This document shows, one piece after another, positions 1 through 64,000 of a stretch of DNA of 64,000 nucleotides (its first letter is position 1; every line of letters starts with the position of its first letter). Under the pieces are notes generated by a model. The model ran no database searches. It was not told the DNA's origin and saw only the letters and a program-made list of their open reading frames with translations. The DNA lies in the NCBI GenBank assembly GCA_001781125.1, contig MFKT01000001.1:3630-67629 (forward strand). The letters run 5' to 3'. Both the position numbers and the translations under genes were made by a program. The DNA is from Candidatus Kaiserbacteria bacterium RIFCSPHIGHO2_01_FULL_53_29 (GTDB taxonomy: Bacteria > Patescibacteriota > Minisyncoccia > Phycocordibacterales > UBA2100).

Positions 1-1582
1 TTTCAGGGTCGAGCTCCATAAGCCGGCCAGTGTTCGCTCCTTGGTAAATAGAGCCACCAATAACTACGGGTGTCGCAAATATCCGCGCGCCTGCATTCCA
101 TCGCCATTTCTCTTCGAATGTCTCGAGACCGATACAATATAGATTCTTGTCGAGCGATGCGGCGAGGACCGTATCGCCATAGATGACCGGCGTCGAATAA
201 AATCCGAATTCTGCTTTAAAGCGAGCCCGCTCCGTACCCACCTTTCTATTCACGAAGAAAAGTTCGCCCTTTCGATTCCCAAATATGACGAGGTCTCGTT
301 TCGCGTCATACGCGAATGATTCTTTGATATCGAAGCGACTAAAGCCGACGCCTCGTTCCTTCTCTGTAATCGCATGAGGCTCGAACTTCCATGCAAGCAC
401 ACCGGTTCTAGCGTCGAAGAGGTATGCGCAGCCGTCGTTGGAGCCGACGACCACTTGCCCGCACTCTTCGATGTAGCATGGCGAAGAGTGCGTATAGCAC
501 GGCATATCCGACATGCTCCATATTTTCTTGCCGCTCTTTGCGTCGATTGCCGCGAGACCGCCGCGTTTTCTCCAGAGGCCGAATTCGAGACCGACGAATA
601 CGATACCGAGGTCGCGCGCGACGGCCGGCGAAGAGCCTATCCAGTCCGCTTCAAAGTAGATCCAGCGTTTCTTTCCGGTCGCCGCGTCGAGCGCATAGAA
701 ATTGCCGTCGTATCCGCCGAAATACACCGTCCCGTCGAAAAGAGCCGGGGACGAAAAAATACCCTTTCCTTTTGTGTGCATGCCGATCTTGTACGACCAC
801 GCGACCTCTCCGCTTCTCTGCTCGAGGGCCCAGAGGGTCCCATTGTCAGAACCGACGTAGAGCCGCTCATCATCGATAGCGGGATCGGATTTCGGAACGA
901 CGTACTGGTAGCTCGGGTCTTTGCTTTGAAATTTCCAGAGCACGCGGTACGGTTGCGCGAGAACTTCTCTTTCTTTTTTCTCCAAATTCTCAGTCCCGAG
1001 CTCGTCATTGAAATCGTCGAGCGTAAAAAGGGAGATCACTCGGATACCTTTATCGTGAAAGTACGAATAATAATCTGCGTCGCGGAATCGCACGATCGTC
1101 CACACGGCAGAGATCTTGTGTCCGAGACCTTCCAATACCTCCACTTGCCTAATAAAGCTTTTGCCGCTGTTGATGAGATCGTCCACCAGGACGATCTCAC
1201 GGTCTCTCCTCAGCACTCCTTCAATCATTCGCATGAGTCCGTCTTTCTTGCGCGACTTCCGTATAAAAAATCCATTGACATCTTTTTTGCTACGTTTCCC
1301 ATGCCCATGCATCGTGAGCGCGGTCACCAAGGGGATGGCCGCGGTCTCTATGCCGCCGATCTGAAACGGATAGTGTGTGTCGAATTCATCCCAGAAAGCG
1401 TCGCCGATGTCGTCGAGGACGTGGGGCGTAAGCAGTATGCGGCGGAAGTCGAGAAGCCACCCTTTCTTTTTCTTTCGCTTGCGCGATCTCGAGACGATGA
1501 TCTCATCCTCAGCTTTGACATACGCGCCGCTCACCACAGCCTTTTTTATTCGACCTATACGCGCTTCTGACAGTGCATGCAT
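1..1582 (-). CDS. Fusion of an N-terminal type I phosphoribosyltransferase (orotate PRTase-like) domain and PQQ/BamB-type beta-propeller repeats; runs off the left edge
   Basis: Manual minus-strand translation from ATG 1582 (TATAGT 7 nt upstream). It shows the PRPP-binding loop IVLVDDLINSGKS and RKSRKKDG, then repeated propeller blades (LYVGSDNGTLWALEQRSGEVAW; IFATPVV). Missing from the ORF track because there is no stop in the window. Confidence 0.8.
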   Translation of the reverse strand, partial: MHALSEARIGRIKKAVVSGAYVKAEDEIIVSRSRKRKKKKGWLLDFRRILLTPHVLDDIGDAFWDEFDTHYPFQIGGIETAAIPLVTALTMHGHGKRSKKDVNGFFIRKSRKKDGLMRMIEGVLRRDREIVLVDDLINSGKSFIRQVEVLEGLGHKISAVWTIVRFRDADYYSYFHDKGIRVISLFTLDDFNDELGTENLEKKEREVLAQPYRVLWKFQSKDPSYQYVVPKSDPAIDDERLYVGSDNGTLWALEQRSGEVAWSYKIGMHTKGKGIFSSPALFDGTVYFGGYDGNFYALDAATGKKRWIYFEADWIGSSPAVARDLGIVFVGLEFGLWRKRGGLAAIDAKSGKKIWSMSDMPCYTHSSPCYIEECGQVVVGSNDGCAYLFDARTGVLAWKFEPHAITEKERGVGFSRFDIKESFAYDAKRDLVIFGNRKGELFFVNRKVGTERARFKAEFGFYSTPVIYGDTVLAASLDKNLYCIGLETFEEKWRWNAGARIFATPVVIGGSIYQGANTGRLMELDPE

Positions 1583-1658
1583 GTCCATGACTATACTATA
1601 AAGCTCTCCGGGATGAAGCGTGATCTGCTGCATTCTCCACGTGATAGTATCAAGACTA

Positions 1659-2954
1659 ATGCTGCACGATGCATTGTCTTTGAGCAAATGGGAACAAAAA
1701 TTCCTCGCTGCGTATCGACGCGCTTTTTCGATACAAGAAATAGAAGAGAGCGTGCCGCTCCAGTGGGTTTTTGGGGCGTTGCTCTTCACTTTTTTTGTCA
1801 CGTTCGAGAAATGGGTCGGCTCCGGCGCCATTACCGTCTCGGCATACGTCGAGAATTCCTACGCATGCTGGCCCTATTTTCAGGATTGCGGCCGATTCTA
1901 CTTTCTGACGCGGCTGCCGGACGGCTATTCGCAGACAACGTTCTACGTCGTCCTCTTCGTCGTCATGCTCCTTGTCGCGTACTTCATGTACCGCAAGCAA
2001 TGGGTATACGCGCATGTGGGCATGCTTGCCCTCTGGCTCTGGAAAGTCGTCGTTATGTTCGGGCTCACCTATGCGACCATGTGGGGGAATTACGATTACT
2101 ACGATGTCGTGTTTCTCGTCGCCGTGCTCTTCCTGCCGCATAAAATGTTCTTCCTCCGCGCCTTGTTCGTGACGCTCTATTTCCTGGCATCGACGATAAA
2201 GATCCACGAAGGATGGGTACTCGGCACGTACTTCACGTCGCTCGAGACGGGGCTCCCCTTGTTCGGTAATACGCTCGCGCCGTTCGTCACGAATCTTGTG
2301 ATATTCATGCAGATGGTCGGTTCCGTCATGCTTTTGAGCACGCGACCCGTTCTGCAGCGCATCGCATTCTTCTATTTCCTTCTGTTCCATATGTACTCGG
2401 GCATCCTAGTCGAATATCGCTACCTTGTGACGTCACTGCCGATGCTCATCATTCTTTTCGGGGTGTTCAATCGAACGATCCCGCTTCCCAGGGGACGCAA
2501 GGCAGTGGTCGGCTGGATATTTTTACTGCTGCTCGCTGCGGTCCAGCTGATACCCATCATCATCATACGCGGCGATCAGAAAATGACTCTAGAGGGTAAT
2601 AAGTACGGACTCTATATGTTCGAAGCCAACCATCAGTGCATTTCTTCGGTGACGGTGTATACGATTGACGGGCAAACGGAGAGCTCAAGAGAAGAGTCAT
2701 GGAGCGCGAGGAAACGGTGCGATCCGTACCGGGAATGGTTCACTCTGCGACAGGCATGCGATCGAGCTCCCGCAATCGCGCGTATCAAATGGGAATACGA
2801 CCATTCGATAAACGGCGGGCCGTTCTACCGTATTGTCGATGAAAAAGACGCGTGCGCGCTGGAATATCACGCATTACGGCACAATGCGTGGATCAAATTG
2901 CCTGAGGATAGACCTCAGATCGTCGGATATCCGGTAAAGAATCTGTACCATTGA
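1659..2954 (+). CDS. Polytopic membrane protein, HTTM / vitamin K-dependent carboxylase-like domain
   Basis: Many TM segments; LYFLASTIKIHEGW and LLFH motifs resemble HTTM; start chosen at ATG 1659 after TAGTAT. Confidence 0.6.
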   Translation: MLHDALSLSKWEQKFLAAYRRAFSIQEIEESVPLQWVFGALLFTFFVTFEKWVGSGAITVSAYVENSYACWPYFQDCGRFYFLTRLPDGYSQTTFYVVLFVVMLLVAYFMYRKQWVYAHVGMLALWLWKVVVMFGLTYATMWGNYDYYDVVFLVAVLFLPHKMFFLRALFVTLYFLASTIKIHEGWVLGTYFTSLETGLPLFGNTLAPFVTNLVIFMQMVGSVMLLSTRPVLQRIAFFYFLLFHMYSGILVEYRYLVTSLPMLIILFGVFNRTIPLPRGRKAVVGWIFLLLLAAVQLIPIIIIRGDQKMTLEGNKYGLYMFEANHQCISSVTVYTIDGQTESSREESWSARKRCDPYREWFTLRQACDRAPAIARIKWEYDHSINGGPFYRIVDEKDACALEYHALRHNAWIKLPEDRPQIVGYPVKNLYH

Positions 2955-2965
2955 TATGCGCGTGT

Positions 2966-3160
2966 ATGGATGAAAAGAATATTCTGGCACTCCAATGCAT
3001 ACGGGGCAATTCCGTCGCGGAGCTCACGCCGTTGCAACTACTGATCGAGCCGTATGCCGACATTATCGTCGTTTTCTGGTGGATCCTATGGATAAGTGTC
3101 GTCGTATATATCTGTATCCGTATCATCGCGGCGTATGTCAGTGCGCGCGATGCTCCGTGA
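2966..3160 (+). CDS. Small membrane protein, hypothetical
   Basis: Short ORF with one hydrophobic stretch, same strand as neighbours. Confidence 0.35.
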   Translation: MDEKNILALQCIRGNSVAELTPLQLLIEPYADIIVVFWWILWISVVVYICIRIIAAYVSARDAP

Positions 3161-3214
3161 CGGTATCCACACCGAAGGCATAGTCGAGTCCGCCGATGTT
3201 GCTATACTTGCGAG

Positions 3215-3550
<336 letters not shown>

Positions 3551-3565
3551 TCTTTCGAGCAATAT

Positions 3566-4681
3566 ATGGAGCCGAATACCTCGAGTCCGAAGAATACTCG
3601 CCTACTCCTATCAGTAGGCGCTCTCGCCGTGGTCGCAGTTGCAGCTGCTCTATGGTGGTGGCAAGACGCCGCTCCCAAAGCCGGCACTTCGTACGAGGAC
3701 TTCATCGGCAATAATAGTGCGTTCGCGCAGGCTGAAGAGTTGCGCGTAGCGGGGAACAGGAGCGAAGCCGCGGCACTCTATCAAAAAGCCCTAGAAGGGT
3801 TCACGGATATTGAGGACGAAGGCCGCATCAAACTGCGTCTGGCGCTTGTCGATCCCGGTACCTACGCGCACAAGATCTCACTTCTAAAGGAAGTTGCGGC
3901 GGACGTTCGCTATTCCAGGATCACGCGAGCATATGCGGTATTCAATATGGCGGATCTGTTCTACTCGACATCCGATCCCGAGATCACCAAAGCAATATTC
4001 AGCGATGAGAAATACGCGAAATACAAAAAAAGTAATGATCTCACCTCCTACCGACGGCTCGCCGAATACGCAGCATCGCTCTATCCCATCGCGTTCGCGG
4101 AATTACGTATCGCGCAATGGCACGCAAGTCACATAGAACGCCTCTTAAAACAGCAAACACCGGACAAAGCGGAAATAGAAAGATCTACGGCAATCATTCA
4201 CGAGCGCATGGAAAAAGCTGATCGCGATATCGCGCGCATCGCACAGCAGCATGACAACTATTTCGTCGATATTCCGCGCATATTTCTGTTGCGTGCTCAA
4301 ATAATATCTAAACAAGAGAGAGTGGGAAATACGTCCTTTGGCACTACGGAAGACGCGTTCAGGCGAGCCTTAGATGCCTACGTACAGTATGGAAAGCCTG
4401 GCTCCGATGGATATGCACGCTTTTATTATTCGTCCGCATTGCAGAAAAAATATGGAAAGGAGCGTCAAAAGGAAATACAAACTCTGCTTGCGCCATTGTA
4501 TACGGGCACTGTGTACGAAAATACTCCGGTCATGACATATTTCAAGAATGAGCGCGCCAACTTGCTTGGTTCGAAGTCGCTGATCATTCAGGTGGCGGGT
4601 CTCGATCCTGATTTCAAAAGCATGCTCCGTTCTCTTGGATGGACTGAAGAGGATTTTGTACGGAGATCGACCTCAAGCTAA
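3566..4681 (+). CDS. Membrane-anchored TPR-like helical protein
   Basis: 371 aa ORF, N-terminal TM, EAAALYQKAL-type helical motifs. Confidence 0.7.
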   Translation: MEPNTSSPKNTRLLLSVGALAVVAVAAALWWWQDAAPKAGTSYEDFIGNNSAFAQAEELRVAGNRSEAAALYQKALEGFTDIEDEGRIKLRLALVDPGTYAHKISLLKEVAADVRYSRITRAYAVFNMADLFYSTSDPEITKAIFSDEKYAKYKKSNDLTSYRRLAEYAASLYPIAFAELRIAQWHASHIERLLKQQTPDKAEIERSTAIIHERMEKADRDIARIAQQHDNYFVDIPRIFLLRAQIISKQERVGNTSFGTTEDAFRRALDAYVQYGKPGSDGYARFYYSSALQKKYGKERQKEIQTLLAPLYTGTVYENTPVMTYFKNERANLLGSKSLIIQVAGLDPDFKSMLRSLGWTEEDFVRRSTSS

Positions 4682-4686
4682 GGACC

Positions 4687-5475
4687 ATGCTCTCTTTCGC
4701 GCGCCGTCTTGCGCCCTACATTCTGGGCGCTTACGCTGTGATACTTATCGTATCGACCGCGACCGATTTCTACCCGTATGAGGATGTAGCCTTTTTCTTC
4801 GACGATTCTCCCGAGCGGGCATACGCATACGCCCTGAAACATTTCAGCGCACTCGATGCGCGCGAATACGATATCGATCGCGCGGAATTCTTCTACCTGG
4901 AAGCGGCGAAACGCAACCTGGATGTAGGGTATCCATATCACGAGCTCGCGCGTATCGCTTTTTTGCGCGGCGATTTCGAACGGGCGCTCGCGCTTATCAA
5001 GCTACAGATCGTGCTTCATGGTGATTCGATGCCAAACAGCTACTACATACGGGGACTCATCTTAGGCTTTATGGAGCGCTACGATGAGGCGGCACTCTCT
5101 TTTGAGAAATTCCTGAAATTTCACCCGACCAATTGGGCGGCGATGAACGACTACGCGTGGGTCCTTCTGAAAGCGGGCCGCGCCAAAGAAGCACGCCTCA
5201 TTACGGAAAAAGCACTCGAATATTTTCCGAATAATGTATGGGTCTTAAACAGCAATGCAATTGCCGCTTTCGAGATGGGCGATACTGCCGGAGCACTGGA
5301 AAGTGCGAGCAAGGCCGCGCAGTTCATCGATACCGTCGGTGTGGAAGATTGGTTGCGGGCGTACCCGGGCAATGATCCGAATATCGCGCATGAAGGCATC
5401 ACTGCTCTGCGGGGTTCGATATTGAAGAATATGCACATGCTCCGGGCCGCTTCAGCAAAAGATGCGGTAGAATGA
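4687..5475 (+). CDS. Tetratricopeptide repeat protein
   Basis: Consecutive TPR motifs (YYIRGLILGFMERYDEAALSFEKFLKFHP). Confidence 0.8.
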   Translation: MLSFARRLAPYILGAYAVILIVSTATDFYPYEDVAFFFDDSPERAYAYALKHFSALDAREYDIDRAEFFYLEAAKRNLDVGYPYHELARIAFLRGDFERALALIKLQIVLHGDSMPNSYYIRGLILGFMERYDEAALSFEKFLKFHPTNWAAMNDYAWVLLKAGRAKEARLITEKALEYFPNNVWVLNSNAIAAFEMGDTAGALESASKAAQFIDTVGVEDWLRAYPGNDPNIAHEGITALRGSILKNMHMLRAASAKDAVE

Positions 5476-7511
5476 ACATGTCTATGAAGACAGCACGACT
5501 TTCTGCGCGCGGGAATATTTTGTTCGGCATTGCCGTGCTTGTGCTTCTGCTCGGCACGATACAGTCGGACGGCGCATTCGTATCTTCTGAAGTACGTTTT
5601 GCTGACGATTCCGCACAGGGTCTTTCGATCGTGCCCGCATCATGTCCCTCAAGTCCGCATGAGACGCCGAGTGAATGTGACGAGCCCGGGTTCAATGAAT
5701 GTTTTCTTTCCGATACTCCACCGGGCATCATCGCAGAGGGCACCACCGCCACGCTGCATTGGGATGCCGGCAAGACAGACTTTACGTATTTGAGCGGAAG
5801 CATCTCTCAGGGCGTCGGTGCCGTCTCATCGGTCGGTTCCATTCCGGTAACGCCCGCGCAGACGACGCAATACGTATACACCGGCACCCGGCAGCATTAT
5901 CAGAGCAGGACCGGACAAGTTCTCTCCTTTTCGTGCAGCACGACGGTCGCGGTGGACTCGCCTCCTATCGACTACTGCCCCAATATCGCGGGCACACAAA
6001 CTTCGGTACCGAGCGGGTATCACACAGAAGACGGCCAATGCGTTCCCGACCCCCAAAAATACTCCTGCAACACGAACAATCAGTGTATAGCTGATTCCAG
6101 CGGTCCGTACACCAGCTCGAGTTGCGACAATGCGTGTGGTTCCGTCGTCCCAAAATACTCCTGCAACGCGAGCAATCAGTGTGTAGCTGATTCCAGCGGT
6201 TCATACACCAGCTCGAGTTGCGACAATGCGTGCGGCGGCGGTAGCAACTCATGTGAAATGTACTTTGAACCGGCATCAATCCCGCCCGACGGCAGCTCAA
6301 CCCTGTATTGGACCGCAGATCATCCGGGCACGATGTATCACTCCGGCGCTACATGGCAGGTTCCTGCGGTTGGCAGCGGAATAAGCGGAGACCTCGAATC
6401 GTATCAGCTCGTAGACAACGTCAACGGTGAGTCATGCACCGCAGAGCTCACGATCCAATGTCCCGCAGGCCAAACGTGGGACGGCACCCAGTGTGTCGGC
6501 CAAAAATACTCCTGCAACACGAACAATCAGTGTATAGCTGATCCCAGCGGTCCGTACACCACCTCAAGCTGCGGGGGCGCGTGTGCACCCGTCCAAAAAT
6601 ACTCCTGCAACACGAACAACCAGTGTGCGTTGGACTCGAACGGTCCGTACACATCCTCGAATTGCAACAACATCTGCGGCAGTGGCGGAGGATTTTCCTG
6701 CAACGCGGGCAATCAGTGCGTGGCGAGTCCCAGCGGTTCATACGCTACCTCGAACTGCAACAATGCGTGTGGCGGTGGCAGCTGCTCCAAGAGCCCCTAT
6801 TGCGACGACGATACCAACGCGCATTACAGCGTCAGCGCAAGCTGCCAGTACGTTTCAGACGGGGACTGTGATGGCGGTGGTTCCTGCACCAAAAAACCCT
6901 ACTGCGATGCCGGCACCAACAAGCAATACGGCGTAAGCGCTAGTTGCCAATATGTTGCAGGCGGCAGCTGCATCGAATGTCCAGGTAACCAAAGTAAGAT
7001 CTGGAACCCTACGACGCACCAATTTGAGTGTAGGGTAACCGGATGTCCATTACCGGTCTACTACTGCCAAGCTGACAACTTGTGCCACCGCACATACGGA
7101 AGCTCCCCGGAATGTCAACCAAACAACAGCTGTTCTGCCTGTGCATACGGATGCACGCAAAGCGGATCGAGCTCTTCATGCAATCCGCCGCCCGCGCCCG
7201 AGATCGTGACGTGGAACGTGCACCCGACTCTGGTTCACCGTGAGAGCACTGTGCAGGTTGAATGGGAAGCCAAAAACGTCCGATCGTGCACTGTTAGGGG
7301 CACGAATAGCGACGGCACAGGGAATAATGCCACCGGTGTGTGGGGCGGCACGGCCGGTAGCACTCACAATCTGAGCGGTACTAAAACATCAAGCCCTATT
7401 ACTGCGCAGACTATCTACACAATTGTCTGTCAGCCGGTTCCCGAGTCTGTATCCTCTCCCGTTAGCCGCTCGACGACTGTCAACATCATCCCCATTTTTC
7501 AGGAACAGTAG
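5472..7511 (+). CDS. Secreted Cys-rich repeat surface protein
   Basis: Signal/TM segment, five KYSCN..NQC..D..G.Y....C...C repeats, Ig-like beta-rich segments. Confidence 0.8.
   Translation: MNMSMKTARLSARGNILFGIAVLVLLLGTIQSDGAFVSSEVRFADDSAQGLSIVPASCPSSPHETPSECDEPGFNECFLSDTPPGIIAEGTTATLHWDAGKTDFTYLSGSISQGVGAVSSVGSIPVTPAQTTQYVYTGTRQHYQSRTGQVLSFSCSTTVAVDSPPIDYCPNIAGTQTSVPSGYHTEDGQCVPDPQKYSCNTNNQCIADSSGPYTSSSCDNACGSVVPKYSCNASNQCVADSSGSYTSSSCDNACGGGSNSCEMYFEPASIPPDGSSTLYWTADHPGTMYHSGATWQVPAVGSGISGDLESYQLVDNVNGESCTAELTIQCPAGQTWDGTQCVGQKYSCNTNNQCIADPSGPYTTSSCGGACAPVQKYSCNTNNQCALDSNGPYTSSNCNNICGSGGGFSCNAGNQCVASPSGSYATSNCNNACGGGSCSKSPYCDDDTNAHYSVSASCQYVSDGDCDGGGSCTKKPYCDAGTNKQYGVSASCQYVAGGSCIECPGNQSKIWNPTTHQFECRVTGCPLPVYYCQADNLCHRTYGSSPECQPNNSCSACAYGCTQSGSSSSCNPPPAPEIVTWNVHPTLVHRESTVQVEWEAKNVRSCTVRGTNSDGTGNNATGVWGGTAGSTHNLSGTKTSSPITAQTIYTIVCQPVPESVSSPVSRSTTVNIIPIFQEQ
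6054..6970 (+). repeat. Intragenic repeats: 5 copies of an ~28-aa four-Cys unit and 2 copies of a second Cys unit
   Basis: aaatactcctgcaac recurs near 6054, 6150, 6501 and 6594, with a variant near 6690; GGSC.K.PYCD..TN..Y.VSASCQYV occurs twice. Confidence 0.85.
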
Positions 7512-7536
7512 CTTCTCTCAATGATATAGTCTGCGT

Positions 7537-8007
7537 ATGACACATACATCATCGATCCGGACGCTCACGATCGTCATCGTGATGTTTCTCTTCGCGTGGA
7601 TCGCGCTTGCGCACGTGGTGCAAGCACAAGAGTCCTCGGGCGATCTGCGTGCGACCATCCGCGCCGAATTGTTGAGCGATCCGCGCACGAGCAGCCTCTC
7701 GCAAGCACAGATCGAGGAAATGGTGGATGTCCTCTTACAGGAGGCACAAAAGCAGGGCGTGACCTCGCACGATATACAGTGGCGACCCGCACCGTCGGCA
7801 GATCCTGCCGAGGACTCCGGGTCAGCCGTTGCCTGCGGGAATGTGCCCTCAATTCTCTGTGCAATGAATACAGCGTTCGGCTTTGATGGATCGGATCTCA
7901 AGATTCCCATAGGTCTTGCCGCCAGCTCCATTCTCCTCATCGTCCTTATCGGGCTGATGATAGAAGAGCATCGCCGCCGCGCGGGAGCTATCGCGCGATC
8001 TCTTTGA
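7537..8007 (+). CDS. Hypothetical membrane protein (N- and C-terminal TM)
   Basis: TATAGT-N6-ATG; hydrophobic ends. Confidence 0.7.
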   Translation: MTHTSSIRTLTIVIVMFLFAWIALAHVVQAQESSGDLRATIRAELLSDPRTSSLSQAQIEEMVDVLLQEAQKQGVTSHDIQWRPAPSADPAEDSGSAVACGNVPSILCAMNTAFGFDGSDLKIPIGLAASSILLIVLIGLMIEEHRRRAGAIARSL

Positions 8008-8024
8008 AGGGCGCGTACAACAAG

Positions 8025-8129
8025 TTGCTTTTTTAACCCGTTCGGCTATAGTGCCTCAACGCTACGTCGGCCTTGGGCCGACCAATGGTAAGATGCTTCT
8101 CGCGTCTACCAGGGCGCGTTTTTCATTTT
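8025..8129 (+). promoter_or_regulatory. Sigma70 promoter and structured 5' leader of the r-protein operon
   Basis: TTGCTT-N16-TATAGT (8025-8052); hairpins 8066-8082 and 8086-8111 closed by aacgc/gcgtt. Confidence 0.55.
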
Positions 8130-8729
8130 ATGGCTAACAAATTCATGCTGGGCACCAAAGGGCGGATGACGCAGGTCTTCGATGAGAAGGGCGTTGTTTC
8201 TGCTGCGACCATTGTGAGCGCAGGGCCTCTCACCGTGACACAGATAAAGGGAAAAGAAACAGACGGTTACGACGGGGTACAGGTGGGTTTCCTCGCTGCA
8301 AAAGAGAAACACGTCAACAAAGCACAAAGTGGTAAACCGTTCACGTACCTCCGCGAATCATCCTTTGATGTCGCCCCGGAGATAGGCGCCTCGATCGACG
8401 TGTCAATTTTCGTCCCCGGCGACATGGTCACTGTTTCCGCCATCTCAAAAGGCAAAGGATTTCAAGGTGTTGTGAAGCGGCACGGATTCCACGGGGGCCC
8501 CAGAAGCCATGGTCAGAAAAATCGAGAGCGCTCTCCGGGCTCTATTGGCGGCGGCGGTCGCGCAGGCGGGCGTGTCGTGAAGGGAATGCGCATGGCAGGC
8601 CGCATGGGGGGCAGTAGGATCACCGTCAAAAATCTCAAGGTCTTGCAAGTAGACGTGGCCACCAATACACTCGTCATTTCGGGTGCCATTCCAGGGCGTC
8701 CCGGTACACTCGTCGAGATCAGAGGCTAA
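8130..8729 (+). CDS. rplC: 50S ribosomal protein L3
   Basis: GTKGRMTQVF, SKGKGFQGVVKRHGF, GMRMAGRMG. Confidence 0.97.
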   Translation: MANKFMLGTKGRMTQVFDEKGVVSAATIVSAGPLTVTQIKGKETDGYDGVQVGFLAAKEKHVNKAQSGKPFTYLRESSFDVAPEIGASIDVSIFVPGDMVTVSAISKGKGFQGVVKRHGFHGGPRSHGQKNRERSPGSIGGGGRAGGRVVKGMRMAGRMGGSRITVKNLKVLQVDVATNTLVISGAIPGRPGTLVEIRG

Positions 8730-8740
8730 TTTTGTACCTG

Positions 8741-8837
8741 TCCCGTTAGAAACAAACGTATATGAACAACGAAACAAAACATACAGAGAAAGAGACAAGA
8801 ACCACTGCCTCGAAAAAGGCCGGGGTTTCTAATGGGA
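8741..8837 (+). mobile_element. 97-bp MITE-like palindromic element (CCCGTTAGA family) at the rplD start
   Basis: tcccgttagaaac ... gtttctaatggga inverted repeat; the last base is the A of the ATG at 8837. Confidence 0.7.
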
Positions 8838-9517
8838 TGGAATCAGTAATTTACAACGCACAAGGAAAAAAGCAGGGCTCGGTGAAATTACCCGAGAGTA
8901 TTTTCGGCGTCGCGTGGAATGATTCGCTCATGCACCAGGTGGTGACGGGGATGCAGGCCAACGCGCGCTCGATGGTCGCGCATGTGAAAAACCGCGGAGA
9001 AGTGAGAGGCGGCGGCAAAAAGCCGTGGGCCCAAAAAGGAACTGGCCGCGCGCGCCATGGCTCTACGCGTAGTCCGATTTGGAAAGGCGGTGGCGTTACG
9101 CACGGGCCCCGGAAGGACAAAAACTATTCGCAAGCGATCCCGAAAAAGATGCGCGCGAAAGGGCTTTTCATGGCGCTTTCGCGCAAGCTCAAAGACAGCG
9201 AGATCATCTTTGTTGATTCGTTCGGATTGAATGGGCCGAAGACCGCCGCCGCCCAAAAAGTACTCGCGATACTCGGAGGAGTATCGGGCTTTGCAAAACT
9301 TGCCACCAAAAGAAAGAACGCCGCGCTCATAGCGCTTGCCGATCCGACCGAAGCTGCACAAAAGAGTTTCCGCAATATCGGCAACGTCACGTGTGTTGCG
9401 GTGCGCAATTTGAACCCCGTGTCTGTCCTCGGCAATTCCTATCTCATCATCGAAAATCCCGAAGCCGCAGTGGCGATTATTGCGCAGCGCGTTCGGAAGC
9501 CAGTGGCTAAACCCTAG
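8762..9517 (+). CDS. rplD: 50S ribosomal protein L4 (first 25 aa element-derived; conserved start likely 8837)
   Basis: RGEVRGGGKKPWAQKGTGRARHGS. Confidence 0.96.
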   Translation: MNNETKHTEKETRTTASKKAGVSNGMESVIYNAQGKKQGSVKLPESIFGVAWNDSLMHQVVTGMQANARSMVAHVKNRGEVRGGGKKPWAQKGTGRARHGSTRSPIWKGGGVTHGPRKDKNYSQAIPKKMRAKGLFMALSRKLKDSEIIFVDSFGLNGPKTAAAQKVLAILGGVSGFAKLATKRKNAALIALADPTEAAQKSFRNIGNVTCVAVRNLNPVSVLGNSYLIIENPEAAVAIIAQRVRKPVAKP

Positions 9518-9535
9518 TGGCGAACTACTATTCCT

Positions 9536-9892
9536 ATGGCACTATTTTCACGAAATAAGAAAAAAAACAAAATCGAATCGGCTCCGGCTTCTGTTTCGAT
9601 GAAGTCGAATACGCGAGACCTGTCGCACATCCTTCGTCATACCCGCATCACGGAAAAGGCAACCATGCACTCAGCCGATGGCGTCTATACGTTCGACATT
9701 GCCCCAAGTGCCACGAAGCGCGACGTCATGCAGGCGGTGCGGGCACTCTACAAGGTGACCCCGCGGCACGTAGCGGTCGTAAGCATTCCCACGAAGACGA
9801 AACGCAACGCACGAACGGGTAAAAGTGGCGTGAGGGGCGGAGGCAAAAAGGCCTATGTGTACCTTAAAAAAGGCGAGACCATAACGTTCTAA
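9536..9892 (+). CDS. rplW: 50S ribosomal protein L23
   Basis: ITEKA, YTFDI, KKAYVYLKKG; operon position. Confidence 0.95.
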   Translation: MALFSRNKKKNKIESAPASVSMKSNTRDLSHILRHTRITEKATMHSADGVYTFDIAPSATKRDVMQAVRALYKVTPRHVAVVSIPTKTKRNARTGKSGVRGGGKKAYVYLKKGETITF

Positions 9893-9897
9893 ATATG

Positions 9898-10029
9898 CCC
9901 GGCAGGACAATTTCGAATTGCTTCTTATGAATAATCATCAGCGTATGACAGAAAACATCTATCTATCAGATTGCAAAGTATTCGCAGTTGAAACTGCAGC
10001 AGGAATTATTCGAAATTGTACTAGCCGGG
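9898..10029 (+). mobile_element. 132-bp start-codon element, copy 1 (rplW-rplB)
   Basis: cccggcaggacaatttcgaat ... attcgaaattgtactagccggg, flanked by TATG on both sides; mini-ORFs 9895-9930 and 9927-10034. Confidence 0.9.
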
Positions 10030-10030
10030 T

Positions 10031-10873
10031 ATGAAAACATACAAACCAACATCGAAGTCCCAGCGTCAGCACACGAGCATTGAGTACCGCAAGCTTCTTT
10101 CGGGGCACAAGCCGGAGAAATCCCTTATGAAAGGTCGCCGCAGCTTCGGCGGGCGCAACTCATTTGGCCGAATCACGGTGCGCCATCAGGGCGGTGGGCA
10201 CAAGAAGACGTATCGGCAGGTGGATTTCAAATTCAATAAGAAAAATATCCCCGCGAAGGTCACTTCCATCGAGTACGACCCGTTCCGCTCCGGCTTCATC
10301 GGACTTGCCGTATATGCCGACGGGGAGAAGCGCTATTGTCTCGTGCCGCAGAAGGTGAAAGTGGGTGACACATTTCTTGTTTCCGAGAATGCTCCCGTAA
10401 CGCTCGCCAACCGATTGCCGCTGGGGAATATGCCAGTGGGAACATTCGTATACAACATCGAATTGAAGCCGGGCGAGGGCGCTGTCATCGCGCGTTCCGC
10501 GGGGAATTACTGCGAAGTCGTGGCACAAGATGCGGGCTACACGCACATCAAAATGCCCTCGACAGAAATACGCCGCGTCATCTCGACCGCGTGGGCGTCG
10601 GTGGGTGAAGTGTCCAACGAAGAGCATCGCTTGGTGAATCTCGGCAAAGCTGGCCGTAGCCGATGGCTAGGGCGTCGGCCGACTGTTCGCGGTACGGCAA
10701 TGAACCCGGTGGATCACCCGCACGGCGGAGGCGAAGGCAAGCAAGGTCGTGGTTCCCGCCGCCAGAAGACCATGTGGGGCAAACCTTCAGGCAAGGGCCA
10801 AAAGACGAGGCGGCCCAAGAAATATTCCAACGTCTTTATCGTCTCCCGCCGCAAAGTCGGGAAGAGGAAGTAA
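10031..10873 (+). CDS. rplB: 50S ribosomal protein L2
   Basis: GRITVRHQGGG, VRGTAMNPVDHPHGGGEG. Confidence 0.98.
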   Translation: MKTYKPTSKSQRQHTSIEYRKLLSGHKPEKSLMKGRRSFGGRNSFGRITVRHQGGGHKKTYRQVDFKFNKKNIPAKVTSIEYDPFRSGFIGLAVYADGEKRYCLVPQKVKVGDTFLVSENAPVTLANRLPLGNMPVGTFVYNIELKPGEGAVIARSAGNYCEVVAQDAGYTHIKMPSTEIRRVISTAWASVGEVSNEEHRLVNLGKAGRSRWLGRRPTVRGTAMNPVDHPHGGGEGKQGRGSRRQKTMWGKPSGKGQKTRRPKKYSNVFIVSRRKVGKRK

Positions 10874-10893
10874 ATTGTGCTGGCGTTGCGGTA

Positions 10894-10926
10894 TTGACAC
10901 GAATACGCCTGTAGATACAATGTATC
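10894..10926 (+). promoter_or_regulatory. Promoter and operator of mazEF
   Basis: TTGACA-N16-TACAAT-N6-ATG; palindrome gataca-a-tgtatc over the -10. Confidence 0.7.
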
Positions 10927-10927
10927 A

Positions 10928-11176
10928 ATGGCAACAAAAGTCCAAAAATGGGGGAATAGTCTCGCAGTCAGGATCCCCGACAATGTCGTTGAAGATGCCG
11001 GACTTGTTCCAGGAAAAGAAGTAACCGTCAGAAACGTCCGCAATACGGTCGTTATCACTCCGGTGAACGCAAAAAGGCGCCCGACACTCGAAGAACTCGT
11101 CGCTCGCATAACTCCCGAGAATCGGCACGACTATCAGTGGGGGGGAGTCGAGCCCGTTGGGAAGGAAATATGGTGA
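10928..11176 (+). CDS. mazE: AbrB/MazE family antitoxin
   Basis: KVQKWGNSLAVRIP ... TLEELVARITPENRH ... VGKEIW. Confidence 0.93.
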   Translation: MATKVQKWGNSLAVRIPDNVVEDAGLVPGKEVTVRNVRNTVVITPVNAKRRPTLEELVARITPENRHDYQWGGVEPVGKEIW

Positions 11177-11523
11177 AGGAAGGGTCACCACGCTATGTGC
11201 CAAATCGTGGAGATATTATATGGATCCAATTTTCACAGCGCAGAGGGCATGAGCAGGGTGGGCGAAGGCCAGCCATCATTCTTTCCTCGAAACAGTTCAG
11301 CGAACGTACTTCTTTTATATTCTGCTGTCCGATTACTTCAAAGGTGAAAGGATACGTTTTTGAAGTTCCCATAGCGGCCGGCCGAATACGAGGTGCGGTA
11401 CTTGCTGATCAAGCCTACACGTTTGACTGGCAGGCTCGTCGCCCAACATACGCGGCCCGCGCACCCGAAGCGGTCGTATCAAAGGTGGGTGAGTTGATCT
11501 CGATCCTCGCCCAAGGCGCATAG
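11170..11523 (+). CDS. mazF: MazF/PemK endoribonuclease toxin
   Basis: RGDIIW, GHEQGGRRPAIILS, CPITS; overlaps the mazE stop. Confidence 0.93.
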   Translation: MVKEGSPRYVPNRGDIIWIQFSQRRGHEQGGRRPAIILSSKQFSERTSFIFCCPITSKVKGYVFEVPIAAGRIRGAVLADQAYTFDWQARRPTYAARAPEAVVSKVGELISILAQGA

Positions 11524-11558
11524 TCCCACTTTCTAAGCCAAACCTACAGGCAAAAGAT

Positions 11559-11587
11559 TTGACTTATCAAGTCATTTCCTATACATT
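11559..11587 (+). promoter_or_regulatory. Internal promoter upstream of rpsS
   Basis: TTGACT-N17-TACATT followed by hairpin cccgc-gaag-gcggg. Confidence 0.55.
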
Positions 11588-11631
11588 ATGCGGACTCCCG
11601 CGAAGGCGGGTTTAATTTTGACTTGTATTCA

Positions 11632-11666
11632 CTAACACCTAGAACCTAGTCCCTAGCACCTAGTTC
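11632..11666 (+). repeat. 5 x 7-nt CTA-N4 array before rpsS
   Basis: ctaacac ctagaac ctagtcc ctagcac ctagttc at ATG. Confidence 0.85.
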
Positions 11667-11668
11667 AT

Positions 11669-12016
11669 ATGACACGCTCGCTCAAAAAAGGTCCCTACGT
11701 GGACGCGAAGTTGATGAAGAAAGTATCTCTGCGTAAAGCCACGCAGGGGTCTATTAAGACGTGGGCGCGCAGCTCGCAGATCGCACCGGAATTCGTCGGC
11801 TACACGTTTGCGGTGCACAACGGCAAAAGCTTCGAAGAGGTATATGTCTCCGAAGACATGGTCGGGCACCGGTTGGGTGAATTCTCACCGACGACCAAAT
11901 TCATCAAGCACGGCGGAAAGATGCAGAAAGAGACCGAGATGGCGGCCAAGGCCGCGGAAATCGCAGCGGCAACAGCAGCCAAGGCGACTACCACGACGAC
12001 CGCCGCAAAGAAATAA
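11669..12016 (+). CDS. rpsS: 30S ribosomal protein S19 with Ala/Thr C-terminal tail
   Basis: [22 protein letters not shown]. Confidence 0.97.
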
Positions 12017-12022
12017 TCTATG

Positions 12023-12154
12023 CCCGGCAGGACAATTTCGAATTGCTCACTATGAAAACTCACGAAACTACATCAAACGGAATAACCAAAGTGGTTTTAC
12101 TTACGGCCGTTGTTGAAACCTCGCAGGGAATTATTCGAAATTGTACTAGCCGGG
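12023..12154 (+). mobile_element. 132-bp start-codon element, copy 2 (rpsS-rplV)
   Basis: Same terminal repeats, TATG flanks; mini-ORFs 12020-12055 and 12052-12159. Confidence 0.9.
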
Positions 12155-12155
12155 T

Positions 12156-12599
12156 ATGAAAGCCACACTTACCAACTATCATCAGTCGCCGCGCAAGGTG
12201 GGGCTTGTTGCGAGTCTCATTCGCGGCAAGAGTGTTGTTGCTGCGCGCGCCGCATTGCTCTACTTGCCCAAAAAATCCTCGCCCGCGATCGGCAAGCTTC
12301 TGGACAGCGCCATTGCCAACGCCAACCGCGTAGGAGCGACGGCAGAAGATCTTTTTGTAAAGACGATTACGGTCAACAAGGGCGCCATCATGCGCCGGGC
12401 CAGGCCCTTTGCCCGTGGCCGCTCCGGCTCTATTAGGAAGACGATGAGCATTGTGTTCCTCGAACTCGGCCCTATCTCCGCCAAGGCTTCGAAGGGTAAG
12501 CACGCACCGAAAGCAGCGAATGTCAAAACTTCCAAAAAGTCCAACCGCAAGACAGGAAGTTCGAAGAAATCAAAGAAAGAACTAGTCCCTAGCACCTAG
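12156..12599 (+). CDS. rplV: 50S ribosomal protein L22 with Lys-rich tail
   Basis: SPRKVGLVASLIRGK, SAIANA, PFARGR. Confidence 0.96.
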   Translation: MKATLTNYHQSPRKVGLVASLIRGKSVVAARAALLYLPKKSSPAIGKLLDSAIANANRVGATAEDLFVKTITVNKGAIMRRARPFARGRSGSIRKTMSIVFLELGPISAKASKGKHAPKAANVKTSKKSNRKTGSSKKSKKELVPST

Positions 12600-12616
12600 T
12601 CCCTAGCACCTATTTA
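12582..12616 (+). repeat. 5 x 7-nt CTA-N4 array supplying the rplV stop, before rpsC
   Basis: ctagtcc ctagcac ctagtcc ctagcac ctattta t ATG. Confidence 0.85.
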
Positions 12617-12617
12617 T

Positions 12618-13319
12618 ATGACCCACACCGTACATCCATACGCCCACCGCCTCGGCATCATCCGCGACTGGAAATCGCGCTGGTTCTCCAAATCACCGGC
12701 GAAATATCGCGAGAACGTCTGTGTGGATGCCGCCATCCGCCGCTTCCTCAAGAAGCGCTTGCGGGGCAATTACGTTACCTCTGTCGAGATCGAGCGCAAC
12801 GAAAAGGCGATCCGCTGTCTGATCAGGACGTCGCGTCCGGGACTTGTCATCGGTCGTGGCGGGGAAGGCTCGACCAAGCTCACCAAGGAAATCGAGAAGG
12901 TCATCCGCACCGTGCCGCCCGCCAGAGGCGGGTCCTCCTTCGGAGGAAAAGCCTCCCCTCTCTCTGTGCGGCTCGATATCGAAGAGGTTCGCTCGCCGGA
13001 ATCACAATCACCGGTCGTCGCCTACATGGTCGCCGAAGGATTGGAAAAGCGACAGACGTTCCGCCGCGTCCTGAAACAGACGGTGGAGAAAGTGATGGCG
13101 AATCGTGATGTCCAAGGGGTGCGCATCGCCATCGCCGGCCGCCTCGGGGGAGCAGAGATGTCCCGCACCGAAGAGATCAAGCGCGGTCGCGTGCCTCTGC
13201 AGACTCTGCGCGCCGATATCGATTTTGCGCGCGAGACTGCGTATCTCCCGTATGGCGTTATCGGCATCAAAGTCTGGATCTACCGCGGCGACATCTTTGA
13301 TAAAGACGCAAAGAAGTAA
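12618..13319 (+). CDS. rpsC: 30S ribosomal protein S3
   Basis: RLGIIRDWKSRWF, GRVPLQTLRADID, YGVIGIKVWIY. Confidence 0.98.
   Translation: MTHTVHPYAHRLGIIRDWKSRWFSKSPAKYRENVCVDAAIRRFLKKRLRGNYVTSVEIERNEKAIRCLIRTSRPGLVIGRGGEGSTKLTKEIEKVIRTVPPARGGSSFGGKASPLSVRLDIEEVRSPESQSPVVAYMVAEGLEKRQTFRRVLKQTVEKVMANRDVQGVRIAIAGRLGGAEMSRTEEIKRGRVPLQTLRADIDFARETAYLPYGVIGIKVWIYRGDIFDKDAKK
12918..12950 (+). repeat. 33-nt in-frame double-hairpin insertion in rpsC
   Basis: cccgccagaggcggg tcctccttcggagga aaa (PARGGSSFGGK); sister copy at 49670-49702. Confidence 0.75.
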
Positions 13320-13334
13320 TTGCATTTGAATTTA

Positions 13335-13369
13335 CTATTCCCTAGCACCTATTCCCTAAAACCTAACTC
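13335..13369 (+). repeat. 5 x 7-nt CTA-N4 array before rplP
   Basis: ctattcc ctagcac ctattcc ctaaaac ctaactc ttt ATG. Confidence 0.85.
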
Positions 13370-13372
13370 TTT

Positions 13373-13795
13373 ATGTTGGCACCGAAAAAAGCGAAATACC
13401 GCAAATGGCAAACGGGCCGCAGGCGCGGAGCGCGTCTGGTGAAGCCGGAGACCCGGGGCATCACGGTCGCATTTGGCCAATTTGGATTGAAAGCGCTCAC
13501 ACAAGCACGCGTCACGTCCAATCAACTTGAAGCCGCGCGTCGCGCGCTTTCGCGCGCAGGCGGGAAATCCGCCAAGATCTGGACACGCATCTTTCCCGAC
13601 AGGCCGTTCACGCAAAAGGCTGCCGAAGTGGGCATGGGAAGCGGTAAGGGCGATGTCGCGGGTTACGTGTTCGAAGTGCGTCCGGGCCGGATTCTCTTCG
13701 AGATCGATGGCGCACCAGAGCAACAGGCCCGCGAGGCACTCCGCAAAGCTGGCACAAAATTGCCGCTCAAGGCTCGTGTCGTCGGGCGCGATTAG
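13373..13795 (+). CDS. rplP: 50S ribosomal protein L16
   Basis: MLAPKKAKYRK, RIFPDRP, MGSGKG, TKLP. Confidence 0.97.
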   Translation: MLAPKKAKYRKWQTGRRRGARLVKPETRGITVAFGQFGLKALTQARVTSNQLEAARRALSRAGGKSAKIWTRIFPDRPFTQKAAEVGMGSGKGDVAGYVFEVRPGRILFEIDGAPEQQAREALRKAGTKLPLKARVVGRD

Positions 13796-13825
13796 TTCGA
13801 CCACCGCATCACTCTAAATAAATTT

Positions 13826-14014
13826 ATGGATGATTTTTCAAAACAAGACATTGCGGAATTGCAGAAGCTCGTCGCTGACAAGCGCGAAGCATTGCGCGTA
13901 TTCCGATTTGGGGCAGAGGGTAGCCGCTCGCGCAATGTGCGCGAAGGGCGGACATTGCGCAAAGATATCGCACGCTTGCTCACTGAAGTCAGGAAGCGTA
14001 GTATCGCACAATAA
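13826..14014 (+). CDS. rpmC: 50S ribosomal protein L29
   Basis: LRKDIARLLT; operon position. Confidence 0.93.
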   Translation: MDDFSKQDIAELQKLVADKREALRVFRFGAEGSRSRNVREGRTLRKDIARLLTEVRKRSIAQ

Positions 14015-14016
14015 GT

Positions 14017-14292
14017 ATGGACGAAACTGAACAAAATGTTGGTAAAACGTTCGATGGCGTTGTCGTAAAGACGGCGATGAAAGACACGGCAAGCGTGCTG
14101 GTGGAACGCTATGTGAAGCATCCGAAATACAAAAAGTACATGCGCAAGAGTCAGAAGTTCCTCGTGCACGATCCGGGCAATACCGCTCAAGTCGGAGAGG
14201 AAGTTGTCATTCGCGAAACCCGTCCGATCTCCAAGCGCAAGCGCTTCATCCTCGTCTCCCGTATTTCCCCTTCGCTACAAGCTACAAGCTAA
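14017..14292 (+). CDS. rpsQ: 30S ribosomal protein S17
   Basis: GVVV..MKDT, HPKYKK, ETRPISKRKRF. Confidence 0.96.
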   Translation: MDETEQNVGKTFDGVVVKTAMKDTASVLVERYVKHPKYKKYMRKSQKFLVHDPGNTAQVGEEVVIRETRPISKRKRFILVSRISPSLQATS

Positions 14293-14309
14293 CGGCTACA
14301 AGCTTTTTC
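14275..14309 (+). repeat. 7-nt CTACAAG array supplying the rpsQ stop, before rplN
   Basis: ctacaag ctacaag ctaacgg ctacaag ctttttc ttt ATG. Confidence 0.8.
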
Positions 14310-14312
14310 TTT

Positions 14313-14693
14313 ATGATCCAAGACAGAACCCTTGTGAAAATTGCAGACAATTCCGGCGGCATCATCGGCCGGGTCTTCAAGATATTGGGCGGCTCGAAGC
14401 GCCGCTACGCTGGTATCGGCGACGAGATCGTCATCTCCATCCAGACCGCGCAGCCACGCAAATCGGTGAAGAAGAAAGAAGTGCACCGCGCCGTCGTCGT
14501 GCGTCAGACCAAAGCCTTTCGGCGGGCCGACGGCTCATACGTGCGTTTTGATGAAAATGCCGTCGTTCTTATCGCCGGATCGGGCAAAGAGCCCAGGGAG
14601 CCGAAAGCCAATCGTGTCTTCGGTCCTATCCCGCGTGAGGTCGTTGAGCGCGGATATCAGCGCATCGGCTCGCTCGCGCCGGAGATTGTATAA
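14313..14693 (+). CDS. rplN: 50S ribosomal protein L14
   Basis: MIQ...ADNSG, FDENAVV, SLAPEIV. Confidence 0.97.
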   Translation: MIQDRTLVKIADNSGGIIGRVFKILGGSKRRYAGIGDEIVISIQTAQPRKSVKKKEVHRAVVVRQTKAFRRADGSYVRFDENAVVLIAGSGKEPREPKANRVFGPIPREVVERGYQRIGSLAPEIV

Positions 14694-14700
14694 ATGTATG

Positions 14701-14832
14701 CCCGGCAGGACAATTTCGAATTGCCTTATATGAATATTCACCAGCGTATGAAAGAAAAACTAACTAACGGGCTTTGCAAAGTGTTCGCAGTTGAAACTGC
14801 GGCAGGAATTATTCGAAATTGTACTAGCCGGG
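14701..14832 (+). mobile_element. 132-bp start-codon element, copy 3 (rplN-rplX)
   Basis: Same terminal repeats, TATG flanks; mini-ORFs 14698-14733 and 14730-14837. Confidence 0.9.
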
Positions 14833-14833
14833 T

Positions 14834-15145
14834 ATGAAATTGAAAAAAGGAGATAAAGTGCTGGTAATAGCGGGGAAAAATAAGGGTCAAAGCGGTGCCA
14901 TTGTCCGGGTCCTGACGTCCCAAAACAAGGTGCTCCTCGACGGCATCAATCTTGTGAAGCGCCACCGCAAGCCATCCGCACAGAACCGCAAGGGCCAGAT
15001 CGTCGACAAGCCGATGCCCATTCATGCGTCCAATGTAATGCTTGCCGACCCAAAGACAGGGAAGCCGACACGTATCAAGATCGTGCGCGGCAAGGATGGC
15101 GAGCGCCAGCGCGTCGCCGTTAAAAGCGGACAGGAACTGAATTAA
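14834..15145 (+). CDS. rplX: 50S ribosomal protein L24
   Basis: KKGDKVLVIAGKNKG, PIHASNV. Confidence 0.97.
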   Translation: MKLKKGDKVLVIAGKNKGQSGAIVRVLTSQNKVLLDGINLVKRHRKPSAQNRKGQIVDKPMPIHASNVMLADPKTGKPTRIKIVRGKDGERQRVAVKSGQELN

Positions 15146-15146
15146 T

Positions 15147-15686
15147 ATGGCTACTGCAACTCCACAGATGAGAACGTTCGAGGCCCTGAAGAATGAGCTC
15201 GGCTATAAAAATGTCATGCAAGCGCCGCGCGTGCAGAAGATTGTCGTCTCGACCGGCGTCGGCAAGACCAACAAAGACAAGAAGCGCCTTGAGTTGGTGC
15301 GAGACAGACTCTCAAGGATCACCGGACAGGCCGCAGCCCCGCGCGCCGCCAAGAAAGCGATTGCCAATTTCAAGAGCCGCGCGGGAGACACGGTGGGCTA
15401 TCAGGTAACACTTCGAGGTGCTCGGCAGCAGGCATTTCTGAACAAGCTCATCCACATCGTCTTTCCGCGGGGCAAAGACTTCCGCGGCATCAAGCTTTCG
15501 GCGATTGATGAAATGGGCAACATTTCCATCGGGCTCAAAGAGCACACGGTATTTCCCGAGACTTCCGATGAGGATGCCAAAGACATTTTCGGTCTTGCCA
15601 TCACCATCGTGACGAGCGCCAAGAACAAAAAAGAAGCAGAAGCCTTTTTGCGTCACCTCGGTTTGCCTCTCCAGGAGGCGAAATAA
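15147..15686 (+). CDS. rplE: 50S ribosomal protein L5
   Basis: ITGQ...AKKAIANFK, KDFRG, EHTVFPE. Confidence 0.97.
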   Translation: MATATPQMRTFEALKNELGYKNVMQAPRVQKIVVSTGVGKTNKDKKRLELVRDRLSRITGQAAAPRAAKKAIANFKSRAGDTVGYQVTLRGARQQAFLNKLIHIVFPRGKDFRGIKLSAIDEMGNISIGLKEHTVFPETSDEDAKDIFGLAITIVTSAKNKKEAEAFLRHLGLPLQEAK

Positions 15687-15956
15687 TCAGCTCCCGAAGA
15701 GTTGATGATGCGTGCCCACGGCGCGCAAATAGAATGTCTGTGCATCGAGCTTTTTGTATACCAGCCGCCAATCCCCGGTAATATTGATGCTGGAATAACC
15801 ATCGAACGGGTGATGCAACTTGTGGTCGTTGAGCAGAGGATTGCGTTCGTCAGTAATCAACAACTCGATGCGCTTCCACAGCTTGTCCTGCACCCCTAGC
15901 GATAGCTTTTTCGCCTGCCGTTCGAACTCCCGGTGTGTTGGAAATCGCATGGACAC
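15687..15956 (-). CDS. RelE/YafQ-family mRNA interferase toxin
   Basis: LNDHKLH, SINITGDWRLVY, VGTHHQL. Confidence 0.88.
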   Translation of the reverse strand: MSMRFPTHREFERQAKKLSLGVQDKLWKRIELLITDERNPLLNDHKLHHPFDGYSSINITGDWRLVYKKLDAQTFYLRAVGTHHQLFGS

Positions 15957-16228
15957 TATTTCTCAATCGCCGCCCTCAATTCCTCAAGACTATTGTAGGT
16001 TTTTATATTGCGTCCAGTTTTGAGATCTTTCTCGCCCTGTATGAGCAACCGCTTCAAATACGGCGTCGGTTCGTACTCTTGAGCAGAGAAGGTGATTTGT
16101 TCCCGATTAACGATCTCCTTCAGCATCTGATTCATTACAGCGGAAAAGGGGATACCCATTTTCTTCGCCATTTTTTGTGTAGCTTCTTTCAGTTTCTTGT
16201 CTGTCTTGAAAATGACTGTAGTTTGCAT
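15956..16228 (-). CDS. RelB/DinJ-like antitoxin
   Basis: KTDKKLKE..A..MGIPFSAV (RHH fold); TATACT-N7-ATG at 16228; overlaps the toxin start. Confidence 0.85.
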   Translation of the reverse strand: MQTTVIFKTDKKLKEATQKMAKKMGIPFSAVMNQMLKEIVNREQITFSAQEYEPTPYLKRLLIQGEKDLKTGRNIKTYNSLEELRAAIEK

Positions 16229-16353
16229 ATACTGTAGTATATATTCTAGTATAAACCTGTCAAGCAAACAGGGAGGCGAGGCCTCCCTGTAAACTAAACC
16301 TGTATCAACAGGTTGTCGTGTCGAATCCCGATTGTTCCGGTATACTTTTAACT

Positions 16354-16710
16354 ATGGATAACATCAAATACACCGTTAAGAACACAGTAAACGGAGAAAA
16401 AAGAAGCGAAAAGGAATACGAAATTCCTGACAAGGTGAGCGACGTCAAACGGTTGATTGCTGAGATCCAAAGGGACGATGCGCTAATACTGAGGGATGTG
16501 CCGCGCCAAGCACTCGAAGCGTCAGGACGGGATCATGAGAATAAAGTTTGGGGTCACCACGAGGAGAAAGTGACCAATCACGCAAGAAAAATAAATGATC
16601 TTTTTGATCGCTACACTGACCTTAAAAGTGCACCTGAAAAGTTGGACGATGACGGGAAGCAAGTTTTGACTGAACTTGAGAAAATGTTAATTAAAGAAGG
16701 GGTATTGTAA
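16354..16710 (+). CDS. Hypothetical protein, AT-rich
   Basis: TATACT-N7-ATG; open frame. Confidence 0.6.
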   Translation: MDNIKYTVKNTVNGEKRSEKEYEIPDKVSDVKRLIAEIQRDDALILRDVPRQALEASGRDHENKVWGHHEEKVTNHARKINDLFDRYTDLKSAPEKLDDDGKQVLTELEKMLIKEGVL

Positions 16711-16714
16711 TTTG

Positions 16715-16881
16715 TTGACTTCGGCACCCATATCGCGTATATTTGCCGAGCCTCGTAGGGGGCCTTATTTTTTGACCACAGGTTGGAAGAAGAACAAGGC
16801 CACGCGAAGAAGCTTCTGTAAGTCGGCTGCGCAAGCGCCGGATGCAAGGGTTTCTAAGTCTCCTTAGGGGTTTTCACTACA
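16715..16881 (+). promoter_or_regulatory. Internal promoter and ~130-nt leader upstream of rpsN
   Basis: TTGACT-N17-TATATT (16715-16743) followed by a long untranslated leader. Confidence 0.55.
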
Positions 16882-17067
16882 ATGGCAAAGAAGTCAATGA
16901 TCATAAAGGCGAATCGCACGCCGAAATTCTCTAGCCGCACGGTGCGGCGCTGTTTCAAGTGCGGCCGCCCGCGCGGCTTTATGCGCGACTTCAACCTCTG
17001 CCGCATCTGCTTCCGCGAGGAGGCATTGGAAGGCAATATCCCAGGAATCAAAAAATCCTCATGGTAA
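16882..17067 (+). CDS. rpsN: 30S ribosomal protein S14, zinc-binding type
   Basis: CFKCGRPR...LCRICFRE...PGIKKSSW. Confidence 0.97.
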
Positions 17068-17178
17068 ATACGAATCTACAAATGAATACAAATCTACGAA
17101 TGGCTACGAATAAAAGCTACGCGAATTCGTTGACATTCGTAGTATTCGCATCTGCACCCCATTCGGATATATGGTAAA
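17061..17178 (+). mobile_element. 110-nt insert between rpsN and rpsH bounded by ATGGTAAA direct repeats, encoding a 38-aa mini-ORF
   Basis: ATGGTAAA at 17061 and 17171; (T)ACGAAT-type repeats followed by inverted ATTCG repeats; open frame 17061-17177. Confidence 0.7.
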
Positions 17179-17566
17179 CGACACAATCGGTGATTTCATA
17201 GTGCGACTTACAAATGCTGGTGCCATCAAGAAGGCGAGCGTCTCAGTGCCGTACTCGGCTTTCAAAATGGCGGTCGCGGAAAAGTTGAAAGACATGGGGC
17301 TCGTGCGAGACATCGAGAAGAAGGGCAAGAAAGTGCGCAAGACGCTCGACGTCGTGCTCAAGTACAACGAAGCGGGGAAGCACGTAATCTCCGGCGTGAA
17401 GCGCATTTCAAAGCCCGGACGGCGCATGTACAAAAGCGTGCATGAAATAATCCCCGTACGTTACGGACACGGCGCCTTGGTGCTTTCGACGCCGAAGGGA
17501 GTCTTGACCGACAAAGAGGCACGCAAGGCTAAGGTCGGCGGGGAAGCTCTCTTCGAGATCTGGTAA
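17171..17566 (+). CDS. rpsH: 30S ribosomal protein S8
   Basis: DTIGDFIVRLTNA, RISKPGRR, STPKGV, VGGE. Confidence 0.97.
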   Translation: MVNDTIGDFIVRLTNAGAIKKASVSVPYSAFKMAVAEKLKDMGLVRDIEKKGKKVRKTLDVVLKYNEAGKHVISGVKRISKPGRRMYKSVHEIIPVRYGHGALVLSTPKGVLTDKEARKAKVGGEALFEIW

Positions 17567-17576
17567 AGAAGATGTT

Positions 17577-17765
17577 ATGAACAAAGTGAATTACATATTC
17601 TTTACCCTCCCAAATTTTGCGCTCAACGCGCTTGAGTCGAATGCAGCACTTTGTCAGAGACCCGTCTCAACAATGCGCTATGTATGGCAGTCAGTTGCGC
17701 GAGCGGAAAATTTAGGAGGGTGGAAGTTATTGCTAAACTCGCTTACACTCGTTAAGCAAAACTAA
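17577..17765 (+). other. Palindromic insert between rpsH and rplF spanned by a 62-codon ORF
   Basis: Inverted repeat 17604-17624 / 17701-17721 (accctcccaaattttgcgctc / gagcggaaaatttaggagggt); ORF stops 2 nt before the rplF ATG. Confidence 0.6.
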
Positions 17766-17767
17766 CC

Positions 17768-18316
17768 ATGTCACGACTCGGCAAACTAGCTATAAAGATC
17801 CCCGCGGGCACCGACGTGTCCGTCGTGTCCCATGAGATCATCGTCAAAGGGAAGGGCGGGACTTTGAAGCGCATGCTTCATCCGGCAGTTTCCGTTGCTA
17901 TCGAAAATGGTGAGGCTTCTGTAACGCCCAAAGAGATGTCGCGCCTCGGCCGGGCACTCTGGGGTACCTACGCTGCGCACGTGCGCAATATGATTTCCGG
18001 AGTAAACACGCCGTTCGTAAAGAAGCTGCAGGTAGAAGGGATCGGCTACAAAGCGGAATTGTCGGGTAAATCTCTCAAACTTGCCGTGGGGTTCTCGCAT
18101 CCGGTCGTGCTTTCGATCCCCGAAGGCATTACCGCGGTGGTGGAGAAAAATATCATTACCGTGTCCGGTGCCGACAAGGAGCAGATCGGAGAATTTGCCG
18201 CATCCATCCGTGCGACCAGGAAGCCGGAGCCGTATAAGGGTAAGGGCATCCGATATGAGGGAGAGGTCGTACGGCAGAAGCAGGGCAAGAAAGCGGCTAC
18301 AGCGGCCGCCGCATAG
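17768..18316 (+). CDS. rplF: 50S ribosomal protein L6
   Basis: MSRLGK, GFSHPV, PEPYKGKGIRY. Confidence 0.98.
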   Translation: MSRLGKLAIKIPAGTDVSVVSHEIIVKGKGGTLKRMLHPAVSVAIENGEASVTPKEMSRLGRALWGTYAAHVRNMISGVNTPFVKKLQVEGIGYKAELSGKSLKLAVGFSHPVVLSIPEGITAVVEKNIITVSGADKEQIGEFAASIRATRKPEPYKGKGIRYEGEVVRQKQGKKAATAAAA

Positions 18317-18345
18317 TTCGACGTTGCTCACTATAAACAAAATAT

Positions 18346-18690
18346 ATGTCACTTTCAAAATCAGCACAAAGAGACCGGCGCCACAAGCGAGTGCGCGCGA
18401 AGGTCATTGGCAGCGGAGCGCGGCCGCGTCTCTCTATCTACAAATCCAACACGCGTCTCACGGCGCAGATCATTGACGACGCGAAGGGTATCACTATCGC
18501 TGCTGTCTCGTCTGCCGAAGAGAAAGGCAAGACACCGCGCGAGCGGGCAGAAGCCGCTGCCGCAACACTTGCAAAGCATGCGGGCGCTAAGGGCGTGAAG
18601 ACGGTGGTTTTCGATCGTGGCGGTTTTCAATATCTTGGAACGGTGAAAGCGTTTGCCGATGCCGCGCGCGCTGCAGGACTCGAATTCTAA
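18346..18690 (+). CDS. rplR: 50S ribosomal protein L18
   Basis: RPRLSIYKSN, VFDRGGFQY, AR.AGLEF. Confidence 0.97.
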   Translation: MSLSKSAQRDRRHKRVRAKVIGSGARPRLSIYKSNTRLTAQIIDDAKGITIAAVSSAEEKGKTPRERAEAAAATLAKHAGAKGVKTVVFDRGGFQYLGTVKAFADAARAAGLEF

Positions 18691-18697
18691 TAATTAT

Positions 18698-19327
18698 ATG
18701 AATGTAGAACAAAATCCAGAACAGGAAGTAGCGACACCGGCAGACGAGGTTGTTGTGGAGGTGCCGGTTACGCCAGTAGAGCCACGTGCGCCACAGCAAG
18801 GCTTTGGAGGTGCTCGCGGGAATCGTGACCGGCGTGGCGGAGGTCGCGGGGGCCGTCCGGGTGGACAGCGTCGCGGGGGCGATGAGCGACGCTCGGAATT
18901 TGCGCAAAAATTGATCGGCATCCGGCGCGTCGCGCGCGTTATGGCAGGCGGTCGCCGCTTCAATTTCTCTGCGGCACTCGTGCTCGGCGACAAGAAAGGG
19001 CGGGTAGGAGTTGGCTTGGGCAAAGCCGCAGACACCGCGCAAGCGATCGAAAAGGCGACCCGTGCGGCAAAACGCGCCATGATTAATTTGAATCTGACGA
19101 AAACCCGCAGTCTCGCGCATAATGTCGAGGCCAAATACTGTGCATCGCGCGTCGAGATCCGACCTTCTCCCGGCCGGGGACTCGTCGCGGGTTCATCGGT
19201 GCGCACCGTGCTTGAGCTTGCCGGAGTCTCGGACGTCACGGCCAAGCTTCTTTCGCGCAGTAAAAATCCGGTCAACAACGCGCGCGCAGCTATCGAGGCC
19301 CTGAAGAGCATCTCGATCACACAATAG
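18698..19327 (+). CDS. rpsE: 30S ribosomal protein S5
   Basis: RVARVMAGGRRFNFSA, VLELAGV; ATG at 18698. Confidence 0.97.
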   Translation: MNVEQNPEQEVATPADEVVVEVPVTPVEPRAPQQGFGGARGNRDRRGGGRGGRPGGQRRGGDERRSEFAQKLIGIRRVARVMAGGRRFNFSAALVLGDKKGRVGVGLGKAADTAQAIEKATRAAKRAMINLNLTKTRSLAHNVEAKYCASRVEIRPSPGRGLVAGSSVRTVLELAGVSDVTAKLLSRSKNPVNNARAAIEALKSISITQ

Positions 19328-19331
19328 ACAT

Positions 19332-19781
19332 ATGGCATCACTCAATGCACTCAAACGCATGACAAAGAGGGCATATCGCCGCGTTGGGCGGGGACAATCG
19401 AGTACGCGTGGCAAGCAATCAGGTCGTGGCGGCAAGGGGCAAACCGCGCGGGCCGGCAACAAACGCCGACCCGAGATGCGCGACATCATCAAGAAATTGC
19501 CCAAGCGCCGCGGATACGGCAAGAACCGTGGACGCACCGTAGACGGCACCAGGCCGGATGCGGTCGCTCTCTCGATCGAACGCCTCAACGCTCTCTTTGA
19601 TGCGGGGGCGGAGGTGACGCCGCGAGCGCTTCAGGAGAAGGGTATTCTCAAACGGCGCACAATGGTGCCCGTGAAGATCGTCGGCGCAGGTGTTGCAAGC
19701 GGGAAATTTTCCATAAAAGGGATCGCAGTTTCCGCGTCCGCCCGCGCAGCGATCGAGAAGGCAGGCGGAACAATTGCATAG
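19332..19781 (+). CDS. rplO: 50S ribosomal protein L15
   Basis: RVGRG..GKQSGRGGKGQTARAG, IEKAGG. Confidence 0.96.
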   Translation: MASLNALKRMTKRAYRRVGRGQSSTRGKQSGRGGKGQTARAGNKRRPEMRDIIKKLPKRRGYGKNRGRTVDGTRPDAVALSIERLNALFDAGAEVTPRALQEKGILKRRTMVPVKIVGAGVASGKFSIKGIAVSASARAAIEKAGGTIA

Positions 19782-19807
19782 TTCGACGAAGCTCACTATA
19801 AATATCT

Positions 19808-21082
19808 ATGATGGAAACATTCTTGCGCAAAGTAAAACTTGTCTTCGAAGACGAGACGCTCCGCACGCGCATTCTCTTCGTCTTAGGCGCACTCGTAGTG
19901 TTCCGGTTTCTCGCTGCGATCCCCATTCCGGGTATCGACGCCACACAGCTTGAAGCATTTTTGAGCAACAACCAATTTCTCGGACTGCTTAATATATTCT
20001 CGGGAGGCGGCTTCTCGAACCTTTCTATCATGATGATCGGTGTCTCTCCGTACATCACTGCGTCGATCGTCATGCAGCTCATGACCGTCCTTATCCCGAA
20101 GTTGAAGGAGATGTATCAGGAGGAAGGTGACGCCGGCCGGATGCGCTTTATGCAATATTCGCGCTATCTCACTGTGCCGCTCGCGTTCGTTCAGGCGTTT
20201 GGATTTCTCCTCTTGCTCCAACAGAACGGTATTGTACCGGCTCTTTCCCCCTTGGGATTTGCGACCAACGTCTTTGTAATAGCCGCCGGCGCCATGCTCA
20301 TCATGTGGATCGGTGAGCTCGTCTCGGAATTCGGTGTAGGCAACGGTATCTCGCTCATTATTTTTGCGGGCATTGTTGCGGGTATCCCGAGCAGCGTATC
20401 GCAGTTCGCATTCTCCTTCGATGTCTCGCAGATTCCCACATATGTCGGATTTACTGCGGCTGCGGCCCTCATCATCGCGGGTGTCGTCTTCATTACCGAG
20501 GCTGAGCGGCCCATTCCCGTCACCTATGCCCGCCGCGTGCGCGGGACGAAAGTCTTGGGCGGCATTTCCACGTATTTGCCGCTTCGTGTGAATCAGGCCG
20601 GAGTGATCCCGATTATTTTTGCGCTCTCGATACTTCTCTTTCCGCAAATGATCGCCACGTTCCTCGCAAAAAGCTCCATCCCCTTCATTGCGTCCGCCGC
20701 AAGCGCGGTTGTTTCCGGCCTTGCCAATCAATGGATCTACGGCGGGCTGTATTTCTTCCTGGTATTCATCTTTACTTACTTCTATACTGCGATCACTTTT
20801 GAGCCGCATCAAGTCGCCAAGAACCTGCAGAAGAACGGCGCCTTTATTCCCGGAGTCCGGCCCGGTGGCACAACGGCGGAATATTTGGGAAACATCATCA
20901 CACGCATCACGCTCGTGGGCGCGCTCTTCCTGGGTATCCTTGCGGTTCTGCCGATCATTCTTCAGGGTATCACCGGAATTACCGCGGTCACGATCGGTGG
21001 CACGGCGCTCCTCATCGTTGTCTCTGTGGTATTGGACCTTGTCAAAAAGATTGACGCGCAGACGTCTATCAGAGAGTATTAA
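19808..21082 (+). CDS. secY: Preprotein translocase SecY
   Basis: GVSPYITASI, GVGNGISLIIF, FIPGVRPG, GGTALLIVV. Confidence 0.98.
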   Translation: MMETFLRKVKLVFEDETLRTRILFVLGALVVFRFLAAIPIPGIDATQLEAFLSNNQFLGLLNIFSGGGFSNLSIMMIGVSPYITASIVMQLMTVLIPKLKEMYQEEGDAGRMRFMQYSRYLTVPLAFVQAFGFLLLLQQNGIVPALSPLGFATNVFVIAAGAMLIMWIGELVSEFGVGNGISLIIFAGIVAGIPSSVSQFAFSFDVSQIPTYVGFTAAAALIIAGVVFITEAERPIPVTYARRVRGTKVLGGISTYLPLRVNQAGVIPIIFALSILLFPQMIATFLAKSSIPFIASAASAVVSGLANQWIYGGLYFFLVFIFTYFYTAITFEPHQVAKNLQKNGAFIPGVRPGGTTAEYLGNIITRITLVGALFLGILAVLPIILQGITGITAVTIGGTALLIVVSVVLDLVKKIDAQTSIREY

Positions 21083-21087
21083 TTGGA

Positions 21088-21684
21088 ATGGAGGCGGTAA
21101 CAGTCAAGCAAGTTGTGGTAATCGCCGGGCCATCCGGATCGGGCAAGAACGTCGTTATCAACGAGATATTGAAGCGGTATCCCAATTGCGCGCGGCTCGT
21201 GACGGCGACAACACGCGCGATGCGTCCCGGTGAGCAGGAAGGCGTCGACTATTATTTTATGTCGCAGGAGCAATTCGATGAGCAATTGAGTGCGGGAAAT
21301 ATCCTCGAACATCGCTTCGTTCCCGCACTCAACACCTACTACGGCACCTACCTGCCTGATCTCGCGAAAAGGATGAGCGAGGGAAAGATCGTTTTCGCAC
21401 AAGTGGACATCGAGGGGGCCAGGCTTCTGAAGAGTCGCTATGGGGCAACGACGATCTTCATCATGCCGGAATCACTCGAACAATTCAGGGCTCGTCTGCA
21501 TGTGCGCAACCCCGAATGGTCAGAGATCGAATTCAAAGCACGTATGAAAGTGACGGAACAAGAATTACATGAACACGCACCGCAGTATGACTATCGTATT
21601 GTGAACGCCGACGGAAAGTTGGAGGACACGCTGCGCGAGGTCGTGGAAATAATGCAGAAAGAAGGCTACAATCTCTCAACATGA
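21088..21684 (+). CDS. gmk: Guanylate kinase
   Basis: GPSGSGK, TTRAMRPGEQEGVDYYF. Confidence 0.93.
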   Translation: MEAVTVKQVVVIAGPSGSGKNVVINEILKRYPNCARLVTATTRAMRPGEQEGVDYYFMSQEQFDEQLSAGNILEHRFVPALNTYYGTYLPDLAKRMSEGKIVFAQVDIEGARLLKSRYGATTIFIMPESLEQFRARLHVRNPEWSEIEFKARMKVTEQELHEHAPQYDYRIVNADGKLEDTLREVVEIMQKEGYNLST

Positions 21685-21685
21685 A

Positions 21686-21782
21686 CCCCGTTAGAAAAAC
21701 GTTTTCAGGAATGTTGGCCAAAATAGTTTCTATGTGCAATACGAACGTTACTTTGATATGACAGATACATTTTCTAATGGGG
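21686..21782 (+). mobile_element. 97-bp CCCGTTAGA-family element at the adk start
   Basis: ccccgttagaaaa ... ttttctaatgggg, flanked by TGAA on both sides; mini-ORF 21681-21761. Confidence 0.8.
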
Positions 21783-22384
21783 TGAAACCCCTTACCGTTT
21801 TATTTTTCGGCTCACAGGGTGCTGGCAAAGGCACGCAGGTAAAGATGCTCATCGATTACCTCCGATCGAGATCGGATCGGGGTGTCGTCCATATCGACAT
21901 GGGCCAGCAACTCCGAAATCTCCGGGATACCGGCACATGGGCGGGGAAACTCACCGGTGAAATTATCGATGCGGGGGTACGCATCTATGATTTTATGGCG
22001 ATTTACCTCCAAACAAAACTGCTTGTGGATAATTTCACCGGCGAGCAGCATATCATCGCCGATGGCCTGGCGCGCGGGGAAGACCAGACACGAGGGTTCG
22101 ACGACATGATGCAATTTTTCAAGCGTGACGATCTTCAGGTCATCAACCTGGTAATTTCCGATGATACGGCAGTGAAGCGCCTCCTTGCGCGCGGCCGCAA
22201 CGACGATACGGAGGAAGCGATACGAAGGCGTCTCGCATGGACAAAAACGGACGTGATACCGCAGCTTGAACTTTTGAAAGGTCGCGGCCGCGCGATCCAC
22301 GAGATCGACGGTGAACCGGATGTCGCGTTGATACACAAGAGTATCCTGAAAGTTCTGGAATTGGCGCCCATAAAGGGGATCTAA
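21758..22384 (+). CDS. adk: Adenylate kinase-family NMP kinase (start ATG 21758 or GTG 21782)
   Basis: GSQGAGKGTQ, RGRNDDTEEAIRRRL; lies between secY and map. Confidence 0.85.
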   Translation: MTDTFSNGVKPLTVLFFGSQGAGKGTQVKMLIDYLRSRSDRGVVHIDMGQQLRNLRDTGTWAGKLTGEIIDAGVRIYDFMAIYLQTKLLVDNFTGEQHIIADGLARGEDQTRGFDDMMQFFKRDDLQVINLVISDDTAVKRLLARGRNDDTEEAIRRRLAWTKTDVIPQLELLKGRGRAIHEIDGEPDVALIHKSILKVLELAPIKGI

Positions 22385-22424
22385 GAATTTCCAACTCGTA
22401 TATGCTCGTAAGAACTTCTAAGAC

Positions 22425-23195
22425 ATGATCGCAAAGACCACGGATGATATCGAGGCGCTCCGTGAAGGAGGGCGCCGGCTCGCGCGGCATTTGCGCATCC
22501 TTTCCGGCATGGTTCTACCCGGCGTATCTGCGCGCGAACTCGAAGACAAGGCCCGCAAGATGGTGAAAGCGGAGGGCGATATACTCGCATTCTATGGTCA
22601 CACCGAAGGGAAAAAGGACAAGCCGTATCCATCCGGGCTGTGTCTTTCGGTCAATGATGTGATCGTGCACTCTCCCGCAAGCGACAATGGCGCGACCATC
22701 CACGATGGTGATGTGGTGTGCCTCGATTTTGGCATCAAACACAAAGGGCTCTATACCGACCACGCGGTCACGGTCATTGCGGGGACTGCGCGCGATCCTC
22801 ACGACGAGAGATTAGTGCGCGGCACCTATGAGGCGCTTGCTGCGGGGATCGCACAGGCGAAAGTGGGCAACACGACCGGCGACATTGGCTATGCGGTGCA
22901 AAAAGTTGCCGAGAAATATCATTTTGGATATCCAAAAAATCTCTCAGGCCATGGCGTGGGGCAGAAGGTGCATGAGGAGCCGCACATTCCGAATTTTGGC
23001 ACACCCCACACGGGCACGAAGCTCGAAGAAGGCATGGTCATCGCCATCGAGCCCATGATGACACTCGGAAGTGGCGAGCTTTTCATCGACAAAGACGGCC
23101 ACTCCTACCGCACAAAGGACGGCTCCCGCACTGCCCACGCCGAGCACACGGTACTTATCACAAAAGACGGTCCTGAGATTCTGACAGAAGAATAA
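22425..23195 (+). CDS. map: Methionine aminopeptidase type I
   Basis: SVNDVIVH, GHGVG..HEEP, AIEPM, AHAEHT. Confidence 0.96.
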   Translation: MIAKTTDDIEALREGGRRLARHLRILSGMVLPGVSARELEDKARKMVKAEGDILAFYGHTEGKKDKPYPSGLCLSVNDVIVHSPASDNGATIHDGDVVCLDFGIKHKGLYTDHAVTVIAGTARDPHDERLVRGTYEALAAGIAQAKVGNTTGDIGYAVQKVAEKYHFGYPKNLSGHGVGQKVHEEPHIPNFGTPHTGTKLEEGMVIAIEPMMTLGSGELFIDKDGHSYRTKDGSRTAHAEHTVLITKDGPEILTEE

Positions 23196-23200
23196 GTTCT

Positions 23201-23611
23201 ATGAAAATTATCATCTGCGGCTCCATCAGTGCAGCGGATGAGATTTTGTCTGCAAAGAAAATTCTGGAAGACACCGGTCATGTTGTTGAGGTCCCTGAAG
23301 GTGTCAAAAATAATGAGCTTCGTGCTCGAACGGACATCAGCAATGAAGAAAAAGCAAATGACAAAATCGCGCACGATCTCATCCGTAAGTATTTTGAGAA
23401 GGTCAAACAGTGCGATGTCGTTTTGGTGGTAAATCCGGAGAAGAGGGGAATAAAAGGGTATATCGGTGGTAATTCGCTCATCGAAATGGCGTTCGCGCAC
23501 GTTCTCGGTAAACCGCTCTATGTCCTCCATCCCATACCCCAACTCCCGTACACTGCAGAAATAATTGCTATGCAGCCCGTAATTTTGAACGGCGACCTGT
23601 CCCTCATCTGA
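23201..23611 (+). CDS. Nucleoside 2-deoxyribosyltransferase-like protein
   Basis: KIIICGS, CDVVLVVN, YIG...IEMAFA. Confidence 0.6.
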   Translation: MKIIICGSISAADEILSAKKILEDTGHVVEVPEGVKNNELRARTDISNEEKANDKIAHDLIRKYFEKVKQCDVVLVVNPEKRGIKGYIGGNSLIEMAFAHVLGKPLYVLHPIPQLPYTAEIIAMQPVILNGDLSLI

Positions 23612-23623
23612 TGATGGTACAAT

Positions 23624-23657
23624 GTACTCATTTCAAGCTATAGCGTAAGATAGGTAC
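23624..23657. repeat. 34-bp imperfect palindrome, left flank of the PaaX-like gene
   Basis: gtactcatttcaa-gctatagc-gtaagataggtac. Confidence 0.7.
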
Positions 23658-23659
23658 GT

Positions 23660-24229
23660 ATGGGGACGATGGAAGTTGAAAGTAGAAAGAGAACAAAGAA
23701 GAATCAACTAAAGGGGATGATTCTGGAAACCGTTAAGATAGCGGGTCTCATTAGCCTGTTTGTTGTTGCCCCCAATGTTATTGGAGCAATGGCAAAGATT
23801 GGTCTCATCGCGTCTCCTCGCCAGAAAGACGTGATACAACGCGCATCCCAGCGACTTGTTCGGCAGGGTTTGATGGAGTGGAGGCAGGGGAAGTTGCGTT
23901 TGACCGAAAAAGGGGAGAGGGAACTGCGTATACTGCAACTTCGCGAATTGGCGCGGAATCGGCCCCGAAAGTGGGACAAAAAGTGGCGGGTATTGATCTT
24001 TGACATTCCCGAACATCGTAAAGTATTGAGAGACAAAATCCGTACGACATTGCAAAAAATCGGCTTTGAACACTTACAGGATAGCGTATGGGTTTATCCC
24101 TATGACTGCGAAGACCTGATGGCGCTCCTGAAAGCTGAATTCCACGTCGGTGACGCGGTGCGCTACCTCATCGCGGATGCAATAGAGCGCGACGAGGGAC
24201 TGCGTCGGCATTTCAAGCTGTTATCGTAA
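23660..24229 (+). CDS. PaaX-like regulator (wHTH plus Cas2-like domain)
   Basis: LTEKG, WDKKWRVLIFDIPE, LQDSVWVYPYDC. Confidence 0.85.
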   Translation: MGTMEVESRKRTKKNQLKGMILETVKIAGLISLFVVAPNVIGAMAKIGLIASPRQKDVIQRASQRLVRQGLMEWRQGKLRLTEKGERELRILQLRELARNRPRKWDKKWRVLIFDIPEHRKVLRDKIRTTLQKIGFEHLQDSVWVYPYDCEDLMALLKAEFHVGDAVRYLIADAIERDEGLRRHFKLLS

Positions 24230-24230
24230 C

Positions 24231-24264
24231 GTACTTATCTCATGCTATAGCAGAGAATAAGTAC
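24231..24264. repeat. 34-bp imperfect palindrome, right flank of the PaaX-like gene
   Basis: gtacttatctcat-gctatagc-agagaataagtac. Confidence 0.7.
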
Positions 24265-24303
24265 GATGTGAAATAAGGAGAATTGTTCTGGTACAATTCT
24301 TCA

Positions 24304-25575
24304 ATGGATGTGTTACTTGTTGGTGGTGGTGGAAGAGAACACGCGCTCGCGTGGAAATTGAAACAATCGCCACGTATCGGGAAGCTTTATATTGCTCCGG
24401 GAAACGGCGGCACGCGGCTCCTTGGCGAAAATGTGCCGATAGGTGCGATGGAATTTGAGAAATTGGCGGACTTTGCAGAGGAAAAGAAAATCGGGCTTAC
24501 CGTTATTGGGCCCGATGATCCACTTGCGGGTGGCATTGTTGATGTGTTTAAGGCGCATGGCTTGCGCGTGTGGGGACCGACGAAAGAGGCGGCGCAGATC
24601 GAGGGCTCGAAAGCATTTTCAAAGCAGTTGATGCGCGAAGCCGGAATTCCGACGGGCGAGTTTGGTGTGTTCACCGAATATGAAAAAGCATTCGCCTACG
24701 TGCGTGAAAGAGGCCTGCCCATCGTGGTTAAAGCAAGCGGGCTTGCGCTTGGCAAGGGCGTCTATGTATGCCAGACGCTCGCGGATGCTGAAGCGGCACT
24801 CAATGAGGTCATGGTCAGGAAAATTCACAAAGACTCCGGCGACCAAGTCGTGATCGAAGAGTTCTTGGACGGACAAGAAATCTCGCTCCATGCACTTTCC
24901 GACGGGAAAAATTATTTGATGTTTCCGTCATCGCAGGACCACAAGACTATTGGTGAAGGGGATACGGGAAAAAACACCGGCGGAATTGGTACTATTGCGC
25001 CCGTACCGTGGGTTACTGCCGAGATGATGGGCACACTTGAAACTAATGTCGTCCGTCCGACGCTCAATGCACTTGCCGCGAAAGGCTCACCATTTGTCGG
25101 GATTTTATATCCGGGCCTTAAGATGAGTTCCAAGGGTCCGAAAGTCCTCGAATTCAACGCGCGGTTCGGCGATCCAGAGACGCAGGTGTATATGCGGCTG
25201 CTAAAAAACGATATCCTCGATCTTTTCGAGGCATGCATAGACGGAACACTCGACAAACAAATACTTGAATGGAATTCCGGATTCGCCGTCAACATCGTTC
25301 TGTGTTCCGGCGGCTATCCCGATGAATACAAAAAAGGATTTCCGATTACTGGGATCGAAGAAGCGGGGAAAGTCGATGGCGTCATCGTTTTTCACGCGGG
25401 CACCGTATTCGATGGTCAATTGAAGACCTCCGGTGGTCGCGTCCTCGGTGTATCTGCGGTCGGCGGCACCCTCAAAGAAGCGCTCGACCGCGCCTATAAA
25501 GCCGCGGACAAGATCCAATTTGAAGGAAAATACTACCGCCGCGACATCGGTGCGAAGGCGCTTGCGTTAGAGTGA
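24304..25575 (+). CDS. purD: Phosphoribosylamine-glycine ligase
   Basis: GGGGREHALAWKL, EFNARFGDPETQ, GGRVL; TACAAT-N6-ATG. Confidence 0.97.
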   Translation: MDVLLVGGGGREHALAWKLKQSPRIGKLYIAPGNGGTRLLGENVPIGAMEFEKLADFAEEKKIGLTVIGPDDPLAGGIVDVFKAHGLRVWGPTKEAAQIEGSKAFSKQLMREAGIPTGEFGVFTEYEKAFAYVRERGLPIVVKASGLALGKGVYVCQTLADAEAALNEVMVRKIHKDSGDQVVIEEFLDGQEISLHALSDGKNYLMFPSSQDHKTIGEGDTGKNTGGIGTIAPVPWVTAEMMGTLETNVVRPTLNALAAKGSPFVGILYPGLKMSSKGPKVLEFNARFGDPETQVYMRLLKNDILDLFEACIDGTLDKQILEWNSGFAVNIVLCSGGYPDEYKKGFPITGIEEAGKVDGVIVFHAGTVFDGQLKTSGGRVLGVSAVGGTLKEALDRAYKAADKIQFEGKYYRRDIGAKALALE

Positions 25576-25587
25576 TATACTTTCTCC

Positions 25588-28407
25588 ATGCCTCCCATGA
25601 TGGAGAAGCCGCGTGTTGCGGCACCAGAGAAATTTAAATCTCCCGAAGAGGAGTTGGCCTATTTGCGCGAGCGGGTGCGGGAAAAAGAGTCGGAAATGGA
25701 AGCGCCGGATAATCGCTTCGAGAGTGACCGCATCGCGAAACGCGAAGTTGCCGCATATGCCGATACGCCGGCGGCGACCATCCTTCACGAGACGGTGGTC
25801 ATGGCTGAGCACGACATTCTCAAAAATGTCCTCAAGCTCGAACCGGAAACTCACGACAAGCAGGTAGACGAGATTTTGAAACTGGTCGCCGAGCGCGGGA
25901 TCAGGAACGCACTTTCGGTTGCCGCACGGATGAAGAATCCGCATTTGGAAGATGATATTCACCGCGCGCTCGTGCGCTACCTTGCGGAAGGCCTGCCCGA
26001 TAAAGGGATGGGGGTTCCGGAGAAAGTGCGCCGCGCGCTCAATATGGTGCTGTTCGAGATTCAGCCGCAGGCGTATGGTGAGGATACTACGCGCAGTCGT
26101 GATCAATACAAACTTGAGCAGATGCTCTCGTCAACTGAACAGCTTTATGCGGGGCTCACCTCACTTATCGATCCGCACGAGGGATTTTCACTTGAGATCG
26201 CTGTACAAGAGGGCACCGAAGAAGCGTTTTTATACCTCGCGGTGCCGCGGGTGAAAAAAGTCCTCGCGGAGCGCCTTATTTCTTCCGTTTTCCCCAACGC
26301 GCACATGTCGGAATCACGCGGCGACTACAACATCTTCAATTACGAAGGCGAGCATGCCGCAGCCTACGCTACTCTTGCTGAACACCCCTCGCTGCCCCTG
26401 AAGACGCCCGAGCTTTTTGAGCACGACCCTATGAATATTCTTCTTGCTGCGTTCGCGAAGATCGCGAAGCACGGCGAGGGAGCTGCGCTTCAGATCACGG
26501 TCTCGACCGAAGGTGACCGTTACAACCTTCACTACAAGAAAATCCTGCGTCAGCTCGAGAAAGGCAAGATCTTTCACAAAGCCATCAGGATCCCCGAGAC
26601 GACGATTATGGAAGCGGTTTACGTGATGACAAAGAAAGTATTCATGCCCAAGGAGTATGAAATGGAGGTTGAAAAACAGTTTCGCCGCACGAGCGATCAA
26701 GTGGCAACCGAGGAGATTACCAAAAAACTCAAAAGTCGTATCGCGCCGGTTTCGATCCGTATCGTTGCATCGGCGCCCACCAAGTCTCGTGCGCAGGAAA
26801 TTTTGGATAATCTGAAGGCGCCATTCAACCAATACGACGATCCGAGAGGTAACCAACTGAAATTTAAAGATATAGGCAGCTGGGGACTGACTGATTTTTT
26901 GCGCAGTTTTACCTATCGCGAATTTGACCACTCGATCTCGATGCCGCTCTCGCTCGCTGAAGTGACCTCGATGTTTCACTTTACGGCAGAGCGCCTCACG
27001 ACCTCGCGAGAGCTCAAGCGCAGCTTTGCCAAGCAAGCCCCCGCGCCGATCGAGACTCCCGCAGATGGCATTACGATCGGTATCAACAAATATGGCGCGG
27101 ACGAAACCCCCGTGCACTTCGGGGCAAGCGATAGGCTGCGACACGCGTACGTGATAGGGCAGACGGGTACGGGAAAGACCGGATTCCTCAAGAATATGAT
27201 CATCCAAGATATCAAGAACGGCGAAGGCATTGCATTTATCGATCCACACGGCAACGACATTGAGGATATACTCGCGTGTATCCCGAGAGAGCGTATGCAG
27301 GACGTAATTTATTTCGATCCCGCCTACACCGCGCGACCGATGGGCCTCAACATGCTCGAGTACGACCGCTCGAAGCCCGAAATGAAGACGTTCGTCGTCG
27401 ATGAAGTGTATGGCATCTTCCGCAAACTCTACGCCGATGTGCCCGAGGCTTTCGGTCCGATGTTCGAGCAGTATTACCGCAACGCCGTGCAGCTTGTCGT
27501 TGAAGATCCCGATACCGGCAGTACATTTGTCGAGATCCCGCGCGTATTCGCCGATACCGCATTCCGCAATCTCAAGCTCTCGCACTGCAATAACCCCATC
27601 ATCGTACAATTCTGGCGCAAGATCGCGGAGCAAGCACAAGGTGATCCCAGTCTCGAAAATGTCGCTCCCTACATCACGAGCAAATTCGACGTCTTCCTCA
27701 CCAACGACATTATGCGGCCGATCGTAGCCCAAGAAAAATCGGCATTCAATTTCCGCGAGATCATGGACAAGAAGAAGATATTTCTCGCGAATCTCTCCAA
27801 GGGGCGTTTGGGCGATCGTAATACCTCGCTTCTCGGCCTCATTCTCGTTTCCAAATTCCTGCAGGCTGCTTTCTCGCGCGTCGATACCCGTGGCGATGTG
27901 TTACCCGTCTTCTATCTCTACATCGACGAGTTCCAAAACTTCGCGACACCGAGTATCGCAACCATTCTCTCCGAAGCCCGCAAATACAAACTTTCGCTCA
28001 CCATCGCGCACCAATTCATTGCCCAGCTTGAAGAAGACATTCGCGATTCGGTCATCGGCAACGTGGGCACCAAGGCAGCCTTTCGCATCGGCACGCAGGA
28101 TGCTGAATTTTTGGAGAAGCAGTTCACGCCGATCTTTATGCAGCAGGACCTTGAGAACCTTCCTAACAGAACCGCGGTCCTCTCGCTTCTGGTCAATGGC
28201 GTCCCCGCGCGGCCCTTCACCATACAAACGCAAGACCTTCCTACGATGGACTACAGCAAGACGGATGCTATGAAGGAACTTTCATACGCGACCTACGGGA
28301 AGGATAGGGAAGAGGTGGAAGCCGACATCCGCCGCAAGTTCGAAGCCGCCTACGGCAAAAAGCCCGCTCCACTGGTGCCCGAATCCCCTACACCGTTGTA
28401 TCAATAG
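25588..28407 (+). CDS. VirD4/TraD/HerA-like coupling ATPase
   Basis: Walker A GQTGTGKT, IDPHG, LYIDEFQNF, LSEARKY..HQ. Confidence 0.88.
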   Translation: MPPMMEKPRVAAPEKFKSPEEELAYLRERVREKESEMEAPDNRFESDRIAKREVAAYADTPAATILHETVVMAEHDILKNVLKLEPETHDKQVDEILKLVAERGIRNALSVAARMKNPHLEDDIHRALVRYLAEGLPDKGMGVPEKVRRALNMVLFEIQPQAYGEDTTRSRDQYKLEQMLSSTEQLYAGLTSLIDPHEGFSLEIAVQEGTEEAFLYLAVPRVKKVLAERLISSVFPNAHMSESRGDYNIFNYEGEHAAAYATLAEHPSLPLKTPELFEHDPMNILLAAFAKIAKHGEGAALQITVSTEGDRYNLHYKKILRQLEKGKIFHKAIRIPETTIMEAVYVMTKKVFMPKEYEMEVEKQFRRTSDQVATEEITKKLKSRIAPVSIRIVASAPTKSRAQEILDNLKAPFNQYDDPRGNQLKFKDIGSWGLTDFLRSFTYREFDHSISMPLSLAEVTSMFHFTAERLTTSRELKRSFAKQAPAPIETPADGITIGINKYGADETPVHFGASDRLRHAYVIGQTGTGKTGFLKNMIIQDIKNGEGIAFIDPHGNDIEDILACIPRERMQDVIYFDPAYTARPMGLNMLEYDRSKPEMKTFVVDEVYGIFRKLYADVPEAFGPMFEQYYRNAVQLVVEDPDTGSTFVEIPRVFADTAFRNLKLSHCNNPIIVQFWRKIAEQAQGDPSLENVAPYITSKFDVFLTNDIMRPIVAQEKSAFNFREIMDKKKIFLANLSKGRLGDRNTSLLGLILVSKFLQAAFSRVDTRGDVLPVFYLYIDEFQNFATPSIATILSEARKYKLSLTIAHQFIAQLEEDIRDSVIGNVGTKAAFRIGTQDAEFLEKQFTPIFMQQDLENLPNRTAVLSLLVNGVPARPFTIQTQDLPTMDYSKTDAMKELSYATYGKDREEVEADIRRKFEAAYGKKPAPLVPESPTPLYQ

Positions 28408-28443
28408 TTTCGTTTGCCCCTCAAACGTGATACATTATCGCTC

Positions 28444-29046
28444 ATGGAACATCCGAAAGACGAACGAACGCTGGTCATCATCAAACCCGATGGCGTGCAG
28501 CGCGGGCTCATAGGAGAAATAATAAAACGATATGAGCGCACGGGCCTCAAGATGGTCGCTCTGCGATTTGGCGTCGCGGATGAGAAGAAATTTTGGGAGC
28601 ACTACAACAAAGACGACGCGTGGTTCTTGAAAAAAGGATCGAAAATTGTGGAAGATAAGAAAGCCAACGGCCTGCCTGCGGACAAAGAGCCGCTCGAGTA
28701 CGGCAAAGACATCATCCGGCAGCTCGTGAAATTCATGACAAGCGGCCCGACCATATTTATGGTCTGGGAGGGCAATCAGGCGGTCGCAGTTGTGAAGAAA
28801 TTGACGGGCGACACCGAGCCGGCTACCTCGGATGTGGGAACGATCCGCGGCGATCTCACACTCGACTCGTACACCATCGCGGCGGTGGACGATCGCGCGG
28901 TGCGCAACCTGATCCACTGTTCCGAGAATGTCGACGAAGCGAAACGCGAACTTGCGATTTGGTTTACCGACGCAGAAATCACTGAATACCGTCTCGTCAC
29001 CGAGCAAATTTTGTACGACGTGAACCTTGATGGTATCCTTGAATAA
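28444..29046 (+). CDS. ndk: Nucleoside diphosphate kinase
   Basis: ERTLVIIKPDGVQRGLIGEII, GTIRGD, NLIHCS. Confidence 0.95.
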   Translation: MEHPKDERTLVIIKPDGVQRGLIGEIIKRYERTGLKMVALRFGVADEKKFWEHYNKDDAWFLKKGSKIVEDKKANGLPADKEPLEYGKDIIRQLVKFMTSGPTIFMVWEGNQAVAVVKKLTGDTEPATSDVGTIRGDLTLDSYTIAAVDDRAVRNLIHCSENVDEAKRELAIWFTDAEITEYRLVTEQILYDVNLDGILE

Positions 29047-29092
29047 TTTCCTTCACACTTGCTTCTTTTAGGGCGGTGGTATAATCGGAGAT

Positions 29093-29207
29093 AGCGGTAG
29101 GTATAACACCTGCTGGTGCTATAAAGGGAGCTCGAATCGCTCTACGCTTTGGTGTAGATGCTGAGAGCACCCACCTGGTTTCACCCAGGCTTGCCGTACT
29201 TGCCGCT
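29093..29207 (+). ncRNA. ssrS: Probable compact 6S RNA
   Basis: Own TGgTATAAT promoter and terminator; closing stem agcggtaggtat/gtacttgccgct; GGGAGC...GCACCCACCTG signature as recalled from Firmicutes-type 6S RNAs. Confidence 0.55.
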
Positions 29208-29211
29208 TCCG

Positions 29212-29238
29212 AAAAGTCCTGCGATGAGCAGGACTTTT
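29212..29238. terminator. Intrinsic terminator (bidirectional)
   Basis: aaaagtcctgc-gatga-gcaggactttt. Confidence 0.75.
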
Positions 29239-29256
29239 GGGTGCTAAAATCGTTCG

Positions 29257-30636
29257 ATGGCATCAAAAATCACATTTCATGGCGGTGCGGGGACGGTGAC
29301 GGGAGCGGATTTTCTTTTGGATACCGGTTCTAGCAAAATATTGATCGATTGCGGCGTCTTGCAGCGCGAGCCCCGCTATGAGCGGGGCGAACACGTGTGC
29401 GACACGGCAAATGCTGCCGCCTTCCCATACGATCCGAAAGACATCGATGTACTTGTGGTGACGCACGCGCATGCCGACCACATCGGGCGCATCCCGAAGC
29501 TCGTGCGTGATGGATTTAAGGGTGCAATACATTCGACAGCCGCCACAAAGGACCTCACGGCTCTGATGTTCGACGATGCGCTCAATGTGATGCACGAAGA
29601 GGCGAAGCGTCATGGCTGCCAATTACTGTATGAAAAAGAGGATGTGGAGCGCACGCTTTCACTGTGGCATGTACACGAATACCATGAGGTATTTTCGATA
29701 GGGGACGTATCCGTTGAACTTCTTGATGCGGGACATATCCTGGGCTCGGCGATGATCCGTGTCAAACGCGGTGAGAAAAGCATTATTTTCACCGGCGACC
29801 TCGGCAATTCCCCCGAGCCCCTCTTGCACGACACAGAAGATCCAACGGGCGCGGAGTATCTTGTAATGGAAAGCGTGTATGGTGACCGGCTGCATGAGGG
29901 GCGTAAAGAGCGGCGGGAACACTTACGAGCTTCCGTGGAAGGAACGCGGGCACGAAGGGGCGTTTTGCTCATCCCCTCATTTTCGATCGAACGCACGCAA
30001 GTGCTTCTGTACGAGCTCAATGCAATGATAGAAGAGCGGATCATGCATCCAATCCCCGTCTACCTCGACGCGCCGCTTGCGATACGGGTCACCGACGTGT
30101 TCCGGAAACATTCGAACCTCTTGAATCCGGCAGCACGAGAACATTTTGAGCATGGCGCCGACCCGTTCTCCTTCAAACATCTCACCCTCACACGGCACAC
30201 CGGCGAATCGCAGGCAATCCACAAGGCGCCAAATCCGAAGATCATCATTGCCGGCGCAGGAATGTCCGGGGGCGGCCGCATCCGTGAGCACGAAAAGTAC
30301 TATCTGGGCGACAAACATGCGACTGTTCTTTTCGTCGGCTATCAAGCACCCGGCTCTTTGGGCCGGCACATTCAGGACGGAGCAAAAAAAGTGGAGATCG
30401 ACCGCGGACATATCCGTATCCGTGCACGAATTGAGACACTTTCCGGATACTCCGGCCATGCCGACCGTGATCAGCTGCTCAATTTTGTAGAGAATGCGGG
30501 AGAAGGACTCCGGCGGGTGTTCGTTACAATGGGCGAGCCCAAGGCGTCGCTTTTTCTTGCGCAGCGTATCCGTGATTTTCTCGGAGTGGACACAGTTGTG
30601 CCGGAAGCGGGAGAATTTTTTGATATTGAGTGGTAA
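29257..30636 (+). CDS. MBL-fold beta-CASP ribonuclease
   Basis: THAHADHIG, AGHILGS, MESVYG, SGHAD. Confidence 0.93.
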   Translation: MASKITFHGGAGTVTGADFLLDTGSSKILIDCGVLQREPRYERGEHVCDTANAAAFPYDPKDIDVLVVTHAHADHIGRIPKLVRDGFKGAIHSTAATKDLTALMFDDALNVMHEEAKRHGCQLLYEKEDVERTLSLWHVHEYHEVFSIGDVSVELLDAGHILGSAMIRVKRGEKSIIFTGDLGNSPEPLLHDTEDPTGAEYLVMESVYGDRLHEGRKERREHLRASVEGTRARRGVLLIPSFSIERTQVLLYELNAMIEERIMHPIPVYLDAPLAIRVTDVFRKHSNLLNPAAREHFEHGADPFSFKHLTLTRHTGESQAIHKAPNPKIIIAGAGMSGGGRIREHEKYYLGDKHATVLFVGYQAPGSLGRHIQDGAKKVEIDRGHIRIRARIETLSGYSGHADRDQLLNFVENAGEGLRRVFVTMGEPKASLFLAQRIRDFLGVDTVVPEAGEFFDIEW

Positions 30637-30787
30637 GGGGGTGCTCGACGGATGTTATCTTTTTCCGTCGCTATTCTAGCGGCTGGTGCCGCAGCGCTCG
30701 GTCTCGCCGCCGACGCGGCTGCGAAGCCGGAAAAAGACAACACCCGCACTCGCTTTTACTGGAAAATTCAATGATACAATCTTCTTC

Positions 30788-31471
30788 ATGGGAAAAAGGA
30801 ATCTCCATCCAAACCACACGGCACCACCGCTCAATTTTTGTCGACTGCCCGACGGCTACGGCGTCGTGAAGATCGGCATCTCGGGCGCAGCCGAGACTGG
30901 TGCATGCGGGCTCGATGCATATGAGAAGGCAAAGGAGTTGGGACGTGAGATCGCAAAGCAGGGTAGCATCATCACCACGGGTGCCACGACCGGATTTCCC
31001 ATGTACGCCGCGATGGGCGCGAAGGACGAGTGCGGTTTCTCTATTGGTTTTTCGCCCGCCGCGAACGAACGCGAACATGTCGAGACATACAAACTCCCGC
31101 TTGAATTCATGGATGTCATTGTATATACGGGCTTCGGCTATGCGGGGCGCGATCTGCTCTTTGTGCGCTCCTCCGACGCAATGATTATCGGGTGCGGACG
31201 CATCGGGACCCTCAACGAATTTGCGGTTGCGTTCGAAGATCGCCGCCCCATCGGCATTCTCGAAGGCACATGGGAGACTGATGAGATTCTGCGGCACGTC
31301 ATCAAAGAAGCGCACCGGCCCAACAAAAAGATCGTCTTCGACTCTGATCCCAAGGCACTCGTCGAGAGGCTCATCGAAATGGTAACCAAAGAAAAGGAGA
31401 CGACGATGCTCGTCTACAACAACCATGACAGCCGGAGTGCCTCCGGCAAAAATCAGGAGGTGGTTTTGTAA
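30788..31471 (+). CDS. LOG/SLOG family protein
   Basis: ELGREIA, TGATTG, GRIGTLNEF; TACAAT-N7-ATG. Confidence 0.8.
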   Translation: MGKRNLHPNHTAPPLNFCRLPDGYGVVKIGISGAAETGACGLDAYEKAKELGREIAKQGSIITTGATTGFPMYAAMGAKDECGFSIGFSPAANEREHVETYKLPLEFMDVIVYTGFGYAGRDLLFVRSSDAMIIGCGRIGTLNEFAVAFEDRRPIGILEGTWETDEILRHVIKEAHRPNKKIVFDSDPKALVERLIEMVTKEKETTMLVYNNHDSRSASGKNQEVVL

Positions 31472-31481
31472 ACTTTCCCGT

Positions 31482-31829
31482 CTAGCCGTGGAGCTGTTTC
31501 GTCAGCCGTTCGAACACTGCAGGATGGTCTTTGGCGAGTTCGGAGAGAACCTTGCGGTCGAGGGGGATGTTGGCTTTCTTGAGTGCGCCGATGAATTTGG
31601 AATACGAGAACCCGAGCGGGCGCACGGCGGCATTGATGCGGAGTGTCCAAAGATTGCGAAATTCGCGTTTCTTTGCGCGGCGGTGACGGAACGCATGTGC
31701 GCCGGCATGGCGGATCGCTTCCTTGGCAACCCGCTCCTTGCGCGAACGATCGAAACGATAGCCTTTGGTCTGGGCCAGAATATTCTTGCGCCGCTTATTC
31801 TTTTGTACACCCCGTTTTACTCTCGACAT
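31482..31829 (-). CDS. rplT: 50S ribosomal protein L20
   Basis: MSRVKRG, LWTLRINAA, LDRKVLSELA. Confidence 0.97.
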   Translation of the reverse strand: MSRVKRGVQKNKRRKNILAQTKGYRFDRSRKERVAKEAIRHAGAHAFRHRRAKKREFRNLWTLRINAAVRPLGFSYSKFIGALKKANIPLDRKVLSELAKDHPAVFERLTKQLHG

Positions 31830-31855
31830 AAATTACTTGTAGTGAGCTAGTCGAA

Positions 31856-32038
31856 CTAATTCGGCAAAAACCGACTGCGGTTTTGTGGTGTCATTTGCAT
31901 GCTGCTGGCGCGATTGTTGCGCATCTTCTCGCTGCCGGAGCGCTTGGCATTGAAGTGATTGTGCCCGGGCACCCGCGAAACGATCTTGCCCCGACGCGTT
32001 ACCCGCAGGCGCTTGCTGAATGATTTGTTGGTTTTCAT
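31856..32038 (-). CDS. rpmI: 50S ribosomal protein L35
   Basis: MKTNKSFSKRLRVT..GK; upstream of rplT. Confidence 0.93.
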   Translation of the reverse strand: MKTNKSFSKRLRVTRRGKIVSRVPGHNHFNAKRSGSEKMRNNRASSMQMTPQNRSRFLPN

Positions 32039-32140
32039 GGAAAAACCGCACTTCGGCGGTCAGGGCATTATGCCCGAAAGGGGACAAAAAGCAAATTCGT
32101 GTACGTCCGGTCCCTTTGGCACTCCTCGGCTGATAGATGG

Positions 32141-34204
32141 CTAGCGATAGCGATAGTACGGGAGTTGTGGGTAGTTTGTTCCAAACAAGTAGTTTGAGAA
32201 AGCTCTACCAGCATTGAATCCGCCTAGGATTTGATTTGTCACGAAAGCATCGACGTTGCCTATGTTTGGTGGCAGACTGACACGGTTACCAATCAGTGAA
32301 TCCGGTACCCGGTTTGCGATGGGTACGGGGTCAAGAGTTGAAACTTCCCTGTAGTAGTCGTAGTTGGTGCGGTTTGGCTCTGCGGGTGTCTCTCCGAGCA
32401 GTGGAGAAGATGCCTGTATTCCCGAGGATCCGTCGGGATTTACGAACGTTGCTCTGGGGGCTTCCGCACGACCATCGAAAGAGGGAGGGAGTTGACCATT
32501 ACTATTGCCATTTGTGAAGTTAGAGCTCCCTGAATCGTTCGACTCCGGCGCAAGGCCAAATCCTGGTCTGTTACTAAACTCTTGCGGTGAGAAGTTTTGA
32601 GCGTCTGTTACGTAGCTAGGAAATTCATTGGGTCCGGTCGTCACATACGGATTCAGCGGCAAATTGTCACCCGCGTTCGCGTAGAATAAATCGTTCGGTT
32701 GACCCGACTGAGCGGGCGGCGCCCACGGGGCATCAAAGGGGCCGTAAGTCGAAACGTCACTGTTCGGCCCGAATGTATCAATTCCCGACACCTCCACATC
32801 CCTCCATGAGCTGAGAGTCGTTTGCATACACATGCCGCAACTATTCTCGAAACTACGTTCGGGTTGTGGGGACACTTGGTCAGGAGCAAGTAATTGATTT
32901 TGCGTTTCCGCTCCATCGCTTGAACCGGTCTTGTATATTGTATCGGGATTCTCGAGCATATCCCTACGCGGGTTAGGGCTCTCATTCGCTAGCTCTTGAT
33001 TTTGTGATTGAGCCTCCAAGGAACTTCGATCATTGGTCGGCAGGTCTTCGGTGGGGGGAGGGGTTGGAAGATCCGCCGCATTCTCATTGACCATCAGGAC
33101 TTCGGCTCGTTGGAGTTCATCCATCGATTGAAATTCGGTAGACTGGTCCAGCTGAATACTCTCTAGTCCGGATGTATCGGCTTGGTTGATGCCTAAGTAG
33201 TCCATTGCCCCTTCCCATGCGCTTGCAGTTGTGTCCCGAACTGCATTCCATGTACTTGCAGCAGCATCGCGGATCGAATCTACCCATCCCGACGTCTCTT
33301 GGTTTGACGAATCGAAGCCCCCCGTTTGCTCCTGTGAGAAAGTACTCCCGGAAGAAAACTGCTGCGTCATCGTGTATGCGCCGCTCCTCTTGAAGGCTTC
33401 TTCGGCATCACTTCCGCCGACACCACTACCACTCTGTTCAGCCATGAGGCGCTGGATATTCTCAGGGGCCACACCCTGGGTCGGTTGCGCGTTTTGCGGT
33501 ATCGACGCTTCGTCCTGATAATCCTCTCCTCCATATTCGTCGGCATCGCTTTCAATGTCACTGAATGATCCATTTTCAGGTAGCGGAGCTTTACTCTCCG
33601 AAGAGTCCTTCGCTTCCAAACGTGCGTCGAGTGGCTGGAGTTGGAGGTTGGCTGCACTCTGCTGCAAAGGCCCGGTATCATTCCCCCCTTTACCCGCAGC
33701 ACTCGGAATTTGCGGCGCTCCGGGAGATCCGCTACCTGCCTGTTGTGTACCACCCGGCTTGCTCCCCGGCGGTACGCATTTCCCGTCGAGCAGCTTTGTA
33801 CACTTATTGCTATGCTTCGGACCACCAACACAGCATCCCAAAATGCCGCTCTGACTGTATGCGGCTTCTGTGCATGACGATTCACAATCAGGATCTTTGG
33901 GACACTGCTCGATGCCTTTTGCCGTCTTCTCCCGGCACTTTGGTATTACGCAGTTCCGCCAATTTGTCTCGCACATATTCTTGTCTTTCTCGTTGGGATC
34001 AGTCATACATTTGTTATACGCCTGTTCGCATGCCCCGCCCGAAGTAGCTGCGGCGGCGGCGGCTTGCGCAAGAAACGCAGAGCGGTCGGGTGCAGTGCTG
34101 GTGAATTGTGTCAGACCGAAATTCGCGAGGCCGAGAATTGCCACCAATACGAGCAACGGATGAATAGCGATGTTGTCGCGCAAATTCGGACCCTCTCCAG
34201 GCAT
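32141..34204 (-). CDS. Large secreted protein with N-terminal Cys-rich domain and acidic low-complexity body
   Basis: 687 aa ORF, hydrophobic N-terminus, ten Cys near the N-terminus; CATAAT-N6-ATG. Confidence 0.75.
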   Translation of the reverse strand: MPGEGPNLRDNIAIHPLLVLVAILGLANFGLTQFTSTAPDRSAFLAQAAAAAATSGGACEQAYNKCMTDPNEKDKNMCETNWRNCVIPKCREKTAKGIEQCPKDPDCESSCTEAAYSQSGILGCCVGGPKHSNKCTKLLDGKCVPPGSKPGGTQQAGSGSPGAPQIPSAAGKGGNDTGPLQQSAANLQLQPLDARLEAKDSSESKAPLPENGSFSDIESDADEYGGEDYQDEASIPQNAQPTQGVAPENIQRLMAEQSGSGVGGSDAEEAFKRSGAYTMTQQFSSGSTFSQEQTGGFDSSNQETSGWVDSIRDAAASTWNAVRDTTASAWEGAMDYLGINQADTSGLESIQLDQSTEFQSMDELQRAEVLMVNENAADLPTPPPTEDLPTNDRSSLEAQSQNQELANESPNPRRDMLENPDTIYKTGSSDGAETQNQLLAPDQVSPQPERSFENSCGMCMQTTLSSWRDVEVSGIDTFGPNSDVSTYGPFDAPWAPPAQSGQPNDLFYANAGDNLPLNPYVTTGPNEFPSYVTDAQNFSPQEFSNRPGFGLAPESNDSGSSNFTNGNSNGQLPPSFDGRAEAPRATFVNPDGSSGIQASSPLLGETPAEPNRTNYDYYREVSTLDPVPIANRVPDSLIGNRVSLPPNIGNVDAFVTNQILGGFNAGRAFSNYLFGTNYPQLPYYRYR

Positions 34205-34326
34205 GTCAGCATTATGACAACATTTCTAACTGTCTGATGCCCCCCTGTGTACAAGCTGATGCCCCCGCGCGGTTACGAACATCCGCACGGGAAGCATGTA
34301 TAGAGAGCTCAAGCAAGATCTGGCCA

Positions 34327-34938
34327 CTATGCGTGGTCTTCGGCTGGTGCGACAGGATCAGGCGTTTTCGGCGCCTTCGGCGCGGATGTTTTTTTGGACG
34401 GATCCCGCTCGATCGATACGGAAAGCCCCTTGAGACCCTTTTGGATCGGCTCGGCTATTTTGTAACCCTCGGGAATGACCGCAAGAAAACGCTCGAGGCG
34501 CTCCTTGAGGAAGCCAAACTCCATATACTTGTACCGGCCCCAGAGAAAAAGATCGACGCGCACGCGATGTCCCTCTTTGAGCCAGGCCGCAGCTTTGCCG
34601 GCTTTGATCTGCATGTCACGTTCGCTCGTGCCGATCTTCACCTGTGTCACTTTGGTTTCCGTCACATGCGCTTTTGATTTTATTTCCTTGTCTTTTTTCT
34701 TTTGTTCGTATTTGAATTTGCCATAATCGGTAATTTTGCACACCGGCGGCTGCGCGTTGGGGGATATCTCAATGAGGTCGAGTCCCAACTCTTGTGCCTT
34801 TGCGATAGCTGCGCTTATCGCGAGGATCCCGAAATTTTCCCCCTCTGGCCCAATGACTCGCACCTCCGGCGCGCGAATGCCCTCATTCATCCGTGCGCGA
34901 GTCTTTTCGGCCTGTGATGTGTACTTGGTGAATCCCAT
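34327..34938 (-). CDS. infC: Translation initiation factor IF-3
   Basis: NEGIRAPEVRVI, LDLIEISPNAQPPVCKITDYGKFKYE. Confidence 0.96.
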   Translation of the reverse strand: MGFTKYTSQAEKTRARMNEGIRAPEVRVIGPEGENFGILAISAAIAKAQELGLDLIEISPNAQPPVCKITDYGKFKYEQKKKDKEIKSKAHVTETKVTQVKIGTSERDMQIKAGKAAAWLKEGHRVRVDLFLWGRYKYMEFGFLKERLERFLAVIPEGYKIAEPIQKGLKGLSVSIERDPSKKTSAPKAPKTPDPVAPAEDHA

Positions 34939-35059
34939 CCCGTTAGAGGTAGGAAGCTTGCGCTTCCGACGCGAGTATAAACTTTTGTGAGTAGAGTTTC
35001 ATCTGTTGCAAATGTATCATCCGCATACTACTACGAAACTTCCGTAACCTCTAACGGGA
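34938..35059 (-). mobile_element. 122-bp CCCGTTAGA-family element at the infC start
   Basis: Perfect 13-bp inverted repeat tcccgttagaggt/acctctaacggga; TGGG (minus strand) duplicated; mini-ORFs 35064-35017 and 35020-34943. Confidence 0.8.
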
Positions 35060-35114
35060 CCCATTTGTTAGGGGGACTATAGCACGAGATAGGGGCCCGA
35101 TACAATTGTTTGCA

Positions 35115-36713
35115 TTAGAGCGCAAGCACTTGAGTCTGGGCACTTCCATACGGTCTCACAGATCTCAAGTAGTTGAGTGCGTACAGGAGAACGTTCTTGA
35201 ATATCTCAAGAATTTGTATTAGCGCCCCGTTTTGCTTCGTTGCATTGACCGGGACAGGGTTTCCGGCAAGGTCGGGAGATGTGAACGTCTGCTGCGAGAT
35301 CGGCGGCGCCATGATGATGGGACGGGCGGGTGGTGCGGAGGCGAGGGTATTGGGATTTTGTGCTGTCACGTCGGAGTTTCCCGCAGTATCTACGGAGCTC
35401 GAAACATCAGTCCCCGTTACGGCTTGCAGCTCCACAGAATTCAAGAGGTCGTTGTTGAGGGAGAGGGGCGTTGTTGTCGTCATGATCGGCTGATTGACCG
35501 GATCCATCTGATTTTCGAACTGCCGGATGAGGTCGAAGGCGGAGAGGCTGCTCGTCGCTGTCCTTGACCCATCGTTACTATTCAGATTGAGCGCGAGCGG
35601 TTCTCCGGTGGTCGTTGAGGTCGCGGTAAGAAGATTGAGGAGCGAATTCTGCGAAGAATTTGCCGGTGTCAGTAAATTTGCAATTGACGATTGAGTCCCC
35701 AATGCCTCCGAGGAAATGCTGGATTGCGCAGGAAGTATCGGTTGCGCAGAGGATTGAGGCTGTTGCGGAAGCTGCTGCTGCATCTGTGGTTGCTGCATTT
35801 GAGGTGGGGGCAGTGGCGGTGGAGGAGGTGGGGGTGGCTGCATACCAAGTGCTTGGCGAATTTGATCGGCAAGTCCGGAGGAGGGCGATCCGCGCTCTGG
35901 AGCAGGGAGAAAACCATTTCCGCTCCCGCCACTGTTGCATGCGCCGCATTGTCCATGCCTGCCCTCCGCATTTTGGAAATGACCCGGGTCCCATCCATTG
36001 ACGCCGGTAATGGTACGGAGTCCAGATCTGCCAGCGTTGGCGTGCATCCATGGCAACAGTGCCTTGTTTGCGTTGAAGTCGGCCGCGAGTCCGTAATTAT
36101 GGTACGACTGGCAAGGGCCTGCTTTTGAGGCCCTGCTGGCGACGAGACCGTTTTGTTTCTCGGGGCCTCTATATGCGTCCGTGATTTTTGGCGGGCCGCC
36201 AGGAACTGCTTCCATGAATTTTTTCAACTTTTCCGCGAATTGTGTGTTGAGGCACGAGATATTCGCGTCTTTAGTCGCATGCTGTCGCAGCCAGAGTTTT
36301 GCTTCTCCGGCAGCTTGGCCGGTATTCGGATCTTTCGTATTCCACGGCATGCCGACTTGCGGATCCGGTATGCCAGCTGACTCCATTTTCGGTATATCGG
36401 CCGCTGTCGCGGGTCGTGTACCGACTGGAGTGCTGCCAGAGGTTTCTGGGGGTTCCGGTGACAGTAGTGTTGGGATAGTGGATAGGCTATCTTTCCAGCC
36501 ACTACAGAGCTGGTGTTTTGTTCCGGGGGGCGGTGCGACGTTGTACATCACGATGGGTCCCCACCCTTTGTTGAGGAGGTCGTTGTACTCTGCGCTCTCC
36601 CACACGACATCTTTACACTCCGCTCTGACATACAGCGGAACCGTAACCACTAGGACTGCGACGATAAGAAAAAACACGAACACTCCAGTGTCGTTCAGGT
36701 CAGTTCGAAACAT
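35115..36713 (-). CDS. Secreted peptidase M15 (D-Ala-D-Ala carboxypeptidase-like) with Pro/Gln/Ser/Thr tail
   Basis: AYR..E.Q, SYHNYGLAAD, DPGHFQ; TATACT-N7-ATG. Confidence 0.8.
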   Translation of the reverse strand: MFRTDLNDTGVFVFFLIVAVLVVTVPLYVRAECKDVVWESAEYNDLLNKGWGPIVMYNVAPPPGTKHQLCSGWKDSLSTIPTLLSPEPPETSGSTPVGTRPATAADIPKMESAGIPDPQVGMPWNTKDPNTGQAAGEAKLWLRQHATKDANISCLNTQFAEKLKKFMEAVPGGPPKITDAYRGPEKQNGLVASRASKAGPCQSYHNYGLAADFNANKALLPWMHANAGRSGLRTITGVNGWDPGHFQNAEGRHGQCGACNSGGSGNGFLPAPERGSPSSGLADQIRQALGMQPPPPPPPPLPPPQMQQPQMQQQLPQQPQSSAQPILPAQSSISSEALGTQSSIANLLTPANSSQNSLLNLLTATSTTTGEPLALNLNSNDGSRTATSSLSAFDLIRQFENQMDPVNQPIMTTTTPLSLNNDLLNSVELQAVTGTDVSSSVDTAGNSDVTAQNPNTLASAPPARPIIMAPPISQQTFTSPDLAGNPVPVNATKQNGALIQILEIFKNVLLYALNYLRSVRPYGSAQTQVLAL

Positions 36714-36771
36714 ACAGAGAAGTATACAGAGAAAATCACTGCTCACTTCCGGCGACTGTACAAGTACTCAC

Positions 36772-38421
36772 TTATATTTGCACGGCTGCACGGCTTCCGA
36801 ACGGTTTCAAATACTCAAGCGCGAGGAGCAGCGTATCCCTGAAGATCGTAAGAATTCTTATGAGCACCGCATCGTTTTGCTTCGCTGCTGGTATATTGGC
36901 AGACACAGGAGCATTGCCAAGGTCGGGAGATGTGAACGTCTGCTGCTGCGAGATCGATGGCGCCATGATAATGGGACGTGTTGCTGGCGTCGCCGTCGCA
37001 TAGACGATGCGACCACTGATATTTTCGGGCGCTGTTGCATCCGAAGAAGGCCCAATGTCAATTGGAATATAAACATCAGTCCCCGTTGCCGCATTTAGTG
37101 CACGGGGGAAAGCAGCTTGCAGCTCCACAGAATTCAAGAGGTCGTTGTTGAGGGAGAGAGGGGTTGTTGTTGTCATGATCGGCTGATTGACCGGATCCAT
37201 CTGATTTTCGAGTTGCCGGATGAGGTAGAAGGCGGAGAGGCTACCCGTCGCTGCCCCCGACCCATCGTTACTATTCAGATTGAGCGCGATCGGTTCTCCG
37301 GTGGTCGTTGAGGTCGCGGTCAGAAGATCGAGAATTGAATTCTGCCCAGCTGAAATTGGTGAATTTGGTATCGTCAGGAGACTTGCGGGTGATGATTGAA
37401 TCGGTAGATTCGAAGAGACCGTCGGCTGTGTAGAAAGAGTTGGTTGAGCCTGAAGCGTTGGTTGAGTGGAGAGCGCCGGTTGTATCGACGACTGAGGCTG
37501 TTGGGGAAACTGCTGCTGTGGCGGCATCTGCGGTTGCTGCATTTGAGGTGGTGGCGATGGCTGCTGAGGCGCGGGCGGTTGCGGCGGGAGTTGAGGTTGT
37601 TGTCCCTGTCCGTTAGTTAGGCACTGCGATTGCTGGACCGTCCCGGGTGGCGCGATGACGGGAGGATTGAGACTCGTGAAGCACTCCGCGGTGTTCATGG
37701 CTGATGAACCCTGCGCCCAATCCCGTATCCCGCTCGTTATTCCGGAAGTAGGTGTGGTTTGAGATGTTTGAGGAGGTGGGGTGTTGGCTGGGGTACCCGC
37801 AACCCCACTGCATGACGGGCTGCGCATGTTCGTTGGTTGCATGTGCGGCCTGTCGCCCATGCCGAGCGGAAAGCCGACGCCAAATTGCGGACTCGCTCTC
37901 GCGAACGCATGCAGTTGCGCATAGTTGCCGCTTGCCGGATTCACGTCCATAGCCATTCCTATTTGGTGGTTGGAATTCGTCGCTCCTCTGGCCCTCGCAT
38001 TCTCCGTGCGGTCGCATTGGATGCTTGCAGGCGAGCGCGGCCCGCATCGGAAGGCCGACACGACAAAGATAGGCCCGTATTTCTGTGCGTATGCTTTGAG
38101 AAAATTAGCCGCGCACGTTGCAAACGCGTTGTTTAGCTTGTCGATACGACCTCCTGAGGTCGGTGGAGCTTTTGAATTCCGCAGGTCTCTCGCTATGCTC
38201 TGTAAATATGCTTTCGCTGCTCCGGCGTCGTTGGTGATTCCCGCTTTGGTATCACCGGGACAAACGGGTCTTCCCGGTAGAGCACCTGCGCGGACTTCAC
38301 CTGGAGTAGCCGTATGACCCGCCGAGCCATCAGCACAAGGACCTGCCGATTCCGTGAAAAGCGGGCCGAGGATCACTAGTGCAAAAGGGACGGCCAATAG
38401 GGCAGATACCTTGAGAGACAT
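36772..38421 (-). CDS. Paralogous secreted peptidase M15 protein with related tail
   Basis: SAFR, SNHQIGMAMD, DRPHMQ; TATACT-N6-ATG. Confidence 0.8.
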   Translation of the reverse strand: MSLKVSALLAVPFALVILGPLFTESAGPCADGSAGHTATPGEVRAGALPGRPVCPGDTKAGITNDAGAAKAYLQSIARDLRNSKAPPTSGGRIDKLNNAFATCAANFLKAYAQKYGPIFVVSAFRCGPRSPASIQCDRTENARARGATNSNHQIGMAMDVNPASGNYAQLHAFARASPQFGVGFPLGMGDRPHMQPTNMRSPSCSGVAGTPANTPPPQTSQTTPTSGITSGIRDWAQGSSAMNTAECFTSLNPPVIAPPGTVQQSQCLTNGQGQQPQLPPQPPAPQQPSPPPQMQQPQMPPQQQFPQQPQSSIQPALSTQPTLQAQPTLSTQPTVSSNLPIQSSPASLLTIPNSPISAGQNSILDLLTATSTTTGEPIALNLNSNDGSGAATGSLSAFYLIRQLENQMDPVNQPIMTTTTPLSLNNDLLNSVELQAAFPRALNAATGTDVYIPIDIGPSSDATAPENISGRIVYATATPATRPIIMAPSISQQQTFTSPDLGNAPVSANIPAAKQNDAVLIRILTIFRDTLLLALEYLKPFGSRAAVQI

Positions 38422-38459
38422 TCTCGAAGTATACAGAAGAAAAACTCCAGCCCCTTTTC

Positions 38460-39050
38460 CTATGTGGACTGTTTTGTCGTATTGCCCAGGCACACTCCGT
38501 CGGCCCAGAGACCTCGTTTAGCCGCTTGCGCTTCCTGTTCTGCTGCTTTGAATTCGGCTTGGTATTTGTACGGAAGGCGATAGGTGTATTCGTGGCCGAA
38601 GCCATTCTCGATCATGAATTTCTCGTAGTTTGTTCCATTGAGCAGAAAGACATAGGCGAGCGTACGGCCGTACTTATCATATGTATCTTGCGAAGCGTCA
38701 TATTCGAGTCGCACATACTGGCTGTCGAGAAGTTTGTGCCCCTCATCGGAAGCTTCGCGCGCAAAACATTGTACGGGTTTGCGCGGGTCGACAATCTCCG
38801 GCGTGTCGAGTCCGATAATGCGGATGCGGGTCAGTGCGGCGTCCATCACGACGTCGATCGTATCGCCGTCGATGACCTTGGCAACGGGGTAAACATCGGG
38901 CGTTGTGGTTGCAGGCTGTATCGTTGCAGCCGCAAGCGCGCTTTGCGCCGCTTTATGATTCGCAATCGGCGCAAGGGCGGTGCGGCCTGCAAGAATGGCG
39001 AGTGTAGCAAAAATCACCGCGGCTCCGTACAAAAGTGAACGCACATTCAT
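38460..39050 (-). CDS. Thermonuclease (SNase-like) family protein
   Basis: VIDGDTI, IRIIGLDTPE, DKYGRTLAYV, KRGLW. Confidence 0.94.
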   Translation of the reverse strand: MNVRSLLYGAAVIFATLAILAGRTALAPIANHKAAQSALAAATIQPATTTPDVYPVAKVIDGDTIDVVMDAALTRIRIIGLDTPEIVDPRKPVQCFAREASDEGHKLLDSQYVRLEYDASQDTYDKYGRTLAYVFLLNGTNYEKFMIENGFGHEYTYRLPYKYQAEFKAAEQEAQAAKRGLWADGVCLGNTTKQST

Positions 39051-39126
39051 TTCGAGATTATACGCATAAAAAATCGTGGGCGCGGCGGAGAGGTTCTACT
39101 CCCGCCGCGCCCGTTCGCGCCACCAG

Positions 39127-39693
39127 TCAGGCCGCAATGCCAAGTGCGGACAGAAGCGCGTGCCCCCTCTCATCGTCCGAAGGGGGAGGTTTCCAGGATC
39201 CCGGCTCGCTCTTGACCGTATGGCCGAGTGCCATCAGGAGGTCGATCGTGAGTGCCGCCGCGTCTGCAGTCATGCCGGGAGCAAAGGCGATCTGCTCCAG
39301 CGTGAGCGGGTTCTTGCCTTTCTCGCCGGGGATCACCGTTCTTTGTGTGACCTTTTTCTTCCCGACGATGTCTTCGACTGTCATCACGCCGATGAACGAT
39401 AGGGCGTTTCGCGCACATTCGCCGTGCTTCTTCAACTCCTCGTCGCTCCAGCGCGTGTTCAAGAGGATCACTCTTGTGAATGTGAACGCGAAGAACCCCC
39501 GAATCGGAGCATTTTTCAGGAGCTCGGGCCTGTTCGCTTCTTTCGTAGGCTTCAGCGTGTGGAGCTGGTTCGAGACGCATCTCGCGGCACTGACCAGCTC
39601 TAACCTATCGCGACGTTCTATCATTTTCCACCTCACATTTCGGACATCGGTGTCCGCCAATGAAACACTGCCCGAATGAGAAGCTCGTGTCAA
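39127..39693 (-). CDS. Hypothetical protein (start uncertain)
   Basis: Open frame followed by a GC hairpin near 39080-39110. Confidence 0.45.
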   Translation of the reverse strand: MTRASHSGSVSLADTDVRNVRWKMIERRDRLELVSAARCVSNQLHTLKPTKEANRPELLKNAPIRGFFAFTFTRVILLNTRWSDEELKKHGECARNALSFIGVMTVEDIVGKKKVTQRTVIPGEKGKNPLTLEQIAFAPGMTADAAALTIDLLMALGHTVKSEPGSWKPPPSDDERGHALLSALGIAA

Positions 39694-39742
39694 ACTTTCT
39701 GCATCAGTTGGAATATAACTAAATGAACGATACTATCATTTG

Positions 39743-41164
39743 ATGCGCTATATCTCGACGCGCGGAGGGGGCATTCCGCAGCCGTTTCTCAAAATACTGC
39801 TCGAGGGTCTTGCGCCCGATGGTGGTCTGTATGTGCCGGAAGAATATCCGAAACTCTTGGCCGAAGAACTTGAGGCGATGCGCAGCATGACATACCCCGA
39901 ACTTGCGTTTGCGATTCTCTCGAAATATATCGACGATATTCCGTCCGCTGACCTGCGGAAAATTATCTTTGATACGTATACAAAAGAGATATTTGGCAGC
40001 GAGACAATAGTGTCGCTTAAAAAACTCGAAGACAATCTCTATCTTCTCGGCCTCTCGGAGGGTCCGACGCTTGCATTTAAGGATATCGCGCTCCAGCTTC
40101 TCGGCAGACTCTTCGAGTACGCACTGGCATCCGCCGGAGGAAAAGACAAGGGAACTTTGAACATCCTCGGTGCGACGTCGGGCGACACGGGAAGCGCCGC
40201 GGAGTATGCGATGCGTGGGAGAGCAGGTATTCGCATCTTTATGCTCTCACCGCTCGGTCGTATGAGCGATTTCCAGCGCAAGCAGATGTACACGCTTCAA
40301 GATAAAAATATTTTCAATATCGCCATCAAGGGTACTTTCGATGATTGTCAGGATATTGTGAAGAAAGTGAATGAAGATGGGGAATTCAAGCACGCACACC
40401 ACCTCGGGGCGGTGAATTCGATAAATTGGGCCCGCATCCTTGCGCAGACCGTTTATTACTTTTGGGGATACTTTCGAGCGACGCGCGCAAATACCGAACA
40501 TGTCTCTTTTGCGGTGCCGACAGGGAATTTTGGTGATATCCTCGCGGGCTGTATCGCGCGGCGTATGGGTCTCCCTATCAAACACCTCATTCTTGCGACC
40601 AATGAAAACAACGTGCTCGAAGAATTCTTTACGACCGGTGTCTACCGCCCGCGCACCGGCGCGGAAGTTGCAGTTACGTCGAGCCCATCGATGGATATCT
40701 CGAAAGCGTCTAATTTTGAACGCTATGTATTCGATCTTGTCGGCCGCGATGCTTCCCGTATGCAAAAGCTCTGGAGTGACCTCGCAGAGAAAGGCGCGTT
40801 CGATATTTCCGGCTCGCCGGATTTTGCACGCATTCCGGCAACCGGCATCGTTGCGGGCAGAAGTACGCACGCTGATCGTCTTGCGACAATTCGCTCGGTC
40901 CACGAAAAATACGGCGCCCTCGTCGATCCGCATACCGCCGACGGAGTTACAACTGGACTCAAGCACCGCGAGGACAGTGTGCCTCTGATATGCCTTGAGA
41001 CCGCGTTGCCCGCAAAATTTGCCGACACCATCCGCGAAGCGATCGGTATCAATCCCGATTTGCCGGCAAGTTTTCAGACTCTTGCAACCCTTCCCGAACG
41101 ATTTGAGATTTTGGCTACGAACGTCGATCTAATCAAGAAATACATAGCCGCACACACCTACTAG
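39743..41164 (+). CDS. thrC: Threonine synthase
   Basis: MRYISTRG, GLAPDGGLYVP, GPTLAFKD, ATSGDTG, NSINWAR. Confidence 0.96.
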   Translation: MRYISTRGGGIPQPFLKILLEGLAPDGGLYVPEEYPKLLAEELEAMRSMTYPELAFAILSKYIDDIPSADLRKIIFDTYTKEIFGSETIVSLKKLEDNLYLLGLSEGPTLAFKDIALQLLGRLFEYALASAGGKDKGTLNILGATSGDTGSAAEYAMRGRAGIRIFMLSPLGRMSDFQRKQMYTLQDKNIFNIAIKGTFDDCQDIVKKVNEDGEFKHAHHLGAVNSINWARILAQTVYYFWGYFRATRANTEHVSFAVPTGNFGDILAGCIARRMGLPIKHLILATNENNVLEEFFTTGVYRPRTGAEVAVTSSPSMDISKASNFERYVFDLVGRDASRMQKLWSDLAEKGAFDISGSPDFARIPATGIVAGRSTHADRLATIRSVHEKYGALVDPHTADGVTTGLKHREDSVPLICLETALPAKFADTIREAIGINPDLPASFQTLATLPERFEILATNVDLIKKYIAAHTY

Positions 41165-41218
41165 TTGCGCATTACCAGAGCGAGTGAGAGACTAAAAGGA
41201 CTTAGCAACGTAAAAATA

Positions 41219-41752
41219 ATGAGTATGCCAGATGGAAGTACGAATGCGCCCGCTACGTCGGGCTCGGGGAACAAGATGTGGTACATTATCGGCGGCATTG
41301 TAATCCTGCTTCTGCTTGGATGGGTGCTGATGCGCGGCGCTCCATCCATGATGGGAGCGGCGGGAGTGAATACGGACCGGAATACGGACGGCTCAACCAC
41401 CTATAGCAACAGCGAAGGGAGCGTAACGGTCGGCGCCACCAGCATGCCGGACAACTGGCCCTCGGACGCCCCCGCCATCTACTCCGGCGGCACCATCCAG
41501 TATTCCGGTTCTTCGAATCCGCAGACGGGGCAAGCGGGCTCGGTGGTCGTGTATTCGGCGAAGGCAACGGTCTCGAGCGTCGTTGAGTATTACAAAGCGC
41601 AACTTGCACAAGCCGGATGGACACTCGAGGGTACGGCAAATTCCGCCGGAACTACGATAATTTCCGCCAAGAAGGACACGCGCACGTTTGGGATTTCTGT
41701 TGCAGACACCGGGACCGGGACGGTCCAGGTGACGGCGGGGATCGGGATGTAG
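41219..41752 (+). CDS. Membrane-anchored hypothetical protein
   Basis: N-terminal TM; P.NWPSDAP, YYKAQL..AGW. Confidence 0.7.
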   Translation: MSMPDGSTNAPATSGSGNKMWYIIGGIVILLLLGWVLMRGAPSMMGAAGVNTDRNTDGSTTYSNSEGSVTVGATSMPDNWPSDAPAIYSGGTIQYSGSSNPQTGQAGSVVVYSAKATVSSVVEYYKAQLAQAGWTLEGTANSAGTTIISAKKDTRTFGISVADTGTGTVQVTAGIGM

Positions 41753-41828
41753 CGTCTTTGGCTTTGGAGGTGGTAGAGGGGTATACCCCGTAGTAGAGCC
41801 TTGCTTCACTACAGGGTATACTTAAGGC

Positions 41829-42530
41829 ATGAGTCGCCTGTTCACGTACCTCGTCGCTCTGGTCGTCTTTCTCGGGGCGGGGTATTTTCTCGTGACTCGC
41901 TTGCAGGCGCCGCAGATCTCAACTGTTGCTACGACCACACCACAGGTGCAAGTGCAAGTGCAAGACAGCGTTCGAATTACGACGGCGAATGTGCAGGAAG
42001 AAACGCCGCAATACAAAATTGACGTGCAGTACCCGCAATTTGGGATGCCCGTTATTGATGCGCAGATAAAAAAGAATGTTGACGAGACAATAACCGAGGT
42101 CAAAGGCTTTCCCGCCAATCCGCCCGACTTGTCGAGCCCGCAAAATGAGCTCACGATGCGGTTTGATTCCGCGTATATCGGACCCGACGTGATAAGCGTC
42201 AAGCTCATCATTTCGCAGTACACCGGCGGCGCACACCCCAACACGCTCTTTAGCGGACTCAATTTCGACCGCGCTTCCAATCAGCAACTTCTTCAAGACG
42301 ATGCGTTCAAGATGATAGGACTCACGGTCGCTCAAGTGTCTGTGGCGGCGACCGAACAGCTCAAGTCCAAACTCGGCGAGGGAATGTTTACCGAGGGCGC
42401 CAATTCCAATCCCGGAAATTTCAGCTCGTTTGTGATCTCCGCCGAAAAAGTCACCTTTATTTTCCAACCATACCAAGTGGCCGCCTACGCTGCTGGTCCG
42501 CAGGAGGTATCGTTTGCGAGAGTGAAATAG
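41829..42530 (+). CDS. DUF3298 / RsiV-PdaC-like protein
   Basis: YTGGAHPN, F.PYQVAAYAAG; TATACT-N6-ATG. Confidence 0.85.
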   Translation: MSRLFTYLVALVVFLGAGYFLVTRLQAPQISTVATTTPQVQVQVQDSVRITTANVQEETPQYKIDVQYPQFGMPVIDAQIKKNVDETITEVKGFPANPPDLSSPQNELTMRFDSAYIGPDVISVKLIISQYTGGAHPNTLFSGLNFDRASNQQLLQDDAFKMIGLTVAQVSVAATEQLKSKLGEGMFTEGANSNPGNFSSFVISAEKVTFIFQPYQVAAYAAGPQEVSFARVK

Positions 42531-42563
42531 AAACCAGTGGGGCTGTATGGTATAATGGCTCGT

Positions 42564-42761
42564 ATGAAGCAAAAAAAGACGCGGACAAGTACTGGGAAAA
42601 AACAAAAAGAGGGATACGCACCGAAAGAACTTCATGCCCTGATGCATGCGTATATCGACGAGTCTGCTGAACAATTGCGCAAAGAACTACGGGCGGCATG
42701 GAAAAAGCAAGCCGTCCCTCGACGAGCTCGGCCTCGAGACCGACATGCAATTACAGTATAG
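42564..42761 (+). CDS. Small protein, possible antitoxin
   Basis: TATAAT-N7-ATG; overlaps the next ORF. Confidence 0.5.
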   Translation: MKQKKTRTSTGKKQKEGYAPKELHALMHAYIDESAEQLRKELRAAWKKQAVPRRARPRDRHAITV

Positions 42762-43095
42762 GGATCAAGCGCAGTTTGAGCTCCAATCGTTCGTCGATGC
42801 GTACAAGACTCTCTTTCGAGAGATCTATCTCGATTCAGGCTTGTGGAATGAGAAGCAAATTATAGAGGGGTATGCCGCGAACGCGCACAAAATCTACGAT
42901 AACATCACGAAGACAATCGACACACACCTTTCCGAATCCAGAGTGACTGGACGTAAGCGAGTGAAGGGCAACCGGTACACGATACTTTTGAATGTCGGCA
43001 GTCGGTTGGTCATTGTCTACTATTCGGAAGACAAAAAACAGAATATTCGCTGGGTCGAATCAATCTCCATCGACCGCAAGCCAATCATTTTTTGA
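42745..43095 (+). CDS. Possible RelE/ParE-fold toxin
   Basis: Size, overlap with the upstream small ORF, C-terminal RLVIVYY..IRWVESI beta pattern. Confidence 0.45.
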   Translation: MQLQYRDQAQFELQSFVDAYKTLFREIYLDSGLWNEKQIIEGYAANAHKIYDNITKTIDTHLSESRVTGRKRVKGNRYTILLNVGSRLVIVYYSEDKKQNIRWVESISIDRKPIIF

Positions 43096-43222
43096 TATTA
43101 AACAGCTACCAAGTCGGCCCTCATTACACCGGACCGCAGGAGGTTTTGTTCGATAGGGGAAAATAGCACTTTACAGGATAAGCGTTGGGTATACGATTGC
43201 GGTATTAGCGGCGTAACTTTTT

Positions 43223-43342
43223 ATGAGTATGGATGAATGTAATTGCGGGGAGCACTCGACGTGCAAGCCGGGCGATGAGAAGTGCACCGGATGCGGCAAG
43301 ACCTGCCCCACGAATCGTTCGAAGATAGAAGCGGAAGAGTAG
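43223..43342 (+). CDS. 39-aa Cys-rich metallothionein-like peptide
   Basis: MSMDECNCGEHSTCKPGDEKCTGCGKTCPTNRSKIEAEE; followed directly by a strong terminator. Confidence 0.5.
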   Translation: MSMDECNCGEHSTCKPGDEKCTGCGKTCPTNRSKIEAEE

Positions 43343-43353
43343 GAGGAATGTGT

Positions 43354-43392
43354 AACCAAAAGCCGCCGCGTCAGACGCGGCGGCTTTTGGTT
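43354..43392. terminator. Perfect hairpin terminator
   Basis: aaccaaaagccgccgcgtc-a-gacgcggcggcttttggtt. Confidence 0.8.
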
Positions 43393-43577
43393 TTGTGGAA
43401 ACTAGTGAATGACGTTAGAACCTTTGTCGAGGAAATCGAAAATACGACGTACATACTTGGTTTTGTGGAATTTGCAAAAACATGTGAGCAGAGGGTTGTC
43501 TAGCCAGGTTGTGGGAGTTCAGTAGAACCTACCCAAAAAGGTATATACTCGCCTAATAGATTAATAATTATTTGAAT

Positions 43578-43932
43578 ATGAATACAAATAATTATTTTAG
43601 GTATCGTAGTTGTCATTCTTGTTGGAGGAGGCATTTATTTTTATTCACAAAAGCAAAACACTTCTGCGGATGGCTGGTCGCAGTACACCAACGATTGGAG
43701 TATTACATTTAACCATCCTTCAGATTGGGAACGCACAGGGTTCGGTACTAAAGAAAGTGATGAGGCTACTTCGGCGATTCGTGTGGCAGGAGATGGATCA
43801 AGTGTCACATTCAACAAAAACGGAGAAGGAACTGCGCTTTCTGGCTGCAATGGAATGAGTGCCGTTGTCGTTGGCGCATCAGAAACTACAAATAAGATTA
43901 TTGCCTCGGTGAGATGTTCGATAGGGGAATAG
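43578..43932 (+). pseudogene. Frameshifted gene for a membrane-anchored secreted protein
   Basis: ATG 43578 is out of frame with IIILGIVVVILVGGGIYFYSQ..WSQYTN...FNHPSDW..; AT-rich. Confidence 0.5.
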
Positions 43933-44041
43933 AAACAAAACAAAGCCAGAAAAACTCTGTCCTGTCGATCTTTATAGAACCTTTATTCCGTAATGCTGCG
44001 CAAAACAGAATATGGAAGAACGTGAATAACATGTACTTATG

Positions 44042-44430
44042 TGGAGATGGCGAGAATTGCACTCGCGTCCAGAGAAGAGAATATGAACGATTCTACACAA
44101 CGTAGATTATTCTGAATTTTCGTCGCGGTGCATCAAGAACAATCAAAAGTGCATCGCGCTTACCTCTCTTTCTTGAAAGCAGTGCGCGGAGTGACGCAGA
44201 GCTCGAGTCAATTGATTATGGCGTTCGAATCAGAGCAAATGACAACTGCTGATTGAACGGTCGTTCGAGCTGTTTAGGCAAAAACGAGGCCGAGGTCTTT
44301 CGCCTGAATCGGAGAAAGAACCCCCCGTGCTACTTTGTTCGCACTTGAGTTTTGAGGCAGTTTAAAAAGATGCCACAACTTTGTTGCGCACAGACATATT
44401 CCTATTTCCCTGTCGAAACTGATCATCCCC
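44042..44430 (-). ncRNA. ssrA: tmRNA
   Basis: 5' GGGGATGATCAGTTTCGAC and 3' GGACGCGAGTGCAATTCTCGCCATCTCCA with a G3.U pair; tag ORF 44342-44274 ANKVARGVLSPIQAKDLGLVFA*; adjacent to smpB. Confidence 0.92.
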
Positions 44431-44474
44431 CACCCACGATTCTACGAGAGAATCATGGGTGGGGAAGGACAAGG

Positions 44475-44915
44475 TTATTTTTTCAACGTACGTTCGATCC
44501 GACGTTTCTCCTCACGCGCCCGTATGCTATGACGTTTGTCCTGGCTTTTCTTTCCGCGCGCGATTGCTATCAGGAGTTTCAGCTTTCGATTGCTATTGTA
44601 CACCTTGAGTGGCACAATTGTCAATCCCTTCTCACCCTCTGCCGAGGCAACGTGGGCGATTTCCTTGCGCGAGAGAAGCAATCGGCGCGTGCGCTCGGGG
44701 TCGTAGGATTTTGGCGCGTTCTTTATCTGCCATGCAGGGATACTCGCTCCCACAAGATATGCCTCACCGCCGCGCGCAACGACACGTGCGCCCTTTAAGG
44801 AACCCCGTCCGGCGCGCAGAGACTTCACTTCAAATCCGAGCAATTCCAGCCCCGCCTCGATCTCCTCGAGGATCGTATAGTCAAAACCAATTTTTTTGTT
44901 TTCAACGACGGTCAT
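44475..44915 (-). CDS. smpB: SsrA-binding protein
   Basis: EAGLELLGFEVKSLR, RRLLL, ARGKKSQDKR; TACACT-N6-ATG. Confidence 0.96.
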   Translation of the reverse strand: MTVVENKKIGFDYTILEEIEAGLELLGFEVKSLRAGRGSLKGARVVARGGEAYLVGASIPAWQIKNAPKSYDPERTRRLLLSRKEIAHVASAEGEKGLTIVPLKVYNSNRKLKLLIAIARGKKSQDKRHSIRAREEKRRIERTLKK

Positions 44916-45742
44916 GCAAACAGTGTACGCAATTCTTGCGCCCGCGCGAGCGCGTCCGCGATGCCCATCTGAAATATGGCACGGATCTTGCGAGGATTTT
45001 TTGTTGCGGGCCAGATCGGCAACTCCGGGTGTATAACAACGCATTGCGCATCTCCCACTCGCGGCGCCTTTCCATGGTGAGCGGTCCAGTGCCGGATCGC
45101 TTTTTGAGTTGCTCTTGTGGCGAGGAGGCGCTCATATATGAGTAGTATGAGACGTTTCCCAAAGGTCAGACGAGTTCTATTGTCAATCACGAGGATTCTC
45201 TTTGCGCCCTTCTGTATCGCATACTCGACCATGTCATGCGCGGTGAGCGCAATGCCCCCGTCCATATATGAGTGACCAAGCAGGGAAACGGCCTTTCCGA
45301 AGAAGAAGGGCATGGACTTTGATGCACGCAAGAGTTCATATGGGTCGACACCATCTTCACGGCCGACGTATCGGACCTCTCCGGTCTTTACATCGAGAAG
45401 AGGCACAAAATATTCCGTCTTACTCTCTGCAAGGAGGTCTGTCCTCAAAGGGAATCGGTTTTTTAAGACATCGTCCACCAGATAATCAATATCCATGATA
45501 GGTCGACGTGTCCACGAAATGAATCGCGGAGTAGGGAGGAGTTCACCCCAAACATGCTCTGCGGCCTCACTTTGTCCGGTTATAAAATACAACGCATTTC
45601 CGGTACCGCCCGAACTCGCGACGATGATATCGGCGTGGGGAATACCGAGCATCGTCTTGAGCGCGTAGAGAAATCCCGCACCATAGGCACTTCGCATGCC
45701 GCCGCCTATCGAGATGATGGCGGTTTTATTTTCCTGTGACAT
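44912..45742 (-). CDS. Patatin-like phospholipase
   Basis: GGGMRSAY.AG, ASSGG, DGG. Confidence 0.85.
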   Translation of the reverse strand: MSQENKTAIISIGGGMRSAYGAGFLYALKTMLGIPHADIIVASSGGTGNALYFITGQSEAAEHVWGELLPTPRFISWTRRPIMDIDYLVDDVLKNRFPLRTDLLAESKTEYFVPLLDVKTGEVRYVGREDGVDPYELLRASKSMPFFFGKAVSLLGHSYMDGGIALTAHDMVEYAIQKGAKRILVIDNRTRLTFGKRLILLIYERLLATRATQKAIRHWTAHHGKAPRVGDAQCVVIHPELPIWPATKNPRKIRAIFQMGIADALARAQELRTLFA

Positions 45743-45811
45743 GCGCAAATCATACTATGCTGAATCGGAAGCTTCTTTTCATAACAGGCTAAATATGTAT
45801 AATGCACGTCC

Positions 45812-47743
45812 ATGGCAAACTCTAGGAAAGAAGCGTCCCGCAAGCCACGCGGGGGAGGTGAGCCAGCTGGCGCGGGGGGCCCTTCTATCTGGATACAGCT
45901 CGCGGCGGCATTCGCGGTATTTCTCGTGCTCTCCACCGGCTATTCGCTGGTGCGGCAATACTTCCTCGATAAAAGCGAAGAGGTGCCACTTTCCCAGATC
46001 GCAGTCGACATTAGTGCAGGAACGGTGGTCTCGATAGAAGTATCAGGGGACAAAATTACTGCCGTCTATACGGACGAAACGAAAAAGACGTCGCGCAAAG
46101 AAACGGAATCAGCACTTTTGCAGACCCTCTCGGATTATTCCATCGAGCCTGAAAAATTGGCTAGGGTGGTGATCGAGATAAAAGATGAGGGGGGGTTGCG
46201 TTTCTGGGCGCTCACACTTTTGCCCATCCTCGTGCCGGTCGTATTTCTTTTTGGCGTCATCTGGTACCTCTCGCGGCAGCTGCGTGGCGGCGGCATGCAG
46301 GCATTTAGCTTCGGTAAATCGATGGCGCGGCTCGTGAATCCGGAAGATGAGGTGCAGAAAGTAACATTTAAAGATGTGGCAGGAGCGAAGGAAGCAAAAA
46401 GCGAACTCCTTGAGATAGTCGACTTCTTGAAAAATCCCAAGAAATTCATCCAGATCGGCGCGCGCATTCCAAAAGGCGTACTTCTTATGGGTGCGCCGGG
46501 TACGGGCAAGACATTGCTTGCACGCGCTGTTGCGGGTGAAGCAGGCGTACCGTTCTTTTCCATCTCCGGCTCTGAATTCGTCGAGATGTTCGTCGGGGTG
46601 GGGGCATCCCGTGTGCGTGATCTTTTCCAAACTGCGAAGAAAGCCGCACCCGCCATCGTTTTCATCGATGAGATAGACGCGGTTGGGCGCGTGCGCGGCA
46701 CGGGAGTGGGCGGAGGCAATGACGAGCGTGAACAGACACTCAATCAGATCCTCGTCGAGATGGACGGCTTCGAGCCGAATGAAAAAGTCATCGTGATGGC
46801 GGCGAGCAACAGACCCGACGTGCTCGATCCCGCGCTCTTGCGCCCGGGCCGATTCGATAGGCGCGTTACCATCGATTTGCCCGACCGCAAAGACCGTGAA
46901 GAGATACTCAAAGTCCACGCGCGCTCAAAGCCGCTCGGCCCCGACGTAAACCTCATCGTCATTGCTGAACGCACGCCGGGATTCTCCGGTGCAGATCTCG
47001 CAAGCCTCATGAACGAAGGCGCCATCCTCGCCGCGCGCGAGGATAGGAAGGAACTCACGCAGTACGACCTTATCCGCTCCATCGAGAAGGTCATGCTCGG
47101 ACCCGAGCGAAGGTCGCACGTGTTGAACAAAAAAGAAAAAGAGATAACCGCGTACCACGAGGCCGGCCACGCACTCATTGCGTCGGTTTTGCCGTACGCT
47201 GATCCGGTGCACAAAATTTCCATCATTAGCCGCGGACGTGCTGCGGGCTACACGCTTAAGCTGCCCTTTGAGGATCGCCGCATGCAGTCGCGCAAAGAAT
47301 TTTTGGACGATATTGCGGTTTCCCTCGGCGGCTATATCGCCGAGAAATTGGTATTCGATGACATCACGACGGGCGCCTCGAATGATCTTCAGGTATTGAC
47401 CGCGCTCGCTCGCAATATGGTCGCCCGTTATGGCATGTCGGAAAAAATGGGTCCGATCGCGTTTGCCACCTCGGCCCAGCGCACCATCTTCGGCGAGGGG
47501 GTCGAGGGAGAACAATCGCAGGAAGTTGCGTCACAGCTCGATGAGGAAGTGAAGAAAATAATCTCCGGCGCACACAAGATCGCTCTCGGCGTCATCACCA
47601 AACACCGCAAAGCGCTCGACGCGATCGCGAGCCGGTTGGTAGTGGTGGAAACCATCGAACGCGAGGAATTTGAGAACATCCTTATCGCCAACGGCATAAC
47701 TCCCAAAAAGAAAGAGGATATAGAACATCAACCACTGGTATAG
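45812..47743 (+). CDS. ftsH: ATP-dependent zinc metalloprotease FtsH
   Basis: [20 protein letters not shown]. Confidence 0.98.
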
Positions 47744-47823
47744 GTGTCAGCTGTCAGGTTTCAGCTATCAGCAAAATCGTGCAAAATATTTTCTGAAATC
47801 TGAAAGCTAGCACCTGAAAGCTA
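47744..47823. repeat. Inverted pair of 7-nt arrays between the convergent ftsH and pyrC stops
   Basis: gtgtcag ctgtcag gtttcag ctatcag ... ctgaaat ctgaaag ctagcac ctgaaag cta. Confidence 0.7.
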
Positions 47824-48891
47824 TTTTTTGATTTGCCAGTGTATCGTCTCGTTGCCAAGCCCCATGTCTTTGTGGTAGATGGGCCATACTTTCACACCTT
47901 CGTCGGTGACGACCGGCTCTGTGACCTGCCAATCTTTTTTCACGAGCGTTATTGTTTCGCTGCTCGGCTCGAGTCCGAAGAATCGTGGACCGTTCACTGA
48001 CAAAAAGTTCTCGAGCTTATCGAGGCACCCCAGTTCATCAAATACTTGCGTATAGAGTTCAACCGCAACCGGCGCGCTGAAAATGCCGAACGCCGCGGTC
48101 GTCGCGAATTTCTTGGATTCGGGATGCGGGGCCGAATCACTTCCCGCGGATACGAAAGGCAGTCCTTTTTTAACGAGCGCTCGGATCTTATCCCTATTCG
48201 ATCTTTCTTTTATCAGAGGTTTTACCCGAAGGAGGGGACGAGGCTCGGCATCGCCGCGATCGTACAAGAGATGGTGCACCGTTATGGTCGCGACGAGTCT
48301 TCCTTCCTTTCCGTTCTTCTCTATAAAATCCACCGCTTCCGCCGAACTCGCATGTTCGAGCGATACCTTGAGCTTGGGGTACGAGGTGAGAAGTTCCGGC
48401 AGAATACCTTTAATGAACGTTTGCTCTCCGCGATACGGGTCTACTTCCTCGTTGCGTTCGTCCACATGCACTTCACCGTGGAGGAGCAGGGGAAGGCCGA
48501 CCCCTTCCATCTTTTTAAGCACGTCTTTCGCCTCCAAAATATTCTGGTAGCCCCACTGCGAGTTCGTCGTCGCGCCCCATGGATAGTACTTGACGCCGTA
48601 GACGCCGCTCCCGGCTGCTTTTTCGATCTCTGCAGGCGTAAGGTTTTTCGTAAGATAGAGAGTCATCAGTGGCTCAAACCGAGAGGCGTCGCCTCTCGGT
48701 ATAGCAGCAAGAATTTCTTTTTTGTACTCCGCAGCTTGTTCGACGGTCTCTATCGGCGGGTCGGTATTGGGCATCACGATGGCACGAGAGAATTTCTCTG
48801 CCGTTATCGGCGTCACCGCTCGCAACATAGCTCCGCGCCGCAGGTGCACGTGGGCATCGAAGGGTTTTTTGAGGGTTATTGTGTCAATCAT
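47821..48891 (-). CDS. pyrC: Dihydroorotase (homodimeric type)
   Basis: DAHVHLR, AIVMPN, KYYP.GATTNS, GSDSAPH. Confidence 0.94.
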   Translation of the reverse strand: MIDTITLKKPFDAHVHLRRGAMLRAVTPITAEKFSRAIVMPNTDPPIETVEQAAEYKKEILAAIPRGDASRFEPLMTLYLTKNLTPAEIEKAAGSGVYGVKYYPWGATTNSQWGYQNILEAKDVLKKMEGVGLPLLLHGEVHVDERNEEVDPYRGEQTFIKGILPELLTSYPKLKVSLEHASSAEAVDFIEKNGKEGRLVATITVHHLLYDRGDAEPRPLLRVKPLIKERSNRDKIRALVKKGLPFVSAGSDSAPHPESKKFATTAAFGIFSAPVAVELYTQVFDELGCLDKLENFLSVNGPRFFGLEPSSETITLVKKDWQVTEPVVTDEGVKVWPIYHKDMGLGNETIHWQIKK

Positions 48892-48916
48892 CCAAGAAGT
48901 ATACACTGGCGGCAAT

Positions 48917-50080
48917 ATGGCAAAAAAAGATGTTGCAAAACAGGCGCTGGCGCTCCACAAGAAGCTTGGGGGGAAGATACGGATCGTGCCGGCGGCGCCT
49001 ATTACCAATCGCGCCGAGCTCTCCCTCGTGTATACGCCCGGTGTTGCTGCTGTTTCTTCATATGTTGCAAAACATCCAAAAGAGGCAAGGGTTTATACGA
49101 TGAAGGGTCGCAGCGTCGCGGTCATTTCCGACGGTTCCGCTGTACTCGGCCTCGGCAACATCGGCGCGCTTGGCGCGCTTCCGGTGATGGAAGGGAAGGC
49201 TGCGATTTTTAAAACATTTGCAGATATCGATACGGTGCCGATCGTTCTTGATACACAAGACCCTGATGAAATTGTAAAAACGGTCATCGCTATCGCGCCG
49301 GCCTTCGGCGGCATCAATCTCGAAGACATCGCCGCGCCGAAGTGTTTTGAGATAGAACGCCGCGTTATCGAAGCACTTGATATTCCGGTGATGCACGACG
49401 ACCAGCACGGGACCGCGATCGTGGTACTTGCTGGCATCATCAATGCGCTCAAAGTCGTCAAAAAGAAATTATCGTCAGCTCGCGTCGTTATCCTCGGAGC
49501 TGGAGCTGCGGGTACGGCGACCGCAAGACTTCTCAGGGCGGCCGGAGCAAAAAACATCATCGTTCTTGATAGCAAGGGGATCGTTAATCGCTCAAGACCC
49601 GAGCCGCACAAAAGAGAACTCGCGAAGTTCAATACAAAGGGTGTCAAAGGTGGATTGCGAGAAGCGCTCTCCGCCGGAGGCGGATCCTCCTCCGGAGGAA
49701 AAGGTGCCGATGTGCTTCTTGGTGTCTCCGGCCCCAATCTTGTAAGGGCGGAAGACATACGGCTGATGGCGAAGAAGGCAATCGTCTTTGCGATGGCGAA
49801 TCCGACTCCCGAGATCATGCCTGACGAAGCGAAAAAGGGCGGAGCCATGGTGGTGGGCACCGGACGCTCGGATTTCCCGAATCAGGTAAATAATTCACTC
49901 GCGTTCCCCGGCGTTTTCCGCGGCGCCTTGGATCATGGTGTGACGAAGATAACCGACGCGATGAAATTGAAGGCGGCACGCGCGATAGCCGCACTCGTGA
50001 AAAAGCCGACAGCCAACAAAGTCATTCCCGACATGTTCGACAAACGCGCTCCCATCGCCGTGGCTAGAGCAATACGCTAA
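48917..50080 (+). CDS. NAD(P)-dependent malic enzyme
   Basis: YTPGVA, VLGLGNIG, PVMEGK, HDDQHGTA, TGRSDFPNQVNN. Confidence 0.95.
   Translation: MAKKDVAKQALALHKKLGGKIRIVPAAPITNRAELSLVYTPGVAAVSSYVAKHPKEARVYTMKGRSVAVISDGSAVLGLGNIGALGALPVMEGKAAIFKTFADIDTVPIVLDTQDPDEIVKTVIAIAPAFGGINLEDIAAPKCFEIERRVIEALDIPVMHDDQHGTAIVVLAGIINALKVVKKKLSSARVVILGAGAAGTATARLLRAAGAKNIIVLDSKGIVNRSRPEPHKRELAKFNTKGVKGGLREALSAGGGSSSGGKGADVLLGVSGPNLVRAEDIRLMAKKAIVFAMANPTPEIMPDEAKKGGAMVVGTGRSDFPNQVNNSLAFPGVFRGALDHGVTKITDAMKLKAARAIAALVKKPTANKVIPDMFDKRAPIAVARAIR
49670..49702 (+). repeat. 33-nt in-frame double-hairpin insertion in the malic enzyme gene
   Basis: tccgccggaggcgga tcctcctccggagga aaa (SAGGGSSSGGK). Confidence 0.75.
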
Positions 50081-50233
50081 GGGACATGAATGAGCCTGTT
50101 CGAGTTGTCATAACCGGAGGGACCGGCGTATACGTTGCCATGAATGGAAAGGTATTCCTCTGGAACAATGTCAGGAAGAATAGAGATAAGCAAGTGTTTG
50201 AAAACTTGCAAAAGACGGTAGAGTAGTACTGTT

Positions 50234-50304
50234 GCGCCCATAGCTCAATGGTAGAGCGACCGTCTTATACACGGTCTACCTAGGTTCGATTCCTAGTGGG
50301 CGTA
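50234..50304 (+). tRNA. tRNA-Ile(UAU)
   Basis: Full cloverleaf GCGCCCA-TA-GCTC..GAGC-G-ACCGT-CTTATAC-ACGGT-CTAC-CTAGG-TTCGATT-CCTAG-TGGGCGT-A; anticodon TAT at 50266-50268; CCA not encoded. Confidence 0.9.
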
Positions 50305-50367
50305 TAAGTGAACTTTGCTGTGAATTGCGAGGTTGCACCCTCGGCTCGCCGTGCGACAATGAGTGGC

Positions 50368-52701
50368 ATGCGATACGTTGTTCGGATTCCTGCGCTAGCT
50401 GCATGTCTAGCCGCTTTTCTCTTTCTCTTCCTCCCTCATGCAAGCTTTGCGGCGACTGTCACGGTAACGATGGGGGCAAATTCTTTCTCGCCCAAAAATA
50501 TCACGGTCAATTCCGGCGACACGGTCACGTGGGTCAACAGCAGCAGCATGGCGCACACTGCAACGGCCGACAACGGCAGCTTCGATAGCGGAACGGTGGC
50601 TGCGGGACAGAGCTACGGAGCGATATTCAATGCACCCGGCATCTACGCGTATTATTGCAAACTCCACGGTAGCCCCGGTGGGATAAGTATGGCAGGTACT
50701 ATTACGGTTGTCGCGGGCGCAACCCCGACGAGCGGAGCTGTCGGGGCCCCACCCAGTGCGTCGGGGCTGCAGGCGCAAGCACAGGCACTCCTCAATCAAA
50801 TTGCGGCACTCAAGCAACAGCTGGGATATGGTGGCACTTCGGGAACCGCGATCACGACGACTTCAGGGAGCGGCATCTCCACGTATTCGGCCGCGTGTCC
50901 GCTCATCGGGAGGAATCTCTCACAGGGCGCGAGCGGTGACGATGTGTCGCGTCTCCAGCAATTTCTCGCGCAGGACACTGCGGTCTATCCGGAGGCGATC
51001 GTGTCGGGATATTATGGAAGTTTGACTCAGACGGCAGTGCAGCGATGGCAGGCGAAGTACAATATCGTCTCGTCAGGTACGCCAAGCTCGACCGGCTACG
51101 GTGTCGTCGGTCCGCGCACGGCGGCAGCGATCGCTATCATTTGTGCCGGCGGCAGCATCAATGGCATCTCCGCAACGGCAGTGAGCCCGCCTCCTGCATC
51201 TGTCAGCGGTGTTGTCAGCGTGACACCGATCGTGGGGGACGCACCCCTTACGGTCAATGTTACCGCGACACTCAATACGGCCGGCTCATGCGCCGGCGGC
51301 CTTTACACACTCGATTTTGGCGATGGCGCTCCTGTGCAGCAAATTACTGTTCCGGCTGGTAATTGTGGACAATTGAGTCAGACCTATCCGCATACGTTCC
51401 GATACGGTGGCAGTTACTCCATCACTCTTTCGGCAGGAGTGCACCGTCAATCCGCGACAGTCACCGTCACCGGTCCTGCAGCGCCTCCGCCGCGGAAAAC
51501 AACGCCCGGTCTGCCGAAAGAATCTTTCAAGGTCTCTCCTACCTCGGGTACAACACCGCTTACCGTTACGTTCTCGGGCGTCGTCAACAGCAACGATGCG
51601 GGATTCTGTAACGGCGGTTGTGCCTCTGTTCTCGACTTTGGCGATGGCACGTCCGGGACGGTCGATCTTCCCGCCTCTGTCGGGGGATGGCTTGAGTACA
51701 GCATCACGCATACCTATACGACGGCGGGGGGATTCAAGACGACTCTGTATCAGGGCGGTGCGGGCGTCTCACAGCCGAAGGTCGGGTCGGCAACGATCGT
51801 TGTCTCGGTCGGCACCCCGTCGTTTTCTGCGATACCCGCATCCGGTCCCTCGCCACTTGCTGTCGGCTTTTCTGCGACTGGTCTTTCTCCAAGCGGCCTC
51901 TACGGGATCAATTATGCCGATGGAACGGCCATTGCGCGCTTCACGGGAAGCGCCGCTCCCGGCACGCAAAGCCCGTGGACGCATACCTACTCGACTCCTG
52001 GCACATTCTCGGCCCAACTTCTCTCGTATCAGGCGTCCACGAGTGGCTGCCAAGGCAGTTGTGCCTCGACCCCGACGGTCATAGGCACGGTACCGGTCAA
52101 TGTTTCCGGCACCCCCGCCGGCTCTGCCGCGCTCTCGGTATATCCGACCTCCGGCGTGGCGCCAGTCAACGTTTCATTCACGGCGAATATCAGCCCGACA
52201 AGCGGCACGCACAGCATTAATTTTGGCGATGGCTCTCCGGCGCAAACCTTCGGCTGCGCGACCGGCTCAACGTGTGCCACGCACTGGCAGATCAATCACA
52301 CGTACGCGACGGGCGGCACATTTGTGGCGCGGCTCAGCACGGGATCGGGCTCTCAAGTCGGGGCGGCCACGGTTACCGTTTCCGGCGGTTCGACGAATCC
52401 GACGAATCCCACAAATCCTCCAAATTCTTATCCGTACAATCCGCCCCTGCTCTCCGGTGGCAGTGACTCGCTTTCATTCAATGTGCAGTTTGACCTGCCA
52501 TCCTCGTGCACGGGCTACGATCTCTCTTGGGGCGATGGCACGTCTCATGTCGTGCAGAGTGACGGAGGCTCCTCGTGTGCGCAGAGTATTGCTACTCCAT
52601 CTCTTTCTCACACGTATAGTTCCGAGGGCTCATACACCATCGTTTTGAAACGTGGACCGACGCTTTCCCAGATCAACGACATCGAAATAACCACTCAATA
52701 A
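50368..52701 (+). CDS. Secreted cupredoxin + peptidoglycan-binding + multi-PKD protein
   Basis: HTATAD..YYCKLHG..M copper ligands; DVSRLQQFL..GYYG.LT..AV..WQ; repeated DFGDG..HTY. Confidence 0.9.
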   Translation: MRYVVRIPALAACLAAFLFLFLPHASFAATVTVTMGANSFSPKNITVNSGDTVTWVNSSSMAHTATADNGSFDSGTVAAGQSYGAIFNAPGIYAYYCKLHGSPGGISMAGTITVVAGATPTSGAVGAPPSASGLQAQAQALLNQIAALKQQLGYGGTSGTAITTTSGSGISTYSAACPLIGRNLSQGASGDDVSRLQQFLAQDTAVYPEAIVSGYYGSLTQTAVQRWQAKYNIVSSGTPSSTGYGVVGPRTAAAIAIICAGGSINGISATAVSPPPASVSGVVSVTPIVGDAPLTVNVTATLNTAGSCAGGLYTLDFGDGAPVQQITVPAGNCGQLSQTYPHTFRYGGSYSITLSAGVHRQSATVTVTGPAAPPPRKTTPGLPKESFKVSPTSGTTPLTVTFSGVVNSNDAGFCNGGCASVLDFGDGTSGTVDLPASVGGWLEYSITHTYTTAGGFKTTLYQGGAGVSQPKVGSATIVVSVGTPSFSAIPASGPSPLAVGFSATGLSPSGLYGINYADGTAIARFTGSAAPGTQSPWTHTYSTPGTFSAQLLSYQASTSGCQGSCASTPTVIGTVPVNVSGTPAGSAALSVYPTSGVAPVNVSFTANISPTSGTHSINFGDGSPAQTFGCATGSTCATHWQINHTYATGGTFVARLSTGSGSQVGAATVTVSGGSTNPTNPTNPPNSYPYNPPLLSGGSDSLSFNVQFDLPSSCTGYDLSWGDGTSHVVQSDGGSSCAQSIATPSLSHTYSSEGSYTIVLKRGPTLSQINDIEITTQ

Positions 52702-52731
52702 CGAGTATCAAATTTAGGCCCCGATGATATG

Positions 52732-52864
52732 CCCGGTAGGACAATTTCGAATCGCCTTGATATGAATATTTACCAGCGTATGACGAGAAAAATTGATTCG
52801 AGAATTTTGCAGCCATTCGTCGTTGATACCGCGGCAAGAATTATTCGAAATTGTACTGACCGGG
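52732..52864 (+). mobile_element. 133-bp start-codon element, copy 4
   Basis: cccggtaggacaatttcgaat ... attcgaaattgtactgaccggg, TATG flanks; one extra base fuses the mini-ORFs into a single 46-aa ORF 52729-52869. Confidence 0.88.
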
Positions 52865-52865
52865 T

Positions 52866-53717
52866 ATGAGAAAAATACGGTTCGCAGGAATTGCAACGCT
52901 GCTCGCAGGTATTTGTGCGACGCCATTCTTTGCGGCAGCTTTGAGCGGCGACGATATCAAGGCGCAGATTGCGGCAATCCTTGCTCAGATCGCTGCGACC
53001 CAGGGGAAAGCGCAGTCCGTACCATCTGTCCAGTCCGTCCAATCTCTTCCCCCCGTGCAGCCGCTTTCCCCGAACCAATCGCAGGGAGGGGCGTGTCCGG
53101 TACTTTCCCGCTCGCTCTCGCTTGGTGCACAGGGCCTGGATGTGCTCTCGCTCCAGCAATTCCTCATCGCGCAGAATTCCGCGAGTACCGGATCGGCGAC
53201 CGGCTACTTCAACGCGCAGACCGAAGTTGCCGTACAAAAATGGCAATCATCGCACGGGCTCGTCTCCTCCGGTGACGCGGGATCGACCGGATGGGGAGTG
53301 GTGGGTCCGCGCACAAGAATGCTCATTTCTCTCAATTGTAACCTTCCAACGTCATCTCCGGCGTCGGCTGTCACCGGAAGCCGGTGCCCGAGTGCGCTCC
53401 CGCCTGTGATGCTCTGCTCGACTACTTGGAAGCCGGTCTTGGACGTATACGGTTGTACCACTTCCTACCAATGCTCGGTCCCGCTTTCAGGCGCCACGTC
53501 ACAGAAATCGGTGCAATCAACGACGACAACACCGGCAACAGGCTCGGTCATATCGATCGGTATCCTCTCAAGCAGCTATTGTGTAACTCCGTGGGGCAAC
53601 ATTACGCGGGTTAACGGACAAAGTATCAGCTATATCCCGTATTTCACGAACGGACTAAATAACGGGGGACGCAATCCAAGTGTTTTATGCGACAAAGGCG
53701 TTTGGACGGTGCAGTGA
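52866..53717 (+). CDS. Secreted peptidoglycan-binding domain protein
   Basis: Signal peptide; DVLSLQQFL..TGYF..T..AV.KWQ..GVVGPRTR. Confidence 0.85.
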   Translation: MRKIRFAGIATLLAGICATPFFAAALSGDDIKAQIAAILAQIAATQGKAQSVPSVQSVQSLPPVQPLSPNQSQGGACPVLSRSLSLGAQGLDVLSLQQFLIAQNSASTGSATGYFNAQTEVAVQKWQSSHGLVSSGDAGSTGWGVVGPRTRMLISLNCNLPTSSPASAVTGSRCPSALPPVMLCSTTWKPVLDVYGCTTSYQCSVPLSGATSQKSVQSTTTTPATGSVISIGILSSSYCVTPWGNITRVNGQSISYIPYFTNGLNNGGRNPSVLCDKGVWTVQ

Positions 53718-53720
53718 TGT

Positions 53721-54710
53721 ATGCGCTCAAACCGTTGTGTTGCTCTCATCACAGCTGCCGCATTGTTCTTTCCGCTTGCCGCAAGCGCTCTCACGGATGC
53801 TGGTTCATGTCCGAATATCGCTTACGCTCTCTCACGCGGTTCGCGCGGCACTGACGTTGTTCAATTGCAGCAGTTTCTCATCGCGCAGGGTTCTCTTCAG
53901 GCTGGATTAGCGACCGGATATTTCGGCGCTCTTACCGAAGCGAGTGTAAAATCCTGGCAATCACAAAATGGGGTAGATTCTATCGGCATTGTTGGACCAA
54001 AAACCCGCGCGGCGATAGCAAGAGCGTGCGGCACAGATCCCATAGACTTTCAGGCCTCAAGACAATCCGGGACGGTACCAACTTCGTTGCAATTCTCGTG
54101 GAAGTTAGGCTCGAATAAGCAATCGTACTACGGTGTCGATTTTGGCGACGGCACTTCCTGTTCTGGCTATGATTGTGTTTTCGGCTACGTTGTTCACTTC
54201 TCGGCGGATTACACGCCAGAGAGTCTGGAGTTCCAGCTTCACGGCAGAGGTCAAGCCAACCATCAATATACGTCTCCAGGTACCTACACAGCTCGGCTAA
54301 TCGGAACGGGGAATGCGACACTTGCTAGCCAAACCACGATATTCTTCGCGGGTCAGCAAGGTCAGCCGGCTGTAGGCATGTGGGTTTCTCCGACATCCGG
54401 ACATGTTCCGTTGGTTACTTCGATCGGATGGCAAGGGTATGGTAGAGAGAGTGTCGAAAACTACAGCGTTGATTATGGTGACGGTTCGCACAGTACAAAC
54501 GCAACTATGAAGTGTCGGGTTGCTTCGGCTGCTGCACATACTATCTTTTCTTACATCTTGCAGCTGATGATCCCGGTTGCTTCTGCGAATACAGCTGTCG
54601 CACCAAATTGCTCGGCTAATCACACCTATACCACGCCGGGCACTTACACTGTTCGCCTACTTTCGCCAGACGGGTCTCTCGCAGGTTCAGTAGTGGTCAC
54701 CGCCAAGTAA
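53721..54710 (+). CDS. Secreted peptidoglycan-binding + PKD protein
   Basis: DVVQLQQFL..GYFG.LT; DFGDG/DYGDG..HTY..PGTYT. Confidence 0.85.
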   Translation: MRSNRCVALITAAALFFPLAASALTDAGSCPNIAYALSRGSRGTDVVQLQQFLIAQGSLQAGLATGYFGALTEASVKSWQSQNGVDSIGIVGPKTRAAIARACGTDPIDFQASRQSGTVPTSLQFSWKLGSNKQSYYGVDFGDGTSCSGYDCVFGYVVHFSADYTPESLEFQLHGRGQANHQYTSPGTYTARLIGTGNATLASQTTIFFAGQQGQPAVGMWVSPTSGHVPLVTSIGWQGYGRESVENYSVDYGDGSHSTNATMKCRVASAAAHTIFSYILQLMIPVASANTAVAPNCSANHTYTTPGTYTVRLLSPDGSLAGSVVVTAK

Positions 54711-54770
54711 TTATTCTGCGATGATTTCTTGCGTCCCGTCGCGTGCGCCACGGGATGCTACCATGGGGCG

Positions 54771-55031
54771 ATGAAGATTGAGTTTACCAATCATGCACAA
54801 CGAAGAATGCGTGAACGGAATTTGAGTCGCAGGCAACTTGAAAGATTCGTCAGCAAACCCGACAGCGTTGAAGTTTCAAGCAAGAACTCGTTGAGATTTT
54901 TACTCAAGAAACGGTATCGTCACCGCACATCCGGGAAGGACCACTTGCTTATGGCGATTTGCGAGCGCCATGGTGACGTACTTGTTGTGGTGACTATCGT
55001 TGACACTTCACAGATCAGGAAATACAGTTAG
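54771..55031 (+). CDS. DUF4258-like (RelE-fold) putative toxin
   Basis: FTNHAQRRMRER ... VVVT; TACCAT-N6-ATG. Confidence 0.75.
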   Translation: MKIEFTNHAQRRMRERNLSRRQLERFVSKPDSVEVSSKNSLRFLLKKRYRHRTSGKDHLLMAICERHGDVLVVVTIVDTSQIRKYS

Positions 55032-55034
55032 GGT

Positions 55035-55256
55035 ATGGTAAAAATTGGCTATGATAAGGAAGCACGAGTATTGTCGTTCCGCATCGGCCGTGGAAAGAGC
55101 GTTGATTCCGATGTAGAAGACTCCGTTGTGATTGATCGCGACAAGAAAGGCCGCATTGTGAATGTGGAAATCATGGACATCAGTATTGACGAATTCAGGA
55201 AGGCGCAGCCGCATATGCGCAAAATCGCGCATCTCGATCCGGCAGAAGTGCGGTAA
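55035..55256 (+). CDS. DUF2283-like putative antitoxin
   Basis: YDKEARVL, VIDRDKKGRIVNVEI. Confidence 0.8.
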   Translation: MVKIGYDKEARVLSFRIGRGKSVDSDVEDSVVIDRDKKGRIVNVEIMDISIDEFRKAQPHMRKIAHLDPAEVR

Positions 55257-55266
55257 AGCGAGCGAT

Positions 55267-57426
55267 CTATTCCCCGTGCAATTCTTGTCCTGCGCTTTCT
55301 ACGCGCGCTGCGAGTGCGGGGTAGTTTGAAAGCGTTGAGTCTTTTGCGATGAGCGCTTGCGCCTCTTCGCGCGCGGCGCGGATTAATTTTACGTTTTTTA
55401 GGGCTTCCATGCCGAGGTCGCTCACACCCCATTGTTTGCGCCCAAAAAGATCGCCCGCGCCGCGCGCTTCGAGGTCGGCTTCGGCGAGTTTGAACCCATC
55501 GTCGGTACCCGCGAGCGCTCTCAAGCGCTTCAGAGAGATATCGCTCTTCGTATCGGGCAGGAGAAAACAGTAGGGTCTGTACGAGCTTCGCATGATACGC
55601 CCACGCAGTTGGTGCAATTGCGCCAATCCAAATCGCTCGGCGCCTTCGATGAGCATCACGGTCGCGTTGGGCACGTTGATGCCGACTTCGACCACCGATG
55701 TGGCAACGAGGATATCGATCTTGTGTGCCGCAAATTGCGCCATGACCCTGTCTTTCTCCTGTGGCTTGACGCCACCGTGTAAAAGGCCGATGCGGTATTC
55801 GGGGAACACATCCTTTTGCAATCGTTGTGCTTCGGCTTTTGCCGACTTCGCCTGCAGCGCGTTTATTTTTGCAGGATCAGGCTCTTCAATGCGCGGGCAG
55901 ATGACGAATGCCTGCCGTCCGGCTTTCAATTGCTCGCGTACACGCTCGTATGCACTCGCTCGGCTCGAGGGGCTAACGATTTCGGTTGTAATTTTTGCGC
56001 GTCCGGGCGGCAGCTCGTCCAAAAGAGAGATATCGAGGTCGCCATAGATGGTAAGTGAGAGCGTGCGGGGAATTGGCGTTGCAGTCATAGATAAAAAGTG
56101 AGGGGCTGCATCTCCTTTATGCGCAAGAGCACGTCTTTGCTTGGTGCCAAACCTGTGTTGTTCGTCCACTATCGCGTAGGCGAGGTGCTGGAACTTCACG
56201 GATTTTTGGATAAGCGCATGGGTGCCGACGAGCATGGCGATCTCGCCGCCCGCGACCCATTTCAAAAGCTGCGCGCGCGAAATATCGGTCGCTCCATCTC
56301 GGTCCACTTTCGACGGGAATTTTTTGCAGCCGCTTCCGGTCATAAGCGCGATATTGATCGGCAGATGCTCGAAGTATTCGATGAAGGATTGGAAGTGCTG
56401 CGCCGCCAGTATTTCCGTCGGCGCCATATAGGCAACTTGCAAGGTCCCGCTTGTACGATTCGGTGGACGTGAGTTTACTACCGCATAAGCACTCGCTGCG
56501 GCGACCAGAGTCTTGCCGCTTCCTACATCGCCCTCCAAAAGCCGCGCCATCGGGTGTAGCTTGCCGAAATCGGCAAGAATGTCGGCGATAGCGCGCCGCT
56601 GGGCTACGGTCGGCGGGAAAGGAATGGTGGCGAGGAATTTCTCTGCGAGTGCATCGCCATCCTTCATTGGAAATGACGCCTGTGAATCGTTCTCGGCACG
56701 TTCGCGGGCGCGTGCGATCTGGATCGCAAAAATTTCTTCGAATGCGAATCGTTTTCGCGCGGCTTCTGCATGCTTGAGCTCGTCCGGTTTATGAATATAC
56801 AAGAGTGCGTTCGCAAGTGGGGGCAAATTGTAGCGCTTCACGATTTCCGCAGGAATGGGATCTTGCATGGGATCCAAAATGTTTGCAGCAAATACTTTGT
56901 CGAGGGCATGGCGGAACCAAAGCGATGTGACGCCCCGGCTTTCGGGATAGACAGCAAAGAGAGAGCTTTCAGCTTTCAGCTTTGAGCTTTCAGGAGAAGA
57001 AAAAAGACCCGCTTCGACAGGATCCGCGGCTTCGACATGCGGGTTTGCGAGATACGGTTTTCCGCCTTTACCCCCCACAGTGCCGACCGCTTTTACAAAT
57101 TGCCCTTCCGAAAATTTCTTGGCGAGATACGGCTGGTGGAACCACATGATCTTGATCGAGCCCGACGAATCGGTGATAACCGCTTCGCCGACGGGAATTC
57201 TCCTCTTCCACGATCTTCGCGTGTCGAGTTTGCTGATGGTGCCGAAGATCGTCACTGAAGCGCCCGCGACGAGTCCTGTAATAGCTGAATCCATTCCACC
57301 CTGATCGTAGCGAACGGGGAAGTGATACAGGAGCTGACGAACCGTCAAAAGCCCTAGTTTTTTCAAACCACTGAGCTGTACAGGTGTAAGTCGGAAGTAT
57401 TTCGTGAGGGCGTCGTTGGGGTGCAT
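55267..57426 (-). CDS. recG: ATP-dependent DNA helicase RecG
   Basis: RLLEGDVGSGKT, DEQHRFG, MTATPIPRTL, QLHQLRGR; TAGAAT-N7-ATG. Confidence 0.97.
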   Translation of the reverse strand: MHPNDALTKYFRLTPVQLSGLKKLGLLTVRQLLYHFPVRYDQGGMDSAITGLVAGASVTIFGTISKLDTRRSWKRRIPVGEAVITDSSGSIKIMWFHQPYLAKKFSEGQFVKAVGTVGGKGGKPYLANPHVEAADPVEAGLFSSPESSKLKAESSLFAVYPESRGVTSLWFRHALDKVFAANILDPMQDPIPAEIVKRYNLPPLANALLYIHKPDELKHAEAARKRFAFEEIFAIQIARARERAENDSQASFPMKDGDALAEKFLATIPFPPTVAQRRAIADILADFGKLHPMARLLEGDVGSGKTLVAAASAYAVVNSRPPNRTSGTLQVAYMAPTEILAAQHFQSFIEYFEHLPINIALMTGSGCKKFPSKVDRDGATDISRAQLLKWVAGGEIAMLVGTHALIQKSVKFQHLAYAIVDEQHRFGTKQRRALAHKGDAAPHFLSMTATPIPRTLSLTIYGDLDISLLDELPPGRAKITTEIVSPSSRASAYERVREQLKAGRQAFVICPRIEEPDPAKINALQAKSAKAEAQRLQKDVFPEYRIGLLHGGVKPQEKDRVMAQFAAHKIDILVATSVVEVGINVPNATVMLIEGAERFGLAQLHQLRGRIMRSSYRPYCFLLPDTKSDISLKRLRALAGTDDGFKLAEADLEARGAGDLFGRKQWGVSDLGMEALKNVKLIRAAREEAQALIAKDSTLSNYPALAARVESAGQELHGE
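56966..56993 (-). repeat. 7-nt array inside recG (PESSKLKAESS)
   Basis: ctgaaag ctcaaag ctgaaag ctgaaag on the minus strand. Confidence 0.65.
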
Positions 57427-57743
57427 TGGAGGCATTCTACACCGAGGCCGGCACGTGCTCGTGCCGGCATGACCCCTCTCGCATCGGCAGTAGCCGACAC
57501 TCGAGCCGCTTGGCGGCGCGCTCACGCGCGGGGTCAGTTATTCACACTCTCGTCATTTGTAATATTGCACGCTGCGGGGGTGTAGGTAAAATGGTCGTGT
57601 CCCGGTACCGCACATCTATAAAAAAGATGTGGCTACGGGACGAGAAGTGGTGTCTCGCGCTTTGAATTGGGCAATTCGCGCCCCGTAGTTGTTGAGCGTG
57701 CGAGACATACTTCGGGGTTTGTTAGTAGCGTTAACAAATATAT

Positions 57744-57887
57744 ATGGCGTATCATGACGATGAAGAAAGACAGGGAAGCGATCTTCTCGAGGGTGCGGTA
57801 GACGAGGTTCTCGAAAAACCGGATATTGATGACGAGGATGAGGACACCCCGGTGAGCGAAATGCTTGATGAGGACAAATACGAATAA
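57744..57887 (+). CDS. 47-aa highly acidic small protein
   Basis: MAYHDDEERQGSDLLEGAVDEVLEKPDIDDEDEDTPVSEMLDEDKYE; AT-rich pre-start; promoter TTGCAC-N16-TAAAAT upstream. Confidence 0.6.
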   Translation: MAYHDDEERQGSDLLEGAVDEVLEKPDIDDEDEDTPVSEMLDEDKYE

Positions 57888-57903
57888 GTGCTAGAATGCT
57901 CCA

Positions 57904-58239
57904 ATGCGTACCATCCTTCGCTATCTGGGCACTGTCGCGGCGGTTTTTCTCACAGTCAATCTCGTTCCGGGAATTACGGTTGCGGGCGGCTGGACGACGA
58001 TCTTGCTCGTCGCGCTCGTGTGGTCTGTGATCATGATGATTATTAAGCCGGTGCTCACCATTCTCACGCTCCCGATCACCATTCTCACGCTCGGCCTGTT
58101 CTCATTTATCTTGAACGCGCTCCTCTTTTGGGCGATGACACTCATCGTCCCCGGTTTTATCGTCGCGGGATTTTTGCCGGCGCTTCTGGGCGCGCTTGTG
58201 CTGTCAGTTTTGACATGGCTCATTCACCAGATTCTTTAA
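57904..58239 (+). CDS. Phage holin family / YvlD-like 4-TM protein
   Basis: KPVLTILTLPITILTLGLF..NA. Confidence 0.88.
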   Translation: MRTILRYLGTVAAVFLTVNLVPGITVAGGWTTILLVALVWSVIMMIIKPVLTILTLPITILTLGLFSFILNALLFWAMTLIVPGFIVAGFLPALLGALVLSVLTWLIHQIL

Positions 58240-58249
58240 GGCTTCTTTC

Positions 58250-59320
58250 ATGAGCGAACCCATATCCGGTCCCGCATTTTTCATAGGCAAGGGTGACGAT
58301 ACGCTCATCTCGTTCGGCTCCGGCCAGCCGGATTTGCCGCCGCCCGTGGAAGCCTTTGATATCCTGAAAACGTACACGAGCTTCAAGTACGGTCTCGTGC
58401 AAGGGGAACAATCTCTGCGCTCCGCGCTTGCCTCCCAGTACCCGCAGGCCACGGCAGAGCACTTTGTCATCACCAACGGCGCCTCGGAGGCGATAGACCT
58501 CGTCTTGCGCTCAATTTCCGTTCCCAGGGGAAAAGTCCTCTTGCCGCGGCCGTACTACTATTCGTATCCGTTCAATGTGCTTTACGCGGGCATGACGCCT
58601 TGCTACTACGACTTGGACAAAAACGGCAAAGTAGATTTCACGGTCTTTGAAAGAATAGTGCAAGGATGCGTTGCGGTGATGATCAATTCACCGTCCAATC
58701 CCACGGGCACGGTGCAGGACATTGATACACTCAAAAAGATCGAGGCGCTGTGCGATAAGCTTGGTGTGTATGTGATCTCCGACGAAGTCTACAAAGACAT
58801 TATTTATGTGCGCGAGAATTATCTCATTCAGGGCTCACGCGTCATCACCGTCAACTCTTTTTCAAAAACCTACGCCATGTGCGGCTTACGCGTGGGCTAT
58901 GCGTACTCAACGAACAAAGAACTTATAGAAAAGATCGTGGAGATGAAGACGCACACCGCGATGAACACGAGTATCGTGGGACAGGTAATGGCGCTCGCGG
59001 CGCTCTCGGCTCCCCAAAGTTACATAGGACACAATGTAGAGGTCTGGCATGCGCGGCGCGATCTGATGTACAACGGAATGCGCGAGCTCGGGCTTCTGCT
59101 CTGGAAGCCGGAAGGCGCATTCTACGTCCTGCCGAAGTTCAAGAATTCGGGGCGCGCGGTGAACGACCTCTATTACACCTATAAGGTGATTACCTACGAC
59201 GGCGCGTGGTTTGGTGCGCCGGAGCGCATCCGCTTCAGCTATGCTCTCGATGCCACTAAGATCCAGGAAGGCCTGCGCCGCCTCAAAGAATTTATGGGGA
59301 AGGAATACGCCTCCTACTGA
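58250..59320 (+). CDS. PLP-dependent aminotransferase class I/II
   Basis: NSPSNPTG, SDEVY, SFSKTYAMCGLRVG. Confidence 0.93.
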   Translation: MSEPISGPAFFIGKGDDTLISFGSGQPDLPPPVEAFDILKTYTSFKYGLVQGEQSLRSALASQYPQATAEHFVITNGASEAIDLVLRSISVPRGKVLLPRPYYYSYPFNVLYAGMTPCYYDLDKNGKVDFTVFERIVQGCVAVMINSPSNPTGTVQDIDTLKKIEALCDKLGVYVISDEVYKDIIYVRENYLIQGSRVITVNSFSKTYAMCGLRVGYAYSTNKELIEKIVEMKTHTAMNTSIVGQVMALAALSAPQSYIGHNVEVWHARRDLMYNGMRELGLLLWKPEGAFYVLPKFKNSGRAVNDLYYTYKVITYDGAWFGAPERIRFSYALDATKIQEGLRRLKEFMGKEYASY

Positions 59321-59354
59321 TTCGTACCCGTCTTCATGCTACTATTAAGTGGCT

Positions 59355-60404
59355 ATGTCACTCAATCAAACTGAAACTCCGCACGGTCGCAAACCATGGC
59401 TCACTATTAGCTTGGCGCTTCTCGCGCTCGTTACATTTTTTATGATGTCTGGAGGCGGACAGACGATTTCGAGAATGGGTGGCGGGTACGGAGTTTCAAG
59501 CTCAAATACAATGGCGCCGACACCGCCGACCATGGGGATAGCCGAAAGCGCACAGGGTGTGCCGCGAGCGACTCAAGTCATGGCCCCGGATTATTATCCG
59601 CAGCCGTACTATGGCGGCACGCCTGCGGCCACTGATACGCGCGAATTCAATAAGATCTCATACAGCGCCGTGATGCGCACGCGTAGTGTGCAGGATCTCG
59701 TGCGCCGCACCGAGACCACCGTTCGCGGATTTGATGGTCGTGTCGATCAGACATCGAGCGCGGAAAAGTACGGGTATGTGAGCTTCGTCATACCGGCAAC
59801 GAAATTTGAAGAATTTAGAACCGAAATCGAATCGTTCGTCCGACCGCGATTTTTGAAAGTCGATATCTCATCTCAGAATCTTTTGTCACAGAAGCAGAGC
59901 ATTGAGGAGACGCAAAAGCAGGTGGAGAAGAATATCGCCGACCTGCAGACCGAGCGCAAGCAGCTTGTCGCCAGTCATGCAAGCGCCGTCAAATCGCTCC
60001 AATCACAGATCGACGCAAATACGAACACGCAGACAGCACTGCGTGCGGAAGTCACGAATGATCCCGCAAGGCAGGCATCAATTGCGCTACAACTTAACCA
60101 ATTGTCGGCAGAACTCATCACACTTAAATCGCGTTTGGCCAATGAAAATTCAAATTATGTGAACAATATCGCCTCGATCGATTCACAGATCAAATACACC
60201 AACGAAAATCTGACGGGCGTGAAGCAGCAGGACCAGAATCTTCTCGACAATGTCGCTACCGTGAATGGCACGATTTCTTTCAACTGGATCTCGCTGTGGG
60301 AAATCATGCAGCTGTATCTGCCCGGATACTGGATCCCGTCTATTCTGGCTGTATCAGCTATGCTTGCGTACCTGTGGGAGCGCCGGCGAGGTCACTTTCA
60401 ATAA
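59355..60404 (+). CDS. DUF4349-like coiled-coil membrane protein
   Basis: N- and C-terminal TM, IPA.KF motif, long coiled coil. Confidence 0.65.
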   Translation: MSLNQTETPHGRKPWLTISLALLALVTFFMMSGGGQTISRMGGGYGVSSSNTMAPTPPTMGIAESAQGVPRATQVMAPDYYPQPYYGGTPAATDTREFNKISYSAVMRTRSVQDLVRRTETTVRGFDGRVDQTSSAEKYGYVSFVIPATKFEEFRTEIESFVRPRFLKVDISSQNLLSQKQSIEETQKQVEKNIADLQTERKQLVASHASAVKSLQSQIDANTNTQTALRAEVTNDPARQASIALQLNQLSAELITLKSRLANENSNYVNNIASIDSQIKYTNENLTGVKQQDQNLLDNVATVNGTISFNWISLWEIMQLYLPGYWIPSILAVSAMLAYLWERRRGHFQ

Positions 60405-60886
60405 TATTTCGAAGAAGCCGCGTGTTTGCCAAAGGCATTCCACGGCAGTTGCATGCCGGATTCGGGAAATTGGTCGAGCACCCACTGGACGTATGTGTTG
60501 CTGTTGGGGCCGGGCAAAGAATAGGTGTAACAGTATGGATATGTGTGCGGTGAGTTCTCGATACATTCTGCCATTCGTGCGGCCAGTGAGTTTTCCTCGC
60601 CTTCAATACCTCCCAGCAGAGTTCCTTCGCCCCACAGGTATTTCTCGGTAAAGAGAAATTTCGCGATTCCCTGCAGCGGAGTATAAAAATCCTTGTGCAG
60701 ATGTCCCCAGCGTGCCTCCCATTCTTGCGGCCGCCAGAACACTTCCCATCGCGAGACTACTCCACGTCTGTTCACGACGAACCACGGGTGGCAGCTGAAA
60801 CTAAAAGGCAGTGTTGCCGGACAGGTGAACAGAAAGACCTGATACCTGTCGTTCTTTAGCAGACGGTTGAGATTTTGCTCACTCAC
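60398..60886 (-). CDS. DUF3750-like (permuted papain-fold) protein
   Basis: HPWFVV, RWEV, PGPNSNTYV, LP.NAFGK. Confidence 0.75.
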   Translation of the reverse strand: MSEQNLNRLLKNDRYQVFLFTCPATLPFSFSCHPWFVVNRRGVVSRWEVFWRPQEWEARWGHLHKDFYTPLQGIAKFLFTEKYLWGEGTLLGGIEGEENSLAARMAECIENSPHTYPYCYTYSLPGPNSNTYVQWVLDQFPESGMQLPWNAFGKHAASSKYY

Positions 60887-60898
60887 AAAGGTGCCATG

Positions 60899-61906
60899 TT
60901 AGTTGATCTCGATGTCGATGTGGCGCACCGCGGGGAAGCGCTTGCGCAGCATTGCCTCGATCTCGTCTATTTTCTTGCCCATCAAGCGCGGGATGCGGTC
61001 GGCATAATCCACACAAAAACGCTTGAACGCCTCGTAATCGTCTTTGATCTCCTCGTATCGCTCTTGCAGATATTTATTCTGATATGCACCCTTGAGAAGG
61101 GCGTTGCCGTTGAATTCGACTTCACACTTGATGCGGTATACACCGATGCCGAGCACGCTTGATTTGAAATCGATGACGCGCTCTATCGCGGGCTCTGCCA
61201 CGAGTGCGGCGATTATTTCCTCCCGCTCGTCTTCCGGAATTGAGCGGCCAAGGAGATAGGAGTGGTTTTTGCGGATGAGAACGATGGCGATGGTCGCAAG
61301 CAAAAGACCCACGACTACAGAGCCGAGGGCGTCCCACAGGGTATTGCCCGTGTAATACGACGCAGCAATACTTAGTGCCGCAACGCCAATGCCGATGAGC
61401 GCGACGCCATCTTCGAGATACACGGCGAGGGTCGACGGATCGGCAAGCGCGAGCCGTTCTCGCCACGATGCATCCGGGTACGACCGTTTGAGTCCGCGTG
61501 CGGCTATCCAGAATGTCAGCAATTCGATGACGAAGGATGCACCCAAGACGACGAACAGAAGCCCGTGGATTTCGATCGGATGGGGATTGAGGAGCGAGGA
61601 GACGCCCTTATAGAGCGAGATACCTGCACCGAGGAAAAATATCCCGCACGCCGAGAGGAGTGCCCAGAAGAAACGCTCTTGGCCGTATCCGTAGTCAAAG
61701 TCGTCGTCGGCTTTCTTGAACGAACGGCCGACACCGATGAGGAGAAAAAGTTGATTGAGCGTATCGGCAAGGCTGTGCACCGCTTCGGAAAACATCACAC
61801 TTGAGCCCGATGTGGCTGCGGCGCCCGCCTTGATGATCGTAACCAAAAGATTCCCGACGAACGCCGCCGCGACGGGAATGAGCCCCACTGTCCGCCTCTC
61901 TGCCAT
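60899..61906 (-). CDS. Cation diffusion facilitator transporter
   Basis: SEAVHSLADT.NQ, YGYGQERFFW, HIDIE. Confidence 0.92.
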   Translation of the reverse strand: MAERRTVGLIPVAAAFVGNLLVTIIKAGAAATSGSSVMFSEAVHSLADTLNQLFLLIGVGRSFKKADDDFDYGYGQERFFWALLSACGIFFLGAGISLYKGVSSLLNPHPIEIHGLLFVVLGASFVIELLTFWIAARGLKRSYPDASWRERLALADPSTLAVYLEDGVALIGIGVAALSIAASYYTGNTLWDALGSVVVGLLLATIAIVLIRKNHSYLLGRSIPEDEREEIIAALVAEPAIERVIDFKSSVLGIGVYRIKCEVEFNGNALLKGAYQNKYLQERYEEIKDDYEAFKRFCVDYADRIPRLMGKKIDEIEAMLRKRFPAVRHIDIEIN

Positions 61907-62000
61907 ACCGACACTTTAGCATAACGCGCTCTTACGAAGCGTACGTTATCTGCTCTTCGAATTGAGAATAGATATAACCCGGATCGCACCTGAGTAAAAA

Positions 62001-62909
62001 TCAAAATATCAAATCTTCGTCCTTTACTGACCGTGTCATAAGTTCCTTTAGCGCTGTTTGTGGAGATCTTTCCCCCGCAACTACTTTTGCGATCTGTGAG
62101 AAAAGAGGAAGATCAAGCCGGTTTCGCTCACTTAATTTGAGGACAAGCTGAGCGTTACGAATACCCTCCACGGTGATACCCCTCTTACGTCCGACACTTC
62201 CTGATCTGCCGATTGAGAATCCAGTCGAATAATTTCTACTTTTTACGCTCGTGCACGTTAGGATCAGGTCGCCTATCCCCGATAAGCCACGCAAGGTCTG
62301 CTCACGTGCTCCCTCGGCCCTGGCCAAAATTACCATTTCGCGAAATCCGCGGGTGATAAGCGCTGCTCGGGCGTTGTCGCCACAGCCCATGCCATCACTG
62401 ATGCCGGCGGCAAGGGCGACAATGTTTTTCAACATCCCGCCTAATTCAACACCGATGACGTCTTTGGTCCGATAGACACGGAAATTTTCAGTGCAGAATA
62501 ATCTCTGCACTTTTTCCGACGCTTCCGAAGAATGAGAGGCCGCAACAACCGCAGTTGGTTTGCGCTGTGACACTTCCCCGGCAAAACTCGGGCCGGACAA
62601 TACGGTAAATTTTCGCGCGTGATGCGGGCTCAATTCTTCAACGATCTGGGATGTTCGCATCAGCGAAGCATCTTCCAGTCCTTTTGTTACAGAGATGACA
62701 ATCGTGTGAGGACTAAGCTTGGGTAAGACATCAGCCGCAATCTCACGGAAAATTGCAGAAGGGGGAGCCAGAATAAGAAATTCAACGTTTGCAATCGCTT
62801 CCATTTTCGCCCTTTTTTGCCACAGCACTACGTCGCGGCCGTTGTCTCTGAGTGGCACTGCCAAGGCGGTACCCCACTGCCCGGCTGGGATAATTACAAC
62901 TTTAGACAT
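62001..62909 (-). CDS. gpsA: NAD(P)H-dependent glycerol-3-phosphate dehydrogenase
   Basis: LSGPSFA.EV, GVELGG.LKN, GDLILTC..SRN. Confidence 0.93.
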   Translation of the reverse strand: MSKVVIIPAGQWGTALAVPLRDNGRDVVLWQKRAKMEAIANVEFLILAPPSAIFREIAADVLPKLSPHTIVISVTKGLEDASLMRTSQIVEELSPHHARKFTVLSGPSFAGEVSQRKPTAVVAASHSSEASEKVQRLFCTENFRVYRTKDVIGVELGGMLKNIVALAAGISDGMGCGDNARAALITRGFREMVILARAEGAREQTLRGLSGIGDLILTCTSVKSRNYSTGFSIGRSGSVGRKRGITVEGIRNAQLVLKLSERNRLDLPLFSQIAKVVAGERSPQTALKELMTRSVKDEDLIF

Positions 62910-63463
62910 ACGTGGATGGCGTTGACCTTTATTTTTTGAGTAATTCATCCGCAAGATCCTGTCTGGCGGTGTAATCATATCCTTTGCGCGAACCTTTTTC
63001 GAGCGGAACTGACTTCGCACGCTCCGCGTGCGTGGTGGCTTGAAACTGCATCGTACGCTCCGATCGCGTGGCAACTCTGAATCCCGCCACGCGCGGAGTA
63101 CCGCGCGTCCCGCCCTCTCGCCTTGCCGCTCCTCTCCATTCTGATTTTTTGCGGGGGGGGAATTTGAAAAAAGGAATGGGCGGCAAAGGCGAGGGGCGGC
63201 GCTTCCTTTTCAAGATTCCAAGAAAAGGAAGCGGACGGGATTCAAATACAACAAGGAGCAAACGGCTCGAATGCACTAAACGAGCCGTTTGCACAAAATC
63301 AGGAATACAAAGCGGAGCCTCGCCATACAAAATTCTTCAAGGAATGGCGAGGCGCAAAATCTATATGTGTTTGCCCCTCCCTCCCAGCGCACACATCATC
63401 CCCGCCGTTTTAGGAAAACATTTTAAAACGGCGGGGATGGCTCCCTGAAGAATTATCAACGCG

Positions 63464-63907
63464 TTAGCTTTGTCTGACATTTGCTTTCTCCAATTTTCTT
63501 ACTGCTTTCAAACGATGTGGTTTTCTACCCTGGTATTTCGTTTCTAAAAATCGCATTGCGATTTTTATATTCTTCTCGACTGGTGTAAATGCGGACAAAC
63601 ACAAAACATTTGCGTTGTTTATGATTTTTGCGTTCTTTGCGTGCGTGAGCTCATAGCACGCGACGGCGTATATCCCTTTGTGCTTGTTCGCACATATCGC
63701 TGTCCCACTTCCCGTTCCGCACATCAAAATACCTTCTGTCTTGTGCTTTTTCACCAGTCGAGAAACCTCTTTCGAAATATCAATGTAGTTATCGAGTGCC
63801 GGATTTTTCTCGACGACATCTACCACTTTGCCAACGTGCGACAGCGCGCGTTTCATGCGCTCGACTTGTTTTTTGCCCTGATAGTCCGACCCAAATATAA
63901 TTTTCAT
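63464..63907 (-). CDS. rpiB: RpiB/LacA/LacB sugar-phosphate isomerase
   Basis: GSD, GILMCGTG.G..I.ANK, NNANVLCL. Confidence 0.85.
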   Translation of the reverse strand: MKIIFGSDYQGKKQVERMKRALSHVGKVVDVVEKNPALDNYIDISKEVSRLVKKHKTEGILMCGTGSGTAICANKHKGIYAVACYELTHAKNAKIINNANVLCLSAFTPVEKNIKIAMRFLETKYQGRKPHRLKAVRKLEKANVRQS

Positions 63908-64000
63908 ACAATGTGAAGAATATCGTCTACCGCCTTGGTAAATCCTCGCATATCTTTTTCGGACAAAAATCCCATCGTCGAAACCTCGAATGTTTTTCCT
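63904..64000 (-). CDS. 3' end of a gene entering from the right edge, possibly aminotransferase class V
   Basis: GKTFEVSTMGFLSEKDMRGF..*; TGA overlaps the rpiB ATG. Confidence 0.35.
   Translation of the reverse strand, partial: GKTFEVSTMGFLSEKDMRGFTKAVDDILHIV

Follow-up and report, generated by a model that had tools for sequence, protein, structure and literature searches.

Hairpin repeats at start codons in a Patescibacteria ribosomal protein operon and the reading frames that cross them

Inserts and cargo genes in the operon

The window, a 64,000-nucleotide stretch of the genome of Candidatus Kaiserbacteria bacterium RIFCSPHIGHO2_01_FULL_53_29, includes a ribosomal protein operon with seven long spacers. 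The gaps from stop codon to conserved start were 107 nt at rplC-rplD, 138 nt at rplW-rplB, 139 nt at rpsS-rplV, 140 nt at rplN-rplX, 103 nt at rpsN-rpsH, 201 nt at rpsH-rplF, and 97 nt at gmk-adk; relatives have median-type values of −7 to +10 at these junctions. The spacers belong to four sequence types (family A, three copies; family B, two copies; a heptamer-run hairpin; and family C), in agreement with a first-pass annotation that had described seven junctions of about 100 to 200 nt and four palindromic types. All seven inserts are given on the plus strand.

The family A insert at rplW-rplB (9895..10034) is entered at +2 by an 11-aa ORF (9895-9930), which passes through an ATGA overlap to a 35-aa ORF (9927-10034) that ends in an ATGA overlap with rplB. 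The copy at rpsS-rplV (12020..12159; ORFs 12020-12055 and 12052-12159) is entered at +3 and then follows the same path. At rplN-rplX (14694..14837, with the element starting at 14698), the relay is either one 47-aa ORF entered at +0 (14694-14837) or a chain of 11 and 35 aa entered at +4 (14698-14733 and 14730-14837), and the exit is again an ATGA overlap. A copy of family A beyond the operon, the fourth (52729..52869, plus strand), has one 46-aa relay ORF with an ATGA-overlap end.

The heptamer-run hairpin at rpsN-rpsH (17061..17177) is flanked by two copies of the 7-nt overlap between start and stop, and its 38-aa ORF is entered at −7 and left by a −7 overlap. Family C at rpsH-rplF (17567..17767) comprises three hairpins and is entered at +5 by a 2-aa ORF (17572-17580) or at +10, followed by a 62-aa ORF (17577-17765) that stops 2 nt before rplF; when full-length family C was searched for in this genome, the window's copy was the sole match. 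The family B insert at gmk-adk (21681..21781, arms 21687-21781) is entered at −4 by a 26-aa ORF (21681-21761) whose ATGA overlap leads to an ATG within the element (21758); this ATG is fused in frame to adk, which gains 8 codons before its core GTG (21782). The other family B insert, at rplC-rplD (8742..8836), has an entry ATG at +32 (8762) that adds 25 in-frame codons to rplD (core start, 8837), the in-frame fusion that the first-pass annotation had reported.

We called a spacer bridged if it could be crossed with no untranslated hop over 10 nt. ATG-started relay frames bridged 6 of the 7 long spacers in the window, as first claimed, compared with 0.7 for a dinucleotide shuffle, 1.4 when the first 15 nt were left in place during shuffling, 0 for the reverse complement, and 2.3 with deletions of 1 to 2 nt. 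Because a single element accounts for three of the six, there are about four independent cases; two of the six are two-ORF chains. Folding z-scores were −3.9 (rplC-rplD), −5.7 (rplW-rplB), −4.2 (rpsS-rplV), −4.3 (rplN-rplX), and −3.8 (rpsH-rplF); the rpsN-rpsH and gmk-adk inserts (−1.9 each) are weakly folded. An Rfam search of 7900-23300 gave no match at an E value of ≤1, including any r-protein leader or riboswitch. Four DNA sequencing runs contained difference-free pieces over parts of the stretch, with joints likely from other organisms, and are not treated as evidence.

Two junctions carry toxin-antitoxin cargo. A mazE-mazF pair (10928..11523, plus strand) occupies the rplB-rpsS slot behind a promoter-like site (10894..10921, plus strand) whose −10 box ends 6 nt before the mazE ATG, predicting a leaderless transcript, and a relB-yafQ type pair lies on the opposite strand (15687..16228, minus strand) in the rplE-rpsN slot. 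Promoter-like sites precede rpsS (11559..11587, plus strand) and rpsN (16715..16743, plus strand). The promoters proposed for these junctions are not new: with a strict motif, both sites were found across the genus, at 29/45 and 29/50 junctions, including ones that lack toxin-antitoxin genes. None of the 22 spacers at promoter junctions in the genus was bridged.

Bridging in the genus and the class

Core r-protein junctions were compared across 60 genomes of the same genus. We counted rplB-rpsS and rplE-rpsN apart as promoter junctions, placed the secY, gmk, and adk junctions outside the core set, and omitted rplR-rpsE, where a variable rpsE N-terminus mimics fusion. Of the long core spacers in the genus, 35/83 were bridged, compared with 5.7, 14.1, 5, and 19.6 under four nulls (the last being a frameshift null), and a per-genome test against shuffles gave P values of 2e−5 to 1e−3. 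The remaining 48 were unbridged at the 10-nt limit, 16 of them even at 35 nt. In the class, 18/107 long spacers were bridged where 6.7 were expected, with 8 from one genome and a per-genome P value of 0.27 against shuffles. Over all junctions, the counts were 53/138 (8.6 expected) in the genus and 20/142 (8.1 expected) in the class. The enrichment of bridging ORFs anticipated from the window was therefore found in the genus but not firmly in the class, and what had been called a general rule is a strong lineage-level filter. ORFs also occur in spacers over 250 nt.

Bridging tracks hairpin strength. Exit coupling, in which an ORF ends at or is fused to the downstream start, was found in 60 of 69 well-folded and 6 of 20 weakly folded genus spacers. 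Another 174 genus spacers, of 20 to 60 nt, were unfolded, and only 44 of them contained any ATG. In the class, folding did not predict exit coupling (P = 0.74), and in genus spacers the predicted pairing at the downstream start was similar for coupled (0.61) and uncoupled (0.57) cases (P = 0.51).

With the window included, exit-coupled ORFs were present in 66/89 spacers (26.8 expected) and full relays in 40/89. This excess of exits over full relays would suit fresh initiation, in which ribosomes start at an AUG within an unpaired A-rich loop and continue through the right arm with no need to come from the upstream gene, as would the rplC-rplD ATG, which lies in a predicted loop 32 nt into the spacer, and the many relatives with a hop of 24 to 66 nt before an internal ATG. 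In three rplX-rplE inserts of family B, the sole ATG lies 67 to 88 nt in. However, entry ATGs no more than 10 nt from the preceding stop were also enriched (61/89, compared with 30 expected), and the two-step family A copies (32 copies of 131 to 132 nt) keep their ATGA hand-over. We consider fresh initiation somewhat unlikely as the explanation, and it could coexist with the reading that we prefer below.

The starts of this genome showed no Shine-Dalgarno signal, in keeping with the premise that they work without such pairing: GGAG preceded 18 of 645 starts, compared with 18.8 after shuffling. The anti-Shine-Dalgarno core (CCUCC at the 16S 3′ end) was absent in all 13 relatives with a readable end, this genome's own 16S being unassembled; such absence has been reported for part of the Parcubacteria (PMC9297842). 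The proposed link between bridging and its loss was not seen, although numbers in the class were small (2/8 bridged among anti-SD-positive and 3/39 among anti-SD-negative cases, the split covering 30 of 39 genomes with a 16S end). The class could not be split by Shine-Dalgarno use in the operon, which stayed below 25% in every genome that had long spacers. The claim that internal cistrons depend on coupling also fared poorly, given the unfolded 20- to 60-nt spacers and the complete family A relays at 26 of 30 starts without a close upstream gene.

Family A frames and their targets

Family A, the commonest family, shows tuning site by site. After identical copies were merged, there were 85 distinct copies, of which 77 carried an ATG at each end, were followed by an ORF, and were thus inserted at start codons; the 8 lacking an end ATG were dropped. 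The named records with family A were Patescibacteria, and copies were found at unrelated genes too. The ends are inverted, the ATG is doubled, and the base before it matches in 60/77, which suggests a duplication of 3 to 4 nt of no fixed length. Complete relays were found in 70 of the 77 (34 expected for a random frame and 26.6 for shuffled interiors), and none ran through out of frame (20.9 expected). Three of the seven broken copies lie directly behind an upstream stop.

The exit frame followed the base after the target's ATG. Of the 32 working ATGA targets, 24 had the +4 exit, an ATGA overlap, and none of the 38 working targets without ATGA had this frame (Fisher's exact test on 24/8/0/37, P = 4.6e−12; 12/6/0/7 in this genome alone), and 8 of 46 copies with the −6 exit were at ATGA targets compared with 40% of starts (P = 0.002); the copies are not independent, as relatives may carry one and the same insertion, and these P values overstate the strength of the signal. 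The selection filter first suggested appears here as selection at each site. On the family A tree, exit type changed 15 times, at least 4 of them forced by well-supported branches, and was partly clustered (1 to 2 of 500 shuffles were as low). Two clean subfamilies with different targets were rejected as the sole cause on account of these changes and of the end sequences common to both exit types.

In families A and B, the full-length copies carry a GIY-YIG nuclease gene that begins at the left ATG. The small single-domain ORFs, of 93 and 94 aa, match PF01541 (E values, 5e−16 and 3e−17); the nearest solved chains are the UPF0213 proteins 1zg2 and 1ywl, and an NCBIfam search gave a sub-threshold match only. 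In intact family A the nuclease stop is a TAG or TAA 6 nt before the target ATG, which makes the relay frame a remnant of that gene. In short copies, the interior is scrambled and remains open in a frame suiting the target. The hairpin repeats are likely mobile, and their layout suggests that the nuclease could be the mobiliser.

The relay might be built in only, arising from conserved ends and the duplication of start and stop with no selection at the host site. The left ATG, the ATGA step, and the TAG exit all lie within the conserved ends of family A, the −6 exit corresponds to the stop codon of the nuclease gene itself, and the 7-nt rpsN/rpsH overlap (present at 14 of 50 genus junctions) supplies both entry and exit for free when duplicated around the insert. 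Yet the same ends serve both exits while the frame follows the host base, interiors only 41% alike stay open, and the genus count of bridged spacers exceeds the frameshift null. The match of frame to target largely refutes built-in design as the sole cause, and we regard it as improbable.

The same match is left unexplained if the hairpins are cut by RNase III or excised to leave a short or no leader downstream, with the ORFs as by-products. This genome does have an RNase III gene, the terminal stems are long, and 105 of 668 uncoupled starts have a leaderless-type −10 box 12 nt upstream; we nevertheless think such processing very improbable. Slightly less probable still is a domesticated regulatory layer, raised by the first-pass annotation, in which mini-ORFs or hairpins tune r-protein output by leader-peptide or protein-binding control. 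The heptamer-run insert at rpsN-rpsH also occurs in one relative, which keeps its 38-aa frame, and the preference for the overlap exit over −6 at ATGA targets suggests tuning of efficiency. Against this, inserts are patchy among relatives, some of which have none at the same junctions, and differ at the same junction (a second, unrelated insert is a full relay at rpsN-rpsH in 3 relatives); they also occur at unrelated genes, their peptides are not conserved, the frame read in the same DNA varies, and Rfam yielded no match.

A probable filter on hairpin repeats and its relation to known systems

We favor the explanation, at a probability of about 0.72, that the spacers are likely mobile hairpin repeats that land on start codons and whose copies survive only if translation passes through the hairpin and either ends at the displaced start or continues into it. 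The repeats sit at many different start codons, and the left ATG would take over the context in which the gene originally started, whether coupled or leaderless. For family A, the native AUG of the gene is predicted to fall within the closing stem. Initiation independent of Shine-Dalgarno pairing needs an unfolded start region (PMC3121790), and a start codon buried in a stem would be unable to load ribosomes in this way. Translation of the insert would melt the stem, and re-initiation at the gene would follow. Relay frames end at or fuse with the next start most likely because a hairpin left untranslated would shut off the downstream gene. Copies whose frame does not fit would be purged or retuned by 1-nt indels, and cargo genes would be kept chiefly at the two junctions with an old promoter from which transcription starts again.

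More tentatively, and at somewhat less than even odds, GIY-YIG cassettes may target start codons, be expressed from the host start, and hand the ribosome back, with one host filter retuning their deleted derivatives and all other hairpin repeats of this Shine-Dalgarno-free lineage, the frame being set to the invaded gene's fourth base. If so, the repeats would amount to a genome-wide natural mutagenesis screen for re-initiation rules in uncultured bacteria. If relays are selected, the surviving copies give tolerated stop-start distances without culture (+4 preferred, −6 accepted, out-of-frame run-through unseen) and address how translation starts in Patescibacteria lacking an anti-Shine-Dalgarno sequence. 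Relays would also explain how repeats are tolerated inside essential operons of compact genomes, and they suggest a role in mobility, open to testing, for small GIY-YIG proteins. For annotation, some N-terminal extensions and tiny ORFs here derive from repeats.

Among the titles that our literature search, largely of open-access papers, listed, none dealt with such relays in Patescibacteria. Bacterial MITEs and REP-type repeats are short, multicopy, non-autonomous elements with inverted ends and a short flanking duplication. The repeats described here are likewise short and multicopy, with inverted ends and an ATG on both sides, but the one enclosed gene found is a GIY-YIG nuclease rather than a DDE or Y1 transposase. 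In Escherichia coli and Haloferax, −4-nt overlaps and very short gaps hand ribosomes on, and coupling is nearly abolished at about 20 nt (PMC10666635); those are native gene pairs of species that use Shine-Dalgarno pairing, whereas here the partner upstream would be a disposable mini-ORF within a repeat.

Ssn nucleases with NTS/SRM repeats, for which an insertion sequence-like layout has been proposed (Chenal et al. 2025, PMC11893778), also combine a small single-domain GIY-YIG gene between hairpin-forming repeats with many gene-less copies. Here, in contrast, the gene lies between two arms that pair with one another and extend over its start and stop. The term "start codon" does not occur in the main text of that paper, and the SRM search motif matched 0/7 inserts and 0/2 nuclease copies, with 3 matches in all of this genome.

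The closest precedent in print is the mycobacterial MIRUs, short repeats that insert at start codons and whose ORF is coupled to the gene at −4 nt, which is believed to render the insertion harmless (PMC12548453, summarising Supply et al. 1997). Compared by description rather than by sequence, both are inserts at start codons with an internal ORF coupled to the downstream gene (by sequence, in 70/77 of family A). The inserts described here differ in that no fewer than four unrelated families occur in one operon, the terminal stems are long, either of two exits may be used and in-frame fusions occur as well, the frame follows the target's fourth base, full-length copies have a GIY-YIG gene, and the host is a Patescibacteria genome from a lineage without the anti-Shine-Dalgarno core.

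Relay frames in the ribosomal-protein operon

The S10-spc ribosomal-protein operon occupies the window from rplC at 8130 to map at 23195, in a genome of 1.11 Mb. Seven of its junctions are 97 to 201 nt long (the same junctions mostly measure -7 to +10 nt in relatives), and hairpin repeats are present in every one of them. These repeats belong to four types, here called families A, B, and C and the heptamer-run hairpin. We defined a relay as one or more short ATG-started frames that span a spacer and end at, or are fused with, the next start, and a spacer as bridged if no untranslated hop exceeded 10 nt. As the first-pass annotation had reported, six of the seven junctions were bridged; at rplC-rplD, a 32-nt hop was followed by an in-frame fusion. 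Dinucleotide shuffles gave a chance expectation of 0.7 bridged junctions, reverse complements one of 0, and deletions of 1 to 2 nt one of 2.3. Relay bridging is real and above chance, with one single element accounting for three of the six bridged junctions.

The junctions that hold toxin-antitoxin pairs in the window, rplB-rpsS and rplE-rpsN, were counted apart from the core junctions. Their promoters had been described as new, but those predicted upstream of rpsS and rpsN are found repeatedly in the genus, whether or not cargo is present. Because of this recurrence, and because the rplE-rpsN junction is at least 170 nt long in 49 of 49 relatives, both pairs sit in old cargo slots. None of 22 promoter-junction spacers of 81 to 300 nt was bridged (0.7 expected; P = 6e-5 versus core junctions); no relay is kept where transcription restarts, which fits a filter. 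Each antitoxin gene is predicted to be leaderless, with a -10 box 6 to 7 nt upstream of its ATG (10894-10928 and 16263-16228). Between the relB and rpsN promoters lies a 118-aa ORF (16354-16710) with no Pfam match.

A mini-hairpin of 25 to 30 nt, overlapping the upstream TAG and containing no ORF, forms the spacers at 18317-18345 and 19782-19807; this type occurs in 38 of the 174 genus spacers of 20 to 60 nt. Single runs of a 7-nt repeat, unpaired and without an ORF, stand directly before rpsS, rpsC, and rplP (11631-11665, 12581-12615, and 13334-13368) and may be remnants of heptamer-hairpin arms. At the rplN-rplX junction of six related operon loci (L026, L029, L044, L061, L077, and L079), a small twin-hairpin insert lies within a copy of the first rplX codons (MKLKKGD-like); this copy ends in a stop, and rplX starts anew at a second ATG downstream. 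Guanylate kinase (21088-21684 in the window) is located between secY and adk in 33 relatives within the genus, but at only 1 class-level locus. A 679-aa ORF at 5472-7511, with cysteine-rich repeats of 31 to 32 aa, is probably a surface protein.

Exit frames matched to the target gene

Family A has 27 copies in this genome, of which 26 sit on start codons, and a pattern scan of species genomes found 57 further loci; named records with the repeat were mostly from Kaiserbacteria and other Patescibacteria. Merging identical copies and dropping eight without an ATG at both ends left 77 copies, 129 to 136 nt long with one, two, or three ORFs each. The left ATG takes the former position of the target gene's start and lies ≤10 nt from the upstream stop (47 copies), behind a -10-like box (13), or in another context (17). 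Two exits are possible at the right end: one is a stop codon 6 nt upstream of the target ATG, the other a TGA present only with an ATGA target. Complete relays were found in 70 of the 77 copies (expected: 34 for a random frame, 26.6 for a shuffled interior), and none ran on out of frame into the gene (20.9 expected). At ATGA targets, 24 copies had the overlap exit, 8 the earlier stop, and 5 were broken, versus 0, 38, and 2, respectively, at other targets. Of all the observations, this matching of frame to target points most strongly to selection at individual sites; the Fisher value of 4.6e-12 overstates it, as the copies are partly dependent on one another. Interior sequences are 41% identical, and the ends are common to both exit types. 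Exit type changed 15 times, at least 4 of them forced, on a poorly resolved tree on which it is somewhat clustered. Because different copies read the same DNA in different frames, the relay peptide is unlikely to matter.

Extent of the relays and their probable role

Operon annotation covered 60 genomes of the same genus and 60 of the same class, chosen with a preference for long contigs out of 67 and 100, respectively, that gave a match. Among genus core spacers of 81 to 300 nt, 35 of 83 were bridged at the 10-nt limit (dinucleotide shuffle, 5.7; shuffle keeping the first 15 nt, 14.1; reverse complement, 5; 1- to 2-nt deletions, 19.6), with per-genome P values from 2e-5 to 1e-3. Raising the limit to 20 and 35 nt gave 49 and 67 bridged spacers (12.0 and 24.3 expected). 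Bridging was spread over many unrelated repeat clusters; three clusters (8, 3, and 11 spacers) were bridged in only 0, 0, and 1. In-frame fusions made up only 2 of the 35. An ORF ended at or was fused to the downstream start in 66 of 89 genus spacers (26.8 expected), namely, 60 of 69 well-folded versus 6 of 20 weakly folded ones; pairing at the downstream start itself did not differ between coupled and uncoupled genus spacers (P = 0.51). At the class level, 18 of 107 spacers were bridged (6.7 expected), 8 of them from one genome, with per-genome P values of 0.27, 0.04, and 0.017 against three nulls, and no folding effect was seen. The proposed general rule therefore holds strongly within this genus and only weakly outside it. 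One class-level genome (G178, locus L124) has long spacers at 18 operon junctions, with 8 of the 15 core ones bridged.

The premise of initiation without Shine-Dalgarno (SD) sequences is consistent with the sequences: no SD enrichment was found at gene starts in this genome, the anti-SD core was missing in 13 of 13 relatives whose 16S 3' end was read, and 21 of the 30 class genomes read likewise lacked it, in agreement with PMC9297842. Of 668 uncoupled starts, as defined by crude gene calls, 105 have a leaderless-type TAnnnT motif at the peak position, 12 nt upstream. No link between relays and anti-SD loss was seen in these small groups (bridging, 2/8 in anti-SD-positive versus 3/39 in anti-SD-negative class genomes). 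Nor was a dependence of internal cistrons on coupling supported: the 174 short genus spacers are unfolded, G-poor, and mostly without an ATG, so not all internal genes need it. Unfolded spacers likely permit fresh initiation (PMC3121790), and folded ones likely do not. Further, family A relays were complete at 26 of 30 uncoupled versus 44 of 47 coupled starts; since these are equally complete, the need is to return the ribosome to the gene rather than coupling itself. Ribosomes would translate the relay frame inside the insert, the hairpin stem would melt during this translation, and re-initiation would follow at the displaced gene start; copies in a bad frame would be purged or retuned. For copies with long left arms, ribosome loading in the hairpin loop is a likely second route.

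Nuclease relics and known systems

In this genome, a GIY-YIG nuclease gene that begins at the left ATG is enclosed in a family A copy of 302 nt and in a family B copy of 275 nt; neither family C nor the heptamer type was found to enclose a gene here. Among 23 metagenome loci with relatives, 17 were examined, and 12 of these had family-A-like ends. In five 99-aa copies, the nuclease frame stops 6 nt short of the following gene's ATG. The -6 exit is thus the stop codon of the nuclease itself, and the short copies look like products of internal deletion. The family B nuclease has an ATGA overlap with both neighbors, and of the 25 family B copies before an ORF in this genome, none runs through out of frame, most exiting near the start or carrying an in-frame ATG. 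We infer that the nuclease moves its element. Two further small GIY-YIG genes in this genome (C9:465-680 and C27:3275-3475) end directly at apparent tRNA genes, as judged by eye.

No account of such relays in Patescibacteria appeared among the titles that literature searches returned. The repeats work like the mycobacterial MIRUs (PMC12548453) but are not members of that family. Families A and B are built like the Ssn-type nuclease cassette (PMC11893778), but its SRM motif is absent from all seven inserts and from both nuclease copies tested.

What the first reader, a model, noticed from the sequence alone, without database searches (positions are those of the whole stretch)
8741..35064. Second start-codon element family (CCCGTTAGA...TCTAAYGGG) at rplD, adk and infC
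SEEN: three elements with 13-bp terminal inverted repeats at 8741-8837 (97 bp), 21686-21782 (97 bp) and 34938-35059 (122 bp, minus strand). At adk and infC the four bases after the A of ATG are duplicated (TGAA; TGGG), and the element's terminal purine regenerates GTG or ATG. At adk: the gmk stop overlaps ATG 21681, a 26-aa ORF follows, and its TGA overlaps ATG 21758, in frame with adk. At infC: a 15-aa ORF leads via an ATGA overlap to a 25-aa ORF whose TAA lies 4 nt before the infC ATG. At rplD the element supplies an in-frame 25-aa N-terminal extension ending in SNG; no duplication is recognisable there. INFERENCE: an independent MITE family with the same start-codon preference and translation-preserving design.
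Basis: partly seen in the sequence, partly recalled or inferred. Interest (0 to 1): 0.78.

Follow-up and report, generated by a model that had tools for sequence, protein, structure and literature searches.

The report
Start-codon hairpin elements with tiny nuclease
Three short hairpin-ended DNA insertions sit exactly on the start codons of essential genes in an ultra-small bacterium and rebuild those starts; they are gene-less members of a widespread family whose 277-base full form encodes only a tiny GIY-YIG nuclease, which likely moves them and would be a kind of transposase not yet demonstrated.

Summary
The three elements are real insertions: most relatives have the same sites empty, and independent assemblies span the rplD and adk copies unchanged. 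The genome holds 49 copies; 27 rebuild an ATG or GTG in front of a long gene. Start codons are hit far more often than the target motif predicts (17 of 22; 5.8 to 8.3 expected). A second class sits on promoter -35 boxes. One 277-bp copy encodes only a 94-residue GIY-YIG nuclease that borrows the host ATG and a target-derived stop codon. All 14 close relatives examined have this build, at 11 different genes, and the nuclease is under purifying selection. Reading frames across the elements are kept open well beyond shuffled controls, which fits ribosome relay as described for mycobacterial MIRUs. Mobilisation by the nuclease is inferred, not shown. I found no paper describing the family (8 searches). 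This scan has reported it repeatedly on other genomes.

The parts
8741..8837 (+). 97-bp element at rplD; its last base is the A of the rplD ATG (8837)
   Evidence: 27 of 29 relatives' rplD loci lack this TIR family
8737..8740 (+). left flank CCTG in place of a duplication; the same ACCTG flank and TCTAATGGG end variant occur at rplD in G093 and G057 and at other loci
8762..8836 (+). internal ATG and 25-codon in-frame N-terminal extension of L4, ending S-N-G; likely the start in use (inferred)
21686..21782 (+). 97-bp element at adk; its last base makes GTG (21782)
   Evidence: 0 of 28 informative relatives' loci carry it (a 29th locus lacked the gene start)
21681..21685 (+). original adk ATG, overlapping the gmk stop, with the left copy of the TGAA duplication (21682-21685)
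   Evidence: relatives with gmk upstream start adk at the same place
21783..21786 (+). right copy of the TGAA duplication
21681..21761 (+). 26-codon ORF from the original ATG; its TGA overlaps ATG 21758, which is in frame with adk (8-codon extension)
34938..35059 (-). 122-bp element at infC; its last base is the A of the infC ATG (34938); member of a ~120-bp subfamily with six copies in this genome
   Evidence: 26 of 29 relatives' loci are empty
35060..35064 (-). original infC ATG (35064-35062) with the left copy of the TGGG duplication (35063-35060)
34934..34937 (-). right copy of the TGGG duplication
34943..35064 (-). 15-codon ORF from 35064, ATGA overlap, then a 25-codon ORF from 35020 ending at the TAA inside the right TIR

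Best explanation
The three elements are gene-less derivatives of a 277-bp mobile element whose only gene is a 94-residue GIY-YIG nuclease, which likely recognises the CCCGTTAGA...TCTAACGGG ends and inserts them with a 4-bp duplication just behind the first base of start codons (and at -35 boxes), where they likely survive because the ends rebuild the start and a short open frame would pass ribosomes on to it. Shown by sequence: (1) insertion at the orthologous start codon with a 4-bp duplication; (2) the last base rebuilds ATG or GTG; (3) the right end resolves all three frames next to the rebuilt start (S-N-G fusion, L-T-G ending in a TGA that overlaps the start, or TAA 4 nt upstream); (4) the full-length copy uses the host ATG and a target-derived stop codon. 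Inferred: (5) the nuclease acts on these ends, in trans for the short copies; (6) it cuts at or near the base of the hairpin or branched DNA, by analogy with Slx1 (fold) and Ssn (hairpin-adjacent single-strand cuts), and host repair completes the joining; (7) ribosomes from the original or an internal ATG unwind the 13-bp stem that buries the rebuilt start and reinitiate or read through; (8) after insertion, selection keeps frames open and the stem paired while the interior drifts.
For: Nuclease: Pfam GIY-YIG E 3e-17. Y11, Y13, Y24, G26, R34, H38 and E70 are invariant in 44 aligned sequences (their catalytic role is recalled). The model has pLDDT 89.5 and its best folds are UPF0213 and Slx1. 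Protein-first search: 73 of 77 loci not at a contig edge have both TIRs at the gene ends, 43 of 73 have an exact duplication, and 58 of 73 stop on the target's TRA. With only the core as query (no TIR-coded residues), 14 of 14 examined relatives at 69% identity or more are 277-bp TIR elements running from a host ATG or GTG to an overlapping TGA, at 11 different genes. DNA-first search: 50 of 80 TIR pairs 255-310 bp apart enclose a GIY-YIG gene. pS is 0.52-0.91 against pN 0.06-0.23 in 13 of 14 pairs (the 14th ORF was mis-extracted). More distant nuclease clades have other TIRs (read by eye). All 16 genomes of the genus with a close nuclease have 4-57 short copies, and none of the 38 genomes without short copies has one (kin are not independent). 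Start preference: 17 of 22 ATGRR sites are called starts, against 5.8 expected from motif- and AT-matched tolerated sites, or 8.3 with a stricter pool (p 1.5e-4). Translation routes: internal in-frame ATG in 18 of 26 copies (shuffles 5.5, flipped 1), and the original ATG reaches the rebuilt start in 17 of 21 (shuffles 7.5). In congeners 47 of 60 have a route (shuffles 23.7, flipped 21). Orientation follows the host gene: 23 against 1 for nuclease copies, 43 against 0 for short copies with a polar end motif.
Against: No biochemical or genetic test exists, and a hydrolytic GIY-YIG domain is not known to join DNA (own knowledge). The genome also holds 14 Y1 transposase-like and 3 integrase-core matches. 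Many congeners rich in short copies gave no close nuclease hit (for example G071 with 30, G084 with 29). Interiors of the three window copies show no BLAST similarity to the nuclease gene; only the ends are shared. 168 of 363 elements lack an exact duplication, and their two flanks both read outward as target-like 4-mers, which simple cut-and-paste does not explain. In congeners 13 of 60 start-site copies have no route by my rules. Homologous interiors occur at the same gene in lineages that do not form a clade. Long TIR spacings (over 310 bp) were not searched outside this genome.
Confidence: 0.68

Rival explanations
1. Same elements and same nuclease, but no active aiming at starts: the enzyme only prefers the short motif R^YNRR, and survival does the rest. 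Copies in genes die unless in frame, intergenic copies are deleted, and copies on starts are locked in. This competes only with the targeting step of the best explanation.
For: Copies also occur in frame inside genes (4 in this genome, all with length plus 4 divisible by 3), nested in each other and at non-start sites. Old, diverged copies persist at infC and rplD. My gene calls are a home-made model, and my 'tolerated' intergenic pool may overstate what is tolerated.
Against: The enrichment survives matching for motif and AT content. Intact nuclease copies with perfect duplications, presumably young, are also on starts (39 of 44 RTG sites lead into an ORF of 80 codons or more; 14 of 14). Lock-in does not explain the -35 class: 13 of 18 non-redundant TTGAC sites have a -10 box 16-18 nt on, against 77 of 297 intergenic TTGAC in this genome (21 rows before removing 3 redundant ones).
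Confidence: 0.35
2. The short elements are ordinary MITEs or REP-like repeats moved by another enzyme (a Y1/RAYT-type HUH protein or an integrase-core transposase), and the GIY-YIG gene is cargo.
For: 14 Y1_Tnp and 3 rve matches in the genome. TIR pairs can enclose unrelated sequence, for example a whole tRNA-Thr gene in G057.
Against: None of those 17 genes is enclosed by these TIRs, and there is no DDE_Tnp_1 match. The nuclease ORF runs through both TIRs and has no stop of its own. TIR type changes with nuclease clade. HUH insertion sequences make no target duplication (own knowledge).
Confidence: 0.12
3. Copies at infC and rplD spread between lineages locus by locus (homing-like gene conversion after DNA uptake, started by a nuclease cut at the empty start), rather than by fresh transposition or by one ancient insertion lost precisely many times. 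This is an added route, compatible with the best explanation.
For: All five full-length matches to the infC element with E below 1e-13 lie at infC. Carriers are not a clade: AU p 5e-6 for six infC carriers, p 0.003 for three rplD carriers of the ACCTG type. G093 carries the rplD element while its close sister G001 is cleanly empty. G011 and G059 elements are 97% identical while infC four-fold sites are 50 of 78 identical.
Against: Ancient insertion with precise excision between the direct repeats gives the same patchy pattern. Interior identities (61-76%) come from gapped alignments with a background near 50%. Gene trees are poorly resolved. The target is only 5 bp, unlike the long sites of homing endonucleases.
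Confidence: 0.3
4. The elements are domesticated RNA hairpins that regulate translation of the downstream gene and no longer move.
For: Stems stay paired at orthologous copies, with a compensatory change at infC. The G.T variant falls as a G-U pair on the sense strand in 13 of 14 cases. Predicted folds are -25 to -51 kcal/mol and bury the rebuilt start (no shuffle control).
Against: Most relatives lack the element at each of the three genes. Target genes share no function. The G.T bias also follows from strand-biased C-to-T mutation.
Confidence: 0.07

Closest known systems
Mycobacterial interspersed repetitive units (MIRUs; Supply et al. 1997, seen only as described in a passage of PMC12548453)
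   Same: Short repeats described as mobile, inserting at start codons, with an internal ORF coupled to the gene at -4 nt spacing so that expression is little affected.
   Different: Here there are 13-bp TIRs, a matching nuclease-encoding copy, highly variable interiors, three translation routes and -35-box targets. That MIRUs form tandem arrays and have no known mobiliser is recalled. No sequence comparison with MIRUs was run.
Ssn nucleases with NTS/SRM hairpins (cd10448; Chenal et al. 2025, PMC11893778)
   Same: Single-domain GIY-YIG protein of about 94 aa, flanked by repeats that occur in many copies; the authors note that NTS-ssnA-NTS resembles an insertion sequence.
   Different: The SRM consensus matches 0 of 49 elements and 0 of 73 nuclease loci. 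Here the repeats are two arms of one TIR pair, overlap the ORF and come with a 4-bp duplication. 'start codon' and 'target site' do not occur in that paper's main text.
Bacterial MITEs and their parent insertion sequences (review PMC10969869)
   Same: Short, non-coding, TIR-bounded, with target duplication, many copies and a longer coding partner with the same ends.
   Different: The partner is 277 bp and encodes a GIY-YIG nuclease, not a DDE transposase. Interiors are mostly unrelated between copies. The review's text has no occurrence of 'GIY-YIG' or 'start codon'.
UPF0213 (BH0048, PDB 1zg2) and Slx1 GIY-YIG nucleases
   Same: Best sequence match (E 2.5e-5) and best fold matches.
   Different: These are cellular proteins, not known as cargo of TIR elements (own knowledge).
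Rickettsia palindromic elements (as described in PMC10969869)
   Same: Palindromic repeats inserted in frame in protein-coding genes, like the four intragenic copies here.
   Different: Here in-frame interior copies are the minority and the encoded peptides are not conserved.
IS1272 inverted-repeat-replacing transposition (PMC5678879, abstract only)
   Same: Insertion without target duplication; a possible model for the copies here that lack one.
   Different: IS1272 carries a conventional transposase gene; most copies here do have a duplication.

Membership tests
MITE | terminal inverted repeats | tested here: met
   13 bp; positions 11-13 match between the two arms in 316 of 392 elements
MITE | target-site duplication | tested here: met
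   36 of 48 non-nested copies within one mismatch; adk and infC yes, rplD no
MITE | short, dispersed, absent at the same site in relatives | tested here: met
   29-131 bp apart from the 277-bp copy; empty sites
MITE | homogeneous internal sequence within the family | tested here: not met
   49 interiors fall into five small clusters (18 copies) and 31 singletons
MITE | moved in trans by a transposase of a related autonomous element | not testable with these tools
   association only
Canonical insertion sequence (DDE, HUH, serine or tyrosine enzyme) | encodes a transposase of a known class | tested here: not met
   the only Pfam match of the ORF is GIY-YIG; fold is GIY-YIG
Ssn/NTS system | flanking SRM hairpin consensus | tested here: not met
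   0 of 49 elements, 0 of 73 nuclease loci, 3 matches in the whole genome
Ssn/NTS system | protein belongs to the cd10448 clade | tested here: inconclusive
   no CDD library here; 14 NTS-flanked viral loci yielded no GIY-YIG ORF for a tree
Ssn/NTS system | site-specific cleavage of single-stranded DNA | not testable with these tools
   needs purified protein
MIRU | insertion at start codons with a coupled internal ORF | tested here: met
   (frames shown; coupling itself inferred)
MIRU | sequence homology to MIRU units; mycobacterial host | not tested
   no MIRU sequence was at hand; the host is a 1.1-Mb genome whose element relatives are mostly Patescibacteria
REP/RAYT | repeats flanking a Y1 (RAYT) transposase gene | tested here: not met
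   none of 14 Y1_Tnp matches is enclosed by these TIRs
GIY-YIG homing endonuclease | extra DNA-binding domain and one long, fixed target site | tested here: not met
   single 94-aa domain; TIGR01453 at 20.5 bits against a cut-off of 56; close relatives sit at 11 different genes

The most novel reading that the evidence does not exclude
A new class of prokaryotic transposon, about 280 bp long, in which a lone GIY-YIG nuclease serves as transposase. It has radiated into clades with their own TIRs, aims at initiation signals (start codons and -35 boxes), borrows the host's start and stop codons, and seeds thousands of short derivatives that rewrite the N-termini and translation starts of essential genes in Patescibacteria.
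Probability: 0.5. Interest if true: 0.92.

Novelty: new variant of a known kind. Interest (0 to 1): 0.78.

Why it matters
If the 94-residue nuclease moves these elements, it adds an enzyme class to the known transposase chemistries and gives an unusually small autonomous element, testable with one purified protein and a 100-base substrate. An element that sits on the starts of essential genes without killing them also shows how mobile DNA persists in gene-dense genomes. In practice it explains odd N-terminal extensions ending in SNG, and small ORFs ending in LTG, that will confuse annotation of Patescibacteria genomes (34 of 251 phylum genomes and 78 of 116 genus genomes carry the pattern).

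Tried and rejected
Assembly artefact: rejected for rplD and adk; no joint skipping either element among those listed, but 76 joints were not shown and contigs drop rare variants. No RNA holder listed. Read support for infC remains untested. 'The other five GIY-YIG paralogues have no inverted repeat' (my reading) was wrong for the C25 copy, which has the sister TIR. 'The rplD duplication has simply eroded': rejected, because the ACCTG flank recurs. 'All duplications are flanks carried from the donor site': rejected, because rare 4-mers (TGTA, TGCT, TATG, TGCG, TGGG) are duplicated exactly. Length rule modulo 3 for all start-site copies: not seen; only some subfamilies keep it. Preference for leaderless starts: not seen (5 of 18 against 335 of 1020 with a -10 box just upstream). 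Placing the nuclease against Ssn in a tree: failed for lack of Ssn sequences; the nuclease tree itself has only 85 columns and is poorly resolved. A search for TIR pairs over 300 bp apart in the genus was not obtained. ESM Atlas gave only generic GIY-YIG clusters. The 15 viral-contig matches were not analysed on their own. The original MIRU paper is not held.
Full report
Observation. The three elements are present exactly as described, and the genes are rplD, an adenylate-kinase-family gene behind a guanylate-kinase-family gene, and infC. The window lies in a 1.11-Mb genome of 29 contigs, 53.5% G+C, listed as 100% complete. I did not determine its name. The closest relatives of the element are mostly in Patescibacteria records, and earlier scan notes call this genome Kaiserbacteria (unchecked). 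Contigs from three runs not marked as the possible source span the adk copy, and one spans the rplD copy, with no differing letter.

The family in this genome. There are 100 half-sites CCC[GA]TTAGA. They pair into 49 elements of 29-277 bp, three of them through a relaxed partner and one nested in another. Of 48 non-nested copies, 36 have a 4-bp duplication within one mismatch. Twenty-seven end in a rebuilt ATG or GTG followed by 80 codons or more. Of the 22 such genes outside the window-type check, 16 have a Pfam match, with varied functions; in RpiB, an epimerase and TatD the profile begins within five residues of the rebuilt start. Interiors are mostly unrelated: five clusters hold 18 copies and 31 are singletons.

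Empty sites. None of 28 informative adk loci from relatives has the element, and relatives with gmk upstream start adk at the position of ATG 21681. At infC 26 of 29 and at rplD 27 of 29 relatives' loci lack it. These are therefore insertions at the orthologous start codon. A few relatives do have other N-terminal extensions of L4, one with a different inverted repeat (G056).

Target choice. I removed the elements in silico, called genes with a simple hexamer model blind to them (1025 genes), and classified the sites. Eighteen of 36 are called starts. Of 22 ATGRR sites 17 are called starts; among tolerated ATGRR sites (starts plus intergenic) only 403 of 1748 are. Matching for 5-mer and AT content gives 5.8 expected, or 8.3 when only intergenic sites near genes count (p 1.5e-4). 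Two of the five misses lead into long ORFs with Pfam matches and are probably missed calls. A second class duplicates TTGA in TTGAC. Thirteen of 18 non-redundant sites across all loci (21 rows, 3 redundant dropped) have a -10 box 16-18 nt downstream, against 77 of 297 intergenic TTGAC here; the background is from this genome only. Four copies lie inside long ORFs, all in frame.

The coding copy. The 277-bp element at C9:113107-113383 has the same TIRs and a TGAA duplication. An ORF runs from the host ATG through both TIRs to a TGA that overlaps the rebuilt ATG. I looked at it after earlier scan notes mentioned GIY-YIG copies, and tested the claim here. It is a single GIY-YIG domain with invariant Y11, Y13, Y24, G26, R34, H38 and E70. 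The best 80 of 376 GTDB relatives were examined: of 77 not at an edge, 73 have both TIRs, 43 of these an exact duplication, 58 stop on the target-derived TRA, and 34 have the host start in frame. That query contains TIR-coded residues, so I repeated it with the core only in the genus. Of 16 relatives' hits at 69% identity or more, 14 could be examined; all are 277-bp elements from a host ATG or GTG to the overlapping TGA, at 11 different genes. Conversely, 50 of 80 metagenome TIR pairs read (121 found, scan truncated; one duplicate) enclose a GIY-YIG gene. Synonymous divergence far exceeds non-synonymous in 13 of 14 pairs. Seven more distant hits lack this TIR but show other inverted repeats by eye. 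Record titles outside Patescibacteria include Omnitrophota, Planctomycetes, deltaproteobacteria, Bacillota and Woesearchaeota; binning errors are possible.

Translation. The right end TCTAACGGGR plus a TGA target resolves every frame at the rebuilt start: fusion, a TGA overlap, or TAA 4 nt upstream (sequence shows directly). Interiors keep frames open. In this genome the original start reaches the rebuilt start directly in 12 of 21 copies (shuffles 5.5, flipped 7), or with one relay in 17 of 21 (shuffles 7.5, flipped 8). Eighteen of 26 have an internal in-frame ATG (shuffles 5.5, flipped 1), and 25 of 26 have some route. In 60 start-site copies from congeners 47 have a route (shuffles 23.7, maximum 38; flipped 21), and 13 do not. 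That sample is enriched for one subfamily, includes orthologous copies, and partly comes from regions I picked. Orientation follows the host gene (23 against 1; 43 against 0), although both orientations occur at non-start targets. The predicted stem buries the rebuilt start. Reinitiation is inferred, by analogy with MIRUs (PMC12548453, passage).

Unexplained. First, 168 of 363 elements lack an exact duplication, and both flanks then read outward as target-like 4-mers, most often TAAA with TGAA. The rplD flank is of this kind and recurs in G093 and G057. A flank carried from the donor, replacement of an older element, or two separate end-joining events could each give this. Second, infC-type and rplD-type interiors were found only at those genes, in carriers that are not clades. 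Lateral locus-specific spread and ancient insertion with precise losses both remain open.

Rivals for the mobiliser. The genome has 14 Y1_Tnp and 3 rve matches and no DDE_Tnp_1 match. None is enclosed by these TIRs. Many copy-rich congeners lack a close nuclease hit, which incomplete assemblies or extinct parents could explain.

Literature. Eight searches found no description of this family; most subscription journals are not searched. PMC11893778: abstract, first part of Results, sections 10, 12 and 17, and passages; supplements not read, and they may list SRM-flanked homologues that bear on membership. PMC12548453, PMC10969869, PMC11270868 and bioRxiv 10.1101/2024.01.18.576219: term searches and passages only. 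PMC5678879: abstract and outline. Supply 1997: not seen. PMC11270868 notes GIY-YIG genes in non-intron insertions of CPR rRNA genes; I did not test whether these belong to this family. The scan itself has reported the family, the nuclease and the -35 class on many other genomes; those notes are not independent support.

Verdict. Real, well beyond chance, and more than a MITE family: it works like a MITE with MIRU-like start-codon insertion, tied to a minimal GIY-YIG element that fails the tests for known insertion sequences, Ssn/NTS, REP/RAYT and homing endonucleases. Nuclease-driven mobility: 0.68. Interest 0.78.

Noticed in passing
window 9898-10029, 12023-12154, 14701-14832, 52732-52864; G000 C25:7496-7798: Sister start-codon family (TIR CCCGGCAGGACAATTTCGAAT, about 132 bp, TATG-type duplication, about 26 copies); the 303-bp copy carries a GIY-YIG paralogue 47% identical to this family's nuclease.
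   Followed up: partly
G000 C27:3281-3508 (L009) and C9:465-668 (L010): Two further small GIY-YIG genes lie, by eye, between a tRNA 5' fragment and a tRNA gene, suggesting tRNA-targeting relatives.
   Followed up: no
L388:93-184 (G057:C10): A TIR pair encloses a whole tRNA-Thr(TGT) gene, the acceptor stem continuing the inverted repeat.
   Followed up: partly
G000 C21:6838-6968 (L004): A 59-bp element with its own CAAG duplication is nested inside a 131-bp element; both keep the frame near the start of a very long ORF.
   Followed up: no
L093 (G056 rplD): A different inverted repeat (CCCCACTTTC...GAAAGTGGGG) occupies the rplD start and also supplies an in-frame extension.
   Followed up: no
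L428, L431, L432, L433, L434, L436: More distant GIY-YIG clades in congeners are bounded by other TIRs, read by eye.
   Followed up: no
genome-wide, G000: Start regions show no Shine-Dalgarno-like bias but a T/A/T pattern at about -12 to -7; 335 of 1020 called starts have a -10-like box just upstream, suggesting many leaderless mRNAs.
   Followed up: partly
G000, 14 places: Fourteen Y1 transposase-like matches (12 over the Pfam cut-off), most in ORFs of 217-272 codons, in a 1.1-Mb genome; their flanking repeats were not examined.
   Followed up: no
infC-type subfamily and 65-68-bp subfamily: Conserved internal mini-hairpins (GGAAGC-GCAA-GCTTCC; GCCC-GAA-GGGC) with loops typical of very stable RNA or single-stranded DNA hairpins (the stability is recalled).
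   Followed up: no
G139 and G166: In these genomes the ends form dense, nested 26-55-bp hairpin arrays rather than single elements.
   Followed up: no

Follow-up and report, generated by a model that had tools for sequence, protein, structure and literature searches.

Bacterial MITEs such as Correia, RUP and ERIC are short, multi-copy sequences that have inverted-repeat ends, duplicate their target and are co-transcribed with their neighbours; they have longer coding relatives with the same ends, in which the parent gene encodes a DDE transposase. UPF0213/Slx1-like GIY-YIG proteins are stand-alone or multidomain repair nucleases, and we know of no strand-joining activity for a lone GIY-YIG nuclease domain. 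Translational coupling is described for ATGA overlaps and is nearly abolished by gaps of about 20 nt (Huber et al. 2023, PMC10666635). Termination-reinitiation coupling is reportedly also the subject of a study by Huber et al. from 2019 (PMC6728339). As summarised in PMC12548453, MIRUs (Supply et al. 1997) are apparently mobile short repeats located at start codons, whose ORF has a -4 overlap that couples it with the host gene and limits the harm; the description given there names neither terminal inverted repeats nor a mobilising gene. The main text of PMC11893778 (Chenal et al. 2025) describes Ssn nucleases with NTS/SRM repeats, likens the arrangement NTS-ssnA-NTS to an insertion sequence and reports that the enzyme cuts single-stranded DNA a few nucleotides outside the repeat; transposition is only hypothesised there, and the terms "start codon" and "CPR" are absent from that text. 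In the literature searched, in which subscription papers were thinly covered, the element analysed here is undescribed, and MIRUs and Ssn nucleases are its nearest counterparts.

The window (the whole stretch of 64,000 nucleotides that was analysed) contains four copies of a short element, all on the forward strand, and a re-check of the sequence confirmed the coordinates, ends, TATG at both sides and peptides given for them in the initial annotation. Copy 1 (132 bp, positions 9898-10029) has imperfect terminal inverted repeats of 21/22 bp and lies between a left TATG (9894-9897), whose ATG (9895) marks where rplB originally began, 2 nt past the rplW stop, and a right TATG (10030-10033), which contains the regenerated rplB start codon. 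A first relay ORF of 11 codons (9895-9930), whose residues 1-8 are identical to the N-terminus of the parent nuclease described below, ends in a TGA that overlaps an internal ATG, and a second relay ORF of 35 codons (9927-10034) ends in a TGA that overlaps the rplB ATG at 10031. Copy 2 (132 bp, 12023-12154; flanks 12019-12022 and 12155-12158; relay ORFs 12020-12055 and 12052-12159) is located at the rpsS/rplV junction and copy 3 (132 bp, 14701-14832; flanks 14697-14700 and 14833-14836; relay ORFs 14698-14733 and 14730-14837) at the rplN/rplX junction. The host genes of copies 1-3 are rplB, rplV and rplX, and the left ATGs do lie 2, 3 and 4 nt past the rplW, rpsS and rplN stops. In copy 4 (133 bp, 52732-52864; flanks 52728-52731 and 52865-52868), the left ATG is 27 nt past the upstream stop, and both relay ORFs are fused, as had been noted, into a single ORF of 46 codons (52729-52869) that overlaps the host ATG at 52866, leaving the chain unbroken. 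Its host had been called a surface protein; the 283-aa product has a signal-peptide-like start, and its domain match is a weak one to SleB (E = 2e-4).

The interiors of the four window copies are 53-83% identical. At the Rfam gathering score the four copies remained unmatched, the only matches in the window being tmRNA and one tRNA. Full-identity matches to the ends or to the entire copy 1 occur in contigs from four public DNA runs, although such contigs would miss rare excision; two contigs in which copy 1 or copy 3 is skipped align at 85% likeness and probably come from relatives.

Among 187 copies, the flanks are identical 4-mers in 123, a 5-bp form in 12 and CATG/TATG in 35. Of the 39 CATG targets, 35 have acquired a T on the right-hand side, and the duplication often consists of the ATG plus a T contributed by the element. 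The 4-bp TATG duplication initially annotated describes the four window copies, but 9 of the 26 left flanks in the genome differ from TATG. Inheritance of the flank 4-mer with the element lineage was considered and found unsupported, TACA-type copies being interleaved with TATG copies in a poorly resolved tree, although one variant of the ends shows an excess of them (7/14). The family is absent from the rplW-rplB junction in all 29 relatives, and at the rpsS-rplV junction 4 of 21 resolved relatives read AAGAAA-TAA-TCT-ATGAA, matching the predicted pre-insertion site. The proposed search for empty sites in relatives was thus successful at both junctions, and because relatives have empty sites, the inserts are true insertions. 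Together with the placement described below, this supports the initial reading of a non-autonomous element that inserts at start codons.

A search for longer copies with the same ends had also been proposed; such copies were found, and they encode a GIY-YIG nuclease and no classical transposase. The source genome has one, of 303 bp, whose sole gene encodes a 93-aa GIY-YIG nuclease (PF01541, E = 5e-16) and is opened by the duplicated start codon. At least nine intact long copies were identified at nine different genes, eight of them in other genomes. The nuclease gene has a dN/dS of 0.14, and Y12, Y14, Y25, G27, R35 and E71 are invariant in 29 nuclease sequences. The best sequence matches were to UPF0213/Slx1-like GIY-YIG proteins (PDB 1zg2, 1ywl; E 4e-9, 1e-4), and the predicted model (pLDDT 82 from the alignment, 57 from the single sequence) gave fold matches to the UPF0213/Slx1 group, including Slx1 structures 7cq2 and 4xm5 (best E 0.001-0.006, none at or below 0.001); in the ESM Atlas only GIY-YIG clusters were matched. 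In contrast to UPF0213/Slx1 proteins, the nuclease is located inside a mobile cassette and borrows the start codon of its host. It resembles the Ssn enzymes (cd10448) as presented in PMC11893778, which are single-domain GIY-YIG proteins of about 94 aa encoded between cognate hairpin-forming repeats, in its 93 aa and intact catalytic residues; whereas the SRMs described there are self-contained hairpins of about 28 nt, in the present element the left end pairs with the right one. Two short patterns detected no dRS3/NTS-like motif around the long copy.

The 25 short copies in the source genome contain only ORFs of 11-47 codons and no mobilising enzyme. When their interiors were compared with the nuclease gene, gapped alignment gave a p of about 0.05 or less in 8 of 12 cases, and a 3'-anchored match p ≤ 0.03 in 8 of 9, the 5' block being significant in 2 of 9; these similarities suggest, no more, that the short interior derives from the nuclease gene. 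The family is like MITEs in its terminal inverted repeats, its target duplication with empty sites, its multiple copies, its lack of a mobilising enzyme of its own and its longer coding relative with matching ends, and differs from them in a GIY-YIG parent gene, a start-codon target, an often asymmetric duplication and internal frames under selection.

Among the alternatives, the one that fares best, although we judge it improbable, accepts the relay and treats the nuclease as cargo, perhaps an addiction or restriction factor, the ends being moved in trans by a Y1/RAYT-like HUH transposase, IS110, IS3/IS481 or a host recombinase. The joining chemistry that a lone GIY-YIG domain would need is, as far as we are aware, not known, the source genome has 14 Y1 (HUH), three rve integrase and one IS110 matches, and three of the six high-copy genomes (at least 10 copies) have no close nuclease match. 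However, the Y1 genes have unrelated palindromes of their own, whose best match to the element ends is 6.5-9 of 21, and no Y1, rve or IS110 gene matches the ends above background, the IS110 region being at random level. Unlike in REPIN/RAYT and IS200/IS605 systems, no HUH (Y1) transposase is linked to the repeat of the element. DDE_Tnp_1, IS1380, IS1595, IS630, IS256 and reverse transcriptase (PF00078) are all without a match in the source genome, and no same-ended partner with a recognised transposase was found: the long copies, at least nine, carry GIY-YIG genes only, and the transposases of the genome do not share the ends. Moreover, the long copies among the matches listed carry no other cargo (flanks of 1.2-1.5 kb), and 25 of the best 30 nuclease homologues lie inside inverted-repeat cassettes ending at ATG, whose ends vary by family; about eight end families are recognised, each bracketing a GIY-YIG gene.

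Copies were located by mismatch scans. The source genome has 26 intact copies, that is, the 25 short ones and the long one, all of which terminate on an ATG that opens an ORF of 72-958 aa; 25 of these ATGs were also called as starts independently by a crude caller. With 27 copies scored, 26 are at starts (p = 2e-4, the null being YATG sites that no long frame covers). In the set drawn from several genomes, ATG forms the end of 169 of the 187 short copies, counts in which related genomes are non-independent; since the search pattern fixed the right end, the conservation of that end outside the source genome is circular. The family was found in 40 of 116 genomes of the genus, and viral contigs gave no match to the right end of the element. 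One copy is inserted on the internal ATG of another, whose relay chain is still intact; such entry into a relay ATG is cited alongside the reading, discussed below, that the element finds start sites. A hypermutated centre was ruled out, identity being 0.51-0.88 in seven same-gene pairs and the synonymous-site difference of the hosts 0.61-0.79.

It is also conceivable, but in our opinion very unlikely, that there is no true targeting and that any YATG-like site can receive the element, which survives only on start codons, where copies would persist because partial deletion breaks the relay, while neutral copies erode. The copies are indeed old (mean interior identity 64%), one copy in the source genome is away from any start, and 18 of the 187 copies lack a T/C/A-ATG end, several of these lying within boxes that resemble a -10 element and precede a gene by about 12 nt. 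Nevertheless, the genome offers 348 or more YATG sites that no long frame covers, and only that single copy of 27 is off a start; the youngest lineage, three copies that are 96-98% alike, occupies three different start codons; and, apart from two left ends that have been domesticated, mismatch scans of the genome revealed no eroded fragments. Survivorship probably sharpens the start-codon pattern rather than creating it.

Since gaps of about 20 nt nearly abolish coupling, a 132-bp insert needs a relay. A full ATG-to-stop chain up to the host ATG is present in 115 of 139 host-gene clusters, far more than under three null models (means 97.6, 43 and 34; maxima 107, 56 and 50 in 1000, 300 and 200 runs), and in 106 of 139 when internal hand-offs are restricted to near-direct overlaps. 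This excess supports the earlier suggestion that the element may be tolerated through ribosome hand-over. The model fails in 24 of the 139 clusters, one of them in the source genome before an essential-looking aminotransferase. In the 115 completed relays, the exit is a -4 overlap in 37 and a TAG 6 nt upstream of the host ATG in 77, and exit frame is associated with the fourth base of the host (2 x 2 counts 34, 5 and 17, 51; p = 3e-10). The initial annotation regarded 35 codons as fixed and TATG(A) as the target. The 35 codons and an ATGA host start are present at all four window copies, but in the whole genome the internal-ATG ORF has 35 codons in 9 of the 25 short copies, 32 in 8 and another length in 3, the internal ATG being absent from 5, and 8 of 26 hosts begin otherwise. 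The 35-codon form with TGA overlap precedes ATGA hosts in 34 of 39 cases, and non-ATGA hosts have a 32-codon form that stops at a TAG 6 nt ahead of the host ATG; 35 codons with an ATGA target is one of two solutions and 32 codons with TAG is the second. The dN/dS of the relay frame is 0.43-0.53, against 0.95-1.18 in the remaining two frames. As judged from these sequence comparisons, selection maintains an unbroken chain of frames that starts at the left ATG and runs to a stop that either overlaps the host ATG or precedes it by 6 nt; which frame is used depends on the host's fourth base.

That the inserts are inherited vertically, either as regulatory leaders that have been domesticated or as small introns or bypass elements that are removed from RNA, is hardly credible: a strong predicted RNA stem over the AUG, certain sites common to several genomes and near-invariant ends would suit it, but presence in the genus is patchy, close relatives have empty sites, the 139 host genes are unrelated, and the tracking of the host's fourth base by the frames argues against RNA excision, as the frames of an excised RNA would not track it. 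Of a group I/II intron or retroelement there was no sign either, Rfam being without a match at the four copies and PF00078 without one in the genome.

The previously proposed RNA stem was reproduced by folding, in which the predicted stem spans both AUGs, with z-scores of -5.7, -3.9, -4.7 and -2.8 for copies 1-4. At pairs 6, 17 and 19 of the stem formed by the 21/22-bp terminal repeats, changes are compensatory, and the predicted unpaired probability of the host AUG is 0.14 with the element and 0.54 without it. Additionally, the genome has no Shine-Dalgarno enrichment at starts (SD-like words in 8.6% of starts and 9.6% of control windows).

The four inserts would thus be gene-less derivatives of a mobile element of about 300 bp, whose sole gene encodes a GIY-YIG nuclease of 93-99 aa. 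The element occupies and duplicates a host start codon, which is YATG in nearly all cases. Its left ATG retains the original initiation context of the gene and opens the nuclease gene in long copies, and the right ATG restarts the host gene. Pairing of the ends would lock the host AUG into a strong RNA stem, which a ribosome translating the relay would open before terminating beside the AUG and reinitiating there. More tentatively, the nuclease may recognise the ends of its element, probably folded into a hairpin in single-stranded DNA, and cut just outside them, the shared ATG being the junction, so that long and short copies might be mobilised by it together with host repair enzymes. We consider this explanation as a whole, from nuclease-coding parent to selected relay, stem opening and nuclease mobilisation, to be likely. 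The stronger proposal is put forward with somewhat less than even confidence: a new transposon class, in which a lone 93-aa GIY-YIG nuclease would act as the transposase of an element of about 300 bp that finds active translation start sites and not a DNA word alone, hijacks the initiation signal of the host for its own expression, and makes essential genes dependent on a relay with a frame tuned to each host. MIRUs, as described in PMC12548453, are alike in start-codon insertion, and the -4 overlap of their ORF with the host gene has a counterpart in the exit of 37 of the 115 completed relays; the 21-bp paired ends, the nuclease-coding parent, the two-step relay and the second exit (TAG 6 nt upstream, at non-ATGA genes) distinguish the present family. 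Termination-reinitiation coupling, known between native gene pairs, would here be rebuilt by a mobile element.

If the nuclease moves these elements, they would be among the smallest self-mobile DNAs, would have a transposase chemistry for which the literature searched holds no description, and would answer the suggestion, made in the main text of PMC11893778, that hairpin-flanked GIY-YIG genes are mobile. The inserts also produce false N-termini in the annotation of these genomes, and two secreted proteins of the source genome seem to owe their N-terminus to the element. Independently of how it is mobilised, the family offers a natural experiment in the coupling of translation, with 139 insertion clusters, in which the accepted exits would be the ATGA overlap and the TAG 6 nt upstream, with the frame matched to one base of the host.

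Four copies of a short, gene-less element with paired ends lie in the window at 9898-10029, 12023-12154 and 14701-14832 (132 bp each) and at 52732-52864 (133 bp), and re-examination of the sequence confirmed the positions, ends, TATG flanks and peptides given in the initial annotation. The hosts are rplB, rplV, rplX and, for the fourth copy, a gene for a 283-aa protein that is probably exported. Rfam gave no match at the four copies; the same type of search placed a tmRNA at 44039-44430 (-) and a tRNA at 50234-50304 (+). In each copy a long terminal stem takes in both AUGs (folding z -2.8 to -5.7). Three features described as shared, namely TATG flanks, ATGA host starts and exactly 35 codons, hold for the window copies and do not extend to the whole family: left flanks in the genome are TATG (17), CATG (6) or ATGA (3), 8 of 26 hosts begin otherwise than ATGA, and across the family the ORF opened by the internal ATG mostly has 32 codons (64 copies) or 35 (42). 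The constant length in the window arises because all four hosts there start with ATGA.

In the source assembly (1.11 Mb) both ends are present in 26 copies, of which 25 are short and one measures 303 bp; a further, diverged copy lies off any start, and two left ends stand alone. All 26 right-hand ATGs begin an ORF of 72-958 aa, and 25 of these host starts were independently picked by a crude gene caller blind to the elements. Copies are at starts more often (26 of 27) than neutral placement would give (p=2e-4), the alternatives being limited to the 348 YATG sites that fall in no long frame. Exact-pattern scans located the right end in 95 stretches of GTDB, the majority carrying the label Ca. 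Kaiserbacteria, and in at least 119 metagenome stretches, with no matches in viral contigs; 40 of the 116 genomes of the genus contain it. We regard real targeting of start sites, rather than survival alone, as quite probable. Six non-ATG copies (L039, L071, L085, L099, L106 and L124) share one end variant and lie in -10-like boxes (TACAAT, TACACT, TATACT), which they duplicate; since the host ATG is 12-13 nt downstream in five of them, these copies may rebuild promoters of leaderless genes. In the source genome (G000), the proteins at L003 (G000:C22:9043, -) and L004 (G000:C9:31126, -) have N-termini derived from the element left end/nuclease N-terminus, an apparent domestication, fused to a signal-peptide-like stretch, and are probably secreted.

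The rplW-rplB and rpsS-rplV junctions were compared in the 29 closest relatives by rplB. The family is absent from rplW-rplB in all 29, of which 27 have a spacer of 1-33 nt and two an unrelated or sister insert. A sister element occupies one of the 21 resolved rpsS-rplV junctions and the other 20 are without an element of this kind; four match the predicted empty site exactly. At these two sites the junctions speak strongly against a vertically inherited leader and bear out the proposed insertion. The family is also present at the rplB, rplV and rplX starts in other genomes, and these are therefore recurrent sites. Flanking 4-mers are identical in 123 of 187 non-redundant short copies (107 TATG; the remainder TACA, CATG, TACG and six singletons), and 12 of the 187 have a 5-bp duplication form. 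A left CATG is paired with a right TATG in 35 of 39 copies. Conversion between copies is an alternative source of this right-hand T; its supply by the element is suggested by one CATG/TATG copy that shares 98% identity with a copy at a different gene. L123 contains a nested pair, in which one copy has inserted at the other's internal ATG without breaking the frame chain to the host. The family is real and mobile. At the ftsZ start, G000:C16:29006-29144 and L097 represent the same insertion with interiors that remain related (78%) and end variants that differ between genomes, a hint that the ends may have been converted in place. In relatives, other inverted-repeat families take the same ribosomal-protein starts (L251 and L258 at rplB, L275 at rplV), and a short repeat starting TTCGAC follows TAG stops in ribosomal operons (L253, L254, L255, L256, L257, L265, L275) and occurs once in the window, at 31855 (-).

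The 303-bp copy (L001:2997-3299) encodes a 93-aa GIY-YIG protein opened by the left ATG (PF01541, E 5e-16). Because the left end encodes the first residues of this nuclease, the 11-aa ORF seen in short copies represents a stump of the nuclease gene. Nine long copies lie at nine different host genes, all with an intact nuclease frame; dN/dS is 0.14 (55 pairs, 11 sequences), the catalytic-motif residues are unchanged across 29 homologues, and the nearest relatives of the nuclease model (pLDDT 82) are UPF0213 and Slx1. Of the best 30 matches in the genus, some of them redundant, 25 lie inside inverted-repeat cassettes that finish at an ATG and form about eight families, each with ends of its own. 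Three of the six genomes with at least ten copies have no close nuclease match, which counts against a simple parent-nuclease picture. Two further small GIY-YIG genes (G000:C9:465 and G000:C27:3275) lie between tRNA-like sequences, not inverted repeats.

The genome has 14 Y1, 3 rve and 1 IS110 matches, none of which shares the element ends, and profile searches found no DDE_Tnp_1, IS1380, IS1595, IS630, IS256 or reverse transcriptase. The Y1 (RAYT-like) matches, on contigs C5, C6, C8, C9, C11, C13, C15, C16, C21, C23 and C25, mostly have REP-like palindromes of their own on both sides. A sister family distinguished by its ends, CCCGTTAGA...TCTAACGGG, has roughly 50 copies in the genome (by eye), three of them in the window at 8742-8836 (+), 21687-21781 (+) and 34939-35058 (-); many appear to end at GTG, not ATG, and a 275-bp long copy (G000:C9:113108) has its own GIY-YIG gene.

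Compensatory changes at three stem pairs of the element ends indicate that their pairing matters. According to PMC11893778, the GIY-YIG protein SsnA (94 aa) cleaves ssDNA a few nt beyond its cognate hairpin repeat; the authors likened the arrangement of gene and repeats to an insertion sequence. We propose a similar route here: the nuclease would cut ssDNA just outside the element's ends, and host repair would finish insertion at the shared ATG. Mobilisation by the GIY-YIG nuclease is likely, if slightly less so than real targeting of start sites. The element resembles Ssn systems but showed no NTS-type repeats around the long copy with the two short patterns searched, and behaves as a MITE although its long parent has no recognised transposase. 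In the literature we searched, no GIY-YIG element is described that occupies start codons, and the family is apparently undescribed.

The relay, a chain of small ORFs from the left ATG through the internal ATG to a stop beside the host ATG, was modelled in 169 short copies ending on ATG, reduced to one for each of 139 host-gene clusters (18 non-ATG copies were left out). In the model, translation began at the left ATG, or at the internal ATG where the left was lost, and after each stop it resumed at an ATG no more than 12 nt away; success was a final stop adjoining the host ATG. The relay is complete in 115 of the 139 clusters, in 24 of 25 short copies of the source genome and in 8 of 9 long copies. 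Against the 115 observed, shuffled centres gave a mean of 43 (maximum 56 of 300 runs), column-resampled elements 34 (50 of 200) and swapped host flanks 97.6 (107 of 1000). With the tightest restart window, 106 relays are complete (nulls 35 and 90); the internal hand-off uses an ATGA overlap in 54 of 64 cases. Two kinds of exit occur: in 37 relays a TGA overlaps the start of an ATGA host, and in 77 the chain ends at the right-end TAG, 6 nt ahead of the ATG. The internal-ATG frame tracks the fourth base of the host, the TGA-overlap frame standing before ATGA in 34 of 39 cases and the other frames in 17 of 68 (p=3e-10), and centre stops before non-ATGA hosts number 13 in the usable frame versus 42 and 104 in the other two. 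With dN/dS at 0.43-0.53 for the relay frame and about 1 for the two others (pairs not independent), this frame looks translated, though under only weak constraint as a peptide. Selection on the relay is strongly supported by these sequence statistics.

The host AUG has a predicted unpaired probability of 0.54 at rebuilt empty sites versus 0.14 with the element, returning to 0.50 when the left arm is removed. Since Shine-Dalgarno-like words are not enriched in the genome (8.6% vs 9.6%), initiation should depend on open structure. Coupling is almost lost at gaps of about 20 nt, according to Huber et al. (PMC10666635). The only precedent found in print for the relay lifestyle is that of the MIRUs, as summarised in a review (PMC12548453). 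We infer that the relay is needed because the stem hides the host AUG: a ribosome would initiate at the left ATG in its native context and, while translating, would open the element's stem and arrive at the host start.
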